From Stegostoma tigrinum (taxonomy: Eukaryota): DNA of 64,000 nucleotides. The first letter of the stretch is position 1. The number at the start of each line of letters is the position of its first letter. The position numbers and the translations under genes are program-made. The notes beneath the pieces were generated by a model. That model ran no database searches and had not been told where the DNA came from. It saw only the letters and a program-made list of their open reading frames with translations. The stretch is from positions 30,920,784 to 30,984,783 of the forward strand of contig NC_081381.1 of the NCBI RefSeq assembly GCF_030684315.1. Direction: 5' to 3'. Positions 1 to 64,000 of the stretch are shown here, one piece after another.

Positions 1-292
1 ATAACACTGCCTAAAGTAAAATTGACAAGTTATAAATCATTTTGCAAAACTTCAATAAAAGACAGTTGTAGACATTAGCTCACATCTTAACAGGAGTATA
101 GCCCTTTCTAGATATAGAGGAGAAAGTTTTAAGCATGTTCCCAAAATAATTTTAACACCAAGATAATCCATTCAGGTTCACCCATTCTACCCCTCAACAC
201 AGGTACAACATTTCCTCAATGGCTACTTCGAATGACTCTTTGCTTCGCCCTTCACAGACGATCATCCTTCCCCAAACTTACTAACAAGGGCA

Positions 293-365
293 GCCTACAG
301 CCTTGAGTATGAAAATGCCTGATCCCAGAAGCTACGCAGGCTCAGGGCCTGGTTAGCATTTGGAT
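293..365 (+). pseudogene. Degenerate 5S rRNA fragment (pseudogene or 5S-derived SINE head)
   Basis: gcctacagcc...tgaaaatgcctgatc-ccagaagctacgcagg...gggcctggttagcatttggat is colinear with vertebrate 5S rRNA (GCCTACGGCC...GATCTCGGAAGCTAAGCAGG...GGGCCTGGTTAGTACTTGGAT); it has deletions and no 3' end. Confidence 0.7.
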
Positions 366-2077
366 TTTATATTAGCTACACATACGGTCAAAGGAAATTT
401 GAGATTTGTTAATATATTTAAATCAACCTGTCTAGACATACTATGACATTTCTGAAATAGACAGGACCTGAACCAAGGTATCATGGGCCAGAGGAAGGGG
501 CATACCACCACTTCACAAGAATCTCTCCAAACTTTTCACATAACTGAGGCAAGTAGGATTTAAACTCAGATCAACATTCTCATAGGTAAAGAATCCGCAC
601 CACAACAGCCCTTCGCCTACTATACCCGTCATTCTCCAGGAGATCAAGTTCAAATCATATCTGTCCAAGCTACGTGAACGGTTTGGACAGACTCTTACCT
701 CTGGCCATAGTAGTGGAGTTCAAATCCAATCTATTTCAGAAGTGTGTCATTATATACCTGGACAGATTGATTAAATACATTAACAAGGACCATCTCTAAT
801 ATTCTTTGACACTACTTCTAGGTACAGCTAATATAAAATGCAGAAACCGAATAGACCAACAGACATAAAAAATACACTGTAGGAAAGAGTGAAACAATTG
901 TTTCTTTCATATTCATTGAGTACATAAAATATTTTCATTTGTCAGGATTCTGATAGTTTCTCCTCTTTAGCTGTTTCAATGAGCAGTGTCAGGAACAAGA
1001 GGAGACAAGTTTAAAGACAATTTGGCAAAAGGACCAGACTGAAATGGGACATTTTCCAAGCAATGAGTATACAGTGTGAAGAGGAGGTGGAAGCAGATTG
1101 AATGGAGTATTTTCAAAAGAGAATTGGTTAGATATATTCGTGACAAGAGAAAGAATGCACGACAACACAAACAGGGAGGCAGGCTAAGTCGGCAGCCCCC
1201 GCATTGGAAGACATCATTCAGCCAAATCAACACTGCTGTGATACAGTGTGCCACCAATTTCAATTATGTTACAAATAGCAACCTCAAATGAGGGTGAGCA
1301 GAAATTGGACACACTTGGCAAAGACATCCCAACTTCTTAGTAGGAGACCATACTGGCTGCAGGAAGAATCTGAAATGTTCTTGTTTTTTGTGTCTGGCAC
1401 TGATCCAAAATGGACCAATAAGATCCAGAATGAGTTCCCAGTAAGCATTTTTAAAATAAATTCCTGGGATGTGCTCACTGGCAAGGGTGGCATTTATTAA
1501 GTACCTTTGGTTGTTCTGAGGAAGTGTGAACCACTGTACCATTCCGATACAACAGAGGTTTTTTTTAAAAGACCAATTCAGAGGAAGTAAAGGTCAGCCA
1601 CACTGGCACTAGCCCCAAACCACAGAGGTCTGACCACGTAAGCAATGGCAAATTGTAATGGACGCTCAGAGCACCAGGATCCTTAGAACAATTCAAGCTG
1701 CTTTGTGGCCACTTTTACTGACACAAGGTGCACATTTTCCAGTCTCTTAAAACGGTGTTTGGGACCTCAGAGTCCTGCAAAAGTTGAAGAAAAAGAGCAA
1801 GAATTCCTGCTTCTGATTGCTTGGATGGACTCCATCGGCAAAGTGAGGGCAGAATCTGGCACAATTGTGATTAAGTTGAATACACTGTCTGGGATGTGAT
1901 TTTTTTATTCTTACATCCTCAATTACCCTAGAGGTTGTTGAAATTTGTGCCTAAAGAGCCTAAGGAGGAAGATAACAGGCATTTACAAAATGAGGCTGTG
2001 TGCTGGAACTAATCAACATTCACCAAGCAAATCGAAACTTCATGTTGCTGCAAATGTATTTATTTCCTTATTTGGAT

Positions 2078-3214
2078 TACCATATATACTCCTGTAAAAG
2101 AACAACTTTTTTTAGACTGTCCTTTAAGGTTAAACTCATGGAGTCAACGGTTACACAAATGCCACTTTTACAATTAGATTAGATTCCCTACAGTGTGGAA
2201 ACAGGCCCTTGGGCCCAACAAGTCCACACACCACCCCTTGAAGCATCCCACCCAGACCCATCCCCCTGTAACCCACACACCCCTGAACACTATGGGCAAT
2301 TTAGTACGGCCAATCCACCCAGCCTGCACATCTTTGGACTGTGGGAGGAAACCGGAGCACCCAGAAGAAACCCATGCAGACACGGGGAGAATGTGCAAAC
2401 TCCACACAGACCGTTGCCCGAGGCGGGAATCGAACCCGGGTGTCTGGCGTTGTGAGGCTGCAGTGCTAACCACTGAGCCACCGTGCCGCTCTTTTGGAGG
2501 GGCTTAAATTCATACTACACTCCAAAATACTGTATCAATAGCAGAAGCCCAATTGATCTCAAATGAATAACAGTAATTACTGTAATATATTCTAGGTTAG
2601 CAGGCAGCTTTTGTGCAGTCTTACTTCCCTGTCAAAGTACTAAGTCATGCCTTCTCATGACCCTTATGCACCATCCAGCTCTTGCCTTAAAATCTGAAAT
2701 TCCATCCTTCTTCGATTCATTTGGCGTATGGATTCGGATGACTTCACAACTAACACATTTTCAGTTTTGATAATTTTCAAGCACCCACTCAGCAACTTTT
2801 TTCTCCAATTCTGGCTAGGTTTACCTCTGTTGGCACACTTTCGCTTTAGCATTGTCCGAAGTTGGTTCAATATCATTCTCCAGTCTCTCATGTTTCTCTG
2901 AAACAAAAATTCTCTTGCTGCTACACAGTTATCTGTCTTCTCTGCAACTTCAATAATTTTCCGTTTAAAATGTTGCTGTTTACTTTTTGTTTTTTTTCCT
3001 GGGAGGGGATTTTTACGCAAAACGATGAAGCAATTTCAAGCACAATAGCACGAAATAATTCATTTCTTCACTGTAACATTTACTTACAGGATAATGTGTT
3101 GATCTGTTATCTGTGAAGAACTAAGATCAATTTTTACATGAGATCTATGGAAAATTCCACACTTTTTTGGCTGACTTTTACTCGAGATCGACTTCTACTC
3201 GATTCTATACGTTA
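2078..3214 (-). mobile_element. Decayed pogo/Tigger-type DNA transposon, internally deleted and interrupted by a SINE
   Basis: ORF 2664-3020 (FKRKIIEVAEKTDNCVAAREF...MRDWR) resembles the Brinker-type DNA-binding domain of POGK-like transposases, followed after frameshifts by a CENP-B HTH-like segment (ELEKKVAEWV...FKARAGW); degenerate TIRs taccatatatactcctgtaaaag (2078) and reverse complement taacgtatagaatcgagtagaag (3214). Confidence 0.65.
2174..2489 (-). mobile_element. HE1-like tRNA-derived V-SINE, full length
   Basis: Minus strand: A box (ggtggctcagtggttagc), B box (gggttcgattccc), V domain (tgtgtggagtttgcacattctccccgtgtctgc...ggtttcctcccacagtccaaaga), 3' tail ccacactgtagggaatctaatctaat. 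Confidence 0.9.
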
Positions 3215-3927
3215 TTCACCAGCCTTCGTTAAACATTACTCAGAGATCAATGTTGCTGAATCAATAAATTGGCTTTCTCCACTTTCAAAAATGTTCACTC
3301 AAGTAATTCTTGGGAATGATGCGAATGATCCACAAAGAAAGGTTTAACAGATCAGATATTATCTGGATTTTTGAAGAATCAGAGGCAATCTCATTTAAAA
3401 CTCAAAGTTCCTACAGGGATCGGCAGGGTTGACGCAGCAACGGCTTCAGAACAAGCTGTTGGTAATTTAGGGCTGAAAGGAGGATTTTCTGGGGAGAGGA
3501 GGGAAACTTTGGAAGTATTCACAAGAGAGATGCTAAGTGAAATAACAACGTAGGCCGGTATCCCGTCACCTTTTGTCTACATGTGCACAGTAGATGACAC
3601 TGACACGGCTAGTACAGAAGCGGCTCAAGTGAACAGAATCTCTGACACTCCTTGTTTATATCTGTCAGCCAGGGCTTGTTTCCGCACTGTAGGGATTCTA
3701 TGGAAAAATGCTCTCATAGAATCGACTCAAAGTGCTGAATAGCTTCCTTGCGCTCCAATAGGTCCCTTGTTCAGGATTATGCGGTGCAAAATCAACAGTT
3801 TTTGGTGACGGTGGAAAAAGCATATAATTGAGAGAAAACATGTACGCATTTATACATTTTCAGGCGCTCGGAGCCAACTGAGCGTTTCAGTTGGTAGAGT
3901 TATGCATGAACGGCAAATTATACTTAC

Positions 3928-4085
3928 GGGAAAGCAGCCATCATGAAACAAAAGACGGAGAACAAGCCCAGAACAACACTCGCCATATCTCTACCGTTCT
4001 CGGTGCACTCTTTCAGTACGTTCCAAACAAACAGGGATCCGTTCGGGCAATCAGTGGTGAAGTTTCCCATGAGGTAGTCCGCCAT
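3928..4085 (-). CDS. SLC66A1: Lysosomal cationic amino acid transporter (PQ-loop protein PQLC2), first coding exon; the rest lies left of the window
   Basis: Manual translation MADYLMGNFTTDCPNGSLFVWNVLKECTENGRDMASVVLGLFSVFCFMMAAF-P matches the PQLC2 N-terminus (human ...CPSGSIQWIWDVLGECAQDGWDEASVGLGLISILCFAASTFP); phase-2 donor CC|gtaagt at 3927; upstream acceptor ttgtttatttccatcccctag puts the exon start at 4144. Absent from the ORF track. Confidence 0.9.
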
Positions 4086-4402
4086 CACTCACACCACACG
4101 GTTCAGAGGAGTTTTTGCGTCAGACAACTTCCCCCAGTAAGAGCCTAGGGGATGGAAATAAACAAGAAACTGACCAAGAAGCAGAGCAAAAATATCGAAG
4201 AAACAACCCAATACATCAACACCGATACAGGCAGCAGATTTTGTAGGTAAGCGGCTTGTGGCAGGGGCGAAGGGACGGCAACGTTTATGATGACATCCAA
4301 ATTTGGAAGTTAAATTAACTGCCCGAATTGGGCCACCAAGGGGATGTACAGGAAATGAAGAATATTCAATCACCGTACATCGCTACCCCGTCCTTTCAGC
4401 AA

Positions 4403-4470
4403 GAGAGATAACAAGGTGTAGAGCTGGATGAACACGGCAGGCCAAGCAGCATCAGAGGAGCAGGAAAGCC
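4403..4470 (-). mobile_element. Short Penelope terminal-repeat-derived insertion with 11-bp TSD
   Basis: cctttcagcaa duplicated at 4392-4402 and 4471-4481; the interior matches the 3' repeat of the Penelope-like elements. Confidence 0.8.
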
Positions 4471-4706
4471 CCTTTCAGCAATAGGTTGGCTGGATATGGA
4501 GTTATTGGTTACATTTAAAATGGCATTTCAGCAGGATTGGGGATTGCGAAATCGCTTAATGAGGAGGAAAATAAAATCAGAGTCAATTCTCAAGTTCAGC
4601 GGGGGAATATAGTCACCAAGAACCAAAGTAACTGTTGAAACAACCTGCTCCCACTTTGCCTGCAAGATCTTGAAGACAGAGCCGCAGAAACTTCAGCCTG
4701 GCAGAG

Positions 4707-4728
4707 ATCACATGATGCGTCACGTGAT
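4707..4728. promoter_or_regulatory. Tandem M-box/CLEAR E-boxes (MiT/TFE-type) in the putative SLC66A1 promoter
   Basis: atcacatgat (4707-4716) and gtcacgtgat (4719-4728); CLEAR consensus is GTCACGTGAC; located upstream of a lysosomal gene. Confidence 0.7.
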
Positions 4729-5940
4729 ATTATCTATGGCATCTGATCGGAGACTCGAGTTCCAGAGGCGTGCATTGAGGTGCTATTTGCTCTATGTTTG
4801 AATGGGTTTGTCTATTCCTTTTTCAAATCGGTCCCACTCAATTTCCTCATCTTCCCCTTAAAATTTACTACTTCAGCAAAGTCTGCTTGCGAGCCATTTA
4901 CCAAACAACCATAGTCAGCAATAATGCAAACGCCATGTGGTTCAGTTTCTCAATCATGAGATAACTCGTGCCCGCTTGCTTTGAGTACAGATCACAGCAT
5001 AGCTACTTCTTCCGTGACATTTTTTTCCTTTTGCAAATCACATCAAATCTCTGCCCTCCGATTAAACAAAAACGTGACTCTTAAACGAGACGGAAGAAGT
5101 TCCCCCAATCTACTCTATCCGCTTTGCGCATGAGTTTGAAAAATCAAGGACAATTCACCGAATGAGCAGTTCCGGTGTGGAAATGCAGACCCTGGAAGCG
5201 TGGTGGAGGCAGAAGTGTCGAGGCATCCAAGGGGGAGGGGGGGGGGAATGCAGGAAATTGGCAGTAGTCCATTTGAAGAGCTGACCAGACATGATTTGTC
5301 GAATTGTCTTCTTCTGGACAGTAAAATTTATATGATTTCTCTGCTCAAGGCAAGTCTTAGAAAATCGGTTATCTCGTGATTGAGAAGCAGTGGATACGCG
5401 TAAATGTTAGCTACTTTTTTAAAAAAAATGTTTGCAACCAGGTTTTGCTCTCTTTTAGATGGGATGCCAAACCAATAGAACCATTTACCTGCTCTTATTT
5501 TGACTTAGTTCTAGTTCAGGTCAATAGGAAGTAAGACTCCACTAAATCCAGCCAGCACTTCCCCCTTAGTTAAAATCCCTCAGCTGCCTCACCGAACACA
5601 TCCTCGCCCTCAACAACTTCTCTTTCGATTCCTGCCACTTCCTACAGACAAAGGGGGTGGCCATGGGGTACCCGTATGGGCCCAAGCTATGCCTGCCTCT
5701 TTGTAGGTTACGCGGAACAGTCCCTCTTCCGCACCTACACTGGCCCCAAACCCCACCTCTTCCTCCGTTACATTGATGACGGTATCGGCGCCGCCTCTTG
5801 CTCCCAAGAGGAGCTCAAACAGTTCATCCACTTCACCAACACCTTCCACCCCAACCTCAAGTTCACCTGGGCCATCTCCAACACATCTCTCATCTTCCTG
5901 GACCTCTGTCTCCATCTCAGGCAAGCAGCTAGAAACTGAT

Positions 5941-6102
5941 TGTATCAGTGATAATGGGAACTGCAGATGCTGGAGAATCCAAGACAATAAAATGTGAGGC
6001 TAGATGAACACAGCAGGCCCAGCGGCATCTCAGGAGCACAAAAGCTATGCGCTCCTGAGATGCTGCTGGGCCTGCTGTGTTCATCCAGCCTCACATTTTA
6101 TT
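5941..6102. mobile_element. Fold-back Penelope terminal-repeat derivative nested in the RT of the same family, 14-bp TSD
   Basis: agctagaaactgat at 5927-5940 and 6103-6116; arms aataaaatgtgaggctagatgaacacagcagg...caggagc and gctcctgag...cctcacattttatt are reverse complements. Confidence 0.85.
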
Positions 6103-7275
6103 AGCTAGAAACTGATGTCCACTTCAAGCCCACCGACTCCCACAGCTACCTAGAATACACCTCCTCCCATCCACCCCCCTGCAAAAATTCCATCCCCTAT
6201 TCCCAATTCCTTTGCCTCTGCCGCATCTGCTCCCAGGATGAGGCATTCCACTCCCGCACATCCCAGATGTTCACGTTGTTCAAGGACCGCAACTTTTCCC
6301 CCCCGCAGTGGTCGTGAACGCCCTTGACCGTGTCTCTCGCATTTCCCGCCTCACACCCTGCCCCCACTATAACCACCCTAAGAGAATCCCCCTCGTTCTC
6401 ACATACCACCCCACCAACCTCTGGATACAACACATCATCCTCCGACACTTCCGCCATCTACAATCCGACCCCACCACCCAAGACATTTTTCCATCCCCAC
6501 CCTTGTCTGCCTTCCGGAGAGACCACTCTCTCTGCGACTTCCTTGTCTGCTCCATACTCCCATCCAACCCCACCACACCTAGCACCTTCCCCTGCAACCG
6601 CAGGAAGTGCTACACTTGCCCTCACACCTCCTCCCTCACCCCCATCCCAGGCCCCAAGATGACTTTCCATATCAAGCAGATGTTCACCTGCACATCTGCC
6701 AAAGTAGTATACTGTGTCCACTATACCCAGTGTGGCTTCCTCTACATTGGGGAAACCAAGCAGAGGTTTGGGGACTGCTTTGCAGAACACCTCTGCTCAG
6801 TTCGCAATAAACAACTGCACCTCCCAGTCGCGAACCATTTTAACTCCCCCTCCCATTCCTTAGACGACATGTCCATCATGGGCCTCCTGCAGTGCCACAA
6901 TGATGCCACCCGAAGGTTGCAGGAACAGCAACTCATTCCGCTTGGGAACCCTGCAGCCCAATGGTATCAATGTGGACTTCACAAGCTTCAAAATCTCCCC
7001 CTCCCGCACTGCATCCCAAAACCAGCCCAGCTCGCCCCCTCCCCCCACTGCATCACAAAACCAGCCCAGCTCGTCCCTGCCTCCCTAACCTGTTCTTCCT
7101 CTCACCTCAAGCTGCACCTCCATTTCCCACCTACCAACCTTATCCCGCCTCCTCGACCTGTCCGTCCTCCCCGGACAGACCTATCCCCTCCCCACCTATA
7201 CTCTCCTCTATCCATCTTCGGTCCGCCTCCCCCTCTCTCCCTATTTATTTCAGAACCCTCTCCCCATCTCCCGCT

Positions 7276-7304
7276 CTGATGAAGGGTCTAGGCCCGAAAG
7301 GGTC
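7276..7304 (+). ncRNA. Minimal hammerhead-ribozyme-like motif in the Penelope 3' repeat
   Basis: CTGATGA-a-GGGT(ctag)GCCC-GAAA-gg-GTC. Confidence 0.6.
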
Positions 7305-7604
7305 AGCTTTTGTGCTCCTGAGATGCTGCTTGGCCTGCTGTGTTCATCCAGCTACATACTTTGATATCTTATATCCATTTTATCAGGTTTGGCCACTTTT
7401 TTTCCCCAACTGGTGGTAACATTTTATGCCTCCTAGCCACTGTGCATGTAAAAGATCTTCTGACATTATTTTAAGAAAAACAGGGAAGATATCCCTCTTC
7501 AACATTGCATTCAATTATTTTAAATCATTGTCTCCAATGTATTTATTGTTTTCTCTAGAACTTGTTTAGAAATTAGGAGTTTCCCATTTAAACCACAGAT
7601 GAAA

Positions 7605-7739
7605 ACTGAAAGAACTGTGGAAGTTGTAAACCAGGAACAAAAACAGAAGTTGCTGGGAAAGCTCAGCAGGTCTGGCAGCATCTGTGAAGGAAAAAAAAAA
7701 ATCAGTTAACATTTCAGGTCCGGTGACCCTTCCTCAGAA
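7605..7739 (-). mobile_element. Short hammerhead-motif Penelope derivative (second family) with 20-bp TSD
   Basis: catttaaaccacagatgaaa (7585-7604) and catttaagccacagatgaaa (7740-7759); the sense strand starts ttCTGAGGAagggtcaccggacctGAAAtgTTA. Confidence 0.8.
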
Positions 7740-8189
7740 CATTTAAGCCACAGATGAAATCATCTTTCATTACCTCTCTCAGAGGGTCACAAGACTTTAG
7801 AACTCTTTTTCTAAAAAAGTTCATGGAAGCAAAGTCCATGAATATTTTTAAGGCTCAGGCAGATAGATTCTAGTTAAGCCAAAGGGTTGAAAGGTTATTG
7901 GGGTAAGTTGGAATACAGATTTAAAGTTATAGATCAACCATTTGATCAGCAGACAGGTTTGAAGTGCTAAATGGCCTACTTCTGCTTTCTGTTAGTATGT
8001 TCACTTTGCAGTCATACGCATGCTGTTCAGTCAGTACACTTTATCTGGTCACATCTTTAGTTTCTTAATCTCTCTAGGTTGGATATACATTTATTTGGGG
8101 GATATGGATATCACTAGCAGAGAAGCGTCTGTTACTCATCTCTGACTGCCTTGCAAAAGTGATAGTAAATTGCCTCAGAGTTGTAGAAA

Positions 8190-9198
8190 AAGTTCAAAGT
8201 GGAAACACACCCTACAGTCCAACTTGTCTATGCCGACTAGATATCCTAAATTAATCTAGTCCCATTTGCCAGCATTTGGCCCATAATCCTCTTCCTATTC
8301 ATGTACTCTTTTAAATGTCAATTGTACCGGCCTTCGCCACTTCCTCTGGCAACTCATTTCACACGTGCCCCACCTCCTGCATGTAAAGGTTGCCCCTTAG
8401 GTCCCTTTTGAATCTTTCCACTCTCACATTAAACCGAAGCCCTCCAGTTTTGGATTCCCCTACCTTGGGGAAAAGACCTTGACTATTCACCCTATCACTG
8501 CGCCTCATGATTTTATAAACCTCTATCAGGTCACCCCTTAGCCTCTGGCACTCTGGGGAAAATAGCCCCAGCCTATTTAGCCTTTCCTCATAGCTTAAAC
8601 CATCTAACTCTGGCAACATGCTTGTAAATCTTCTCTGAACCCTTTCAATTTTCGCAACATCCTGCTATGGCAGAGAGGTCAGAACTGAATGCAGTATTCC
8701 AAAAGTGGCCTAACCAATGTCCTGAACAGCCGCAAAATGACCCAACTCCTATACTCAATGCATTGATCAATAAAGGCAAGCATACCAATCACCTTCTTCG
8801 CTACCTTGTCTACTTGCAACTCCAATTTCAAAGAACCGTGAAGCTGCACTCCAAAGTCTCTTTGTTCAGTAACATTCCCCAGGACCTTGCCATTAAGTGT
8901 ATAAGTCCTGCCATGATTTGCCCTATTAAAATGTAGCACCTCACATTCATCTAGATTAAACTGTCTACCACTCCTCAGCCCATCTGATCAGGATCCTGTT
9001 GTACTCTGAAGTAATCATCTTCGCTGTTCACTACACCACCAATTTTGCAGATGATACCAAACTTACTAACCATCCCTCCTTTGTTCACATCCAAATCATT
9101 TACATCAATGATTAAAAAGCAGTGGACTCAGAACTGATCTTTGCAGCACACTGCTGGTCACATGCCTTCAGTCTGAAAAGCAACACTCCACCACTACT
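8190..9198 (-). mobile_element. CR1-type LINE 3' fragment (RT C-terminus and 3' UTR)
   Basis: ORFs 8679-8939 (LFRTLVRPLLEYCIQF) and 8359-8619 (LSYEERLNRLGLFS...RLRGDLIEVYKIM). Confidence 0.9.
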
Positions 9199-9407
9199 GA
9201 AAGAACCGTGGATGCTGTAAATCAGGAACAAAACAAAGTTGCTGCAAAAACTCAGCAGGTCTGGCAGCATCTGTGAAGGAAAAAACATAGTTAATATTTC
9301 ACGTCCAGGAGGAATGGTTACCAGACCCGAAATGTTAACTCAGTTTTTTTTCCTTCGCAGATGCTGCCAGACCTGCTGAGCTTTTCCAGCAACTTTGTTT
9401 TTGTTCA
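9199..9407. mobile_element. Fold-back Penelope derivative (second family) inserted in the CR1 fragment
   Basis: Inverted arms acaaagttgctg..ctcagcaggtctggcagcatctg and cagatgctgccagacctgctgag..cagcaactttgt; TSD tccaccactact / tccatcactact. Confidence 0.75.
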
Positions 9408-11149
9408 TCCATCACTACTCTGTCTCCCAGCTTTCTGCCAATTTTCTATCCAATTCTGTAGCCTTCTTGAACTGCTGTAGTCCTTGGGTGTACTTACCAT
9501 CCATTTCTTTTTTCCATGACACCTTTTGCCATTTAATTTTTCTTGTCCTCCTCAAGACCTTTCACTTGCTCAAAATTTATTATTTTTTCTATCTTTCCTC
9601 AAGTTTTGTTGAAAGAACATGAGCCTGATCGTTAAATGTTTTTCTCTCCATGGATGCTGTCTAACCTGCTGAATAGTTTAACCATTTTCTGTTTGTATTT
9701 AGAAGTTGAGTCTTTTGTTTGTATCTTTAAGATAGCTTTAAGCATATGTTCAACATTCACCTGTTTTGCAGATGTTTGCAGCATGAATACATGAAAGCCT
9801 ACAGGACAGAGTTCATATAATAAAATGAAAATCTCAGGGCATACAACCAGATATTCAAATTTTGCGTTGGAATGCCCATTATTCTGAAATCAATGAATAA
9901 TATTGGTTTTCAAAGCCAGGAGATGGGGTTTAGGAGAACATAAAGCTCAAATGCATGCACAGTACCCAAAAGACAAAGTAAAGTTTTACTTCTCCCATGC
10001 CACTGCAAATAGATTTGAATTACTTTGCATTCAATTTTTGAGAGTGCTCTGCATCTGTCCTTAATCATGGTAAAAACTGACTTACATATTGGGATCTCAA
10101 AATTAGATCCCCTTTGATTGTACATTCAAGCTTAATTCAGAGCTTGAGCTGGTGATGTGATTCCAGTGCAGTAGTATACAGGAGTAGGAAGAGCAGGAAT
10201 TCCATTGTGCAGAGAGAAAAATAATTGAACAGGAGAGAGGTAAGATGTAGTGCAAAGGGTTATTTCTAACACTAACTATTGAACATATACAGAGGAAGCT
10301 ACTTATTGATAATGTTATGATCACATAAGCTTCTGAAGAAGGAGCAACAACCCAGGTTGCGTGCTTTGCTAGAATGTATGTATTTAACATAATGTAAATA
10401 AAGAACTACTTTGAAAAAGTTGGTCTCTAGCTATATCCTTTGCACTGAGTAGTGCACTGTAAAACCTTCCAAGACACCGCCCAAAAACAAAACATGCTAA
10501 AGGAAAGTGTTGTTTGCAGACAAATTAGATAGATTCTATCACCTGTCCAGGTGATTTAAGTGGATACGAAAGCACATAAATGAAAGAATAAGTAAGTTCT
10601 TCAGGTGTCCTGTACAAAATCCTCCTGTGAGTGATGTGACCAAAAACAAGATAACTGGTTATTCATCTCATTTGCTCTGTGTGGGACTTTGCTAAGTCAA
10701 TACTTTGAAATCGGATTCATACATTTAAACTGATTTGGGCATTTCCGAAAGATATGACAAATGGCTACAGACGTCCTAATTCTCCTGGGAAAGGGGGATG
10801 GGAAACCTCAAAAGTAAGCCAGGAGATCAACAGACCAGAGGACAAGGAAAGGAACAGAAGAGTAAAAAGCCCAGACAGGGGTGAATGGGAGACCAAGATC
10901 ACAAAGGTGAAGCTGGAAACTAGAAGTTTGAAAGCAGGGCTCACTAAAGCCAAGATCAGAAAGAAATGGGAAATAGGGGGACCATGCCAAAAAAGGCAAG
11001 TGTATTCTCAAAATAAGCTAGTGAAATCCACTACAATACCTCGTATGTAGGGTAATTTATTTTTAACACCTGAATGATGACCTATGTTTCTCACGGTACA
11101 TATTTGCCTTTCATTTTGGAAATTTGCAGTGCAGCACTGGTGTTTATGT

Positions 11150-11505
11150 TTAGTGCAGTAATGGTAATGCCACTGGGCTGGTAATCATCACTCAGGTTAA
11201 TCCTCTGAGGTTCAAAACCGACCATGGCAGCTGATGAAATTTTAATTCAGTGAATAAATCTGGATTATAAAGCCAGTTTGAGTATTGGTAACCATGACAA
11301 TTTGTTATAAAAACCCATCTCGTTCACAATTGTCCATTTGGGAATTAAATCTGCTACCTTTAACTGGAATGGCCTACATTTGACTCCAGACATACAGACA
11401 AGTAATTGACTCTTAACTGCCCTCTGAAACGGCCGAGCAAGCCACAGTTCAACAGTAATTAGAGATGGGCAGCAATTGCTGGCCTTGCCAGAAACACCCA
11501 CAATA
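11150..11505 (+). mobile_element. tRNA-headed SINE with Deu-domain-like core (SacSINE1-like)
   Basis: Core ggcctacatttgactccagac...ttgactcttaactgccctctgaa and tail aattagagatgggcag...gctggccttgcc; same family at 35905-36270 (+) and 42530-42860 (-). Confidence 0.7.
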
Positions 11506-12444
11506 GAAGAAAAAAAAACAGGAGGGTTACCTCAAAATTGATAATAAAGACTTGCAATTCTATAGCACATTCATGACCTCAGGATGAATTAAAATGCTTT
11601 ATGGCCACTAAGTACTTTTTGAAGTTTAGTCACTATTGTAATGTAGAGAAAGCAACAGTTAATTTGCACACAGCAAGCTCCCACAAATAGCAATGTAATA
11701 ACGATCTGATATCTAAACTTATGTACTTGCATCCTGGAATGAGACTGAAATTCATAACCTTCTGTCTTGGGAGATAAGGGTACTATCAACTGACCTACAG
11801 CTGATACAAGATTTTTCTTTATTACGAAACTAGCTGACAGGAGATATTTAGGTTGTTTACCAAAACCTCCTCTTCCCATTCCATGTGCCTACCATTGTTT
11901 AAATGTCTCTATGCTTAAAGATACTGATGACATTGGTTATGCTGTTAATTTAAGAGGTTTGTTTGAGTGAAGTAAATGCAGAGGAGTAGTACCTTTCATT
12001 TCTACATACAGAGCAAATGGATATCCGCACTTTGAGGTGGAGATAGTGAAGGGAAGATGGGCATTAATAAAGGGTAGTGGGAGTGAATAAAGAGCAGGGG
12101 AGAGAGATAATGAAGGGGATAACGGTGGTAGTACTTGGATGGCAATGAATAAGTGATAAATGTGGAGAGAGGTAGGATGGTAACAACTAAGAAGGGGAGG
12201 GGTTGGGTTGAGCAATAAATAAGAAGGAAATGTTGAATGTGGGGAAGAAATAGGCTTTTTGAGAGTCCTGTGTATGAATAGATGTAGCTTTTAGCAAAAC
12301 AAAATAAAACCCTGCAGATATTGTGCCTTTTTCAACAAACCAAAAAGGTTGGGGGGAGGGAACAACATTTCTCTAGGGGAATTCTCCATGTAAACACCTC
12401 AGTCAGCGTCTACTTGCCAAACAATCAGTATCCTTTTTCCATGC

Positions 12445-12790
12445 ATAGAGTCATTGAGTCATACAGCACAGAAATGGACCCCTCAGTCCAACCAGTCCAT
12501 GCGAAATGTAATCCCAAACTAAACTGGCCCCACCTGCCTGGTCCTGGTCCATATCCCTCCAAACATTTCCTATTCATGTACTTATCCAAATGTCTATTAA
12601 ATGTTGTTATTATACCAACAACCACCATTTCCTCAGGAAATTCATTCAACACGTGAACTACCCTCTTTGTAAAATAAAAAATTGCCCCTCATGGCTTTTT
12701 AAAATCTCTCTCCTCCCATCTTAAAAACGTGCCCTCTAGTTTTGAAATACCCCATCCCAGGTAAAAGAAAATTGCAATTAACTCTAATCT
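12445..12790 (-). mobile_element. CR1 LINE 3' end
   Basis: Typical CR1 C-terminus and 3' UTR (TFNRHLDKYMNRKCLEGYGP) with ctatgact-type tail. Confidence 0.8.
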
Positions 12791-12889
12791 ATACCCCCCC
12801 CCCCCCATGTAGTATAAATTGTTGCTCCGTTTGAAATTTGATATTCTTGTAATTGTCATGATGACTGCAGGACAAAACATTTCAACAGC

Positions 12890-12955
12890 GTAACAAAGTG
12901 TGGAGCTGGATAAACACAGCAAGCCAAGCAGCATCTGCAGTTCCCATTATCTCTA
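12890..12955. mobile_element. Tiny Penelope derivative with internal inversion, 11-bp TSD
   Basis: atttcaacagc at 12879-12889 and 12956-12966; antisense half and sense half joined through the shared cagcatct. Confidence 0.75.
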
Positions 12956-12984
12956 ATTTCAACAGCATGTTTCCTTTTGCAGTA

Positions 12985-13400
12985 ATAAAGTTGTTACCCT
13001 GGTCCCAAAGGACGTAGGGCTGCTCGCTCATTAAACAGAGACGACCAGCGGTAGTTTAACCTGAGGGTCACCTCGCCTCAGGCAAGGGGTGAGCTCAAGA
13101 AGATGGGACCTTCATAGTGACCTCATGCAGTACTTGAATTCAATTCACATGTTGGTATCGCAATCCAGCCAGCCAAGTAAGCTACTCGACTCCCCACAGA
13201 GCAAAGTCGCCATAGTCCCAAAGACCACAGTACTGCTTTCTCAAGAGAGAGATGATCGGTGATGGCTTACCCTGTGAGTCACCTTGCAAGGGGAAGAGGT
13301 TGAGAAGGACAGACCTTCATGGTAACCTCAGCTAGTATGACAACTGAACCCATCCTGCTGGTGTTACAATCATACTCAGATTCTGTTCCGCCAAGTGACT
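12985..13400 (-). mobile_element. Two head-to-tail copies of a ~200-bp tRNA-derived SINE; another copy at 47200-47405
   Basis: Repeated ...tcccaaag(g)ac..gctgct..agagagatga..cctgagggtcacc..aggggtgag..ccttcat(g)gt(a)acctca; the 47200 copy keeps a B box (ggttcaattccc) on the minus strand. Confidence 0.65.
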
Positions 13401-14481
13401 ATATAAATCTGAGTTGTTGTAACCAGAATTTTCAACTGTAAAATGTGAACTTAAAATTTTCCATGAGGGTATGAACCCTAGGAGTTCCCTCCTTAAAGGA
13501 CTCATAACCAGATCTGTGTTTTTAATGTTTGTGTTCCTCCTTTGAGGCTTGCTGGTACTTGTTTCATTTTCCAAGTCATTAAAAGGTAAAGCTATGAAAC
13601 AAAATCGTTGAAAGCACTGAGGAGGTTACACAGCATCAGAGTACAGATAAGTGCAGTTAAGCTTCAGGTCAATGATCACTTATCATAATGAGAACAAGAT
13701 AAGAGGTTTAACAGTTTAGAAGCGAGTACAAAGCCGGATAAAAAGGAGGGTTACGCAAGGAGAGAGACAAGAAGCTGAGTTGTGGAACTGAGCTGAAAAC
13801 ATGGCAGCAAAACATAATGGGGAGCGTTAATAGATTATTAAGAAGCAAAATATGGGTCTAGAGGACGTGCTTAACAATGCTGGGTAGAGACATCAACTTT
13901 GTATGGCGAAGTATCTGTAATAGAACGGATATTCTTGAATTGTGGGCTTTTATGGAAATTCTATCATTGTTTTTCAAGCTGTTGGTCATCTTTTCCCAAA
14001 ATTTCCATCCCATCCAATGTTTTCATCACTGCTATTTTTTACTTTTCGTAGAGGGTGTTCTGTTCACTATTTTTCAAGCTTCGAGGTTGGCCTTTTCTCT
14101 CCCAAATTTTGTGTCAGTGCTAATTCCATGTCTTGTGGGCTTGAGATTTTCTGGAAGATATTTTCTCCTAGTTTTCTCTGCTGGCCTTCATGGGAAAGCA
14201 ACAAAATCGTAAATACCTTGGAAGTGGACCACGCTGTCTCCATGTTATTGTGTTCATTGGTCTTTGAAGGGGCGGATCTGCAGCTGAAAATAAAGCTGGT
14301 GTTTGGTTTGTAACTGCCCAGTTCGGAGGCGGTTTATGATGACTGTTGCTATGGTTACCGGGCTTGTTTTGAAGGTGATATTTCCCGGTTGGTAACATTT
14401 AACGTTCCCTTTCGTCTCAAACGGTTGCTGTTTATCTTCAACAATGTTGAAAAGATAAATCGGAGGTTTTAAACCTTCAAA

Positions 14482-14808
14482 ATGTCGGTGCGACGACTCC
14501 TGGCCCGCGGCCTGGACCTCAGCCGCTCGGCCTTGCGCCTCGTCAATCCCGCAGCTCGAGCTCGGGCTCAGGCGGGCGCGGCCTTTGTGCAACCCTGGGC
14601 CCAGCAGCCGCTCCAAGCCGTCCTACCCGCCCGCTACCGCTATTTCCGCCTGTCTTTGGGCGGCCTAGCGGCTCAGCTACAGCGCCGGGCGTCTTGGCAG
14701 CTCCGCGGGCCGGGCGGTGCTTTGCTGGCCTTCGGCCTGGGCCTGGGCTTCATCGAACAGCAGGTGGAGGAGGTGAGGACGAGCATCGCTGCCTGCGAGG
14801 AGATCCAG
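14482..14808 (+). CDS. PINK1: PINK1 exon 1 (mitochondrial targeting sequence, transmembrane segment with PARL site)
   Basis: MSVRRLLARGL...RYRYFRLSLGGLAAQLQRR...LLAFGLGLGFIEQ...ACEEIQ; donor CAG|gtaaat; CpG-rich. Confidence 0.95.
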
Positions 14809-14917
14809 GTAAATAAACGTCGGTCCGGGCATCGTTTGAACAAATAGATTAATGCTCCTTGCGATATGCTGCTTTTCCGTCTTGCTGTTGTCTAACAGCC
14901 GCCTGACTTTTCGCCGG

Positions 14918-15076
14918 ATAATAAAATGTGGAGGCAGAGACAGGCTGGACTGATGAAGGGTCTAGGCCCGAAACGTCAGCTTTTGTGCTCCTGAGATGCT
15001 GCTTGGCCTGCCGTGTTCATCCAGCCTCACATTTTATTATCTTGGAATTCTCCAGCATCTGCAGTTCCCGTTATCT
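14918..15076 (+). mobile_element. Short Penelope derivative with intact hammerhead core, perfect 15-bp TSD, in PINK1 intron 1
   Basis: ctgacttttcgccgg at 14903-14917 and 15077-15091. Confidence 0.9.
14950..14977 (+). ncRNA. Minimal hammerhead-ribozyme-like motif with consensus-intact core
   Basis: CTGATGA-a-GGGT(ctag)GCCC-GAAA-C-GTC; palindromic ACGT where stem III would be. Confidence 0.65.
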
Positions 15077-15384
15077 CTGACTTTTCGCCGGCTTCGCTGT
15101 AGGTGATAGTGGTGTTGGAAGCTAATTTTCTCAACGTCAATTTTAGGCGAAAGCCCCAAGTTGAATGCTCTCCTTTCTTACCTAAACTTTTATTATGATC
15201 TCTGACATGCACCTGATGTAGTTTACCTGATTAAGCTCTCTGTCAGTTTGGACGTCACCAAATTTTGACGGTCAACTTCCATTTAAACTTTGATATGATG
15301 GTCTAGGCTCTTTTGGTCCATTTTATTAAATAGATGCTGTGCAATCATATCCCAATAACTACCCAGCAAATTTTTTTAAAATGT

Positions 15385-15670
15385 CAGAAGAACAAGGAGC
15401 AGGGATAGGCAATTCAATCCCTTGACCCTGCTCCACCGTTTGATAGGAACACGGCTGATCTCTTCTTGGTCTCAACTCTACTCTCCTCTGTCCTCTCCAT
15501 AACCATTTAGCCAATTTACTGTCTATCTCCTGCTTAAATTTACTCAATGTCCCAGCATCCAGCGCATACTGAAATAGTGAATTCCACAGATTCACAACCC
15601 TTTGAAAGAAGTAATTTTCCCCTCCTCTCTCTTTAAATCTGCTACCTCTTATCCTCAACCTCTCATCCTA
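15385..15670 (-). mobile_element. CR1 LINE 3' fragment
   Basis: ORF 15359-15658 FFQRVVNLWNSL...FKQEID. Confidence 0.8.
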
Positions 15671-16636
15671 GCCGTGCATAAGACATAAAATTGCCTACAG
15701 ACTTTGTATGAGCTTTAGCAATAAAAAATGTGTGATTTAGAAATGGACAACACAATATCCTACAGAGAATTTGAGTACTGAAGAACACGAGAAGAAATAG
15801 AAAGATTGACACTTTCAAAGTTTGAACCAGGAAGTGTAAGTTTTAATATTGAATTCACTGAGCAATTATGTTCAGAAAGCAAAAGAAAGATGAGATTAAG
15901 GAGTGGAGATATGGCAAATAAAAATGTTTAAAAATTTTTTAAAAATCAGTAAAATGTTTCCTAAATTTAATTTTCAAATATGATCTGTCACTATTTAACA
16001 CTGCCAATTGTAAACATGAACCAATAGGTTAACAGAGGACACACCTTTTGGAGAATTAGAAAACTGAGACAAAATAAGACTTAGTTGAGCAACAAAATGC
16101 CCAAATAGCAAAATTTCTGCTACATCAGTGAGCGTTGTTTTGACTTGCTTGATATAATTCGTTTTCTACCACAAGGAAGCTCGTACTAATAACATCTTGG
16201 GATATGGGGATAGTATTGGAAAATGGTTTTTGGGTGGATGATCAGTCATAATCTAGAATGGGAGCACAGATTTGAGGGACTCTATGTTCCTAAACATTCA
16301 ACATTATTATGAAACGTAGGAGTTTACCACAATGTCAGTCTTTCTTTCTTCATAGTCTGACAATGAAGCCGTAGCTTCATAATTTCCTAAGCAAGCCCTG
16401 GAGAATTGCACTGTTCGCTAGTGGTGAAGAATTTGGTGGAGTCATATTAATGGCGGATCTCTTCTTGGCAGAGCTTTGTTTTTGTTTTAAAATCAATTCT
16501 ACTCAAAACTGAATGGAGGTTTGGTTCATTCTTTATAACTACATTTGAAAAAGTTCCAATTTGCATAAATGTGCACTTATTTGCATATATTTGGTTAGTT
16601 AATGAGAATAATTGTTGAATTATTTCCATTTGCCAG

Positions 16637-17128
16637 ACATTGTTTAAAAGGAAGAAAATCAAGTATGAAAACTCCATGCCTTCACACACGAGTGGATATC
16701 GATTTGAAGATTACAAGATTGGATACAACATTGGAAAGGGGTGTAATGCAGCTGTGTACAAGGCCTTTATCCCTGAAGTACCCAAAACAAAAGCAAGTGA
16801 CAAGATCACGACAAAGGAGAAAGATGAAGTAGTTAACAGGCAGGTGAAGAGTGAAGGTCAGTGTGTCTCTGGTGAGGATTCTGGAGAAAGAAAGAAGGTA
16901 GCGATTACACAGGAAAACTCAAGTTTGAGTTTTGTGATTTTGAAAAAAGAAATGTTAACAGACTCGCTGAGGGCTTGTGAAGGAGACACCAGCAACCCCT
17001 TGAGAGTTTCTTGTGGAGGCAGCAGTTACCTCCTGAGGGCCTTCGAGGAAGACACCAACTACCCCCTGAAGGTACCTGAAGGAGAAACCAGCTATCCACT
17101 TGCTCTAAAAATGCTTTGGAACATAAAT
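16637..17128 (+). CDS. PINK1: PINK1 exon 2 (Gly-rich loop, expanded insertion 1, catalytic Lys)
   Basis: ttgccag|ACA; IGKGCNAAVYKA...YPLALKMLWNIN; AAT|gtaagt; 492 nt, phase 0/0. Confidence 0.95.
16967..17098 (+). repeat. Coding tandem repeat, 4 x 33 bp (11 aa)
   Basis: LRACEGDTSNP / LRVSCGGSSYL / LRAFEEDTNYP / LKVPEGETSYP. Confidence 0.8.
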
Positions 17129-17911
17129 GTAAGTCAAACATTGAAATGCACAATTTGTTGTTTGAGCCAAGTGGAAGATAACCATATGCTGGTGATGTGG
17201 CACGAGACTTGCAATTGGAATTTCTTTTGCTTCCAATAATTTGTCTGCAGTGCTTTCAATTTAAAATACTTCTGTCTTTTATTGTAAAAAGGTGCATTCT
17301 TTAAATTTACATTTTTTTCCTGTAAAACACAATTGCTTGTCAATGTAATTAATAGCCTTAATAATAAGTGTGTAACATCAGGACGAAATCAAAGCAAAAC
17401 TAAGAATCGAAATATTTGCCATGGATGAGTGAAGTCCCTACATAGGCCCGAAATAATTGCACATAAGAAAACAAGTGACCATCAGAACTAACCATATCTG
17501 ATGTGCAGCCTGTGGAGGATTTAAAGTTTGGCAGTGCTATAGTGGTAACACTTCCTAAAATCATTATGGAGTGGATCATTGAGGGGTAAGTGACTGTAGA
17601 TGGTTGTGAAGATGTATTTAATTGTATTTCTCTCATGTTTAAGCCTCTCCATGCCTTAAAGCATGAAAACCTTTGCAATTTCTTTTGCATCAAAGTGATG
17701 CTCAACAGGAGAGGAGTACTGGAGATAAGTTTAGAAATTAGCTTCTTGAATTCATTTGAGTTTTGATCCAGAGGCTCTCTAGCCTAGAAAGCTAGTATTG
17801 GCTGTCTTCTGAGCTACCACCATTAAACTGTCAGGTCTAGATTTGAGACATTTCTGTACTACTTGTTGATGTGATTCAGTCACATCAATCAGTTAACATG
17901 CTACACGGTTG

Positions 17912-19330
17912 ACCAACACCTTCCACCCCAACCTCAAGTTCACCTGGGCCATCTCCAACACATCCCTCACCTTCCTGGACCTCTCAGTCTCCATCTCCGG
18001 CAACCAGCTAGTAACTGATGTCTATTTCAAGCCCACCGACTCCCACAGCTACCTAGAATACACCTCCTCCCACCCACCCTCCTGCAAAAATTCCATCCCC
18101 TATTCCCAATTCCTCCGCCTCCGCCGCATCTGCTCCCAGGATGAGGTATTCCACTCCCGCACATCCCAGATGTCCACATTGTTCAAGGACCGCAACTTTC
18201 CTCCCCGCAGTGGTCGAGAATGCCCTTGACCGCATATCCCGCATTTCCCGCAACACATCCCTCGCACCCCGCCCCCGCCACAACCGCCCAAAGAGGATCC
18301 CCCTTGTTCTCACACACCACCCCACCAACCTCCAGATACAACGCATCATCCTCCGACACTTCCGCCATCCACAATCCGACCTCACTACCCAAGACATTTT
18401 TCCATCCCCACCCTTCTCTGCCTTCCAGAGAGACCACTCTCTCCGTGACTCCCTTGTTCGCTCCACACTGCCCTCCAACCCCACCACACCTGGCACCTTC
18501 CCCTGCAACCGCAGGAAGTGCTACGCTTGCCCCCACACCTCCTCCCTCACCCCCATCCCAGGCCCCAAGATGACTTTCCGTATTAAGCAGAGGTTCACCT
18601 GCACATCTGCAAATGTGGTATACTGTATCCATTGTACCCAGTGTGGCATCCTCTACATTGGGGAAACCAAACGGAGGCTTGGGGACTGCTTGCAGAACAC
18701 CTCCGCTCGGTTCGCAGTAAACAACTGCACCTCCCAGTCGCGAACCATTTTAACTCTTCTCTCCCCCCCCCCCACCACCACCTCTCATTCTTCAGACGAC
18801 ATGTCCATCATAGGCCTCCTGCAGTGCCACAAGGATGCCACCCGAAGGTTGCAGGAACAGCAACTCATATTCCGCTTGGGAACCCTGCAGCCCAATGGTA
18901 TCAATGTGGACTTCACCAGCTTCAAAATCCCCCCTTCCCCCAAAACCAGCCCAGTTCGTCCCCTCCCCCCACTGCATCCCAAAACCAGCCCAGCCTGTCT
19001 CTGCCTCTCTAACCTGTTCTTCCTCTCACCCATCCCTGCCTCCCGCCTCAAGCCGCACCTCCATTTCCTACCTACTAACTTCATCCCACCTCCTTGACCT
19101 GTCCGTCTTCCCTGGACTGACCTATCTCCTCCCTACCTCCCCACCTATACTCTCCTCTCCACCTATCTTCTTTTCTCTCCATCTTCGGTCCGCCTCCCCC
19201 TCTCTCCCTATTTATTCCAGAACCCTCACCCCATCCCCCTCTGATGAAGGGTCTAGGCCCAAAACGTCAGCTCTTGTGCTCCTGAGATGCTGCTTGGCGT
19301 GCTGTGTTCATCCAGCTCCACACTTTGCTA
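17912..19330 (+). mobile_element. Penelope-like retroelement (same family as 5581-7365) in PINK1 intron 2
   Basis: RT C-terminus (FLDLSV...FKPTDSHSYL), CNRRKCYAC linker, GIY-YIG motif VYCIHCTQCGILYIGETKRRL; hammerhead motif 19241-19268 with GAAA>AAAA; TSD acacggttg at 17903-17911 and 19331-19339. Confidence 0.9.
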
Positions 19331-19597
19331 ACACGGTTGTTGATGTGCTTTTGTCAGGAAAAATGATATGAACCGACCTGAGAGAATTGGAGTGAATTGA
19401 CGAAAACTTTACGGCTAATGTTTTGAGGATCCCTTAGACTGAGATCATTGTCTTCTCCCGTTTTAAGCCTGGGATTTCTGCAATAAAGTGAAACGTTAAA
19501 ATACTTAAAATGGAAAAGATTTGAAAGCTGGCACTAGTGTTTTGCACATTAACTTTTGCTGAATTCATTGCTTTGGTGCTTGAACTTTCTGTTGCAG

Positions 19598-19695
19598 GCG
19601 GGATCCTCCAGTGATGCAATACTAACATCAATGGTTAAGGAGCTGGTTCCAACCATCCCAAATGCATTAATCGGAGAGTTTGGCAGAATGAAAGG
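19598..19695 (+). CDS. PINK1: PINK1 exon 3 (contains the Ser228-equivalent AGSSS)
   Basis: ttgcag|GCG; AGSSSDAILTSMVKELVP...GEFG; GG|gttagt. Confidence 0.95.
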
Positions 19696-20138
19696 GTTAG
19701 TCATCTATTCTGCATTTATTTGCCTAAATGATTGGTATGTCACAGGATAAATGATTTTCAGATATAGTACAGTTGATTTCAATGCATTAGCTTGCCAGAC
19801 TTGCTTAATTCTTGTTTGTCTAGTCATCACGTATTGCGTCTCGCCCTAAACAGTTAGTTTCCAAATCAAGCTAAATGAAAAGGTTAATACAACTGAAGGA
19901 AAAATAGAAACCAAGCTGATGGGGGAGCAGTACCAAACAACAATAGGTTACTGAAAGAAACTGTTAGAGTTGCAAAAGGAAGCATGAAAAATAAAAGTTT
20001 GCAACTGACCTTTATAACTAACAATATAAGTTTTTAATAAACATGTTGAGAAAGTTTAGCAAAAGGGAATGTGAGTTCATTAATTGTAGATGGAGAAGAG
20101 ATTATATTGGCTAACAAAGAAATACATGTATGTTTTAC

Positions 20139-20719
20139 TGTGATGATACGATGGCTTTAAGAGGTGTATTTTGATGAAGGGTCTGCTTCAAGCTAATAAA
20201 GTAAATAGCTTGTGAAGCTTTGGGTTTCTTTTTAAAAGTTGCAACAATAAAATCAGCCTGAATGGGTGGGGTCAGGCTCCCACAGAACCAGGATTTCTGG
20301 GTTTTAGCTTTCAGTAGTTACTGGCCCCTTGAAGCTGGATATGGAAGTTGTTTTTCCTCTCTGTCACAGCTAAAAGGTGGGGTTCTCTTCCTGCTGCCAG
20401 AATTGCATGTGAGACAATTTATTTCACTGACTTTATCTTTGCTAAGGGTGTTACTTTTTGGAGCAGTTAATGAGTAATTTATTATTTATTGTAAAATGTT
20501 TTGATAGTTACAGTTAAGCCAATTCTTTATTTTAATTTTGTTTGTATCTTAACTATAGCATATGCATAAAGTGTGTTTTACTTTAAAAGTCTACAAGTCT
20601 GACCAATCGAATTGCATCTGGAACGCAACGCATGGTACTTGCCTTGAAAAATAAGATGATGTTGGGGTCTACGCTATCTCCTTGATGTCTTTTGAGGGTG
20701 TTTGGTCTGTTCCATTACA
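20139..20719 (+). mobile_element. Solo LTR (Gypsy-like) in PINK1 intron 3
   Basis: TGTGATG...CATTACA termini (short inverted repeat) with 4-bp TSD ttac on both sides; 581 bp; strand is tentative. Confidence 0.7.
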
Positions 20720-22660
20720 TTACAATGAAAACAGACAGCAAAATATATGCAGTATTAGTAGATTTTTAATATTTAAAAAATGACAATGAAGAAAATAATT
20801 GAACTCTAATTTGACAGGTCCCAGAATGTGGTTTTTCACTCCAGCATATTGGCAGGAATAGTTGAGGAACCTGCATACCCATCAATTCAACATCACCAGT
20901 AGGAAAGTGATTGGTTATATTGTCAGGAACAGAAGTGATTTGTAGAATCGCAGAATTCAAGAGGCCAGTCAGACAATAAATTCTGAGCCAGTATTTGAAG
21001 AGTAATCAAAATAGTTTCACTCTCCTGATCGTTCCCCATTTCAATAACTACCCTTTCACACCACTGGAAACTAGTGTAGAAGAACAAAATGGTAATCATA
21101 ACATTAATGGCATGTTTTTATTTTTCTTAAGGGTTTTAAATTTTTAAAATTAGAAATTGCCACTTAAACTGAACAGATATTAGATCAAACCCAGTATAGT
21201 GTACCGATTCAGTTTTAGGTATAGAACTTCAAGAATGATATGATGACTTAATGGTACCAGGGCTGGACAGATTCCAGCTCGACGACAAAGTTATATAAAC
21301 ACTTTGTTTTCTCTTAAGTTAGAAGCCTGAGGGCTGATCTAACCAAGGCTTTTCAATTATTATAGAATTACCGTAAAATTACGACACAAAATGAGGTCAT
21401 TTGGGCCATTGCCCTTGTGCTTTGAATGAGGTATTGACATTGTTTTAGTCTAATTCCCATCCTCAAAGCCCTACAAAACTTTCCCCTTCAAGAATTTATT
21501 CAATTTCCCTTTGAAAGTAACTACTGTATCTTTCTACATCATATGTGTCCAATAAGTTGATATGATGCATCTAGTGAGTGGGTGAAGGGAGTTATTGTGC
21601 TTTAAGCTCTTGTGCTGGTTTATATCTCATTTTCAGCCTCCATGCTGATTAGCATCAATACAAAAGTACAGCTAAATGACAAAGCCGGTCTGTCAGCAAT
21701 TTCTCAGTTGTGCCTCCTTATGTCAAGACACAGAACCTGGCTCCCTTATGTGTCCAGGATGCGTCAGAGTAACCTGGAAGAGGCTTACCCAGGGCATGCA
21801 AATGCACATGTATGGGTGTGCCTTGGTCTTCGTGTACGAACTCCCCGCTAAAGTCAAATAGCTGAACTGCCTTGTGGTATTCCTCGATTGTTGAAGTTGA
21901 AGGGTGTATGCACTGACAAAAAATATGAAGTGGAGCCTAAGGTAGACCTGGTGTCTAAACACATAATTTTAGCAATTCCTGTAACCAAGCTGATGCAACA
22001 AGTAATGGTTTGCATTGCTTTGAAGGCAAGTGGTGAGTTTGAGAGAAGGATCTCCATAATTTATTGCCCAGGCTTTGGCCCTGGCAATGACATTCCAGTT
22101 TCACTGTACGGTTTTCACCCTTTTGGGCAGTGCATTCCACATCATCAATACAAGGGATGGTGGCAGACTAAACACTGTTTCCTCCAAAATGCTGTGATCT
22201 AGGGTAAATTCTCATTTTCAAGGTAAAGGTTGATGGATTCATGTTGATCAAGTCTCTCGGTTTATGGAACAACCATGGATTAATGGAGATAAGGAACAGA
22301 TTCACCACAATTCAGTGAAATGATGAAATTGCTTAATGGGTTAAAATGTCTATACCAATTCCTCTGTTTCCCATGACATGAAAGAGTGGCTTTAAGTGAC
22401 CTCTTACCTCCTGTTTATAGCTATGATGGAAACTCTGCACTGTGGCAGTGAATCTGCTTCTTAATGATGTGGCATAGCATGCTGACATACCAGGTTATGG
22501 TGCTGTAGTTCCACCACCATATTGGAGTATAGCAACAACTTCAATTGAAATCATGTAATATTTTCTTATATACTATATAGGGAGACACTGTCAAATTGTA
22601 TGACTTTTCCACCAAAGTGTTCTTTGCTTCATAATTTTTTTCCCTACTACTTTTGACTAG

Positions 22661-22843
22661 ATCCTATATTCATAACAGAAAAAAAATGAAACCACATCCA
22701 AACATCATTCAGATTGTCCGAGCTTTCATAGACAATGTTCCACTCTTGCCTGGAGCTTGGATGGAGTATCCTGATGTGCTACCAACCAGATTGAATCCTT
22801 GTGGCTTGGGACACGACCGCACCCTCTTTCTGGTAATGAAGAG
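22661..22843 (+). CDS. PINK1: PINK1 exon 4 (insertion 3 region)
   Basis: gactag|A; [12 protein letters not shown]...[25 protein letters not shown]; AG|gtaagc; 183 nt. Confidence 0.95.
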
Positions 22844-24131
22844 GTAAGCAGTTCAAGCACTGGAAGATGTGTATGTTTAGGGGCTGAGAGCTGAAGGATT
22901 AGCTGTGGTCCATCATCTGTCATGCTTGAGCTTGGAAATGGTGAGCTGGAGGGTTTGTGAGGGAGATGGTGAACTGAGAGAGGCACAGCTGTGAGCTGGA
23001 ATGGTAAGCACTGAGCGGGAGGTGACTTAAAGAATTACTGAATTATTAATATTTGAAAATAAAAATATATATAGAACATATTAATGCCACTGATTTTAGT
23101 TATTGAGAAATTGGTTTTATAGAACTATTAAAGACAGTCAACACATTCAAACCAAAAGATTTTTTTATAGTGAGTTTGAAACGATTTTGATTCCTAGCTG
23201 TCTTCTACAAATTGTAATGCAAAGATTCTTGTAGCTTTCTACTTTGAGCTTCTCAAACTGGAACAAAAGGTCCTTGTTTTGAACCATTGTTTAAGTTCAA
23301 ATTTTGGCAAAATACAATATAAAAACTAAGAAATCCATCTCAGTTATGGTCATGTCATGGTTATGGGACTGAACATAAAGCTTAGAGGTTGAGTTCAAAT
23401 ATTAGCTATGTAACAGGTTCTCCCTGTCCATTTTATTCAGACCCATTGTGATCTTAAACATCTATCAAATCTCCATTATCAGCCTTCTCTCTATGGAAAC
23501 CAGGCCTAACTTCTCCAATTTTTTTGTTTCATAACTGAAATGTATTATCCCTGGAATCATGCTCTTAAACCTGTTCAGCACTGTTTCCAATGTATTCACA
23601 TCCTTCCTGTAGTACGTCCAGGACTGTATACATTACTGCAATTGAGATCTAACTAGTCTGTTATTTAAGTTCATCATTGTATTCCATGCCCTTATTTGTG
23701 AAGCCTGTAACATGGTATACTTTAACAGCTCTCTCTACCTGCCTGCCATCATTAATTAAATATACACATACCTCCCAATTCTCTCTGCTCCTGCTCACCT
23801 TGTGGAATAGTACCATTTAGTTTGTACTGTCTGTCAACATTATCTGTACCAAAGGGTATCTAATTTGCTTTAAACCTCATCTGCTAATTATCTGCCTACT
23901 CCACCAACAGATCTACACTATTGTTCTTGCGAATTACAATTCTCCCAAGTTTTGTGTTGTTAGTAAACTTTAAATAATCCCCTAGATCATTTGTATATTT
24001 TGAAGTCTACTTCAAAACTTCTTCCAACCTAAACAATTACCCATCAGTCAGTACTCTTTTTATTTATCTCTGAGAAAATTTTGTATCTGTGTTGCCAATT
24101 TCCCTTTAATTCCATGACCTATAAGTTGTAT

Positions 24132-24260
24132 CAGAGATAGTAGGAACTGCAGATGCTGGAGAATCTGAGATAACAAGGTGTAGAGCTGGATGAACACAGC
24201 AGGCCAAACAGCATCAGAGGAGCAGGAAGGTTGATGTGTCGGGCCTAGACCCTTCTTCAG
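24132..24260 (-). mobile_element. Short hammerhead-motif Penelope derivative
   Basis: Sense strand starts CTGAAGAagggtctaggcccGACA (core mutated); TSD aagttgtat / aagttatat. Confidence 0.75.
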
Positions 24261-24282
24261 AAGTTATATTACAGGTTTGTAG

Positions 24283-24765
24283 TATAAGACCATAAGACAT
24301 TAGGAGTGGAAGTAAGGCCATTCGGCCCATCAAGTCCACTCCGCCATTTAAATCATGGCTGATGGACATTTCAACTCCACTTCCCTGCACTCTCCCCATA
24401 GCCCTTGATTCCTTCTGAGATCAAGAATTTGTCGATCTCTGCCTTGAAGGCATCCAACGTCCTGGCCTCCACTGCACTCCGTGGCAATGAATTCCACAAT
24501 ACCACCACTCTCTGGATGAAGAAATGTCGTCTCATTTCAGTTTTAAATTTACCCCCTCTAATTTTAAGGCTGTGCCCACATGTCCTAGTCTCCCTGCCTA
24601 ACGGAAACAACTTGCCAGCGTCCACCCCTTCTAAACCATACATTATCTTGTAAGTTTCTATTAGATCTACCCTCAACCTTCTAAACTCTAATGAGTACAA
24701 TCCCAGGATCCTTAGCCGTTCATCATACGTTAAACCTACCATTCCAGGGATCATCCATGTGAATT
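24283..24765 (-). mobile_element. CR1 LINE 3' end
   Basis: ORF 24371-24772 (LTYDERLRILGLYSLEFRRLRVDLIETYKI...QRVVVLWNSLP); (cttatgg/t)n tail; older LINE debris at 23430-24120. Confidence 0.9.
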
Positions 24766-25018
24766 GTACCATATGGTACTGTTTTGAATGCCTTTCAGAA
24801 GTTCTTTAGGAAATCAACATGGAAAGGGTAGGGATGAGAAAAGACACCATTCCAGAGATGGCACTTGACCATGTGAACCTGTAAGACACTTCTGCAAGTG
24901 TTGTTGCCTTTTTAAAAAACTGATGCATTACATTTGAAAATCTTTGTAGTTAGTTATTTAACCACATCTTTTTAGCAGGAAAAATGCAGAGCTAACAGTT
25001 GTGCGTTTTCTGCCTCAG

Positions 25019-25182
25019 CTATCCGTGTACCCTGCAACAGTACCTGCGGGTCTGTATCCCTAACAAAGAATGTGCTACTGTGATGATTCTTCAGTTGCTG
25101 GAGGGAGTGGATCATCTAGTTCAGCATGGAATTGCACACCGAGATCTGAAGTCTGATAATATTCTGGTGGAGTTTGATTCAG
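25019..25182 (+). CDS. PINK1: PINK1 exon 5 (catalytic loop HRDLKSDN)
   Basis: cctcag|C; YPCTLQQYL...[18 protein letters not shown]; G|gtgatt; 164 nt. Confidence 0.97.
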
Positions 25183-25683
25183 GTGATTGTACACATTGAG
25201 GGGGAGCAAGGAAGAGCCTGTAAACTGTCAGTAATATTTAGATTTTTGAAAGTGCATTGAATTGTGCATGCATAAATCACTTATTCTGATAGAAGTATGA
25301 GGCATAAGCTAGCAAAATGAAATAAGAGAGGACTGGTCCAGGATTCTTTGCAGTACAAAGGTCTGGCTCAACATTTACACAATATATAATGACACAATCC
25401 CTTTGGTACGTCATGTTTTTGTTTCATTTTCTGAAAATGTGCAATGACAAGATGGAAGAGTTTGAGACATGATTTCATGTAGGTCATGGACGGCTGCAAC
25501 ATTTCTGTGATAGCTAGTATCCCTTTTCTAACATATTTTGTATTTTATCAATTTTAATTGTATGGAAAATACTTAATTTTCACTTTGTGGCATGCTAACC
25601 TCAATTGTGGAATTGCTGATTTAAGATGTACTTAGTAAGTATAAATGTAAATCTTGTAAAATTATTTTTTACACACTGTTTAG

Positions 25684-25811
25684 TTGGCTGCCCACGTTTG
25701 GTGATCACTGATTTTGGTTGCTGTCTGGCTGAAGAATCTCTCGGGTTGAAGCTTCCCTTTACCAGTAACGATGTCAACCGGGGTGGAAATATCTGCCTAA
25801 TGGCTCCTGAG
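25684..25811 (+). CDS. PINK1: PINK1 exon 6 (DFG to APE), ending at a GC donor
   Basis: tgtttag|TT; [15 protein letters not shown]...[11 protein letters not shown]; GAG|gcaagt; 128 nt. Confidence 0.95.
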
Positions 25812-25866
25812 GCAAGTGCACTTCAAACAAACAAAAAACATGTGAGGCCATTACTTGTATGCAGTT

Positions 25867-25999
25867 GTATAAAACAAAGAACTGCAAATGCTGGAGATCT
25901 GAAACAATAAAGAAATTGCATGTAAAACTCAGCAGGTCTGGCAGCATCTGTGGAAAGAAAGCAGAGTCGATGTTTCAAGTCCAGTGACTCTTCATTAGA
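25867..25999 (-). mobile_element. Short hammerhead-motif Penelope derivative with perfect 14-bp TSD in PINK1 intron 6
   Basis: acttgtatgcagtt at 25853-25866 and 26000-26013; sense strand starts tCTAATGAagagtcactggacttGAAAcATC. Confidence 0.8.
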
Positions 26000-26138
26000 A
26001 CTTGTATGCAGTTAATTTTTGTAGTGGTTGGATATATTTGTAACTGCAGTCAGAGCCACCAGTTTATTGGTGACTAAACAAGGCTGATTTGATAGTGCAT
26101 TATATCATAAATTTAATCCATACTCCTGTACTTCCCAG

Positions 26139-26375
26139 ATTTCTACAGCAATCCCTGGACCGGGAGTCATAATTGATTACAGCAAATCAGATGCCTGGTC
26201 AGTGGGCACCTTGGCCTATGAGATCCTCGGTCTTCGTAATCCATTTTATGGATATGGAGTGGATTACCTGGAAAGCTGTAACTATCAAGAGGATAAGCTG
26301 CCACCTCTGCCAAGCTCAATTCACAGAGACATGAGACTGGTGGTGAAACTTCTGTTGTGCAGAGATCCTAAGAGG
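26139..26375 (+). CDS. PINK1: PINK1 exon 7
   Basis: cttcccag|ATT; ISTAIPGPGVIIDYSKSDAWSVGTLAYEILGLRNPFY...RDPKR; AGG|gtgagt; 237 nt. Confidence 0.96.
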
Positions 26376-27658
26376 GTGAGTGCAGCACCAATAGTTGAAA
26401 CTGCTCATTGATTTGAAATTAAAAGATTCTTTTGTAAATACCCTTGGAACATCACAAGTTTCTTGTTTCGTGAACAAACAAAATTATTAGGCAGATTGTT
26501 GATCGTGCCATTGATGCTCAGAGCACTTGTGTCCTCCATAACCCCCTTTCTCCAAAAATTCCAAGTATGTAATCCACTGGAAGAAAAATAACCCAGAGCA
26601 AATGAGGAAAAAAATTCTGAAAAATAACCCCCCTCAGATTGTGGATGTGTAGCATGTTCAGCTTTATAACCCATTATTTACAAAGCCGCTAAAGAAAACA
26701 TAAGTATTTACTTGAATTTGCCAACTTAAAATGAAGCATAGGTCATATCATTGGATGTCCCTTTATTCCTGCATCAATTCTGGTCACTCACTTGGTTAGT
26801 TAATATCTCTTTGCACCTTTATAGCATCCTGCTTCTCTTCTGTTTTGCAAGCTTTTCCACTGCCATTCCTAAAAAGGATGACTTCCTGAAATACAGGTTT
26901 AGGAACAGAGTACATGCCTACTCATCACTTGTAAGCCCGAAGCAGTGAATGATGATAAACCAGTTTGAACGAACCATGTCATAGCCACCCCAAACCTGAT
27001 CCTGTTGTTGCAGCAGGGATGCTGTCGTGGCTGATCTTGAGGTTGGTTGTGGTGCTTAAATTCCTACTCTGACCGAGTAGCTGCTTTGGCATTGATATGC
27101 AAGCTTATCTGATGATTAGATCAAAGTTAATTATGTTTGGCACATGTCTCATACTGAGGGATCTGGAGAGTGGGTTTAAAAAAAAGAGTTGCAGCTCAGG
27201 ATCTACAATAATTATATTGTAAGGTGGAGCAGGCTCAATAGGCTTGTTTCAACACATGCAGTTGTACCTTCCACCCAACATGACTTCACCCAACTGTCCC
27301 TGAAAGTGAAAATGACAATTTTGAAATAAAAACAGAAAATATTGGAAATATTCAGCAGTTCAGGCAGCGACTTTGGATAGAAGTGTATAGCTAGCATTTC
27401 AAATTGATTATCTTTTAATATCTGACTTTCTACAGCAGAGGGGACCAACAAAGCTTGTAGGGAAGGATTATCTTCTGCTACGCTTCGTCTAAAGCCTCCT
27501 AAAGAATTTTCTGCCTTAATGTTTTTTCTCTCTGTTTTTATCATCTAGTACTAAGGCTGAATATTCGGTCCAATTCCTGACACAGCTGACATCAACTGTA
27601 GATTTCATTAATGGTGTAAGTTAGAAATGAACATTTTTGCTTTTCTTTCTGCTCACAG

Positions 27659-27910
27659 CGTCTGTCAGCGAGAGTAGCTGCAGACATGCTTCACCTACAC
27701 TTGTGGGGGCCAGAGCTCCTTGCCTCAGCTCCGATCACTGTGGAGAATGTTTTCAGATGGCTTCGATGCCAGACTCTGCTCACCCTCCTGCAGGTTTCGA
27801 AGAATCATAAATTACCTGTGGAGATCGAACTAAAGAGAAGCTTCTTGGCAAATCTCAGTTTTGAAGAACTAAGGCTCGGACTAGATCTGCTTCTACATGT
27901 GAAAACCTAA
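27659..27910 (+). CDS. PINK1: PINK1 exon 8 (C-terminal region, stop)
   Basis: ctcacag|CGT; RLSARVAADMLHLHLWG...ELKRSFLANL...*; spliced CDS is 1881 nt (626 aa) and in frame; several AATAAA follow (e.g. ~27929, 27991, ~28734). Confidence 0.93.
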   Translation, partial: RLSARVAADMLHLHLWGPELLASAPITVENVFRWLRCQTLLTLLQVSKNHKLPVEIELKRSFLANLSFEELRLGLDLLLHVKT

Positions 27911-29059
27911 ATGAGTTCACATCAATCAATAAAACACTCAGTTTGAAAACAGAATTTGGTGAAACCACTGCTACTAATTATGGATCTAGGAATAAAACTA
28001 TGCATTTAGTTCATAATTTAACTACATGAATAAAATTCAAAATGTCTAGAACATATCCTGCCTGAGCAGTTAATAAATACTTAATGCCATATATTACTTT
28101 TCTGACATTGAAGAGAAATAAATGACTAGATTAAATATGTTTTTTTTTGATCTGCAAGAGCTGATAAATAAGTACATGGATATTGTGGCTAATCTTGTAT
28201 TTAATCCATAAATGTGCTAAGCCTGCCAATCTGAAATGAAGGTCAGCATGCTATGACTTGTGTTTCTTGCATAACTTTGTACTGTACCTTGACCTTTAAA
28301 TCTGGAACTCAACACCTCTTGTGACCAGTAAAAGCCCAGATGAGAGTCTGAAGTCCACAGTGCATGACACTGTCAAGTTGTAAAGTGTATGAGAAGAATT
28401 AAAACAAATTATTGTGTAGTGATGGGTGACACAAAGTGTAGGTTTTCAACACATGTAGATTACCACAGCAATGGGAAAACGAGTCAGTGTAAAGAATTCC
28501 AGTTTTAGGATTTTTTTGGGGAGAAATAAATTTGTGGCTATAGGAAGTATTAATCCTGTGGGCCTACTTTGTTTATCATCTGCAGGTTCCATTTCTGGAA
28601 AAGGTCTTGGAAATAACTGGAACATTTTTCTGCAGCTTGTGTTTATCTTACAGTTACATTTAGGTACTGAGCTATCTAACTAGTCATTCACATTGATGCA
28701 CAGATATATTTTCAGTCTGTTTAAAGCTACATAAATAAACAGTATCACCTGAAATTTGAACCTTTGATTTTTTTTTTCATTTACATTGACTTGTTTTTGC
28801 TGTTCTATAAATCATTAATACCCAGCACTCTGATCTCTCATGAATCAACATCAGCCATTAAAGTTTGAAAGAATCATTTCGACTCAAAATGTTAATTCTG
28901 TTTCTCTCTCTATAGATATTAACAGACTTGCTGAGGTTCTCCAGCACTTTGTTTTTTTTTCAGTAATTCAAATATGTTTTTCAGGTGTGACATAAACTTC
29001 AAAAATACTGTCAGGATGATCCTTCACAACATTAGAAGTTTGTTATCATTTAATGTTCC

Positions 29060-29755
29060 AACGATAAGGTGAAACACACAAGATTCTGGAGGGACAGTGT
29101 AGATACCGCTAGGCTGTTATCTCTGGCTAGGGAATCTAGAACATGGGTACAATCTCAAGATGAGGTGGTCATTTAGTTCTGAGATGAGAAATTTCTTCAC
29201 TCAATGGGTTGTGAATATCTAAAATTTTTAGCCTCAAGGAGTTGTGGATGCACCATGGTGCATCTCAACTTTCATTACATTAAGATGTTTGGTCTTGGAA
29301 TTCAGGGATTATAGGAACTGAGCACGAAAGTGGTGTTGAAGCTGGATGTGAGCTTTGATCATATTCGAGTTATAGAGAAGCACAGCACAGAAACAGACAC
29401 TTTGATCCACCTCATCCACGCTGACCAGATATCCTAAATAAATCCATTTGATTGCCAGCATTTGGCGATATCCTTCTAAATCTTTTCTACTCATCTACCC
29501 GTCCAGCTGTCTTTTAAATTTTGTTATTGTTCCAGCCTCCACCACTCCCTCTGGAAGCTTATTCAATACACACATCACCCTTTATGTGAAAATGTGTCCC
29601 TTAGGTCCCTTTTAAATCTTTCCACTCTCAAACTAAACCTATGTCCTCTAATTTTGGACTTTCCCACCTTGGCGAAAAGACCTTGTCTATTTACCCAATC
29701 CTTGTTCCTCATGATTTTATAAACCTCTATGAGGTCAACCTCAGTCTCTGATCAG
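29060..29755. mobile_element. Two CR1 3' fragments in opposite orientations
   Basis: A plus-strand CR1 C-terminal remnant (~29060-29360) abuts a minus-strand CR1 3' end (~29370-29755). Confidence 0.7.
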
Positions 29756-30454
29756 TAGATATACAGTGCCATCCTGAAAATTCCCCCCCAACTCAACACT
29801 GTCATCTAATATACTACCTCTACACATCCAGCACTCAACAGAGCATGGGAGAATTTAAATAGGATAAGTGGATTGGGCTAAGCAAGTTGGATGGGATGAG
29901 TCTCATTTGGAGCTTAATCACCGGTTTGCATGTTTGCCATGCATGACACGGCTCTGTGCAATGTACTCTATGTAGAAATTGATTGGAAAAATGGGGATAA
30001 GTTACTTCAGGGATGTAAGTGACCTAATCTCACACCCTATTAACCACTATCTGTATGAGGTTAGTGGAAAAACAATTGTTTTATGTACAGATATCTCACA
30101 CCACCTTACAAAGCTGAGGCAAAAACTTTGTTGAAAAGATGGATCTTGAGAATGAATGCAGTGGAGGAAGTGACATTGTGGAGATATGAAAGCCACAGAA
30201 ACATTTCAAAATAAAAATGTTGAATTCAGACCTATGGAACATAAGGAGCTTAAAAGATTTCAGGGTATGAAGTTTGAAAGGTGAAATTTAACTGTTGTAG
30301 AAAAAAGCCACCTAAGCAGTAAAAACAATGAGAAAATTCTGAAAGGGATTTTGATGGTGGGTGTTTAAGTCAAGATGTTAAATAAGTAGAGGCTACATCA
30401 GAACATAAGAGCAAGAGAAGACCATGAAAGTCCTTAAGCCTACTTCACCATTTG

Positions 30455-30702
30455 TGACTTTCAGTCGATCTTTCAAAAGATCAGAAGTTGATGGAGGGTG
30501 CCTGCGTATTCTCTTTGCCTGGTCCCTATGTTCCAGGTGGTAGTCAACTCAGCTGATTCACTTCCCATTATAGCTGAATCAGCTATCATGGCAAATGGAC
30601 TGGTTGATTTGGTCACCACCTGGAACACTGGGTCCAGGCCAGGAAGATATACAAGCACCCTCCTTCAACTTCTGATCTTTCTAAAGATCAACTGTTAAGT
30701 CA
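30455..30702. repeat. ~250-bp imperfect palindrome (MITE or fold-back element)
   Basis: aaagatcagaagttgatggagggtgc...ttccaggtggt mirrors accacctggaa...gcaccctccttcaacttctgatcttt around the centre atagctgaatcagctat. Confidence 0.85.
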
Positions 30703-31572
30703 AGAATGCATGGCATGATCTTGGGATATTGATGTAAATGTGCAATAGTGATTGTTACAGTATAAGTAACAAATATGGGAGAATATGCAGTGAAAATGCA
30801 TTGATGGATGGTTCCTGGGCATGTACATCTATTTGACAAAAAATTATTGTCTCCTGGAAGACTAAAAAAAACAGCTGAAATGATACGGTATACAGTAGAT
30901 GTTAGGTACACATTACACGTAGAGAAACTGACTTTAAAACCATGAAAGTGGTCGTAACAAAAAGGAGATAAAATTAAAATAAAAAGAGTGATTTGCTGTT
31001 AGGTCAAAATGTAAGCGATGAAGGGGTGTGAACTTGGAGGAGGGAGGATTATGGTGAGCTGATTGTCAGCCATCATATGACATGCGATTACCTCAACTTC
31101 AATGTTGGAATGGGACATGTACCCAGTGTACAAATCAGTTTGTAAAATCGTCTGATTTATGTTTATACAGGCTCACTCAGTGGGTTACTATGTAAGAATA
31201 GTGGTAAGGAAAAGCCAGGGAATTATTAGACCAGTGAGCTTGACATCAGGGGTGGGCAACTTTGTTGGAGGGAATCTTGAGGAACAGGATTTACGTGTAA
31301 ATGGAAAGGCAAGGACTGATTAAGGATAGTCAACATGACTTTGTGTGTGGGAAATCATGTCTCACTAATTTAATTGCATTTTTTGAAGTAATGAAGAGGA
31401 CTGATGAGGGCAGAGCGGTGGAAGTGACCTATATGGACTTCAGTAAGGCACTCGACAAGGCTCCTCATGGTAGACTGGTCAGCAAGGTTAGATCACATTG
31501 GAATACAGGGAAAACTAATCAATTGGATACAAAACTGGTTCAAAAATAGAAGACAGAGGGTGGTGGTGGAAG

Positions 31573-32030
31573 TAATAATGGGAACTGCAGATGCTGGAGA
31601 ATCCAAGATAACAAAGTATGGAGCTGGATGAACATAGCAGGCCAAGCAGCATCTCAGGAGCACAAAAGCTGAAGTTTTGGGCCTAGACCCTTCATCAGAG
31701 AGGGGGATGGGGAGAGGGAACTGGAATAAAAAGGGAGAGATGGGGAGGCGGACCGAAGATGGAGAGAAAACAAGATAGGTAGAGAGGAGAGTATAGGTGA
31801 GGAGGTGGGGAGGGGATAGGTCAGTCCAGGGAAGATGGACAGGTCAAGGAGGCAGGATGAGGTAGTAGGTAGGAAATTGAGGTTCGGCTTGAGGTGGGAG
31901 GAAGGGATGGGTGAGAGGAAGAACAGGTGAGGGAAGCAGAGACAGGCTGGGCTGGTTTTGGGATGCAGTGGGGGGAGGGGACGAGCTAGGCTGGTTTTGG
32001 GATGCAGTGGGGGAAAGGGAGATTTTGAAT
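31573..32030 (-). mobile_element. Penelope-like element 3' region with hammerhead motif, inserted in CR1
   Basis: Reverse complement of the 3' part of the 5581 and 17912 elements; CTGATGAagggtctaggccc at 31698 going leftward. Confidence 0.85.
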
Positions 32031-33274
32031 TTTCAGACTGGAGGCCTGCGACCAGCAGTGTGCCAGATGGGTTGGTGCTTTTCATACTTTATATATATTA
32101 TTTGGATGTGAACATGGGAGGTATTGATAGTAAGTTTGCAGATGACACTAAAATTGGAAGTATTAGTGGACAACTGGTATGCCATAGGGACGAGTGCTGT
32201 GGCCACATTTATTTACAAATTACTTGGATGAAGAAAGTGAATGTACTACAGCAAGCATTGCAGATGACACAAAAATGATGCAAATAGTTTGCAGATGGAT
32301 ATAAATGGGTTAAGCAAGTGGGCAAAAGCTTGGCAGATAGAATATAATGTGAAATGTGAGGTTACACACTTTAGTAAAAAGAACAGAGGAGCTAAATTAT
32401 TTAGAACTGTGAAGAAAACTACAGAATAGAGGAATTTGGGAGTGTCAAAAAGCAAGCATTCAAGTTCATTGGATAATAGGGAATGTAAGAGGAATATTGA
32501 CCTTTATTTCAAGGTAAAAAGACTTTTTTCCCAGGGTGGAAATGACTATTACGTGGGAGTATAATTTTAAGGAACTTGGAGGAAGGTAAAGGGGAGATGT
32601 CAGAGGTAGGTTCTTTACACAGAGAGCGGTGGGCGTGTGGAATGCGCTTCCGGCAATGGTAGTGGAGTCAGTTGGTTTAGAGGCTTTTAAGCGACTCTTG
32701 GAAAAGCACATGGAGGATAGTAAAATGTAGAGTATTCAGGGTAGTTTGATCTCAGTAGGATAATAGGTTGGCACAACATCGTGGGCTGACGGGCTTTACT
32801 GCGCTGTATTGTTCTATGTTCTAATGTAAAAGTGGGAAGGATTTGTTAAATCTATCCAAGGCACCGTTCAAACCACAGCCAGAATATTGTGCACAATTTT
32901 GGGCCCACGTCTAAGGAAAGATGCACAAACACTGGTGGCAATCCAAAGAGGGCTCACTCGGCTGATACCAGTTACAGAGGGACTGTTTTATGAGGCAAAG
33001 TTTGGACCTGTACTTACTGAAACAAACAAGAATGAGAGGTTACCGCATTGAAACATACAAGATTCCTAGGGGACTTGAAAGGGCAGATGTTGGAAGGTTG
33101 TTTCCCCTTGTGGGAGAATCTAAGACATGAGGGCACAATCTCAGACTAATGGATTGAATGCTTGAATCAGAGATTAAGAGGAATTTATTCTCGCAGAGGG
33201 CAGTTAATTTGTGGAATTTCTCGAGGCTGAATCATTAAGTGCACTCAAGGCTGAGGTAGATAGATTTTTAATCA

Positions 33275-33403
33275 AATAAAAAAAGAAGCTGTGAATGTTG
33301 ATGATCTGAAACAAGAGTAGAGAATTCTGGAGATAATCAGCAGGTCTGTAAGCAGCTGTGGAGAGTGAACAGGTTAACATTTCGTGTCCAGTGACCCTTC
33401 TTC
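33275..33403 (-). mobile_element. Short hammerhead-motif Penelope derivative with 13-bp TSD
   Basis: agatttttaatca at 33262-33274 and 33404-33416; sense strand CTGAAGAagggtcactggacacGAAAtgTTA. Confidence 0.8.
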
Positions 33404-34934
33404 AGATTTTTAATCAGTAAGGAATCAAGAGTTATGGGGAAAAAAGGCAGAAAAGTGGAGTTGAGGATATCAGACCATCAATGATCTTATTGAATGGCAG
33501 TGCAGACACAGTAGGTTGAATGGCATAATTCTGCTCTTGTGGCATATGGTTTATGATTTGCTTATGCTGGATGTTTTGCAATGGTTTAAATACATCTTCT
33601 TTGGTCATCAAGTCCTGGAGAGGGATGTAAGACTGGACCTTCTTGCTGAGAGGCAAGGAAGCAATCCTCTGCATCTTAAGACCTGCTCTTGCTACAATTA
33701 TCCTGTGTAATTTTGTTTCATAGGGAAAATAGAAGATAATCTGAATCATTGAAACATAATTCAATTTATAAGGACAATTGGAAGTTGTTACTTATTTGAA
33801 AATAAACAGCCAAGAAAATATTCGCTCTTCTTATCCCGGAATTATTTAGATGCTTCAGGGAACAAATGCATTGCCCACCAAGCTGTACAAAGCAGGATAG
33901 TCTTAGGTTCGATCTTAGTCTTTGTCATGTTAGGTGGTTTCAGAGCTGCAGCTGACAAGTGGCAATGCTCATCAATATCCCTGGAGTGTAGAAGCAAATA
34001 TCAAACACGGTTTGTGTTCCCAATCATTATCCAGTGACCCCCAACTTAAAAGCAGTCATGGCAAAGACATGAAGATGACAATGGGCTCAGGTATGAGTAT
34101 GACGCTTCCTGTAACAAAATACTCTGATGGTCACCGAGTAACCTGTTCGTGAAGAGTAACCAGTTTGATGTAGAATAAGAATGTGTTCATCTTTATGGAA
34201 CTCAACTGCATGAAGGACCAGTACCTTCTGGACAAAAAAAACTTACAAATTTGAATTACTTCTTTAAAAAATCATTCACAGGACAGGGGCATTGCTGGCT
34301 GCGCCAACACTTCTTGCCCAGGAGAACGTGGCAGCCATTTCAGTTCATGTGTTGTTAGAGCACCACGGTGCTTTTAGGGAGGGGTTTCCAGAATTTATGA
34401 CCCAGGAACAGCAAAGGAAGGGTGACCTAATTCCAAATCAGGATGGTGTGAAGATTGGAGGTCCAGAGACAATTTTAGCCAAACTGTCATAAGGCAGCTG
34501 CTGCAAAATATCTGCTTCCACTAGCCAGACTGTGAAAGCCTTTGGTTTAGGGTGTTATATAGTAAGGGGATATGATCAGCTGACACAGTTATAACGATTG
34601 TTGCAATCACAGAGAAAAACATTTTCAATTCAGGTAGATGTCTTTAGGAGAGAGAAGGACCAGTAGCAGTTTGACGGTGAGTTTGTGACATTGCCACCTG
34701 AAGGTAAGTCTGTTTTGCTGCTTCCCTGGGCAGAGTGAAGCGAGGTCACGAAGAACAGGAGGGAGACAAATCAGACAAAGCTGGGATATAAAAAGCTTCA
34801 GAGTGACATTGGCAGGTGCATTGGGGTGGGTCACCAGTGTCAGATTGGAAATGGGAAGTTGATGGCTCCAAATAAAAAAAGAGAAAATCCACTTTAAATA
34901 AACTCCGAGGCCTGAGTAGACTTGCTACATACAG

Positions 34935-35015
34935 GCAAAATTGACGTACGTGAATAGTTCAAGGGTGCTGTAATTGGTCTCCCGTTGTGTCCTCCACTAG
35001 CGGAGGCGGAGCTGT
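34935..35015 (+). promoter_or_regulatory. Putative AGMAT proximal promoter
   Basis: CRE-like ttgacgta (34941), ATTGG (~34974) and GC-box-like ggaggcggag (~35003), 100-170 bp before the ATG. Confidence 0.4.
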
Positions 35016-35107
35016 GGCTGGTTCATTCATCCATGAAACTTTGACCGGGGCAGAGTTCGCCTGTACTTTGTAAAGCTCCAGAGGGATTTCTAACTTCTTT
35101 GGTAAGA

Positions 35108-35364
35108 ATGGAGTGGGTTCTCTTGCGCTGTTTGCCCTCTTTGCTGCGGCCAGAGTATCGCTATGCTCAGTTTCTGCAGACTGTGTCCCGCTGCAGCTCC
35201 TCCTCGTCTCGGTTTAATGTGCCACCAAGCGCCGCTGAGATCGCTCGGCCGGTTGGAATTTGCTCCATGATGCGCCTGCCCACACAGGACTCTTCACAGG
35301 GCCTGGATGCCGCTTTTGTTGGAGTTCCTCTAGACATTGGCACCTCGAACAGGCCCGGAGCCAG
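35108..35364 (+). CDS. AGMAT: AGMAT exon 1 (agmatinase / guanidino acid hydrolase, mitochondrial)
   Basis: MEWVLLRC...FNVPPSAAEIARPVGICSMMRLP...LDAAFVGVPLDIGTSNRPGAR; AG|gtagga. Confidence 0.93.
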
Positions 35365-35904
35365 GTAGGATACAAGCCAATAGACAATCAATCATTCAGT
35401 CACTAATTGAGGGTATGCCAAACGGAATAAATATGCTCAGGTTTAATGAACAGGTTTAGTGCTAATGTCTGAATGTTACGGTCTGAACAGCACAACCCCA
35501 TTTGCGAAAATGGTATTTTTCCCCCCCGCTTCACCTTCGACCTCCCTTGGAAGGTTGTGAATTTGTTCTGTCTACGTGGAGATATCAGCTAAAGGGCTGG
35601 GAAAAGCAACTTATGTCACTCCATGAAAAAAAATTACATAACATATATTTGCAAGGGAGTCTAATTAATGGCATAAGAAGAGGAAATGCTGGTATAATTC
35701 AATGGGTGTCTCTGCCACCTTTAGATACTCTGCCACAGCAAATTAAGAACAAAAGGAAAATTGCCAATTGATAAAACAACTCACATCCTGTCTTCTTTTC
35801 ACTTGACGGATGGATGCAAAGTGAACACCAAGGCTTAAGCACTTAAGAATGATTCTCATCTGGGATTCTTCGATGATGATCAAGAGCTGCTGAGCAATTG
35901 TTGT

Positions 35905-36270
35905 GGGAAGCAATGGGTTAATGGTATTATTGCTGGACTGTTAATCTGGAGACCTAGGTAACATCCCGGCTACCTGGTTTTGAATCCTGCAATGGCAGAT
36001 GGTGGAATTTGAATTTATTAAATATCTGGAATTAAGAATCTAATGATGACCGTAAACCCTGACCATAGATTGTCAGGGGGAAAAAAGACCCATCTGGCTC
36101 ACTTATGTCCTTGAGGGAAGAAAACTGCTATCCTTATCTGGTTTGGCATACATGTGACTCCCGATCTACAGCAAAGTGGTTGACTCTGAACTGCCCTCTC
36201 ACTAATTAGAGATGGGCAGTAAATGCTGCCTGGTCAGTGATGCCCTCATTCTGTGAATGAATTTTTTAAA
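35905..36270 (+). mobile_element. tRNA-headed Deu-domain-like SINE
   Basis: Same family as 11150-11505; ends gtgaatgaatttttt-aaaa. Confidence 0.75.
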
Positions 36271-36406
36271 AAAAATCTTATGGTTTAAAGATCAAATTGG
36301 CAAAATCAAATTCCAAGGTTTTACATTGCCTGGGGGATTCTGTTTCACAGTGTCATTATATTGAGAATGAGGGAGGGAAATCTTTCAATTCTATTTTTCC
36401 ATTTAG

Positions 36407-36609
36407 ATTTGGACCCAGGCATATCAGAGCTGAGTCGGCCATGGTCAGAGCCTATAATGGTGGCACCAGGGCAGCCCCTTTTGAATCTCTTATGGTGGCT
36501 GATATTGGTGATATCAACGTGAATCTTTATGACCTGAAGGACAGCTGCAGGATGATCAGGAAAGCTTTCAAGAAGATTGTGTCCACAGGCTGCATACCTT
36601 TGACACTGG
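36407..36609 (+). CDS. AGMAT: AGMAT exon 2
   Basis: atttag|A; FGPRHIRAESAMVR...VADIGDINVNLYDLKDSC...GCIPLTL; G|gtatgg; 203 nt. Confidence 0.96.
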
Positions 36610-36754
36610 GTATGGTTTTACCTTCGTAGGCTAACGGCTCTTTGGGATGAATAGAAGAGAAAATGGAATAATATTCAGAAGACTAGATCAAAACAGAATT
36701 TTAAATCTTTCTGTACTGCAGGTGAAAAGTACTAATTATGTCTGTTGTGCCTAG

Positions 36755-36803
36755 GTGGTGACCACACGATAACATATCCCATATTGCAGACAATGGCAGA
36801 AAA
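36755..36803 (+). CDS. AGMAT: AGMAT exon 3 (GGDH motif)
   Basis: gcctag|GT GGT GAC CAC ACG ATA ACA TAT CCC...; AA|gtaagt; 49 nt. Confidence 0.95.
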
Positions 36804-37149
36804 GTAAGTCTTGTTTTGTCTTGTTATTGCTCATTTTGATGATAATTGCTGCATTCAACTAAAGGTGAGAGGCTGTTTATCCAAACTGTCTTGCAACTGT
36901 CCTGGGAGAGCTTAATGAGACGGTATGGAGGTCTCATTGCCTGAAAGTGTGCCACTTGGTCACTTGAATGGGTTGGGGTGGGGGAGGCTATAAACATGTT
37001 CCATATGGTGCTGGTGTGTCGAGTTGCAAATTTTGATTACCAGCAAAATCTACCCTTTTTAAAGTAAATTCTTACAGAAGATACAGCTGAATTTTCAACA
37101 TCATTTTGCCCTTGAATTTTGCCCCCTCTCCTTTCCTGAATGCTGTAAG

Positions 37150-38214
37150 TCAGAGTCATTGTGATCTACAGCACAGAAAAAAATGGCCCTTTGGCTCATT
37201 GCGTCCATGCTGGCCAAAATCAATGACCTAACTATTCTAATCCCATTTTCCGGCACTTAGCCCGTAGCCTTGTATGCCTTGACATTGCATCTGCACATCT
37301 GAATACTTAAATGTTCTGTGGCTTTCTGCTTCGTGACCCTTGTAGACAATGAGTTCCAAATTCCCACCACCCTATAGGTGAAAAACAAAAGTCCTCCCAC
37401 CCCCTCTAAGCCTCCTGTCCCTTATCTTAAATCTATGGCCCGTAGTCATTGAACCCTTCACTAAAGGTTAAGGTTTCTTCCTGTGTACCCTGTCTATGTC
37501 CTTCTTAATCATGTCCTTCCTCAGTCTCCTGTGCTCTGAGGAAAACAACCCCAGCCTGATCAATCTCTCTTCATAACTACAACTGTCCAGTCCAGGCAAC
37601 ATCTTGGTAAATCTCTACATGGTCTCCAGTGCAATCACATCCTTCCTGTAATGTGGATTCCAGAACTGCACACAATGTTTTATACAGTTTAATATAACGT
37701 TCCTGTTCTTTAAACTCCATGCCGAGGCTAATAACGGCAAGTATCCCAAATGTTGTCTTAATCACTTTCTTCAACTGTTGACCTATCTTAAGGGGCTAAT
37801 GGACATGTACACCAAAGTCCCTCTACTCCTCGGTGCTTCCCAGGGTCTGACTGTTCATCGTGTATTTGCTTACCTTGTTTGTCCGGCCCAAGTGCATCAT
37901 CTCATACTTATCCAGATTCAATTCTATTTGCCACTGATGAGCCCATCTGACCAGCCTGTCTATATCCTCCTGTGATCAAAAGGTACCCTCCTCACTATTT
38001 ACTACCCACCAATTTTCATATAATCTGAAAACTTATTGAACACCCTCCTACATTCAAGATGAAACCATTTATATATACTGCAAGCAGCATATGCCCTCAT
38101 TACTGATCTCTGTTGAACTCCACTGGAGGTCAGTACAGGCCTCCAGTTACAAAAAACATCCCTCAACCATTGTCCTCTGCTTCCTGCCAAGCAGCCAGTT
38201 CTGGATCCAATTAA
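37150..38214 (-). mobile_element. CR1 LINE fragment
   Basis: Degenerate SGVQQRSV / NKFSDYMKIGG / KLYKTL motifs and a CR1 3' UTR. Confidence 0.8.
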
Positions 38215-40105
38215 GTCAATAAATGTGGAGCTGGAAAAGCACAGCTGGTCCGACAGCATCGGAGAAGCAGGAAAGTCAACATTTTGGGCCGAAACCCTTC
38301 ATCAAGACTGGGGAGGGGGAAGCGACCCCAGAAATAGAGGGAGGAGGGTGGGGCAGAGTGGAGGGTAGATGACATGGAGATAGGTGGATGCAGGTCAGGG
38401 GTTAATGTGGTTGGTCAGTGGGAAGGACGGAGAAGATAGGTGAGTAGAAAGATGACACATTGTAGATGGAGAGGTTTTGAAGCTGGTGATGCAGGTAGGG
38501 AGTTATTGTGGTTGGTCAGTGGGAAGGATGGAGTGGATAGGTGAGTCAGAAGATGGACAAGTTGGGGGAGGAGAGATTTTGAAGCAGGTGAAGTCAATAT
38601 TCAGGCTATTGGACTGTAAGCTGTCAAGGCAAAATATGAGGTTTTGTTCTTCCAATTTATGTTTGGTTTCACACTGACTGTGGAGGAGGCCAAGGATGGA
38701 CATCTCACCAGGGGAGTGGGAGGCAAGTTAAAGTGGATGGCAACTGGAAGGTCAGGTTGGTTGGTGTGTGCAGAATGTAGATGTTCCACAAACTGATGCC
38801 CAACTCTGCATTTGGTCTCCCAGTGTACAGGAGACCACATTGGGAGCAATGGATACAGTAGATGATGTTAGATGAGTGCAGGTGAATCTCTGCTGGATTT
38901 GGAGGGATTGTATGGGGTCTCAAACGGAAATGAGGTATAGGGGCAGGTGTAGCACCTCCTGTATGGAAAGGTACCGAGAGGGATGGGGAGGGAAATGTCT
39001 TTTTGGTGGTGGGGTGTGATTAAAGGTGGCAGAAATGTTGGAGGATGATGTGTTGTATTCGGAGGTTGGTGGGGTGGTATGTGAGGACTAAGGGGACTCG
39101 GCCTTTATTGTTGTTGGAGGGAGGGGGTTTGAGGGCAGAAGCATGGGAAATGGGAGTGATACGTTGAGGGCTTTCTGAATAACAGAGGTGGGGAAACTAT
39201 GGTCTCAAAAGTAGGAGGATATCCGGGAAGTCCTAGAGTACAATGCGTCTTCCTGGAAGCAGATGCAGTGGAGGCAGAGGAATTGTGAGTATGGGTTAGA
39301 ATTTTTGCAGGAGGATGAGTGAGAGGAAGTGTAGTTGAGGTCATTGTAGGAGTCAGTGGGTTTGAAATGGATAACAGTGGTGAGTTGGTTACTGAAGCTG
39401 GAGGCAGAGAGGTCCAGGAAGGGGAGGGAGGTGTCAGAAATGGTCCAGGTGAATTTGAGGGCGCGGTGAAAGATGTTGGTGAAGTTGGCGAACTGGTCAC
39501 TCTCCTCGCAGGAGCACGAGGCAGCATCAAGTCATCAATATTAGCAGAGAAAGAGGTGGGGGTTGGTACCAGTATAGTTGCTGAAGAGGGACTGTTCCAC
39601 AAATCCCACGAAGAGGCAGGCATTCCTTGGGCCTGTGCAGATGCCCATGCTACCCCTTTGGTTTGCAGGAAGCGAGAGGAATCAAAGGAAAATTTGTTGA
39701 GAATGAGGCCCAGTTCTGCCAAACGAATGAGTGTCGGTGGAGGACTGGGTGGGCCTTCGGGAGAGGAAGAAGTGGAAGGCTTTTAGGGCATAATTGTGGG
39801 GGATGCAGGTGTATAGGGACTGAATGTTCATGGTGAAGAAGAGGCATTGGGGGCTGGGGAATTGAAATTTTTGGAAAAGATGGAGTTGAGATCAGAGGAG
39901 ATGAGCTCGGTGGGGCAGGAGCAGTCAGAGACAATGCATTGACCAAGGCAGTCAGGTTTATGGATCTTGGGTAGGAGATAGAAACAGGCAATGTCGGGTT
40001 GGGGAACTATCAGGTTGGAGGGTGTGGACAGGAGATCTGAGGTGATGAGGTTGTTGATGGGTGATCATGGCTTGGTGATCAGAGGTGGGGTCATGATCGA
40101 GGGAA
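38215..40105 (-). mobile_element. Older Penelope-like element (RT + GIY-YIG, many frameshifts) in AGMAT intron 3
   Basis: ELGLILNKFSFDSSRFLQTKGVA, NIIYCIHCSQCGLLYTG, KHKLEEQNLIFCL..LQ; 3' hammerhead remnant at ~38278-38304. Confidence 0.85.
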
Positions 40106-40662
40106 TCCCGTTAGCTCTGTAAGGGTTCATATTGGCTATTGGCCTTTCACTATTGCATTTGCAGCCTTTATTATGAGCCTAGAATGGATATTTTACCATG
40201 AGGAGCATCACAGTCGACCTGATTTTTTTTACATGCTATTCTGCGACATGTACTTCCAACAATGGATAATGATGGGGATCATAAATTTTGCCTATTATAT
40301 GATCATGGGACACAAAGCCAATTGCATTACAATTACTGCTTTCCAAGTTGAAATCAGTGAGCTCAACAAAGAGCTGAGATTGAACTGGACACATTCTTAG
40401 TTACTCACTAGGGCAAGTCACTGGACTGTTGTCTGGATGCCCAAGTCAAAGAAAATAATAGAAAGGTGGCTTTAAGAAACAGGTCCAATAACAGAATATT
40501 TGCTGGGGAGAGTAAGTACCAAGGAAACAACGGAATAATTGGTGGCAGAGAAGGAGAGGGAGTGAAGGCATGTCAAAACATCAAAATCTCATTGCTTGTT
40601 CTTGCTCCAGTTGGTTGCAAGCTGTGTTTCACCACGGTTTCCTGTTGTTCTGTTTTGATCAG

Positions 40663-40858
40663 ATATGGTCCATTAGGTTTGGTTCACGTTGATGCACATG
40701 CTGACACAAGTGATATTGTCCTAGGGGAAAAGATCTGTCATGGAACTCCCTTCAGGCGCTGTGTGGAAGAGGGACTGCTTGATTGTAAGCGTGTGATACA
40801 GATTGGGCTCCGCGGTTCTACTTATGAACCAGATGGTTACCTTTGGAGCAAAGAACAG
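40663..40858 (+). CDS. AGMAT: AGMAT exon 4 (DAHxD metal-binding motif)
   Basis: gatcag|A; YGPLGLVHVDAHADT...HGTPFRRCVEEGLLD...QIGLRGS; CAG|gtaaag; 196 nt. Confidence 0.97.
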
Positions 40859-42174
40859 GTAAAGTGTTTCTTTCTAAAATTTCGTGTTCTCCTCTCTATA
40901 TTCTTTGCACAGCTGGATAGGGTGTGTGTTTACTGGAGTTTGCCAATCATGCTTTTCCCATGTGACTTCTCTCTTTTCTTCATGTTCTGAAACAAGCTAC
41001 TTCCAGGTTGTGTTTGCACAGGTAGCACTGTTCTTTTGTGGTCCTACACAGTGTAAGCTGGGGGGCCATCCATCTCATCACAGAGCCAGAGTGTCTCTTG
41101 CCAGTGGCAACACTCCATTGCGACCAGGCTGAGATCCTCTGAACTCTGAATAAGTATTTCACCCAAGACTCTCCTTATCTGTACAATGAGCACATTGACA
41201 GTTGGATAATTGATGATTAATATTGATCTACAACTACATAAATTTGCATTCATTTAGTACCCTTAACATAGTAAAACAGTCTATGGCACTTCAGAGGAAC
41301 ATTACCAAGTGAGTTAGACTCCAAGCCGGATGAGGTCCTGCTAAGACAGGTGACAAAAAGCTTCATCAAAGTGATTAGTTTTAAGGAGTGTCTTAAAAGA
41401 GATCGATATGGAGAGATTAAGAGATTTTTCTATTCATTCATGGGATGTAGGTGTTGCTGGCTGGGTCATATTGCATATCCCTCATTGCCCATGAGAAGGT
41501 GGTGGTGAACTGCCTACTTGAACCTCTACAATTAATGTGGTGTATCTACGGATTTGAGGTGGATACATCCACAATGTCATTAGGAAGTTAGTTCCAGGAT
41601 TTTAAACCGATGACACTAAAGGAATGTTAACATATTTCCAAGTGGGAATGCCGAGTGCTCAAGATTTTAGGCATCCGAAAACCATTCCCAGTGCAAATTT
41701 GAAAAGCTGAGGGTGACCTCCCTTTTTGTGAGAAAGCATTCACCTGACAACATTCCATCAAATGGTTCTCCCCCTCATTGTTAGGGAACATATGACATCA
41801 ACAAAATATAAGCATGAACTCCCAACTAAGGACTATGTTTCAGGGGGTGACCCAGCTTCAGCTTAACACAAAAGTAAAATTGGGTTGCATTTGTTGGAAA
41901 TGTAGTCAATCTCTGCTATTTTGTGTACTTATTCCTGTGTTTGGCGGGGGGGGGGGCGGTGGTGGATGCTATCTCATAGCCCTGTATGAACACAAAAACC
42001 AGGGAATGCCTGACTGAATTAAGAAAATGGAGAATTAAGAACTAATTAACTCTTAATTCTTTTTCTTCATGCTTGCATTGGAACGGTCAGTAGACCATTT
42101 ATTTTGATTGTTATTACTTGAGAAAAAAACATTCTTCATCAATGCTTTTCATTTTAGTGTTCTAATATTCATAG

Positions 42175-42354
42175 GGTTTTCGAGTGGTTACTGGAGAGGA
42201 TTGCTGGTTACGTTCCCTTGTTCCCCTTATGAAGGAGGTGAGGCAGCAGATGGGGAATGGCCCGGTGTATATTAGTTTTGATATTGATGGCCTGGATCCA
42301 GCCTTTGCTCCTGGTACTGGAACTCCAGAGATTGCAGGTCTTCAACCCAGCCAG
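42175..42354 (+). CDS. AGMAT: AGMAT exon 5 (SFDIDxLDPAxAPGTGT motif)
   Basis: tcatag|GGT; [26 protein letters not shown]; CAG|gtaagt; 180 nt. Confidence 0.97.
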
Positions 42355-43239
42355 GTAAGTGAGCAGAATAAGAGGATCTCTACTCTTATAGAACACAGCT
42401 GACAAGTGAAACGTATGGCAAAACTGAACAGAGAGAAAAGACGATACGAGGCTGTTTCACCTTTTCAAGTGCTTGGGCATATTCTAGTCATAGTGTTCTG
42501 ATTCAACTTTTTTTTCCCCCTTTCTTCTTTCAGGAGATGTAGGTTTAACTGGAAAAGGTAGCATTTGTTATCCATCCTCATTTGCCTTTGGGGCAGTCAA
42601 GAGTCACTCACATTGTTGTGGGGCTGATGTCACATGTAGGCTAGGCAAGGATGGGAGATTTCCTTCCCTAAAGGGTATTAGTGAACCAGATGAGCTTTTG
42701 CAAGTCAATTATAGTTTCATGGTCACCATTACTGAGACTAGCTTTTAGATGTAGACTTTATTAATTTACTTTAAAATTCCACCAGCTGCACTGGGTGGGA
42801 TTTAAACCATGGCACCAAAGTACTTGCCCTAACCTCTGTATTACTAGAGCATTACTACTACATCACTGTCTGTTCATGTTCACACAACTCCTAAAACATC
42901 ATTTCAAATCAGCTAATGTGCTAATTTTATGTTTTAGAGGCTTGAGTAGAGCCTCAGTTAGACAGCACACAGTTTATCTGTTCAGAAACAAATTAATACC
43001 AAACAGATAATTACAAAGACAGAAAGCAGGTAGCAGAGACACCACAGGAAAGGAGAATAACAACCCCAGGCACTATCAATGCAAACAGAAAGGGAAGTGT
43101 AATAGAGATATTCACAGCAGGTAACCAAGGCATTGAGTAATAGAGTAAAGTGAGAAAGTAATAGAGGAAAACAGTGAAAAGATAAGCAACAAAAAGATAC
43201 AGAAAAATAGAGATGCAGGTGAAAGCAACAAAGAAACAC

Positions 43240-43590
43240 AGCAAGGTGGTTAGCACTGCTCCCTCACAGCACCAGGGATACGGGTTCAGTTCCAGCCTCA
43301 GGTGATTGTCTGTGTGGAGTTTGCACAATCACTCCCTGTCTGCATGGGTTTCCTCCCAGTATACCAATTCCCTCCCGAAATACATAGATATGCAGGTTGG
43401 GTGAATTTGCCGTGCTAAAGTGCCCATAGTATCTAGGGATGTGTAGGTTATGTGGATTCGCCATGGGAAAATGTGAGGTTACAGGGATGGCAGCTTGGGG
43501 AAGAAGTGAAACTAGGTGGGATGCTCTTTGGAGGGTTGGTGTGGACTTTTTCAGCTGAATGATCTATTCCCACCCTGTAGGGATTCTATT
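43240..43590 (+). mobile_element. HE1-like V-SINE (diverged)
   Basis: gtggttagcactgct...tgtgtggagtttgcac...ctgtagggattctat. Confidence 0.8.
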
Positions 43591-44112
43591 TAAAAAAAAA
43601 ACCTATAAAAGAAAAAGTTAGAGGTATGGGCCACAAGAAGAGAGAATTTTGTTGACCACGTACAAAACAGGATTGAAGCTATGTCTTACTTTGAGAATGT
43701 TAAGATAACCAAGTCTTAAGTGAATTTTGGCTGAATACAAAATAGAATTCCCCCAAGTTGTGCTCCAAACTGTAAACCAATAAATATAGCTGAGAATGCA
43801 TCACAAACACACTTCAGGATGTTCTGACCATTTTCCTGCATAAAGAATTCAACACAAGTTCAAGCTGTCAATCCACTAATGAGCCTAATTTCTCACCTTG
43901 CATATGACTTACATGAGGATACCACCATATGCTGATCTAACACTAAGCCAACTGTACAATTGTCTTATGTTCACAGAATAGCAAAATATTACCAGGAATG
44001 GACTTTAATACTAGATATTATTAAGTTGAAAAAAAAAGCCAAGTTCTGGTTGTTCAGATTCTTAAGAAATCATTCAATATAAGGAGGAATTGAAAAACTA
44101 CTGTGTTTACAG

Positions 44113-44197
44113 GCTTTGGAAATCATCCGGGGTTGTCGGGGAATGAAAGTAATCGGTTGTGACTTGGTTGAGGTTTCACCAATATATGATACTTCTG
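44113..44197 (+). CDS. AGMAT: AGMAT exon 6
   Basis: ttacag|GCT; ALEIIRGCRGMKVIGCDLVEVSPIYDTS; G|gtaaga; 85 nt; not in the ORF track. Confidence 0.95.
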
Positions 44198-44735
44198 GTA
44201 AGAAAATAAAGCTAAAATGTTTTATTATTGTTACTGTGGGTTACTATCAACTGCCACAAACAAGCAGTTGTCAACAATATCTTGATTAATATGGTTGTAT
44301 TGTTAGCACTAAATCAAAACATTGTAGTCTCAAACTCCACTTTGAGATTTGAGTGAATAATCTTGGCTGACATTCCATTGTAAAACAGAGGGAATGCAGC
44401 ATTTTTCAGAGGCGTTGTCCTCTGAATGAGGCACTGTTGGACAGTTTGGATGAATATATAAAGTTTGGTAACCTGGCACACAAATGTTGAGTGAATTAAA
44501 AGTAATAATTGTGAGTGGTGTCCCTGATGTGTTGGCATAATGGCAAGTTTGCTTGATAATACTAGCTATGAAAACTCACTTGCATAGATAACTTTGAGAA
44601 ATAAGTGCTAACACTTGAGTACCACCATTACCAGTGGTGATATTGATAAATACTAACAGTGTAAAAAGGAAAGTCTTAAGGATGAAAGGTATATGCCAAT
44701 TTATTTCAACAATTTCACAAGTCTGTATTTTTCAG

Positions 44736-44809
44736 GTAACACAGCTTTGACAGCTGCCAATCTGCTTTTCGAGATGCTTTGTGTTCTACCCAACGTTAAG
44801 TATCACTGA
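44736..44809 (+). CDS. AGMAT: AGMAT exon 7 (stop)
   Basis: tttttcag|GT; GNTALTAANLLFEMLCVLPNVKYH*; spliced CDS is 1044 nt (347 aa); AATAAA at 45199 and 45252. Confidence 0.95.
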
Positions 44810-47800
44810 ACTTTGTATGGTGTTTAGGTCACATTTATTAGAATGAGTGATAATCATTTAATAACTAACTGCTTTCTCACGCAGTGCAACCGTTACTGGA
44901 AAAGACTTAAATGCGTTCTACTAATTCAAACTTTAAACAATTTGGAACATGCAGTATTTTACATGCAAAAGCCTCAGTTACAATGGACATGTTGTGTGTG
45001 ATAATTTGCAGAGATCTATAATCAAGAAATGCCTTGTCATGTCTGGTACTATCTTAATTGCTTTCATTAATGTTGAAAAAAACCCCACGTTAAATCAGCC
45101 TACCAAACTGCAGTTGACTCATAGCATTGATTGAGAAATATTTTAGGATCCATACTGGCAATTCCCTTCTTATTGTAACTTTTGACTTTCGTAATATGAA
45201 TAAACAGTAATGATTTGTTACTGAGATTGCTTGTAATTGAGTGACTCTGAAAATAAATTAATCTTGTTGGTCTTCACAGATCTCAAATGATTTGAAGTTA
45301 TTTATTAAAAGCCAGCACTCATCCTGTTAGGACAGCAGGTATGATCAGTAGCCTACTGTTCAAAACAGTAACAAAGTTGCAATTTTAAACAGTGCCTTTA
45401 GGTTAGGATGGGAAAGAATGGACAAGGATTCCTGCTGTATCAAAACACAGCAAACATCACTGTGCCTTAGAAGAAAAGCGAGTGGAAACAAATTAGATAC
45501 AAGTGAATTTCAATCTGAAAGTATGGAATCAATCAGAGACCAGACGTATGGTTAAAAAGGAAAGAGTAATGGTGCAAAGATAGTTGAATCATTCTCTGTT
45601 TTGGGTCCACACTCACTGCAGCATGGGATAGGGTGGATCAGATGTTTGGCATTTAATACACGCATTGATCCTGACTTTTGTATTGGGTACTGTAAACTTA
45701 GCAATACAAACCTGTACCTAGCCGTAAGTTATGGTCCACTGAGACACTAACATAATTCATTTGCCCCAAAAGGTGCAAATATCCAGCGCATGTTCTCTGT
45801 CAAGTTAAAACCAATTTCTGAACTTTTCATGAATGTGGAATATTACAAACACAACCCTCAATGTGGCTGTGACATACACAATTAGCTAAATCACACCAAG
45901 TTCTCACTTACTGTAATGGCATCAGCTTTTCAACTTTTTGTTAATGCTGGGTGCAACTAAACATATCCATGAATATAAATTTTATTCTAATTTAAAAATG
46001 CCTACAGTTTGCAATATTTAAAGTGACATTTAGTATCAGAAACATTCAAGTGCATACAATAAGACAGTAGTGAAAATCCCAATTTAACTGCATGTTGCAA
46101 AATTAATCACCTTTTTCATAACTCATCCTGTACAGATTCAGCAATTGGGTGAAGTAGTAAATGTACCAGCTGGCTTTTTTTTCAACAACAATGCACCAGA
46201 TGGTCCTAGGTTACTTGCCCTGTTCTTTACTGAGTTAGCAGATCTTTGCCAAAAAAAAAATGAAGGTTGCAACAATTGACTCAAGAACTGAGGGTTAAGC
46301 AGGCAGAAAGAAGATAGCCAGAGTTCCCATTCTTGGTCACTAATGTGTGATCATAGTCTAAGATGTTGGACAAGGACAGGATCAGTTTGCACAAAGAATG
46401 GCCACAAAGTAATGGAAGACATTCAAAGCCCAGGGAACCTGACTCTAAGAAAAATGGAGGGCAAGAAAATTGAGAAATAGAACTGTGCTAAATGACAAGT
46501 TCTGTGGCTTCACAAACACAATCTTGGTTAATGCCAATGCGCTCAAATCTTCAACGAAAAGCTGATGTTACTCAATCATAATCTAGTTTCACAGATGCAT
46601 CTGTCAGAAGTACATGCAATACAGAATCCAGGTCTGCACTCTACGCAACTTACTATCATTAAAGACAACAAGAACCCTACAAACATGGTCTCTGACCTGA
46701 CTGGGTGAGACTTAACTTCAGGATTATGATTTCATAGAATTACTCCAATTGAATAAAATAACATTTCCAGCAGTATTTACTTTAAGAAGGAATGTCACAA
46801 ATGTGGAGGATAATTTTAAAGAAATCTGGTTAGTATTAGCAACTGCACAAAGAATGGGTAAAAATCAGGGAATTTTTTAAAAAACTGCACATCTTGGACA
46901 TCTGAAATAAATAAAATGCTAGAACCATAATTACATTTGAACAGAAGAACATGTTGGTTTAGAAATAAGGGGCACACTCATTTCTGGGCAGAAAAGGGCA
47001 CATGAAATTTTCCCAGGCAGTGTGGGGCTGAAAGGTCAGGGAGTCCATGCAAAGTAATTTACTTTCTTTCTTGGGCCCAGACATCTATGTCCTTGGTCTG
47101 GGTTTCCCCGAGCAGAGTTTGTTGGTCATGCGCAGCCTCAGGCCATACCACTCTTGGCTGGATGACCTTAAACAGATTATAGACTTCCTACTGCACCAAG
47201 ATAAAGTCACCACAATCCTACCTGAGCATAGGGCTGCTCTCTCATTAGGGAGAGAGATGACTGGTGGTGGTTTAATCATGGGGTTGCTACGCTACAGGTG
47301 AGTGGAGAGGTTGCGAAGGAGACCCTTTTATGTAACCTCAGCCAGTGTGGGAATTGAACCAATGCACCACAAACCAGCTATTCAACTAACGGAGCTAACT
47401 GATCCCCTGTAGAGGCAAAAATCCAAGTCTCTGCTGCAGGGGTGGCTAAAACATTTGCTGTTCGTGCCCAATATAGCTGGTGGTGTACTTATGGCTATAA
47501 TTGTATATGCCTTCCAACCACCATAATGAAACCTTAGTAGTACACTGGCATTCCAAAAGGGGAAGGGGGGCAGACTGACTTGTGGGCACTCTCTTACTTG
47601 CCCTTTCCTGTCAGATGTTCATCAATATGCCATGCAATTTCAGTATTTACTTCCTTTATTTCAGAATCCACTATCTTGCTGTGACAGAATATACAGCCAG
47701 CAAGTGAAGTCAGCTATATACAAGTCTAAACGTCTAACATTTAATAAATACATTAAATAGTTTATATTATTTGCATTAGGTACTTGTATACAGCAACCAA

Positions 47801-49002
47801 ACACTGTTGTTTCAGGCAGGTGCAGACTCCATTATTTCATCCACTGGTTAACATTTATGTTTCAAATCTGCTAGCACCTCATCTAATCTAGGAGACAGTA
47901 ACTGTGTATCTTAACCCTGTTTAGTAGCTATTCTTCAGAAATTTATAACCCAGTGTTCTGCCATTCAGATTACAAAAACAACGTTTTTTTAAAAAGATTG
48001 GTGGAAAAGTGCTTCTCAGCACTTCAAATGAAGTCACTACAATGTTGCACTAGGCCACACGGATCAGAAAATTCAATCCCTGGTCTATCCTAATCTTGTC
48101 TTGGACATTGGAGGTTAGGGAAAAAAGGGAAAACACAGCCTCACAAATGGTGTCAATGCAACACTGTGAAGAATGAGGAAAGTAAACATTCTTCCAAGTT
48201 TCCAATTTTGATCACTGTCTATTCACTGCTCCTGGAAAGTAAGTGCACGTGCCTCTGGACATCAGATAAGGATAGCAGCTGTGATATCCTAACAACAACA
48301 AAAAAAAACTTGCTGACATCTCATATCTAAGCGATAACTTTGAGTACTGGAATCTTAGCAAATGTTATCATTTTGAGGAATTGATAGAGTAAATGGGTGA
48401 GAATACAGCTGAGAAATGCAGTAGGCAGAAAAGTACAAGTTTAGAATAAATCGCTGCATATAACTTCACAAAAACATGAAACCAGCACTCAATTTTAACA
48501 GAGAGGTCAGTTTTTCATTGCGGAGAAGGTAGAATATCTGTGGTTGGAGTGGTCGGAGGCCTATGTTTCTTGCCTTCCCCTCGATATTATGGCAGAGTTA
48601 CATGCACAAGCAAAAGTAGGATTTTCTTACTAGGAGGAAGACAGGGAAAGGAGGGTTAGAAGAACAAAACCTAGAACTACAATAATTCTAGTATGCAAAT
48701 TTGTGTGAGGTCAGTGGCTCAAACTCCATCATAGCATTGCCATCTGTTTTTAAATTCTACTTCTCTACCAATTCCTCATTTGTTAATGTGCAAACTAAAA
48801 GAGATTTGTGCGTACACAGTTTTCTAACCTGTTGATTCACCTGGTCCTTTTGTTTCACTTTACATGGCTCTTTGCATCACAGATCTAAACAAGACTGAGA
48901 AAATATTCTGAAAAAATAACGTAGAGCTGTAAATTCCTGCTCTATTCAATTGTGGTTCAGGTGCATTTCAGCACAAAATTCTACCAGCAAAACTACAGAA
49001 TA

Positions 49003-49429
49003 TCAGTGAAGCTCCGGCCAACAGGGTACGTAGTATCGTTGCAGAATCCCTTCAAGCAGTCTGTCCATCCAAAGGTGAAGTTTGTTGAGTAGTTGCTCGG
49101 TCTGTTTCACAGATACATTGGAGCTGGGTGGAGATTGATGTGGGCTGTTTGTTTCCATTGCTTCAGTCGGCCTTTTCCCATCTTGCGTTGGTTCCAAGCC
49201 ATTTAGAATGCTCCTGTTCTCAGTTCCCTTAAAGAATTGAGGTTTGAACAAGCAGAAGTACTTCCGGTGTCCGTTTAATGCCAACACATAGCCAATGTAG
49301 TTCTGGGTATGGCAACTTTCATCTTGTAGACTGGAAATCCGAGCAGGATCCTGGGCAAATTCTAACAGATCTAGCAGCCACCCCCGATGTTTTGATAAGT
49401 TTAAAAAGGAGAAGTGTAGTGATTTATTC
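49003..49429 (-). CDS. DNAJC16: DNAJC16 (ERdj8) last coding exon
   Basis: ctgtag|G; LHFSFLNLSKHRGWLLDLLEFAQD...YIGYVLALNGHRKYFCLFKP...KLHLWMDRLLEGILQRYYVPCWPELH*. Confidence 0.95.
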
Positions 49430-50035
49430 CTACAGCAAAATTTTAAAAGAATGTACATTTTAATAAGTGCGCAGAGCTTGTACAGTATTTTTCGTTACTA
49501 CAAACAGTACTTTCAAAACAAAGATAAAATCCAAAGTAAAATATTTGAAATTTAAGTTAGAAGCTATTGCATTTTGAACAAGGGTGTGCTACCATGTGTA
49601 AAGAACCAGATTAGTGTTTCAACTATCACTTACTAAACTAGATCTTCACCTTGCTGCATATTTCTATTACTTTCTTTCGTTATAGATTTATTGATGAATA
49701 TGCTTAACTCTTTCAATCAGTAGTACTCAACAGAATTGTTGCAACTAAATGGCTAACGATTCTTTGCAAAATTATGCTTTTTCTTCTGTTTAAACAGAGA
49801 GAGAAAACTAATTTTTAAGATTCTTGATGAGAACCCAGAGATACTTTCTGCGAAATGTAAATGGTATACCTTCAGAATCACCTGCATTATGCTTAGTTTC
49901 ACCTCTACCTGTGAATATCTAAATGTTGCAAAGTAGGAGCTGTGCTGGGATCTTCTAATTTGCAATGTGCAGTGTACTCCAGTTTTTTGCAGCGGAGAGT
50001 CCACATGATATCGTCCCACCCCATACTTTACTCAC

Positions 50036-50206
50036 CAGGTAACAGGATACACTTCATGTGCAAACTTCTGAATTAAAGCATTCTTTGTAGCATCGGTGAC
50101 CACAACCAGTACATTAATGTTTCCAGGCATTAGCCGCACAAGATTGCTGTTATAGTTGATGTAGGTCAATTCAGTCACTTCCACAAAATTCTGCTCTGGG
50201 GACCTA
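50036..50206 (-). CDS. DNAJC16: DNAJC16 penultimate exon
   Basis: tatccag|T; RSPEQNFVEVTELTYINYNSNLVRLMPGNINV...LIQKFAHEVYP; TG|gtgagt; 171 nt; not in the ORF track. Confidence 0.93.
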
Positions 50207-50930
50207 CTGGATAGAGAGAGGATTCATTATCTATCCATCCAGTGAAATCTTCTTCATTTCTCACATCTGACACATCCTTCTCATTCATCTTAAGTAACCC
50301 TGCCTATCAGGTAGATTTCTAGAACAACTGCCATGAATAATGATGTCCCTTTAACACTTCTGGTATTCAATGTTGCTGGGTCAAAATGCTTGCTGTCCCT
50401 CCCTAACAGCTGAAAGGGAATAACTTCACTAGACTGACAGCAGTACTTCAATTCAGCAACTCAACAATCTTTTTGAGAGCATTTAGGAAGTAGCAATAAA
50501 AATAAATTTCCTAAAATAATTATGTTGCCCTCCATGTCATATGTAAATTAATCTATTTAGTTCTCCCCATAGTATATCATGTGTATATCTGGACTAGGAA
50601 TGTCAACAGGTTAATCACTTTGGTGAGTCTGAACACAAACCTGATTCTCACCTTTACTTGCAAGGACCAATCAACTGCATTGAACATACATAGTGAACAT
50701 GACTGTATATCCTTTCTTGTGAATGCATAGCTAAATGTCAGGGCTCTGAAACAGCCAGAGCATCTACAGTGTGTGGCTATAGATTGTGACTTAGATAATA
50801 TTAAATGTGTCTGACTCAAAGTGGCTGGTTGGGTACAATGCAGGCCAATAGCCCCAAATGTTACATGTCAGCAACGGACAGGAAAAACATGCAAGTGAAT
50901 TGTGGAGTTTGACTGTTGAGAAGGCCATAC

Positions 50931-51041
50931 CTTAAATTCCTGTTGGTGTTGATTTGCTGCTTTTTTGTTTCCCGATTCTTATCTGTTGCTGGTTCCTGTT
51001 CTTTCTCAGATTCAGACCTGCTCTCCATGTCACTTGGTTCC
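50931..51041 (-). CDS. DNAJC16: DNAJC16 charged linker exon
   Basis: cttcag|G; EPSDMESRSESEKEQEPATDKNRETKKQQINTNRNL; AG|gtatgg; 111 nt, phase 2/2 fits both neighbours. Confidence 0.85.
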
Positions 51042-51447
51042 CTGAAGTTGAAGGAAATTAAATAGATCTGCAGAAAACTCTCTCCTCCATACCAGGAGTA
51101 CACTTCATCACTTCCCAGATTATGTTATGTTCTGCTATTTATTCCCATCTCTGTCAGCATCGGATATCAATTAGTTAATGTATCCTGCAGCAACTGCACT
51201 TGTCAAACTTCAATACTTCACACATTCATTGAACGTCACATTTTCAGCAGGTTAATTTAAAAATCACATTCAGCAATGAAATGCACCCAAACTGTAACAA
51301 CATTAGCTGAATTTCTATAGTGCCTTTAAAATATGAGATGCTCCTAGAGGTGTGATCAGCCCTCAATGGGTGCTAAGAAAAAATGTAGGAAATAACAGAG
51401 GGGGAGACCAAAAGCTTCTTTAAAATAGGTGAGTTTTGAGAAATTTA

Positions 51448-51768
51448 CTGTTATAGTTGATATAGGTCAATTCAGTCACTTCCACAAAATTCTGCTCTGG
51501 GGACCTACTGGATAAAGAGAGAATTCATTATCTATCAAATGAAATCTTCATTTCTCACATGTGACATATCCTTCTCATTCATCTTAAGTAACCCTGCCTG
51601 TCAGGTAGATTTCTAGAACAAGTGCCATGAATAATCGTGTCTCTTTAATACTTCCGGTATTCAATGTTGCTGGGTTAAAATGCTTGCCCACCCTCCCTAA
51701 CAGCTGAAAGGGAATAATTTCACCAGATAGACTGCAGTACTTCAATTCAGTAACTCAACAATCTTTTT
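51448..51768 (-). repeat. Local duplication of 50147-50474 (acceptor and first third of the DNAJC16 penultimate exon plus upstream intron)
   Basis: Near-identical text ctgttatagttgat.taggtcaattcagtcacttccacaaaattctgctctggggacctactggata...actcaacaatcttttt at both sites. Confidence 0.95.
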
Positions 51769-52734
51769 CAGGATGTTTACAAAATACCAATAAATGCTGG
51801 CCTTGCCAATGATATCCATAAAAGAATAAAAGGAGGAGAAAGAGATAGAGAATTTCCTAAGTAAAGCACTACAATATGGGGGCTTGACAAGTCATGAACA
51901 GAATGACACACACAGACTTTATTCAGAGACCCAGAAGAACAGAAAAAGTTCAAGTGATCTATCAACGCTATTCCACCAACAGAGTTCTATCAAGTATGCA
52001 GGATTAAAGGTTATGGAACTTGGGAGCTCACAGCCACAAAAGGATGGAATTTTAAACTGGCAGAGTTGAGGTACTGCATCCAATTCTGTGAAGACAGGGT
52101 TGATGGTCAATAAAGATGTTGTGGGTTAAGAGGCTGACCAGGACAGCAAACGTACAGGAGGATTAGTCAAGTGTGGTAGTGACAGAATCCCGGATAAGGA
52201 CGTTTAAAAACATAAATGCAGACTGGTGATGTTGGCAGTTTTTGTGATAGAGAGAATCAAGTCATGACACAGGGACAGACAGCTGAACCAAATAAACCTT
52301 TCTACCTTGCATTTGCAAAATGGTAAGATTAAAACTGAAGACCCCCAGTAATTATTGGAACCAATATTCCAGTGGTATATTTGAATAGCCAATTCCAGAC
52401 CTTGCGAATAATTAATTCCAGCTACCAGTTTTGTACCTTAAACAAAAAGCTTAACAGTTTATTCAATACACATAACTTTAGCAGAAAATATCAAACGAGG
52501 CAATCTGATTAATGTCTATACTTTCAGCTTAAAACATCTGTTTACAGCCCTCATTCACACAAAATAGACAAACAAAAACAGTTAGGGTATAAAAAAAATT
52601 AAACAAAATTGGCCAGATGACTTAAATGATTCTGACTGTGTGTTTTTTCACATGCAAAAGATGAAGACTCCTTGGCTGCTTTTCTGGAAACGTTGACGCG
52701 TGTCCCTTTCAGTTCACTAGATCCTTGATGCCAC

Positions 52735-55050
52735 ACTCAGTCAAATGCAGCCTGATATCAAGGGCTGTCACTCTCACCTCACCTCTGGAATTGAGCTCTT
52801 TTGACCATGTTTGAACCAAGGCTGTAATGAGATCCGGAGCTGAGTGGCCCTGGCAGAATCAAAACTGGGCATCACTGAGCAGGTATTTGCTGATCAGGTG
52901 CTACTTGATAGCACTGCTGATGATACGTTTCTTCACTTTACAGATGATTGAGAGTAGACTGATGGGGCGATAACTGGCCAGGTAGGATTTGTCCTGCTTT
53001 TTGTGTACAGGACATACTTGGGCAGTTTTCCACATTGTCAGATTGATACCAGTGTTGTAACTGTACAGGAACAGCATGCTTAGGGGAGCAGCAGGTTCTG
53101 GAGCACAAATCTTCAATACTATTGTCGGAATATTGTCAGGGCCTATAGCCTTTGCAGTATCCAGTGCCACCAACTGTTTCTTGTGAATTGAATTGGTTGA
53201 AGACTGGTATCTGTAAAGCTGGGGATTACTGGAGGAGGCTGAGATAGATCATCCACTTGGCACTTCTGGCTGAAGATTGCTGCAAAAGCTTCAGCCTTAT
53301 ATTTGCACTGATGTGCAGGGCTCTTCCATCATTGAGGATGGGGACAGTTGTGGAGCCTCCTCCTCCTCCAATGAGATGTTTAACTGTTAACCACCATTCA
53401 TGACTTGATGTGGCAGAACTGCCGAGCTTAGATCTGATTTGCTGGTTGCGAGATCTCTTAGCTCTGTCTATCACTTGCTGCTTTTGCTGTTTGGCGTGCA
53501 CGTAGTCCTGTTTGGTGGCTCCACCAGGTTGATATTTCATCTTCAAATGTGCCTGATGCTGCTCCTGGCATGCGCTCCTGCATTACCCATTGAACCAGGA
53601 TTGGTCCCCTGGCTTAAGGGTAACGGGCAAGTGGGGGATATGCCGGGTCATGAGGTTACAGATTGTGCTGGAGTACAATTCTATCTGCTGTTGGTGGTCC
53701 ACAGCTCCTCACTGATGCAGAGTCTTGACTTTCTAGATCTGTGTGAAGTCTGTCCCATTCAGCACAGTTATAGTGCAATACAACACAATGGAAGTTGTTC
53801 AATATGTGAAGGCAGGACTTCATCTTAACAAGGACTATGCGACAGTCATTCTTACTGATACGGTCATGGACAGATGCAACTGCCAGCTGGCAGATTAGTA
53901 AGTATGAGGTCAAGTATGTTTCTCCATCTTGTTGTATCCCTCACCACCTGCCACAAAGCCAGTCTAGCTCGATCTGTAGTACTGCTGCCGAGCCACTCTT
54001 GGTGTGGACGTTGAAATCGCCCATCCAGAGTACATTTTGTGCCCTTAGCATCCTCAGTACTTCCTCCCAGTGTTGCTGAACATTGAGGAGTATTGATTCA
54101 TCAGCTGAGAGGGCGGAACGTGGTAAAGCAGGAGATTTCCTTGCCTTTGTTTAACCCGAAATCATGGGATCTGGAGTCAACACTGAGGACTCCCACAGCA
54201 ATACCCTCCTGACTGTATACCACTGTGCCGCCACCTCTGCTGGGTTTGTCCTGCCAGTGGCACAGGACTTTTCCAGGGACAGTGATGGTGGTGTCTGAGA
54301 CGTTGTCTCGAACGTATGATTCTGAGAGTATGGCTATGTCAGGCTGTTGCTTGACTAGTCTGTGAGACAGCCCTCCCAATTTTGGCACTAGCCCCCAGAT
54401 GTTGGTCACAAGGACTTTGCACGGTTGACAGGGCTGTTTCCATCATTGTCTTTTCCAGTGTCTGAGTCAATGCCAGGTGAGCCGTCCAGTTTCATTTCTT
54501 TGAGGCTTTATAGCGAGTTGTACAACTGAGTGGCTTGCTGGGCCATTTCAGAGGGCAACTGGGAGTCAACCACACTGTTGTGGGTCTGGAGTCACGTATA
54601 GGGCAGACCGGTGAGGATGGCAGATTTCCTTCCCTGAAGGGCATTCGTGAACCAGATGGGTTTTCTGACAATCAGCAAAGATTTCATGGTGATCAGTAGA
54701 TTCTTAATTCCAGACTTTCTGTTTCCCCCAATTATTGAATTCAAATTCCACCATCTGCCATGGTGGGAATTGAACCCCAGGTCCCCAGAACATTAGAGAT
54801 AACTAAGTGTGAAGCTGGACGAACACAGCAGGCCAAGCAGCATCTCAGGAGCACAAAAGCTGACGTTTCGGGCCTAGACCCGATGAAGTGCTCCTGAGAT
54901 GCTGCTTGACCTGCTGTGTTCATCCAGCTTCACACTTGGATATCTTGGATTCTCCAGTATCTGCAGTTCCCATTATCTCTCTCTCTCCCCAGAACATTAG
55001 CTGGGTTTCTGGATTAATAGTCTAGCAATAATACCAATAGGCCATTGCCT
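52735..55050 (-). mobile_element. CR1/L2-group LINE (APE endonuclease + RT N-terminus) with SINE-like 5' end; 3' part missing
   Basis: TNIWGLVPKLGGLSHRLVKQQPDIAILSESY (APE); KAIGPDNIP...WKTAQVCPVHKK...YRPISLLS (pre-RT); 54500-55050 matches the 35905 SINE. Confidence 0.8.
54797..54985. mobile_element. Fold-back Penelope derivative with perfect 15-bp TSD
   Basis: tccccagaacattag at 54782-54796 and 54986-55000; arms aagtgtgaagctgga.gaacacagcagg...caggagcac and gtgctcctg...ccagcttcacactt; partial hammerhead motif in the loop. Confidence 0.9.
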
Positions 55051-56138
55051 ACTCCCTATATCTGTTTAAACACAATGTTCTTCCTGGTGTCGCTGTGTCT
55101 GCGGGAACCGTTTTAATCAAGAATCGGCCTGCAATTAGCCTCTAGGGCTGCCCTCGCAAACAAACGAAAGCTTGTTTGGTCTGTTCTTTTCCTTTTACCA
55201 TAAGCTGTTTCAAGAAGTCAAAATGTCATCTTCAGCTTTCAATTCCCAGCTCATACTCCAAATCAGAAATGATAAAAGAATGAAAAACGAAAAAAATGTC
55301 AGTGAGGGTTCTAACAATATGGAGTTAAAAATTAAGCTCAAAGCCCAGAATCATATTAGAGGCCAGTTTGTGAATCGTCTGTGAATGCATGACTGTGGCT
55401 GTGGGAGCGACATGTAATCAGTGGAAAGGATGCAATGTGTGATGGGAATTGGACCTCTCAGTGTTTTCTATGCCCATTTCCTAGCTCACAGAAAGTCCTA
55501 TACAGCCATCACTGCTGTGCTCATTTACCTATGAAGTGTAGTTACTGACCCTTGAAATCAATCCTTAAAGTGGCCAAGTGGAGTGCTCCGCTGCCAGAGC
55601 TGGGGAATTCATGACCTTGAATTCTTTAGATCCACCCTACAATGAAACTCAACCTTTCTTCAAGCACCACCGGGCTTATATGGAGCAAAGTCTGCAAAAT
55701 GCGCACTGGATTTATCAGCCTTCTCTGAGCCTATTGAACTGGAAATGAAAGCAAGTAATCCTCCCTAAAAGGTCTGCATCCTCTGTTCGCTCACTTCCCT
55801 GCCTGTGCTCTGCTAATCACTTAAATGTTGAGGACAGAAATGAACAGAACAGGTTACTTTTATCAATAGGCATCATTCGGACATTTATCCACAACGTATT
55901 TAACATACAACTTTACATGAAACTCCCATCCCATCTTAAAAAAAATAGACAGTAGCACTAAGTCTGGCAGCATCATAAAGAGAAAGGACAGGTTCCTTTT
56001 TCAGGACCAAGGCTGTTTTTCAGAAATCCCATTTTTACTCAAAACATGAAACAAATTTTCTTCCCTTTCAAATACTAACAGATAAGCCTTGATTTTTCTT
56101 TCTCTTAAATCTGCTAAATGAACGTCCACGTTTCTTAC

Positions 56139-56219
56139 CCAAAAGCTTGAATGATGAAAGCTCCAAACAGAATGAAAACCACAGAGAAAAGCAGAGAAAT
56201 CAAAGGCATCATTTCCCGC
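56139..56219 (-). CDS. DNAJC16: DNAJC16 transmembrane exon
   Basis: gtctcag|G; REMMPLISLLFSVVFILFGAFIIQAF; GG|gtaaga; 81 nt. Confidence 0.95.
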
Positions 56220-58040
56220 CTGAGACAGAAAAAGAAAGTTGACAGAACGTAGTTATTTTTGGTGTCATAATAAACATACTTAACAGTAATGATCAGCTGA
56301 TGGACAGAAATTTTAAAACAATCACTGAGCAACAAGGGAGATACAAAAATCCAAAAACACAACATCCGGTTTGATACGGACCAAATATTTAGACTGTGAC
56401 AGCAGTGAACATTTTGGGTAAGCGAGAGAAAGTTTGCAACCCAAAAAAAAAATCATAAAATTCTAATCCACAGCTTTCGATAGCAGCAACAGACAACACC
56501 AGGGCAAGTCCAGCAAAGGAAAATAGCATTGATCCCAACAGAGAATTCTCAGCAAAGAATGTCGACCTTAACATTAAATCCATTTTTTTGCTTTAAAAAG
56601 AAGCCAATTACTTTTTCTGTTATTGAGGTTAAAAGTGAATGGTGTACTTTAAAAGAAAACAGAAAAAGAATAAAAGAAAAATCACAAAGATCAAATAGGG
56701 AATAATAGTCATGTTGAATCAAGCTTGGATTTTCAAACTGAGGACAGCAATCTAGACCATGAATTATGAAGTAGAGAGAGTCAGTTTGATTCTTAAGAAA
56801 ATTTACAAACTATTCTGTCAATTTTGGATAAGATAGTGATGGAGTGACACATGGAAATACAGGGTCAAAACAGGTTATTAAGGTGTTTTCAGTATCAGCC
56901 ATGGCCCCTTTGAAGATTTTGGACTTTGGCTGTGGTACAGTTCATAGTTTTTAGATGTCACATCTAATATTTTGCCTAATTCATTGACAATGAATGTCAT
57001 CAAATTGCTGTGAAACACATGCCTCTTTCAGACTCCAATTGGCAACAATAAATTGTAATTAAAAGCATTTTTATCATATTAGAAGTTCTAAGGTTTATCA
57101 CTGGAATGTATAAAGAAAAATGAGGCACATGAAGGATATTAAGACAGATGACCAGAAGCTCCCTCAAAAATCAGGATGACTAACTCTTCAGGAATCAATT
57201 AAGATACACTCTTGCTTCCCCTGTGTGTCTCTGCTCGAGTGGTTGCTGCTGATTTTAACGTTGTGATGGTGGTTGCGGGTGATTTGTGAGAGTGACCATT
57301 GCAAAGACAAGGTACACATGTGCGAGCGTATGTTGCACATGCACAAAATATGAAGCTTGGAAAACACTGGACAAACAGTATCCTGGATACAGACATCATG
57401 GGACATGCATCTCGAGTACTGAGCAGTCCGAGAGAGGATGGTTAGTCCCCCTGCCAAAGGAGTAGGTTTTGAGAAGCATCTTAAAAGGAGGACAGGTAGA
57501 GGAGTTGTAGGATTTTAGTAGAAAAAGTCCTAAGATTAAAGATTGGCAGCTGAAGGCATTGCCACTAACAGTGAAGCGATGGAATTAGAGGAACACGGGT
57601 ATATCAGAGGTACTGGAGATACGAAGCTTTTGCGGGATGTGAAAATAAGGGTGCAAACATTAAAATCACCCAGGTGCCAGGCTGCAAATCAATGTAGCTC
57701 AGCAAGCACAGGTTGGGGATAATCAGAACTTGAAGAAAATTACGATATGGGAAGACAAACTTCATAACCTCAGGTTTGTGGAGAGTAGAATGTGGGAGAC
57801 CAGCTAGGACTCTGACGGAATAGTCAATTCTAAACGCAACAATGGTTCTAACAAAGACCTGCTGTGCACTTCCAGCATTTTCTGTAGTCCAGATTTTTTG
57901 AATTTGAGGATTTGCATTTTAGTTCCACGGTAACTTTCTTGCAGCTCAATGTCATATATTCAATTTCTGACAACTGGTGTTTCTAGATTTCAGGGTACAA
58001 GTAGTATTAGTGATGAATGGTATAGTCACCAGCTACATAC

Positions 58041-58117
58041 CAGTTCTGAGTGAACCCAGATGCCCAAATTTGAGATGCATAATCTATTATGGCATACAAC
58101 CAGCGAAGGAGGAACAT
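58041..58117 (-). CDS. DNAJC16: DNAJC16 exon preceding the transmembrane exon
   Basis: ctctacag|ATG; MFLLRWLYAIIDYASQIWASGFTQN-W (human VFLLRWFYSASDYISDCWDSIFHNNW); TG|gtatgt; 77 nt; not in the ORF track. Confidence 0.92.
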
Positions 58118-58369
58118 CTGTAGAGAAAAAGCATTGAGTTCAATTTTTATATGACACCTCAAATGAACTAACACTGCAACTTCTTACTACACAGGGAAAG
58201 TAAAGGTTACTCCTGAAGCTGCAACAGCAGGTTATATTTAAAGACTCGTCAAACCTGAACATGCACACCAACTAGGTGAATTACTGTGGAACAGTCAGTC
58301 AATTATACTAAACGCATGTACTGATAAATCAGATTGAAAGAAGTCACAAACTGAACTTTGACAGTACAA

Positions 58370-59470
58370 AACTATACAAAACATTGTCAAACCATGCATT
58401 GAAAATTGTGAAGTGTTAATCTCCAAGTGGTTGGAGAAGATTCACTAGGTTGATTCTGGGTGTGGGTGGGTTGTAAGGAGAGGTTGAGTAGATTGGGCTG
58501 TACTCGGAGTTTAGAAGAATGAGAGGAGAACTTAATGAAACATACAAAATTCTCAAAGGTCTTGATAGAGTAGATGCAGAAACTTTATTTCATTTTGTGG
58601 GAAAGTCTAGGACCAGAGGGCATAAACTCAGAGTGACAGGTCAGCTGTTTAAAATTGAAATGAAGGAATTTATTTTCTTCATTTGTCACAGATCTGTGGA
58701 ATTATTTACTGCAATGAAATGTCAAGGCTGAGACGGACAGAGTTTTACATCAGACAGGGAATTAATGATATTAGGAAAAGGCAGAAAAGTAGATTTGAGG
58801 ATCATTAGATCAGCCATAATCTTATTGAATGGTGGAGTTGACTCGTTTAGCTGAATGTCCTACTTTTATTCCTATGTATTATGGTATTATGTAACCTCAT
58901 TCTTGTTTTCAAACAGAAGATCAAACTTATACATGTTTATGTATTATTTAAGAAAATATATTACTTCATGGGAGGCCATTCAGAGAAAGTTCAATACGAT
59001 GATCCCTGGTAGGGGGGGGATTGTTTTATGAGCAAAGGTTAAACAAGTTGGGACTGTAGTTGTTGGAATTTAGAAGAATGAGAGGTAATCTCATTTAAAC
59101 CGACAGGATTCTTAACGGGCTTCATAAGATAATTGCTGCAGGATATTTCCCCTCATGGGAGAGTCTAGAACCAGAGGGTATAATCTCAAAATTAAGGGGT
59201 GTCAATTTAACACTGAAACGAGAAGAAATTTCTTCTCTCAGAAGTTTGAGCGTCTTTGGACATCCTTGCCATAGAGCTGTGGGTCAGAATCCTTGTGTAT
59301 ATTTAAGGCTGAGATTGTTCGGTTATTGATCAATAGGTGAATCAAAGGTCATGGGGAGAAAGGCAGGAAAGTGGACACGAGGCAAGTTGGACCAGTTATG
59401 GTCCAACTGATTGGTGCAGTCAGCTTCAGGGGCCAAATGGCCCACTCCTGCTACTATTTCTTATAGTGTT
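58370..59470 (+). mobile_element. Two tandem CR1 3' fragments
   Basis: MRGELNETYKILKGLDRVDAE..F; a similar block repeats at ~58975-59470. Confidence 0.85.
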
Positions 59471-59480
59471 ATTGTCACTA

Positions 59481-59685
59481 CAGTGTGGAGCTGGAGGAAC
59501 ACAGCAGGTCAGGCAGCATCAGAGGAGCAGGGAAGTTGCTGTTTCAGGTCAGGACCCTTTGATGAAGGGTCCCGACCTGAAACATCGACATTTCTACTCC
59601 TCTAATACTACCTGATCTGCTGTGATCTTCTAGCTCCACAATGTGTTGACTCTGACTCCAGCATCTCCAGTTCTTGCTATCTCTC
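59481..59685. mobile_element. Fold-back Penelope derivative with back-to-back hammerhead remnants at its centre
   Basis: gtttcaggtcaggaccctt-tgatg-aagggtcccgacctgaaac centre; outer arms tgtggagct.ga / tc.agctccaca. Confidence 0.8.
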
Positions 59686-60184
59686 TCCTGTGGGGTTATG
59701 TCAGGGCAACAGAAGTACAAATCTTAAAACTTCATCTAGAATGGTTAAATGGAAGACTATTTTTCTTCTTCAGACTATGTGATTCAGGATAAACCCAAAC
59801 TTCTCAAAAAATAGTTCAGTAAACAAATGTTAATATGTTGAGTAAAATAATGTAGTGATTAAGTTGTGCAGTTTGAGGTTTCACATCTGCTTCCTCCCTC
59901 TCTTTCTATTGGTTTCGTTTATAAGTCAGCAAGCACTGACATTTCAAAATTTGCAGCATAACTTTCCATTTGCAATTAATATTTCTGTTGCACAATTTTA
60001 AATGTGACAGCCCCAAATAATTAATTGGGATTACAATTGATAATATGTAATAACAGATCATTATAACGTACGAGGAACCAAGCAGAAACAAGAGTGAAGA
60101 ACAGCTACTTGTACATTCTGTGAAATAACTGTGAACAACATCTGTTTTTATAAACTATGAGTTAATTACCTAAATTACTAAAAT

Positions 60185-63100
60185 CATTTCACCACGTTTT
60201 CCTGGGGGTTTCTTAGAACTGTCTGGACTAGAAAACTGCAGCTGTGAGGAAAGACTGGATAGCTTGGAATTGTTTGCCTTAGATCAGAGAAGGTTGAGGG
60301 ATGACCTAACTGAGATGTATAAAATAATGAGAGGCTTGGATCGAGTGGACAGCAAAGACCCATTTCCCCTACTGGAGATTCAATGGTGATTGATAGAAAG
60401 ATTAGAGAGGATATAATGAAACACCTTTTGAGCCCAGGAGGGTGGTGGTGTCTACTGTCCAGCTTGGTTCTTAAGGTAAAAGCCTGTTTAAAAGGAACCC
60501 AAATCCACAGCTGAAGTACTGCAACCTGCAAGGTTCGAGAAAGGTGCTGGAAAGTGAACGACAATGGATGGCTAGTTCACTACAGAGACGATGGGCTGAA
60601 AGGCCTCTTTCTGTGCTATGACTTTTCTATGGTTCTACCTGAACATTTCCTCAGAACTGTATTTAAAGTTGCCCTTGATTCAGAGTGACAGTTACAATAC
60701 TCACAGCTTACCTGGAAATCACCTGAATGACTATTAGATCTCCTGGATAGTATGGCTGACAAGCTTGAAGAGAAGTATTCCAGTTCATGACAGTGCATCC
60801 CTGACATCCCAAACATGGGATAATGTAAAATTTATTGAATATGAATGCACTTTCAAGAGGTAAGATAAAGGAAAATCAGGATTTGACGGGATCTATCCCA
60901 AGGATACTGAAGAAGTCAAAGGGAGGCGATTGCTGGAGCCTCAACAGAGACCTTTGCATTCTATTTAGTCAGAGGTGAGGTAGCAGAAGACTGGAGAATT
61001 GCCAATGTTGTTCTTTTAAGAAGAACGACAGGGATAATCTAGTAAACTATATTTATATCAGTGGTACGGAAGATACTTAGAGGCAGGATATACTTGCATT
61101 TGGAAAAGAATGGACATATCAGAAGTGGTCAGCATGGCTTTATGGAGGTGAAATCCTGTCACAAAATCTTGATTGAGGTTTTGGAGGAAGTAATGAAGAT
61201 GACTAATGAAGGTAGGCTTCACTAGACCATTTAGGAAGGATGTTGTTAAACTAGAAAGGATGCAGAAAAAAAATTACAAGCATGTTGCTGGAACTGATGG
61301 ATTTGCATCACAAGGAAAGGCTGTAGAGGCTGGGGCATTTGTTCCCTGGAGCGTCGAAGGCTGAGGGGTGACGTTATAGAGGTTTATAAAATCTCGAAGG
61401 GTATGGATTAGGTGAATAGCCAAAGTCTTTTTCCAAGGGTAGGGGAGTCCAAAACTAGAAGGCATAAGCTGAAGACGAGAGGGGAAAGATTTAAAAAGGG
61501 ACATGAGGAGGAACGTTTTCCACACAGTTGTCCGTGTATGGAATGAGCTGCCAGAGGAAGTGGTAGAGGTGGTCATTTGAAAGACATTTGGACAAGTACG
61601 CAAATAGGAAAGATTTAGAAGGATATTGAATTGGATTGAATTGAATCAAATCATGTATTATCGTGTGTATGCAATGTAAAAATACAATGAAAAGTGTGTA
61701 CCTTCGTTGTACATACATGGCACCATTCACATTGACTTAGAATAAGATAAGAAAGGAAAGAAAACTTAAAGTCCAACTTTCCTTTCCACTGCCCCAGTCC
61801 GACTTACGGCTCTCCAGCCCATGCCATGCCGCTGCCAGCATCCTGCTCTGGGCGGCCTCACTGGCCCAAACTCGCTGTTGCTGCCTCACCAGCCCAGTCT
61901 CAGCTGCCTCACCGGCTTGCTCTCACAGCCGCTGCCTCACCGGCTTGCTCTTGCTGGCCCATTCTTGACCCGCCGCCGTTACTCCGGCCCACCCTTGATC
62001 CAACATGGCTGCAGGACATAACCTGCACGTTCAGCTCCCGCCATGTGGTTCTCAGTCGTGATCCAACTCCTTAGGGAGGTTTTTAAAAGAATATGGACCA
62101 AATGCAGGCAAATGGAACTAGCTCAGTTTAGGAAACCTGGTTGGCATGGAAGAGTTGGATCAAAGGGTCTGTTTCTGTGCTGTATGACTCTATGATTCAT
62201 TTAACAAGATCCCTCATGTTAGGCTGGTCCAGATAATTAAGTCACATGGGTTCCATACTGAGTTGGGAAGTTGGATGCAAAATTGAATTGGTCATAGAAG
62301 ACAGAACAAAGTTGTGGAGGGGTGTTTTTCTGACTGTGATTAGCGGCATTCTGCAAGGATCAGTGCTGGGACTTCAGATTTGGATGAAAATGCAGTTGGC
62401 TTGATTCAAAAGTTTGCGGACAACACGAAAATTGATGGTGTTGTGGATAGTGAAGAAGGATGTCAAAGGATTCAACAACATATCGATCAGTTGGAAAGTT
62501 GGGTAGAGAAATGGCAGATGGTGTTTAATCAATATAAGTGAGACTGGATGCATTTTGGGAGGTCAAATGTAAAAGGAAAGTATACAGTAAATGTCAGGAC
62601 CCTTAGGAGCAGAGGAATCTTTGTGATAAAGTCCATAGCTCCCTGAAAGTGGCAATACAAGTAGATAAGATGGTAAAGAAGGCATATGACAAGCTTGTCT
62701 TTATTGGTCAGGGTACTGAGTCTAAAAGTTGGCAAGTCACGTTGCAGCTGTATAAGACTTTAGTTAGGCCACATCTGGAGTATGGTGTACAGTTTTAGGT
62801 CGCCACACCATAAAAAGGATATGGAGCCTTTGGACAGGATGCAAAAGAGGTTTACCAGGATGATGACTGAATTGAAGTGTACATACTATAAGGAGAGGTG
62901 GACAAATTTGGATCATCTACACGAGAGCATTGGAAACCAAGGGGCGACATGATTAAAGTATAAAAAATTTGGACAGGCATGGAAAAAGTGTAAGCTCTGA
63001 ATCTTTTCTGAGGCCAGGAATGTCAAATACTGGTCGGCATAGGTTTAAGGTGACAAGAGAAAAATTTAAAGGAGATGTGCAAACAAAGATTTTTCTTCTT

Positions 63101-63315
63101 TTAGACAGGGGGAGCAGATGCCTGAAAATCATTGCCAGAGAAGGTGGTAGAAGCAGACACAGTAGCATCATTTAACAGACTTTTAGACAGACCATGAGCA
63201 CAGTATAGAGGGATATGGACCGTGTGCCGGCAAAAGGGATTAGTTTGGAATGACATCATGGTCAGCTGACATGGTGGGCTGAAGGGCCTGTTCCTGAGCT
63301 GTACTGTTCTATTTG
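60185..63315 (+). mobile_element. Cluster of CR1 LINE fragments with a nested GC-rich insertion (~61627-62080)
   Basis: Degenerate RT segments (WRIANVV, QHGF..KSC, KFADNTK, LYKTLVRPHLEY) and several CR1 3' ends. Confidence 0.8.
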
Positions 63316-63614
63316 CAAATTGCACCGATTATCATATGCCCAACTTGTCAACTGATAGAGCTCCAGGATTAGGTCCAACTACTGTTGGTAATCTGAGCTA
63401 CTGTAGTTACCCAACATTATGGCATGTTTAGTCGTCACCAATTTCACATGGGAGTAGATTCTGGCTCATTACCTTCACGCTAACAAAACTTAAAAATGGA
63501 TGATGCAAAGGCACTTTTCCTCATCTTGCTCACATTACTGTTCCAACAACTAATGATAACTATAAATAACATAACAGAAACTAACCTGATCATTTGTGCA
63601 GATAAAATACTTAC

Positions 63615-63803
63615 TGGAGCAAATTCATCATTTAGTTCAGGTAACACAACATCATGAGAGAGTACTGTGTGGCCTTCCATTCCCAGTAACTCAGTCAGCT
63701 CATTAAATAAAAGCATTTTGTCCTCCTCACTCCCATTCCATCCATTTTCCAATAGTTTATAGAACACTTTACCAGGAATGCTGCTTCGCTGTAGAATCAC
63801 AAC
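63615..63803 (-). CDS. DNAJC16: DNAJC16 internal exon; upstream exons lie right of the window
   Basis: ttggcag|GTT; VVILQRSSIPGKVFYKLLENGWNGSEEDKMLL...VLPELNDEFAP; CCA|gtaagt; 189 nt. Confidence 0.93.
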
Positions 63804-64000
63804 CTGCCAAACAGAATTTTGTCAGAAAAAAAAAACAAAGAATTCTTAAGAATTCTAGTATTTGACATGACCCCTCTAACTGAAAAAGTGAAATGCATAG
63901 AGTTGTGAAAATTACAGCTCCTTTATCCATGTTATTTTTACAGGGAGCAGCTCTGTGACTGACCTACAGTAAAGTGATTGAAGGCGTTTTGTTGTCCTTG

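Follow-up and report, generated by a model that had tools for sequence, protein, structure and literature searches.

Short insertions sharing a 5' boundary at the hammerhead edge: terminal-module copies of Neptune-type Penelope-like elements in a shark genome

Introduction

Penelope-like elements (PLEs) are the closest retroelement relatives of telomerase. The EN+ PLEs of the Neptune clade are described as carrying pseudo-LTRs (pLTRs), an optional tail of 30-40 bp, and an adjacent inverted copy (PMC8557442, PMC3846280). A CX2-5CxxC linker ahead of the endonuclease marks Neptune (PMC8557442); a linker of this type occurs in Nematis as well. Solo minimal hammerheads of metazoan PLEs are mostly single and have been ascribed to truncated elements (Cervera and de la Pena 2014, PMC4209133). 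In vitro, PAc of the anole Poseidon element nicks and extends both strands, with ribozyme cleavage being dispensable, and its reverse transcriptase (RT) starts at two internal sites, one on either side of the tail, slightly more than 100 nt away from the hammerhead (Frangieh et al. 2024, PMC11167929). Here we analyze short hammerhead-bearing units in a 64-kb stretch of the Stegostoma tigrinum genome (the window), which was combined with 66 evenly placed 10-kb stretches into a 724-kb sample containing 242 fragments.

Results

Positions are numbered from the C of CTGANGA (+1). The preliminary description had reported four insertions of 129-135 bp, flanked by target-site duplications (TSDs) of 9-20 bp and starting within about 2 nt of the CTGANGA box; all four, which lie on the minus strand, were recovered upon re-measurement. 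The family-B solo unit with a long tail at 7605..7739 (135 bp) starts at -2/-3 before CTGAGGA (7737), has an intact core, and is flanked by a 20-bp TSD with one mismatch (7585-7604 and 7740-7759). The long-tailed family-A2 solo unit at 24132..24260 (129 bp) has a 9-bp TSD with one mismatch (24123-24131 and 24261-24269), which was read by eye and missed by the TSD script, whereas the family-C (B-like) solo unit at 25867..25999 (133 bp), starting at -1/-2, has a TSD of 14 bp (25853-25866 and 26000-26013). The core is mutated in these two copies, as noted earlier, with GAAA changed to GACA in the former and the box changed to CTAATGA in the latter. The family-D (B-like) solo unit at 33275..33403 (129 bp) is flanked by a 13-bp TSD that takes in the CT of the CTGA box (33262-33274 and 33404-33416). 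The initial count of at least two sequence families and about a dozen motifs agrees with the two families and approximately 12-14 motif copies found in the window.

The units differ in size, with 3' ends at about +92 (S) or about +127 (L); among the solo copies, 50 are S and 45 are L. A fifth unit in the window, of family A1 (14918..15080, plus strand), spans +1..+131 at 14950-15080, with a 32-nt remnant of an inverted S arm in front and a 15-bp TSD read by eye (14903-14917 and 15077-15091). Other copies form head-to-head pairs, including one nested in an older PLE copy (5945..6106; L arm +29..131, S arm +35..93, TSD 14 bp), a family-B pair (9196..9406; L arm from +17, S arm from +3), a small pair in which the L arm consists of the tail only (12891..12954; TSD 11 bp), a pair at 54797..54980 (S arm from +9, L arm from +36, TSD 15 bp), and an older pair with the arms joined at the CTGANGA box (59483..59684). 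A short solo copy on the minus strand (4405..4466; TSD 11 bp) starts at about +30, near the ribozyme cut site, and an old, decayed B-like copy lies at 28865..28975 (plus strand).

Long parent copies exist for families A1, A2, and B. A broken, 5'-truncated Neptune-type PLE at 5574..7366 (plus strand) comprises an RT fragment (with a weak RVT_1 match, E 0.0095), a GIY-YIG region, a 3' UTR, a hammerhead at 7276, and a short end; a second broken copy lies at 17909..19330 (plus strand, hammerhead at 19241). On the minus strand, a PLE 3' fragment with a long tail runs past the boundary defined below (31575..32029, hammerhead at 31698), and an older related copy, of family F, occupies 38211..39782 (hammerhead at 38304). 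In the parent copies, an open reading frame (ORF) for RT with a C-terminal GIY-YIG domain is located directly upstream of the module, which occurs in two places of the element, downstream of the 3' UTR and again ahead of the ORF N-terminus, in the pLTR arrangement. The proposal that the units are PLE derivatives with a minimal hammerhead holds. A Neptune-type partner in the same window, also suggested previously, was recognized from the C-x4-C-x2-C linker that precedes the GIY-YIG-like domain in ORFs 6242-7279 and 18057-19097, both in broken copies. A Pfam scan of the parent ORFs yielded no GIY-YIG match; the atlas clusters, matched at 0.95-0.97, have GIY-YIG annotated on 11-27% of their members. 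The optional tail, inverted copies, and TSDs characteristic of EN+ PLEs are all present, and a phage collection contained no match. It is nearly certain that the short units are copies of the Neptune-type terminal module, extending from the minimal hammerhead to the tail. They are dead-on-arrival insertions of this module rather than a separate SINE or retrozyme, and the abundance of the fragments, about one per 3 kb, is that of ordinary repeats.

The core boxes, helix II, palindromic minimal helix III, and short helix I identify a minimal type I hammerhead. CTGATGA is intact in 96 of 112 A1 copies, helix II comprises 4-5 bp, GAAACGTC/T shows CpG decay, and helix I comprises only 2-4 bp, with its 5' edge at -4 in B and at -2 in A. 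Pair 4 of helix II is U-G in A1 (110/112) and U-A in B (52/58), and pair 2 is A-U in two of six family-C copies, with few independent changes. The covariance-model check suggested earlier came out negative, the Rfam scan giving no hammerhead match up to E=1; its only hits were miRNA-like false matches on fold-backs. Minimum free energy folds of both monomer and dimer are predicted to adopt an alternative, inactive hairpin, which in the A1 monomer is 30 nt long with its 5' edge at +1.

To locate the 5' junctions, we scored 160 of 164 family-A fragments and 67 of 69 B/C/D/G fragments. Starts concentrate at -7..+3, with 52 of the 160 family-A and 32 of the 67 B-type copies, corresponding to stop rates per nucleotide of 0.068 and 0.112, respectively, ten-fold above those downstream (0.0068 and 0.0085); upstream, the rates are 0.002 and 0.003. 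The Poisson probabilities of this excess (1e-33 for A, 7e-25 for B-type) are overstated since both arms of a pair were counted, and more than half of the starts at the boundary belong to inverted-pair arms (for family A at -5..+3, 30 of 49). The junction plot is far from uniform, in agreement with the earlier suggestion of a shared 5' boundary unlike random truncation, and the boundary is spread over positions +1 to about -6. Copies extending into the ORF share it, 7 of 20 starting at -5..+1. In the 724-kb sample, there is no peak of starts at the ribozyme cut site (+29), and a cleavage-defined start was accordingly rejected. Solo boundary copies were seldom assigned TSDs (14/57), the solo TSD finder being weak. 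A splice acceptor was likewise rejected as a general cause of the boundary: B has CAG ahead of -2, whereas AG is missing at this place in A1 and A2, and the short copies have no common upstream exon. In contigs from three runs guessed to be RNA of another organism and from one unlabelled run, loose ends fall before -1 and after +93 or +130/133; they echo the genomic junctions, are uninformative on RNA ends or expression, and include no listed splice joint.

The head-to-head insertions flanked by TSDs follow a strict rule: all 61 (52 A, 9 B-type) combine one L arm with one S arm, compared with 202 of 392 in a random-pairing control, in which a false TSD was found once in 392. Without the TSD filter, there are exceptions (L+S in 42/43 A and 14/18 B pairs). 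The two arms also agree in their behavior at the boundary, with 13 pairs in which both arms end at the edge, 11 in which both run past it, and 2 mixed; at unselected loci the counts are 9, 6, and 0, whereas independent stopping would give 7.2 mixed pairs (P 5e-5). In another 17 pairs, one arm ends at the edge and the other inside. Joined long arms differ in length by up to ~900 nt. In 14 of 43 pairs, it is the S arm that extends further in the 5' direction, so that neither arm was copied from the other, and in 4 pairs the L arm is the tail only. Near-palindromic centers are common, and in a comparison with ~145 copies, the partner arm was the best match, or tied for it, in 6 of 12 pairs.

Discussion

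We propose that the RNA of the element would begin about 3-6 nt before CUGANGA, most likely owing to an internal Pol II promoter, and that the endonuclease would nick both target strands about 14-15 bp apart, with each nick priming RT at one of two internal sites, +92 and +127, which are separated by ~35 nt. Where the module forms the 5' end of the RNA, RT would run off after about 95 or 130 nt, as in the formation of retroviral strong-stop DNA. Joining of this cDNA to the other target end through 1-3 nt of microhomology would produce a solo unit, and joining to a second cDNA, a head-to-head pair of one L and one S arm. When copying the 3' module, RT would cross the boundary position, yielding the long copies, and hammerhead cleavage would have no part in setting the boundary. 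We favor this model because starts peak at -7..+3, with a low stop rate upstream and no peak at the cut site, and because ORF-continuing copies share the boundary, pairs are L+S, and arms are concordant. The joining of long arms of unequal length, the greater 5' reach of some S arms, and the in vitro behavior of anole Poseidon PAc (PMC11167929) also speak for it. The boundary probably is the end of the template, and the model as a whole, with two nicks, two internal start sites, and a putative RNA 5' end near -4, is moderately likely. The smeared edge counts against it, as does the reported use of the start sites in vitro without a strand difference (PMC11167929). The argument from concordance would fall if trimming at the joins had turned edge-long pairs into the 17 edge-inside pairs, and unequal arms could also stem from later deletion at palindrome centers.

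That the putative template end is also the transcription start has slightly less than an even chance. The parental sequences carry initiator-like motifs with the initiator +1 at -4 (YYANWYY in A2, B, and F; YCTYTYY in A1; consensus from PMC4581360), evidence that is weakened by the coincidence of this position with the helix I 5' edge and by the frequency of such motifs in pyrimidine-rich DNA. There is a weak signal of a cap-derived G, in 7 of the 14 solo copies whose end lies exactly at -4 and in two listed contig joints; a by-eye comparison of DPE/MTE spacing gave no clear match, and A2 short copies at -4 have T in 16 and A in 7 of 28, against A in the parent. Penelope of D. virilis has an internal promoter within the pLTR (PMC2377424), which favors the model; its start, far upstream of the hammerhead, and an intron ending at helix I count against the model. 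We tentatively suggest that the ~0.4 million genomic copies might be a record of a PLE transposition intermediate, with the short units being integrated strong-stop cDNAs and the hammerhead overlapping the putative internal promoter. Each unit would in that case contain both a promoter and the priming sites, and might behave as a Pol II SINE-like element.

The same boundary could arise on a longer RNA if RT were blocked at the hammerhead 5' edge by a protein or fold, or if a 5'-3' exonuclease trimmed the RNA to this edge. The boundary does coincide with the 5' edge of helix I and, in the A1 monomer, with that of the predicted hairpin; PAc protein alters hammerhead folding in vitro (PMC11167929), and trimming would produce concordant arms as well. 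However, RT entering the structure rarely stops (+25..+34, 12/160 A and 3/67 B-type starts), and independent stopping would leave about half of the pairs mixed. A terminator-like hairpin in the cDNA is unsupported, being no more stable than shuffled sequences (z 0.03, 0.64, 1.10, -0.88). Hence, of the structure-imposed RT stop entertained in the preliminary description, the positional coincidence stands, but the sparse stops at the 3' face, the unstable cDNA hairpin, and the concordant arms lend it little weight, and we consider a block or trimming unlikely. Antisense self-priming (proposed in PMC3846280), with the boundary as the end of an antisense RNA, fits the near-palindromic centers and the partner-arm matches, but it leaves strict L+S pairing unexplained and conflicts with the arm-unique sequence on each side in the 14 of 43 pairs and with the tail-only L arms; this origin is hardly credible.

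A different possibility is that a copy starting at -4..-6, which would retain the promoter and both priming sites, is itself transcribed and then remobilized in trans, with most short copies stemming from short masters. Short copies outnumber long ones (28 vs. 10 in A2, 19 vs. 7 in B, 11 vs. 1 in C), those of A2 differ from the long parents at -4, and the short and long labels cluster slightly on the tree, with 14-20 of 500 shuffles being as low, a figure inflated by paired arms and tandem copies. Nevertheless, label changes number 27 vs. 32 with shuffled labels (99 rows, 93 columns, poorly resolved), indicating interleaving; there is no short-only clade, subfamilies are common to short and long copies, and one of the short copies matches four long copies exactly, making such self-sufficiency improbable. 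Release of a monomer by the hammerhead, followed by circularization and insertion, would accord with the minimal type I motif and with the pLTR origin of known retrozymes (bioRxiv 10.64898/2026.07.22.740005). Such a monomer would begin at the cut site, where starts show no excess; furthermore, the ends show no permutation, helix I has just 2-4 bp, and no tandem array of the 130-nt unit was found in the window or among the sampled copies. The junction data largely refute this reading, which we consider extremely improbable. Separate tandem derivatives of 300-440 nt do exist (L068, L083). Given the long parents, the interleaved tree, and the boundary in ORF-continuing copies, the discrete non-autonomous retrozyme or SINE originally envisaged is not retained.

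Two analogies help to place the run-off model. Retroviral minus-strand strong-stop DNA is a run-off cDNA that is primed internally, close to the 5' end of the RNA; the shark units involve no tRNA primer and no integrase. In L1 twin priming, two primers derive from two target nicks; the arms of the shark pairs overlap in sequence, unlike those of L1.

Non-LTR retrozymes (PMC7229834; bioRxiv 10.64898/2026.07.22.740005) resemble the units in being pLTR-derived and non-coding, with a type I hammerhead and dispersed monomers. As described in these sources, however, retrozymes form tandem repeats, their monomers are delimited by cleavage, and they have circular RNA, whereas the shark units are solo or inverted and not defined by the cut site. 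The hammerheads described in PMC4209133 share CUGANGA, one unpaired base before helix II, G10.1-C11.1, the absence of a helix III loop, and a short helix I; the processing proposed there involves cleavage and circles, whereas in the shark genome the starts precede the cut site by ~30 nt. Anole Poseidon belongs to another clade, its two start sites are used without strand specificity in vitro, and genomic 5' junctions are absent from the main-text analysis (PMC11167929). The closest likeness is to 5'-truncated Neptune PLE insertions, with which the units share the terminal module, the ~35-nt tail, head-to-head inversion, TSDs of 9-22 bp, and a Cys-linker/GIY-YIG parent. The tail on one end only has already been described qualitatively for Neptune PLEs, whereas the fixed start at the hammerhead edge, the near-strict L+S count, and the concordant passing of the boundary do not figure in the passages of these accounts compared here (PMC8557442, PMC3846280). 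The fixed edge, L+S rule, and arm concordance are genome-scale constraints on the formation of PLE pseudo-LTRs, tails, and inverted ends, linking the two start sites seen in vitro to two target strands and arguing that the copied RNA is not defined by ribozyme cleavage.

Window insertions are end modules of Penelope-like elements

The four insertions of the preliminary description are as reported: they are 135, 129, 133 and 129 bp long, are flanked by TSDs of 20, 9 (read by eye), 14 and 13 bp, start no more than 2-3 nt from the first base of the hammerhead box CTGANGA (position +1), and have a mutated core in two of the four cases. The window contains approximately 12 further copies of the same module, including 5 head-to-head pairs and 4 long, broken copies of Penelope-like elements (PLEs), which end 3' in the same module as the short units. 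An Rfam scan did not detect the hammerhead motif of the window copies. One inverted pair (5945-6106; TSD of 14 bp) is nested in an older PLE copy (5832-7366).

The long copies have a GIY-YIG-type frame with a C-x4-C-x2-C linker, next a UTR rich in pyrimidines, and last the module, whose end lies at ~+92 or, where a 35-nt tail is present, at ~+127; the module is also present upstream of the ORF N-terminus. This arrangement, with a module at both ends and an optional tail, is the pLTR-plus-tail anatomy described for EN+ PLEs (PMC8557442; PMC3846280). The four units are end-module copies of Neptune-type PLEs. Long parent copies were found for each of the module families A1, A2 and B, and in a poorly resolved tree built from 99 modules of family A, the 54 short copies are interspersed with the 45 long ones (27 label changes vs a shuffled mean of 32; 14-20 of 500 shuffles were as low), so that, at this resolution, the short copies form no separate lineage. 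The parents and the interleaving do not support the suggestion of a discrete non-autonomous unit. The pattern is real and strong, within an ordinary repeat class; rather than a new mobile element, it represents a set of constraints on the mechanism of PLE transposition. Extrapolation from 221 fragments in 660 kb to the 3.2-Gb genome yields ~1.07 million fragments, ~0.41 million of them starting at the boundary, with arms counted singly.

A fixed 5' boundary

Scoring covered 160 copies of family A and 67 B-type copies (families B, C, D and G) among the 242 fragments; edge-cut and very short matches were dropped, and 9 E/F copies were set apart. The shared 5' boundary first noticed in four insertions recurs across this set, with starts at -7..+3 in 52/160 family-A and 32/67 B-type copies, positions that local alignment blurs by a few bases. 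The stop rate in this interval is ~10 times the downstream rate and ~35-40 times the upstream rate; only 12 family-A and 3 B-type copies start in the cut-site window (+25..+34). By base counts, the parental sequence fades out between -1 and ~-6. Flanks were inspected by eye for 20 of 44 matches to the sequence following the tail: the start is at -5..+1 in 7 copies, farther upstream in 8 and within the module in 3, and the module is missing from 2. The boundary is therefore the 5' end also of copies running into the ORF.

Head-to-head pairs combine arms with different 3' ends

Among the sampled loci, 61 head-to-head insertions have flanking TSDs (52 of family A and 9 B-type; 40 lie in unselected stretches or the window and 21 in loci chosen by search). 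Every one of them pairs an arm that ends at the distal site (~+127) with a second arm that ends at the proximal site (~+92). Random pairing gave this combination in 202/392 cases, and the false rate of the TSD finder was 1/392. Without the TSD filter, it was found in 42/43 A and 14/18 B pairs. TSDs of close pairs measure 9-18 bp (14-16 in 38/45).

The arms are also concordant at the boundary: among family-A pairs with both arms reaching it, both arms stop in 13 pairs and both continue in 11, and the other 2 pairs are mixed, one of these calls being an alignment overrun. Unselected loci alone gave 9, 6 and 0, with 7.2 mixed pairs expected; 17 pairs with one arm at the boundary and the other inside the module could conceal mixed pairs that lost sequence by trimming at the junction, and later deletions can affect palindrome centres. 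Long arms of unequal length join freely (e.g., 1181 + 287 nt). A simple snap-back origin does not fit, because the arm reaching farther 5' varies among 43 pairs (short-tailed in 14, long-tailed in 13, equal in 16). At some pair centres (e.g., loci L065, L063 and L112), short templated repeats of boundary sequence lie between the arms, a pattern that resembles repeated priming or polymerase-theta-type joining.

Proposed mechanism

For anole PAc, PMC11167929 describes nicking and extension of both strands, reverse transcription from two internal start sites, one on either side of the tail, dispensable ribozyme cleavage and, in vitro, no difference in start site between strands. An internal promoter within the pLTR is described for Drosophila virilis Penelope (PMC2377424). 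We propose that each target nick would prime at one of two internal sites; when the module at the RNA 5' end is copied, both cDNAs would run off near -4, and when the 3' module is copied, both would continue past the boundary. The RNA end near -4 might be a transcription start, given that, in four related families, an initiator-like or TCT-like sequence places its own +1 at -4 (compared with the table in PMC4581360). This reading is weak: helix I occupies these very bases, the parental A is absent from most A2 short copies, and there is only a slight cap-G signal. The main rival is that the boundary is set by a blocking protein, or by an exonuclease that trims back to the edge of a structure. 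The boundary cDNA has no stable hairpin, and the RNA monomer fold prefers an inactive hairpin.

At the 3' junctions of TSD-flanked copies, the TSD often opens with 1-4 bases continuing the element sequence, which may reflect microhomology at priming, in contrast to the 'not homologous' priming described in vitro. Across all families, module positions +35..+56 contain a pyrimidine tract and AG followed by ATG, a splice-acceptor-like arrangement that family B shows most clearly. The contigs (three guessed-RNA runs of another organism and one unlabelled run) list no splice joint.

Other features of the window

Host sequence includes an arginase-family exon (40412-40990; PF00491), which we take to be agmatinase-like, and exon frames at 14473-14847 and 16619-17239 that resemble PINK1 but have no Pfam match; a module unit at 14950 lies directly after the first frame. 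Fragments of another repeat family, which we assume to be CR1/L2-LINE-like, occupy 24371-24805, 8202-8663, 29382-29750 and 61237-62198. A direct repeat of ~350 bp (88%) spans 50144-50500 and 51445-51794, and a 113-nt hairpin (30522-30634) with a weak miRNA-model match is possibly MITE-like.

Comparison with known systems

A 2014 paper (PMC4209133) described solo minimal hammerheads derived from truncated PLEs, and a tail on one end alone of PLEs is already known qualitatively (PMC8557442; PMC3846280). Literature searches covering few subscription papers gave no earlier account of a fixed start at the hammerhead edge or of the distal-proximal count, and a sequence look-up likewise gave no match. 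Retrozymes are described as tandem, cleavage-defined and pLTR-derived (PMC7229834; bioRxiv 10.64898/2026.07.22.740005), and the ~130-nt units failed both the tandem and the cut-site test; a retrozyme reading of them is largely refuted. The retrozyme definition fits far better the internally deleted mini-elements (module, ORF start and UTR end) at L068:6763-8434 and L083:4982-6183, which are tandem, with periods of ~440 and ~300 nt, within single TSD-flanked inverted insertions, carry an intact hammerhead in every repeat, and may derive from circular or multimeric RNA.
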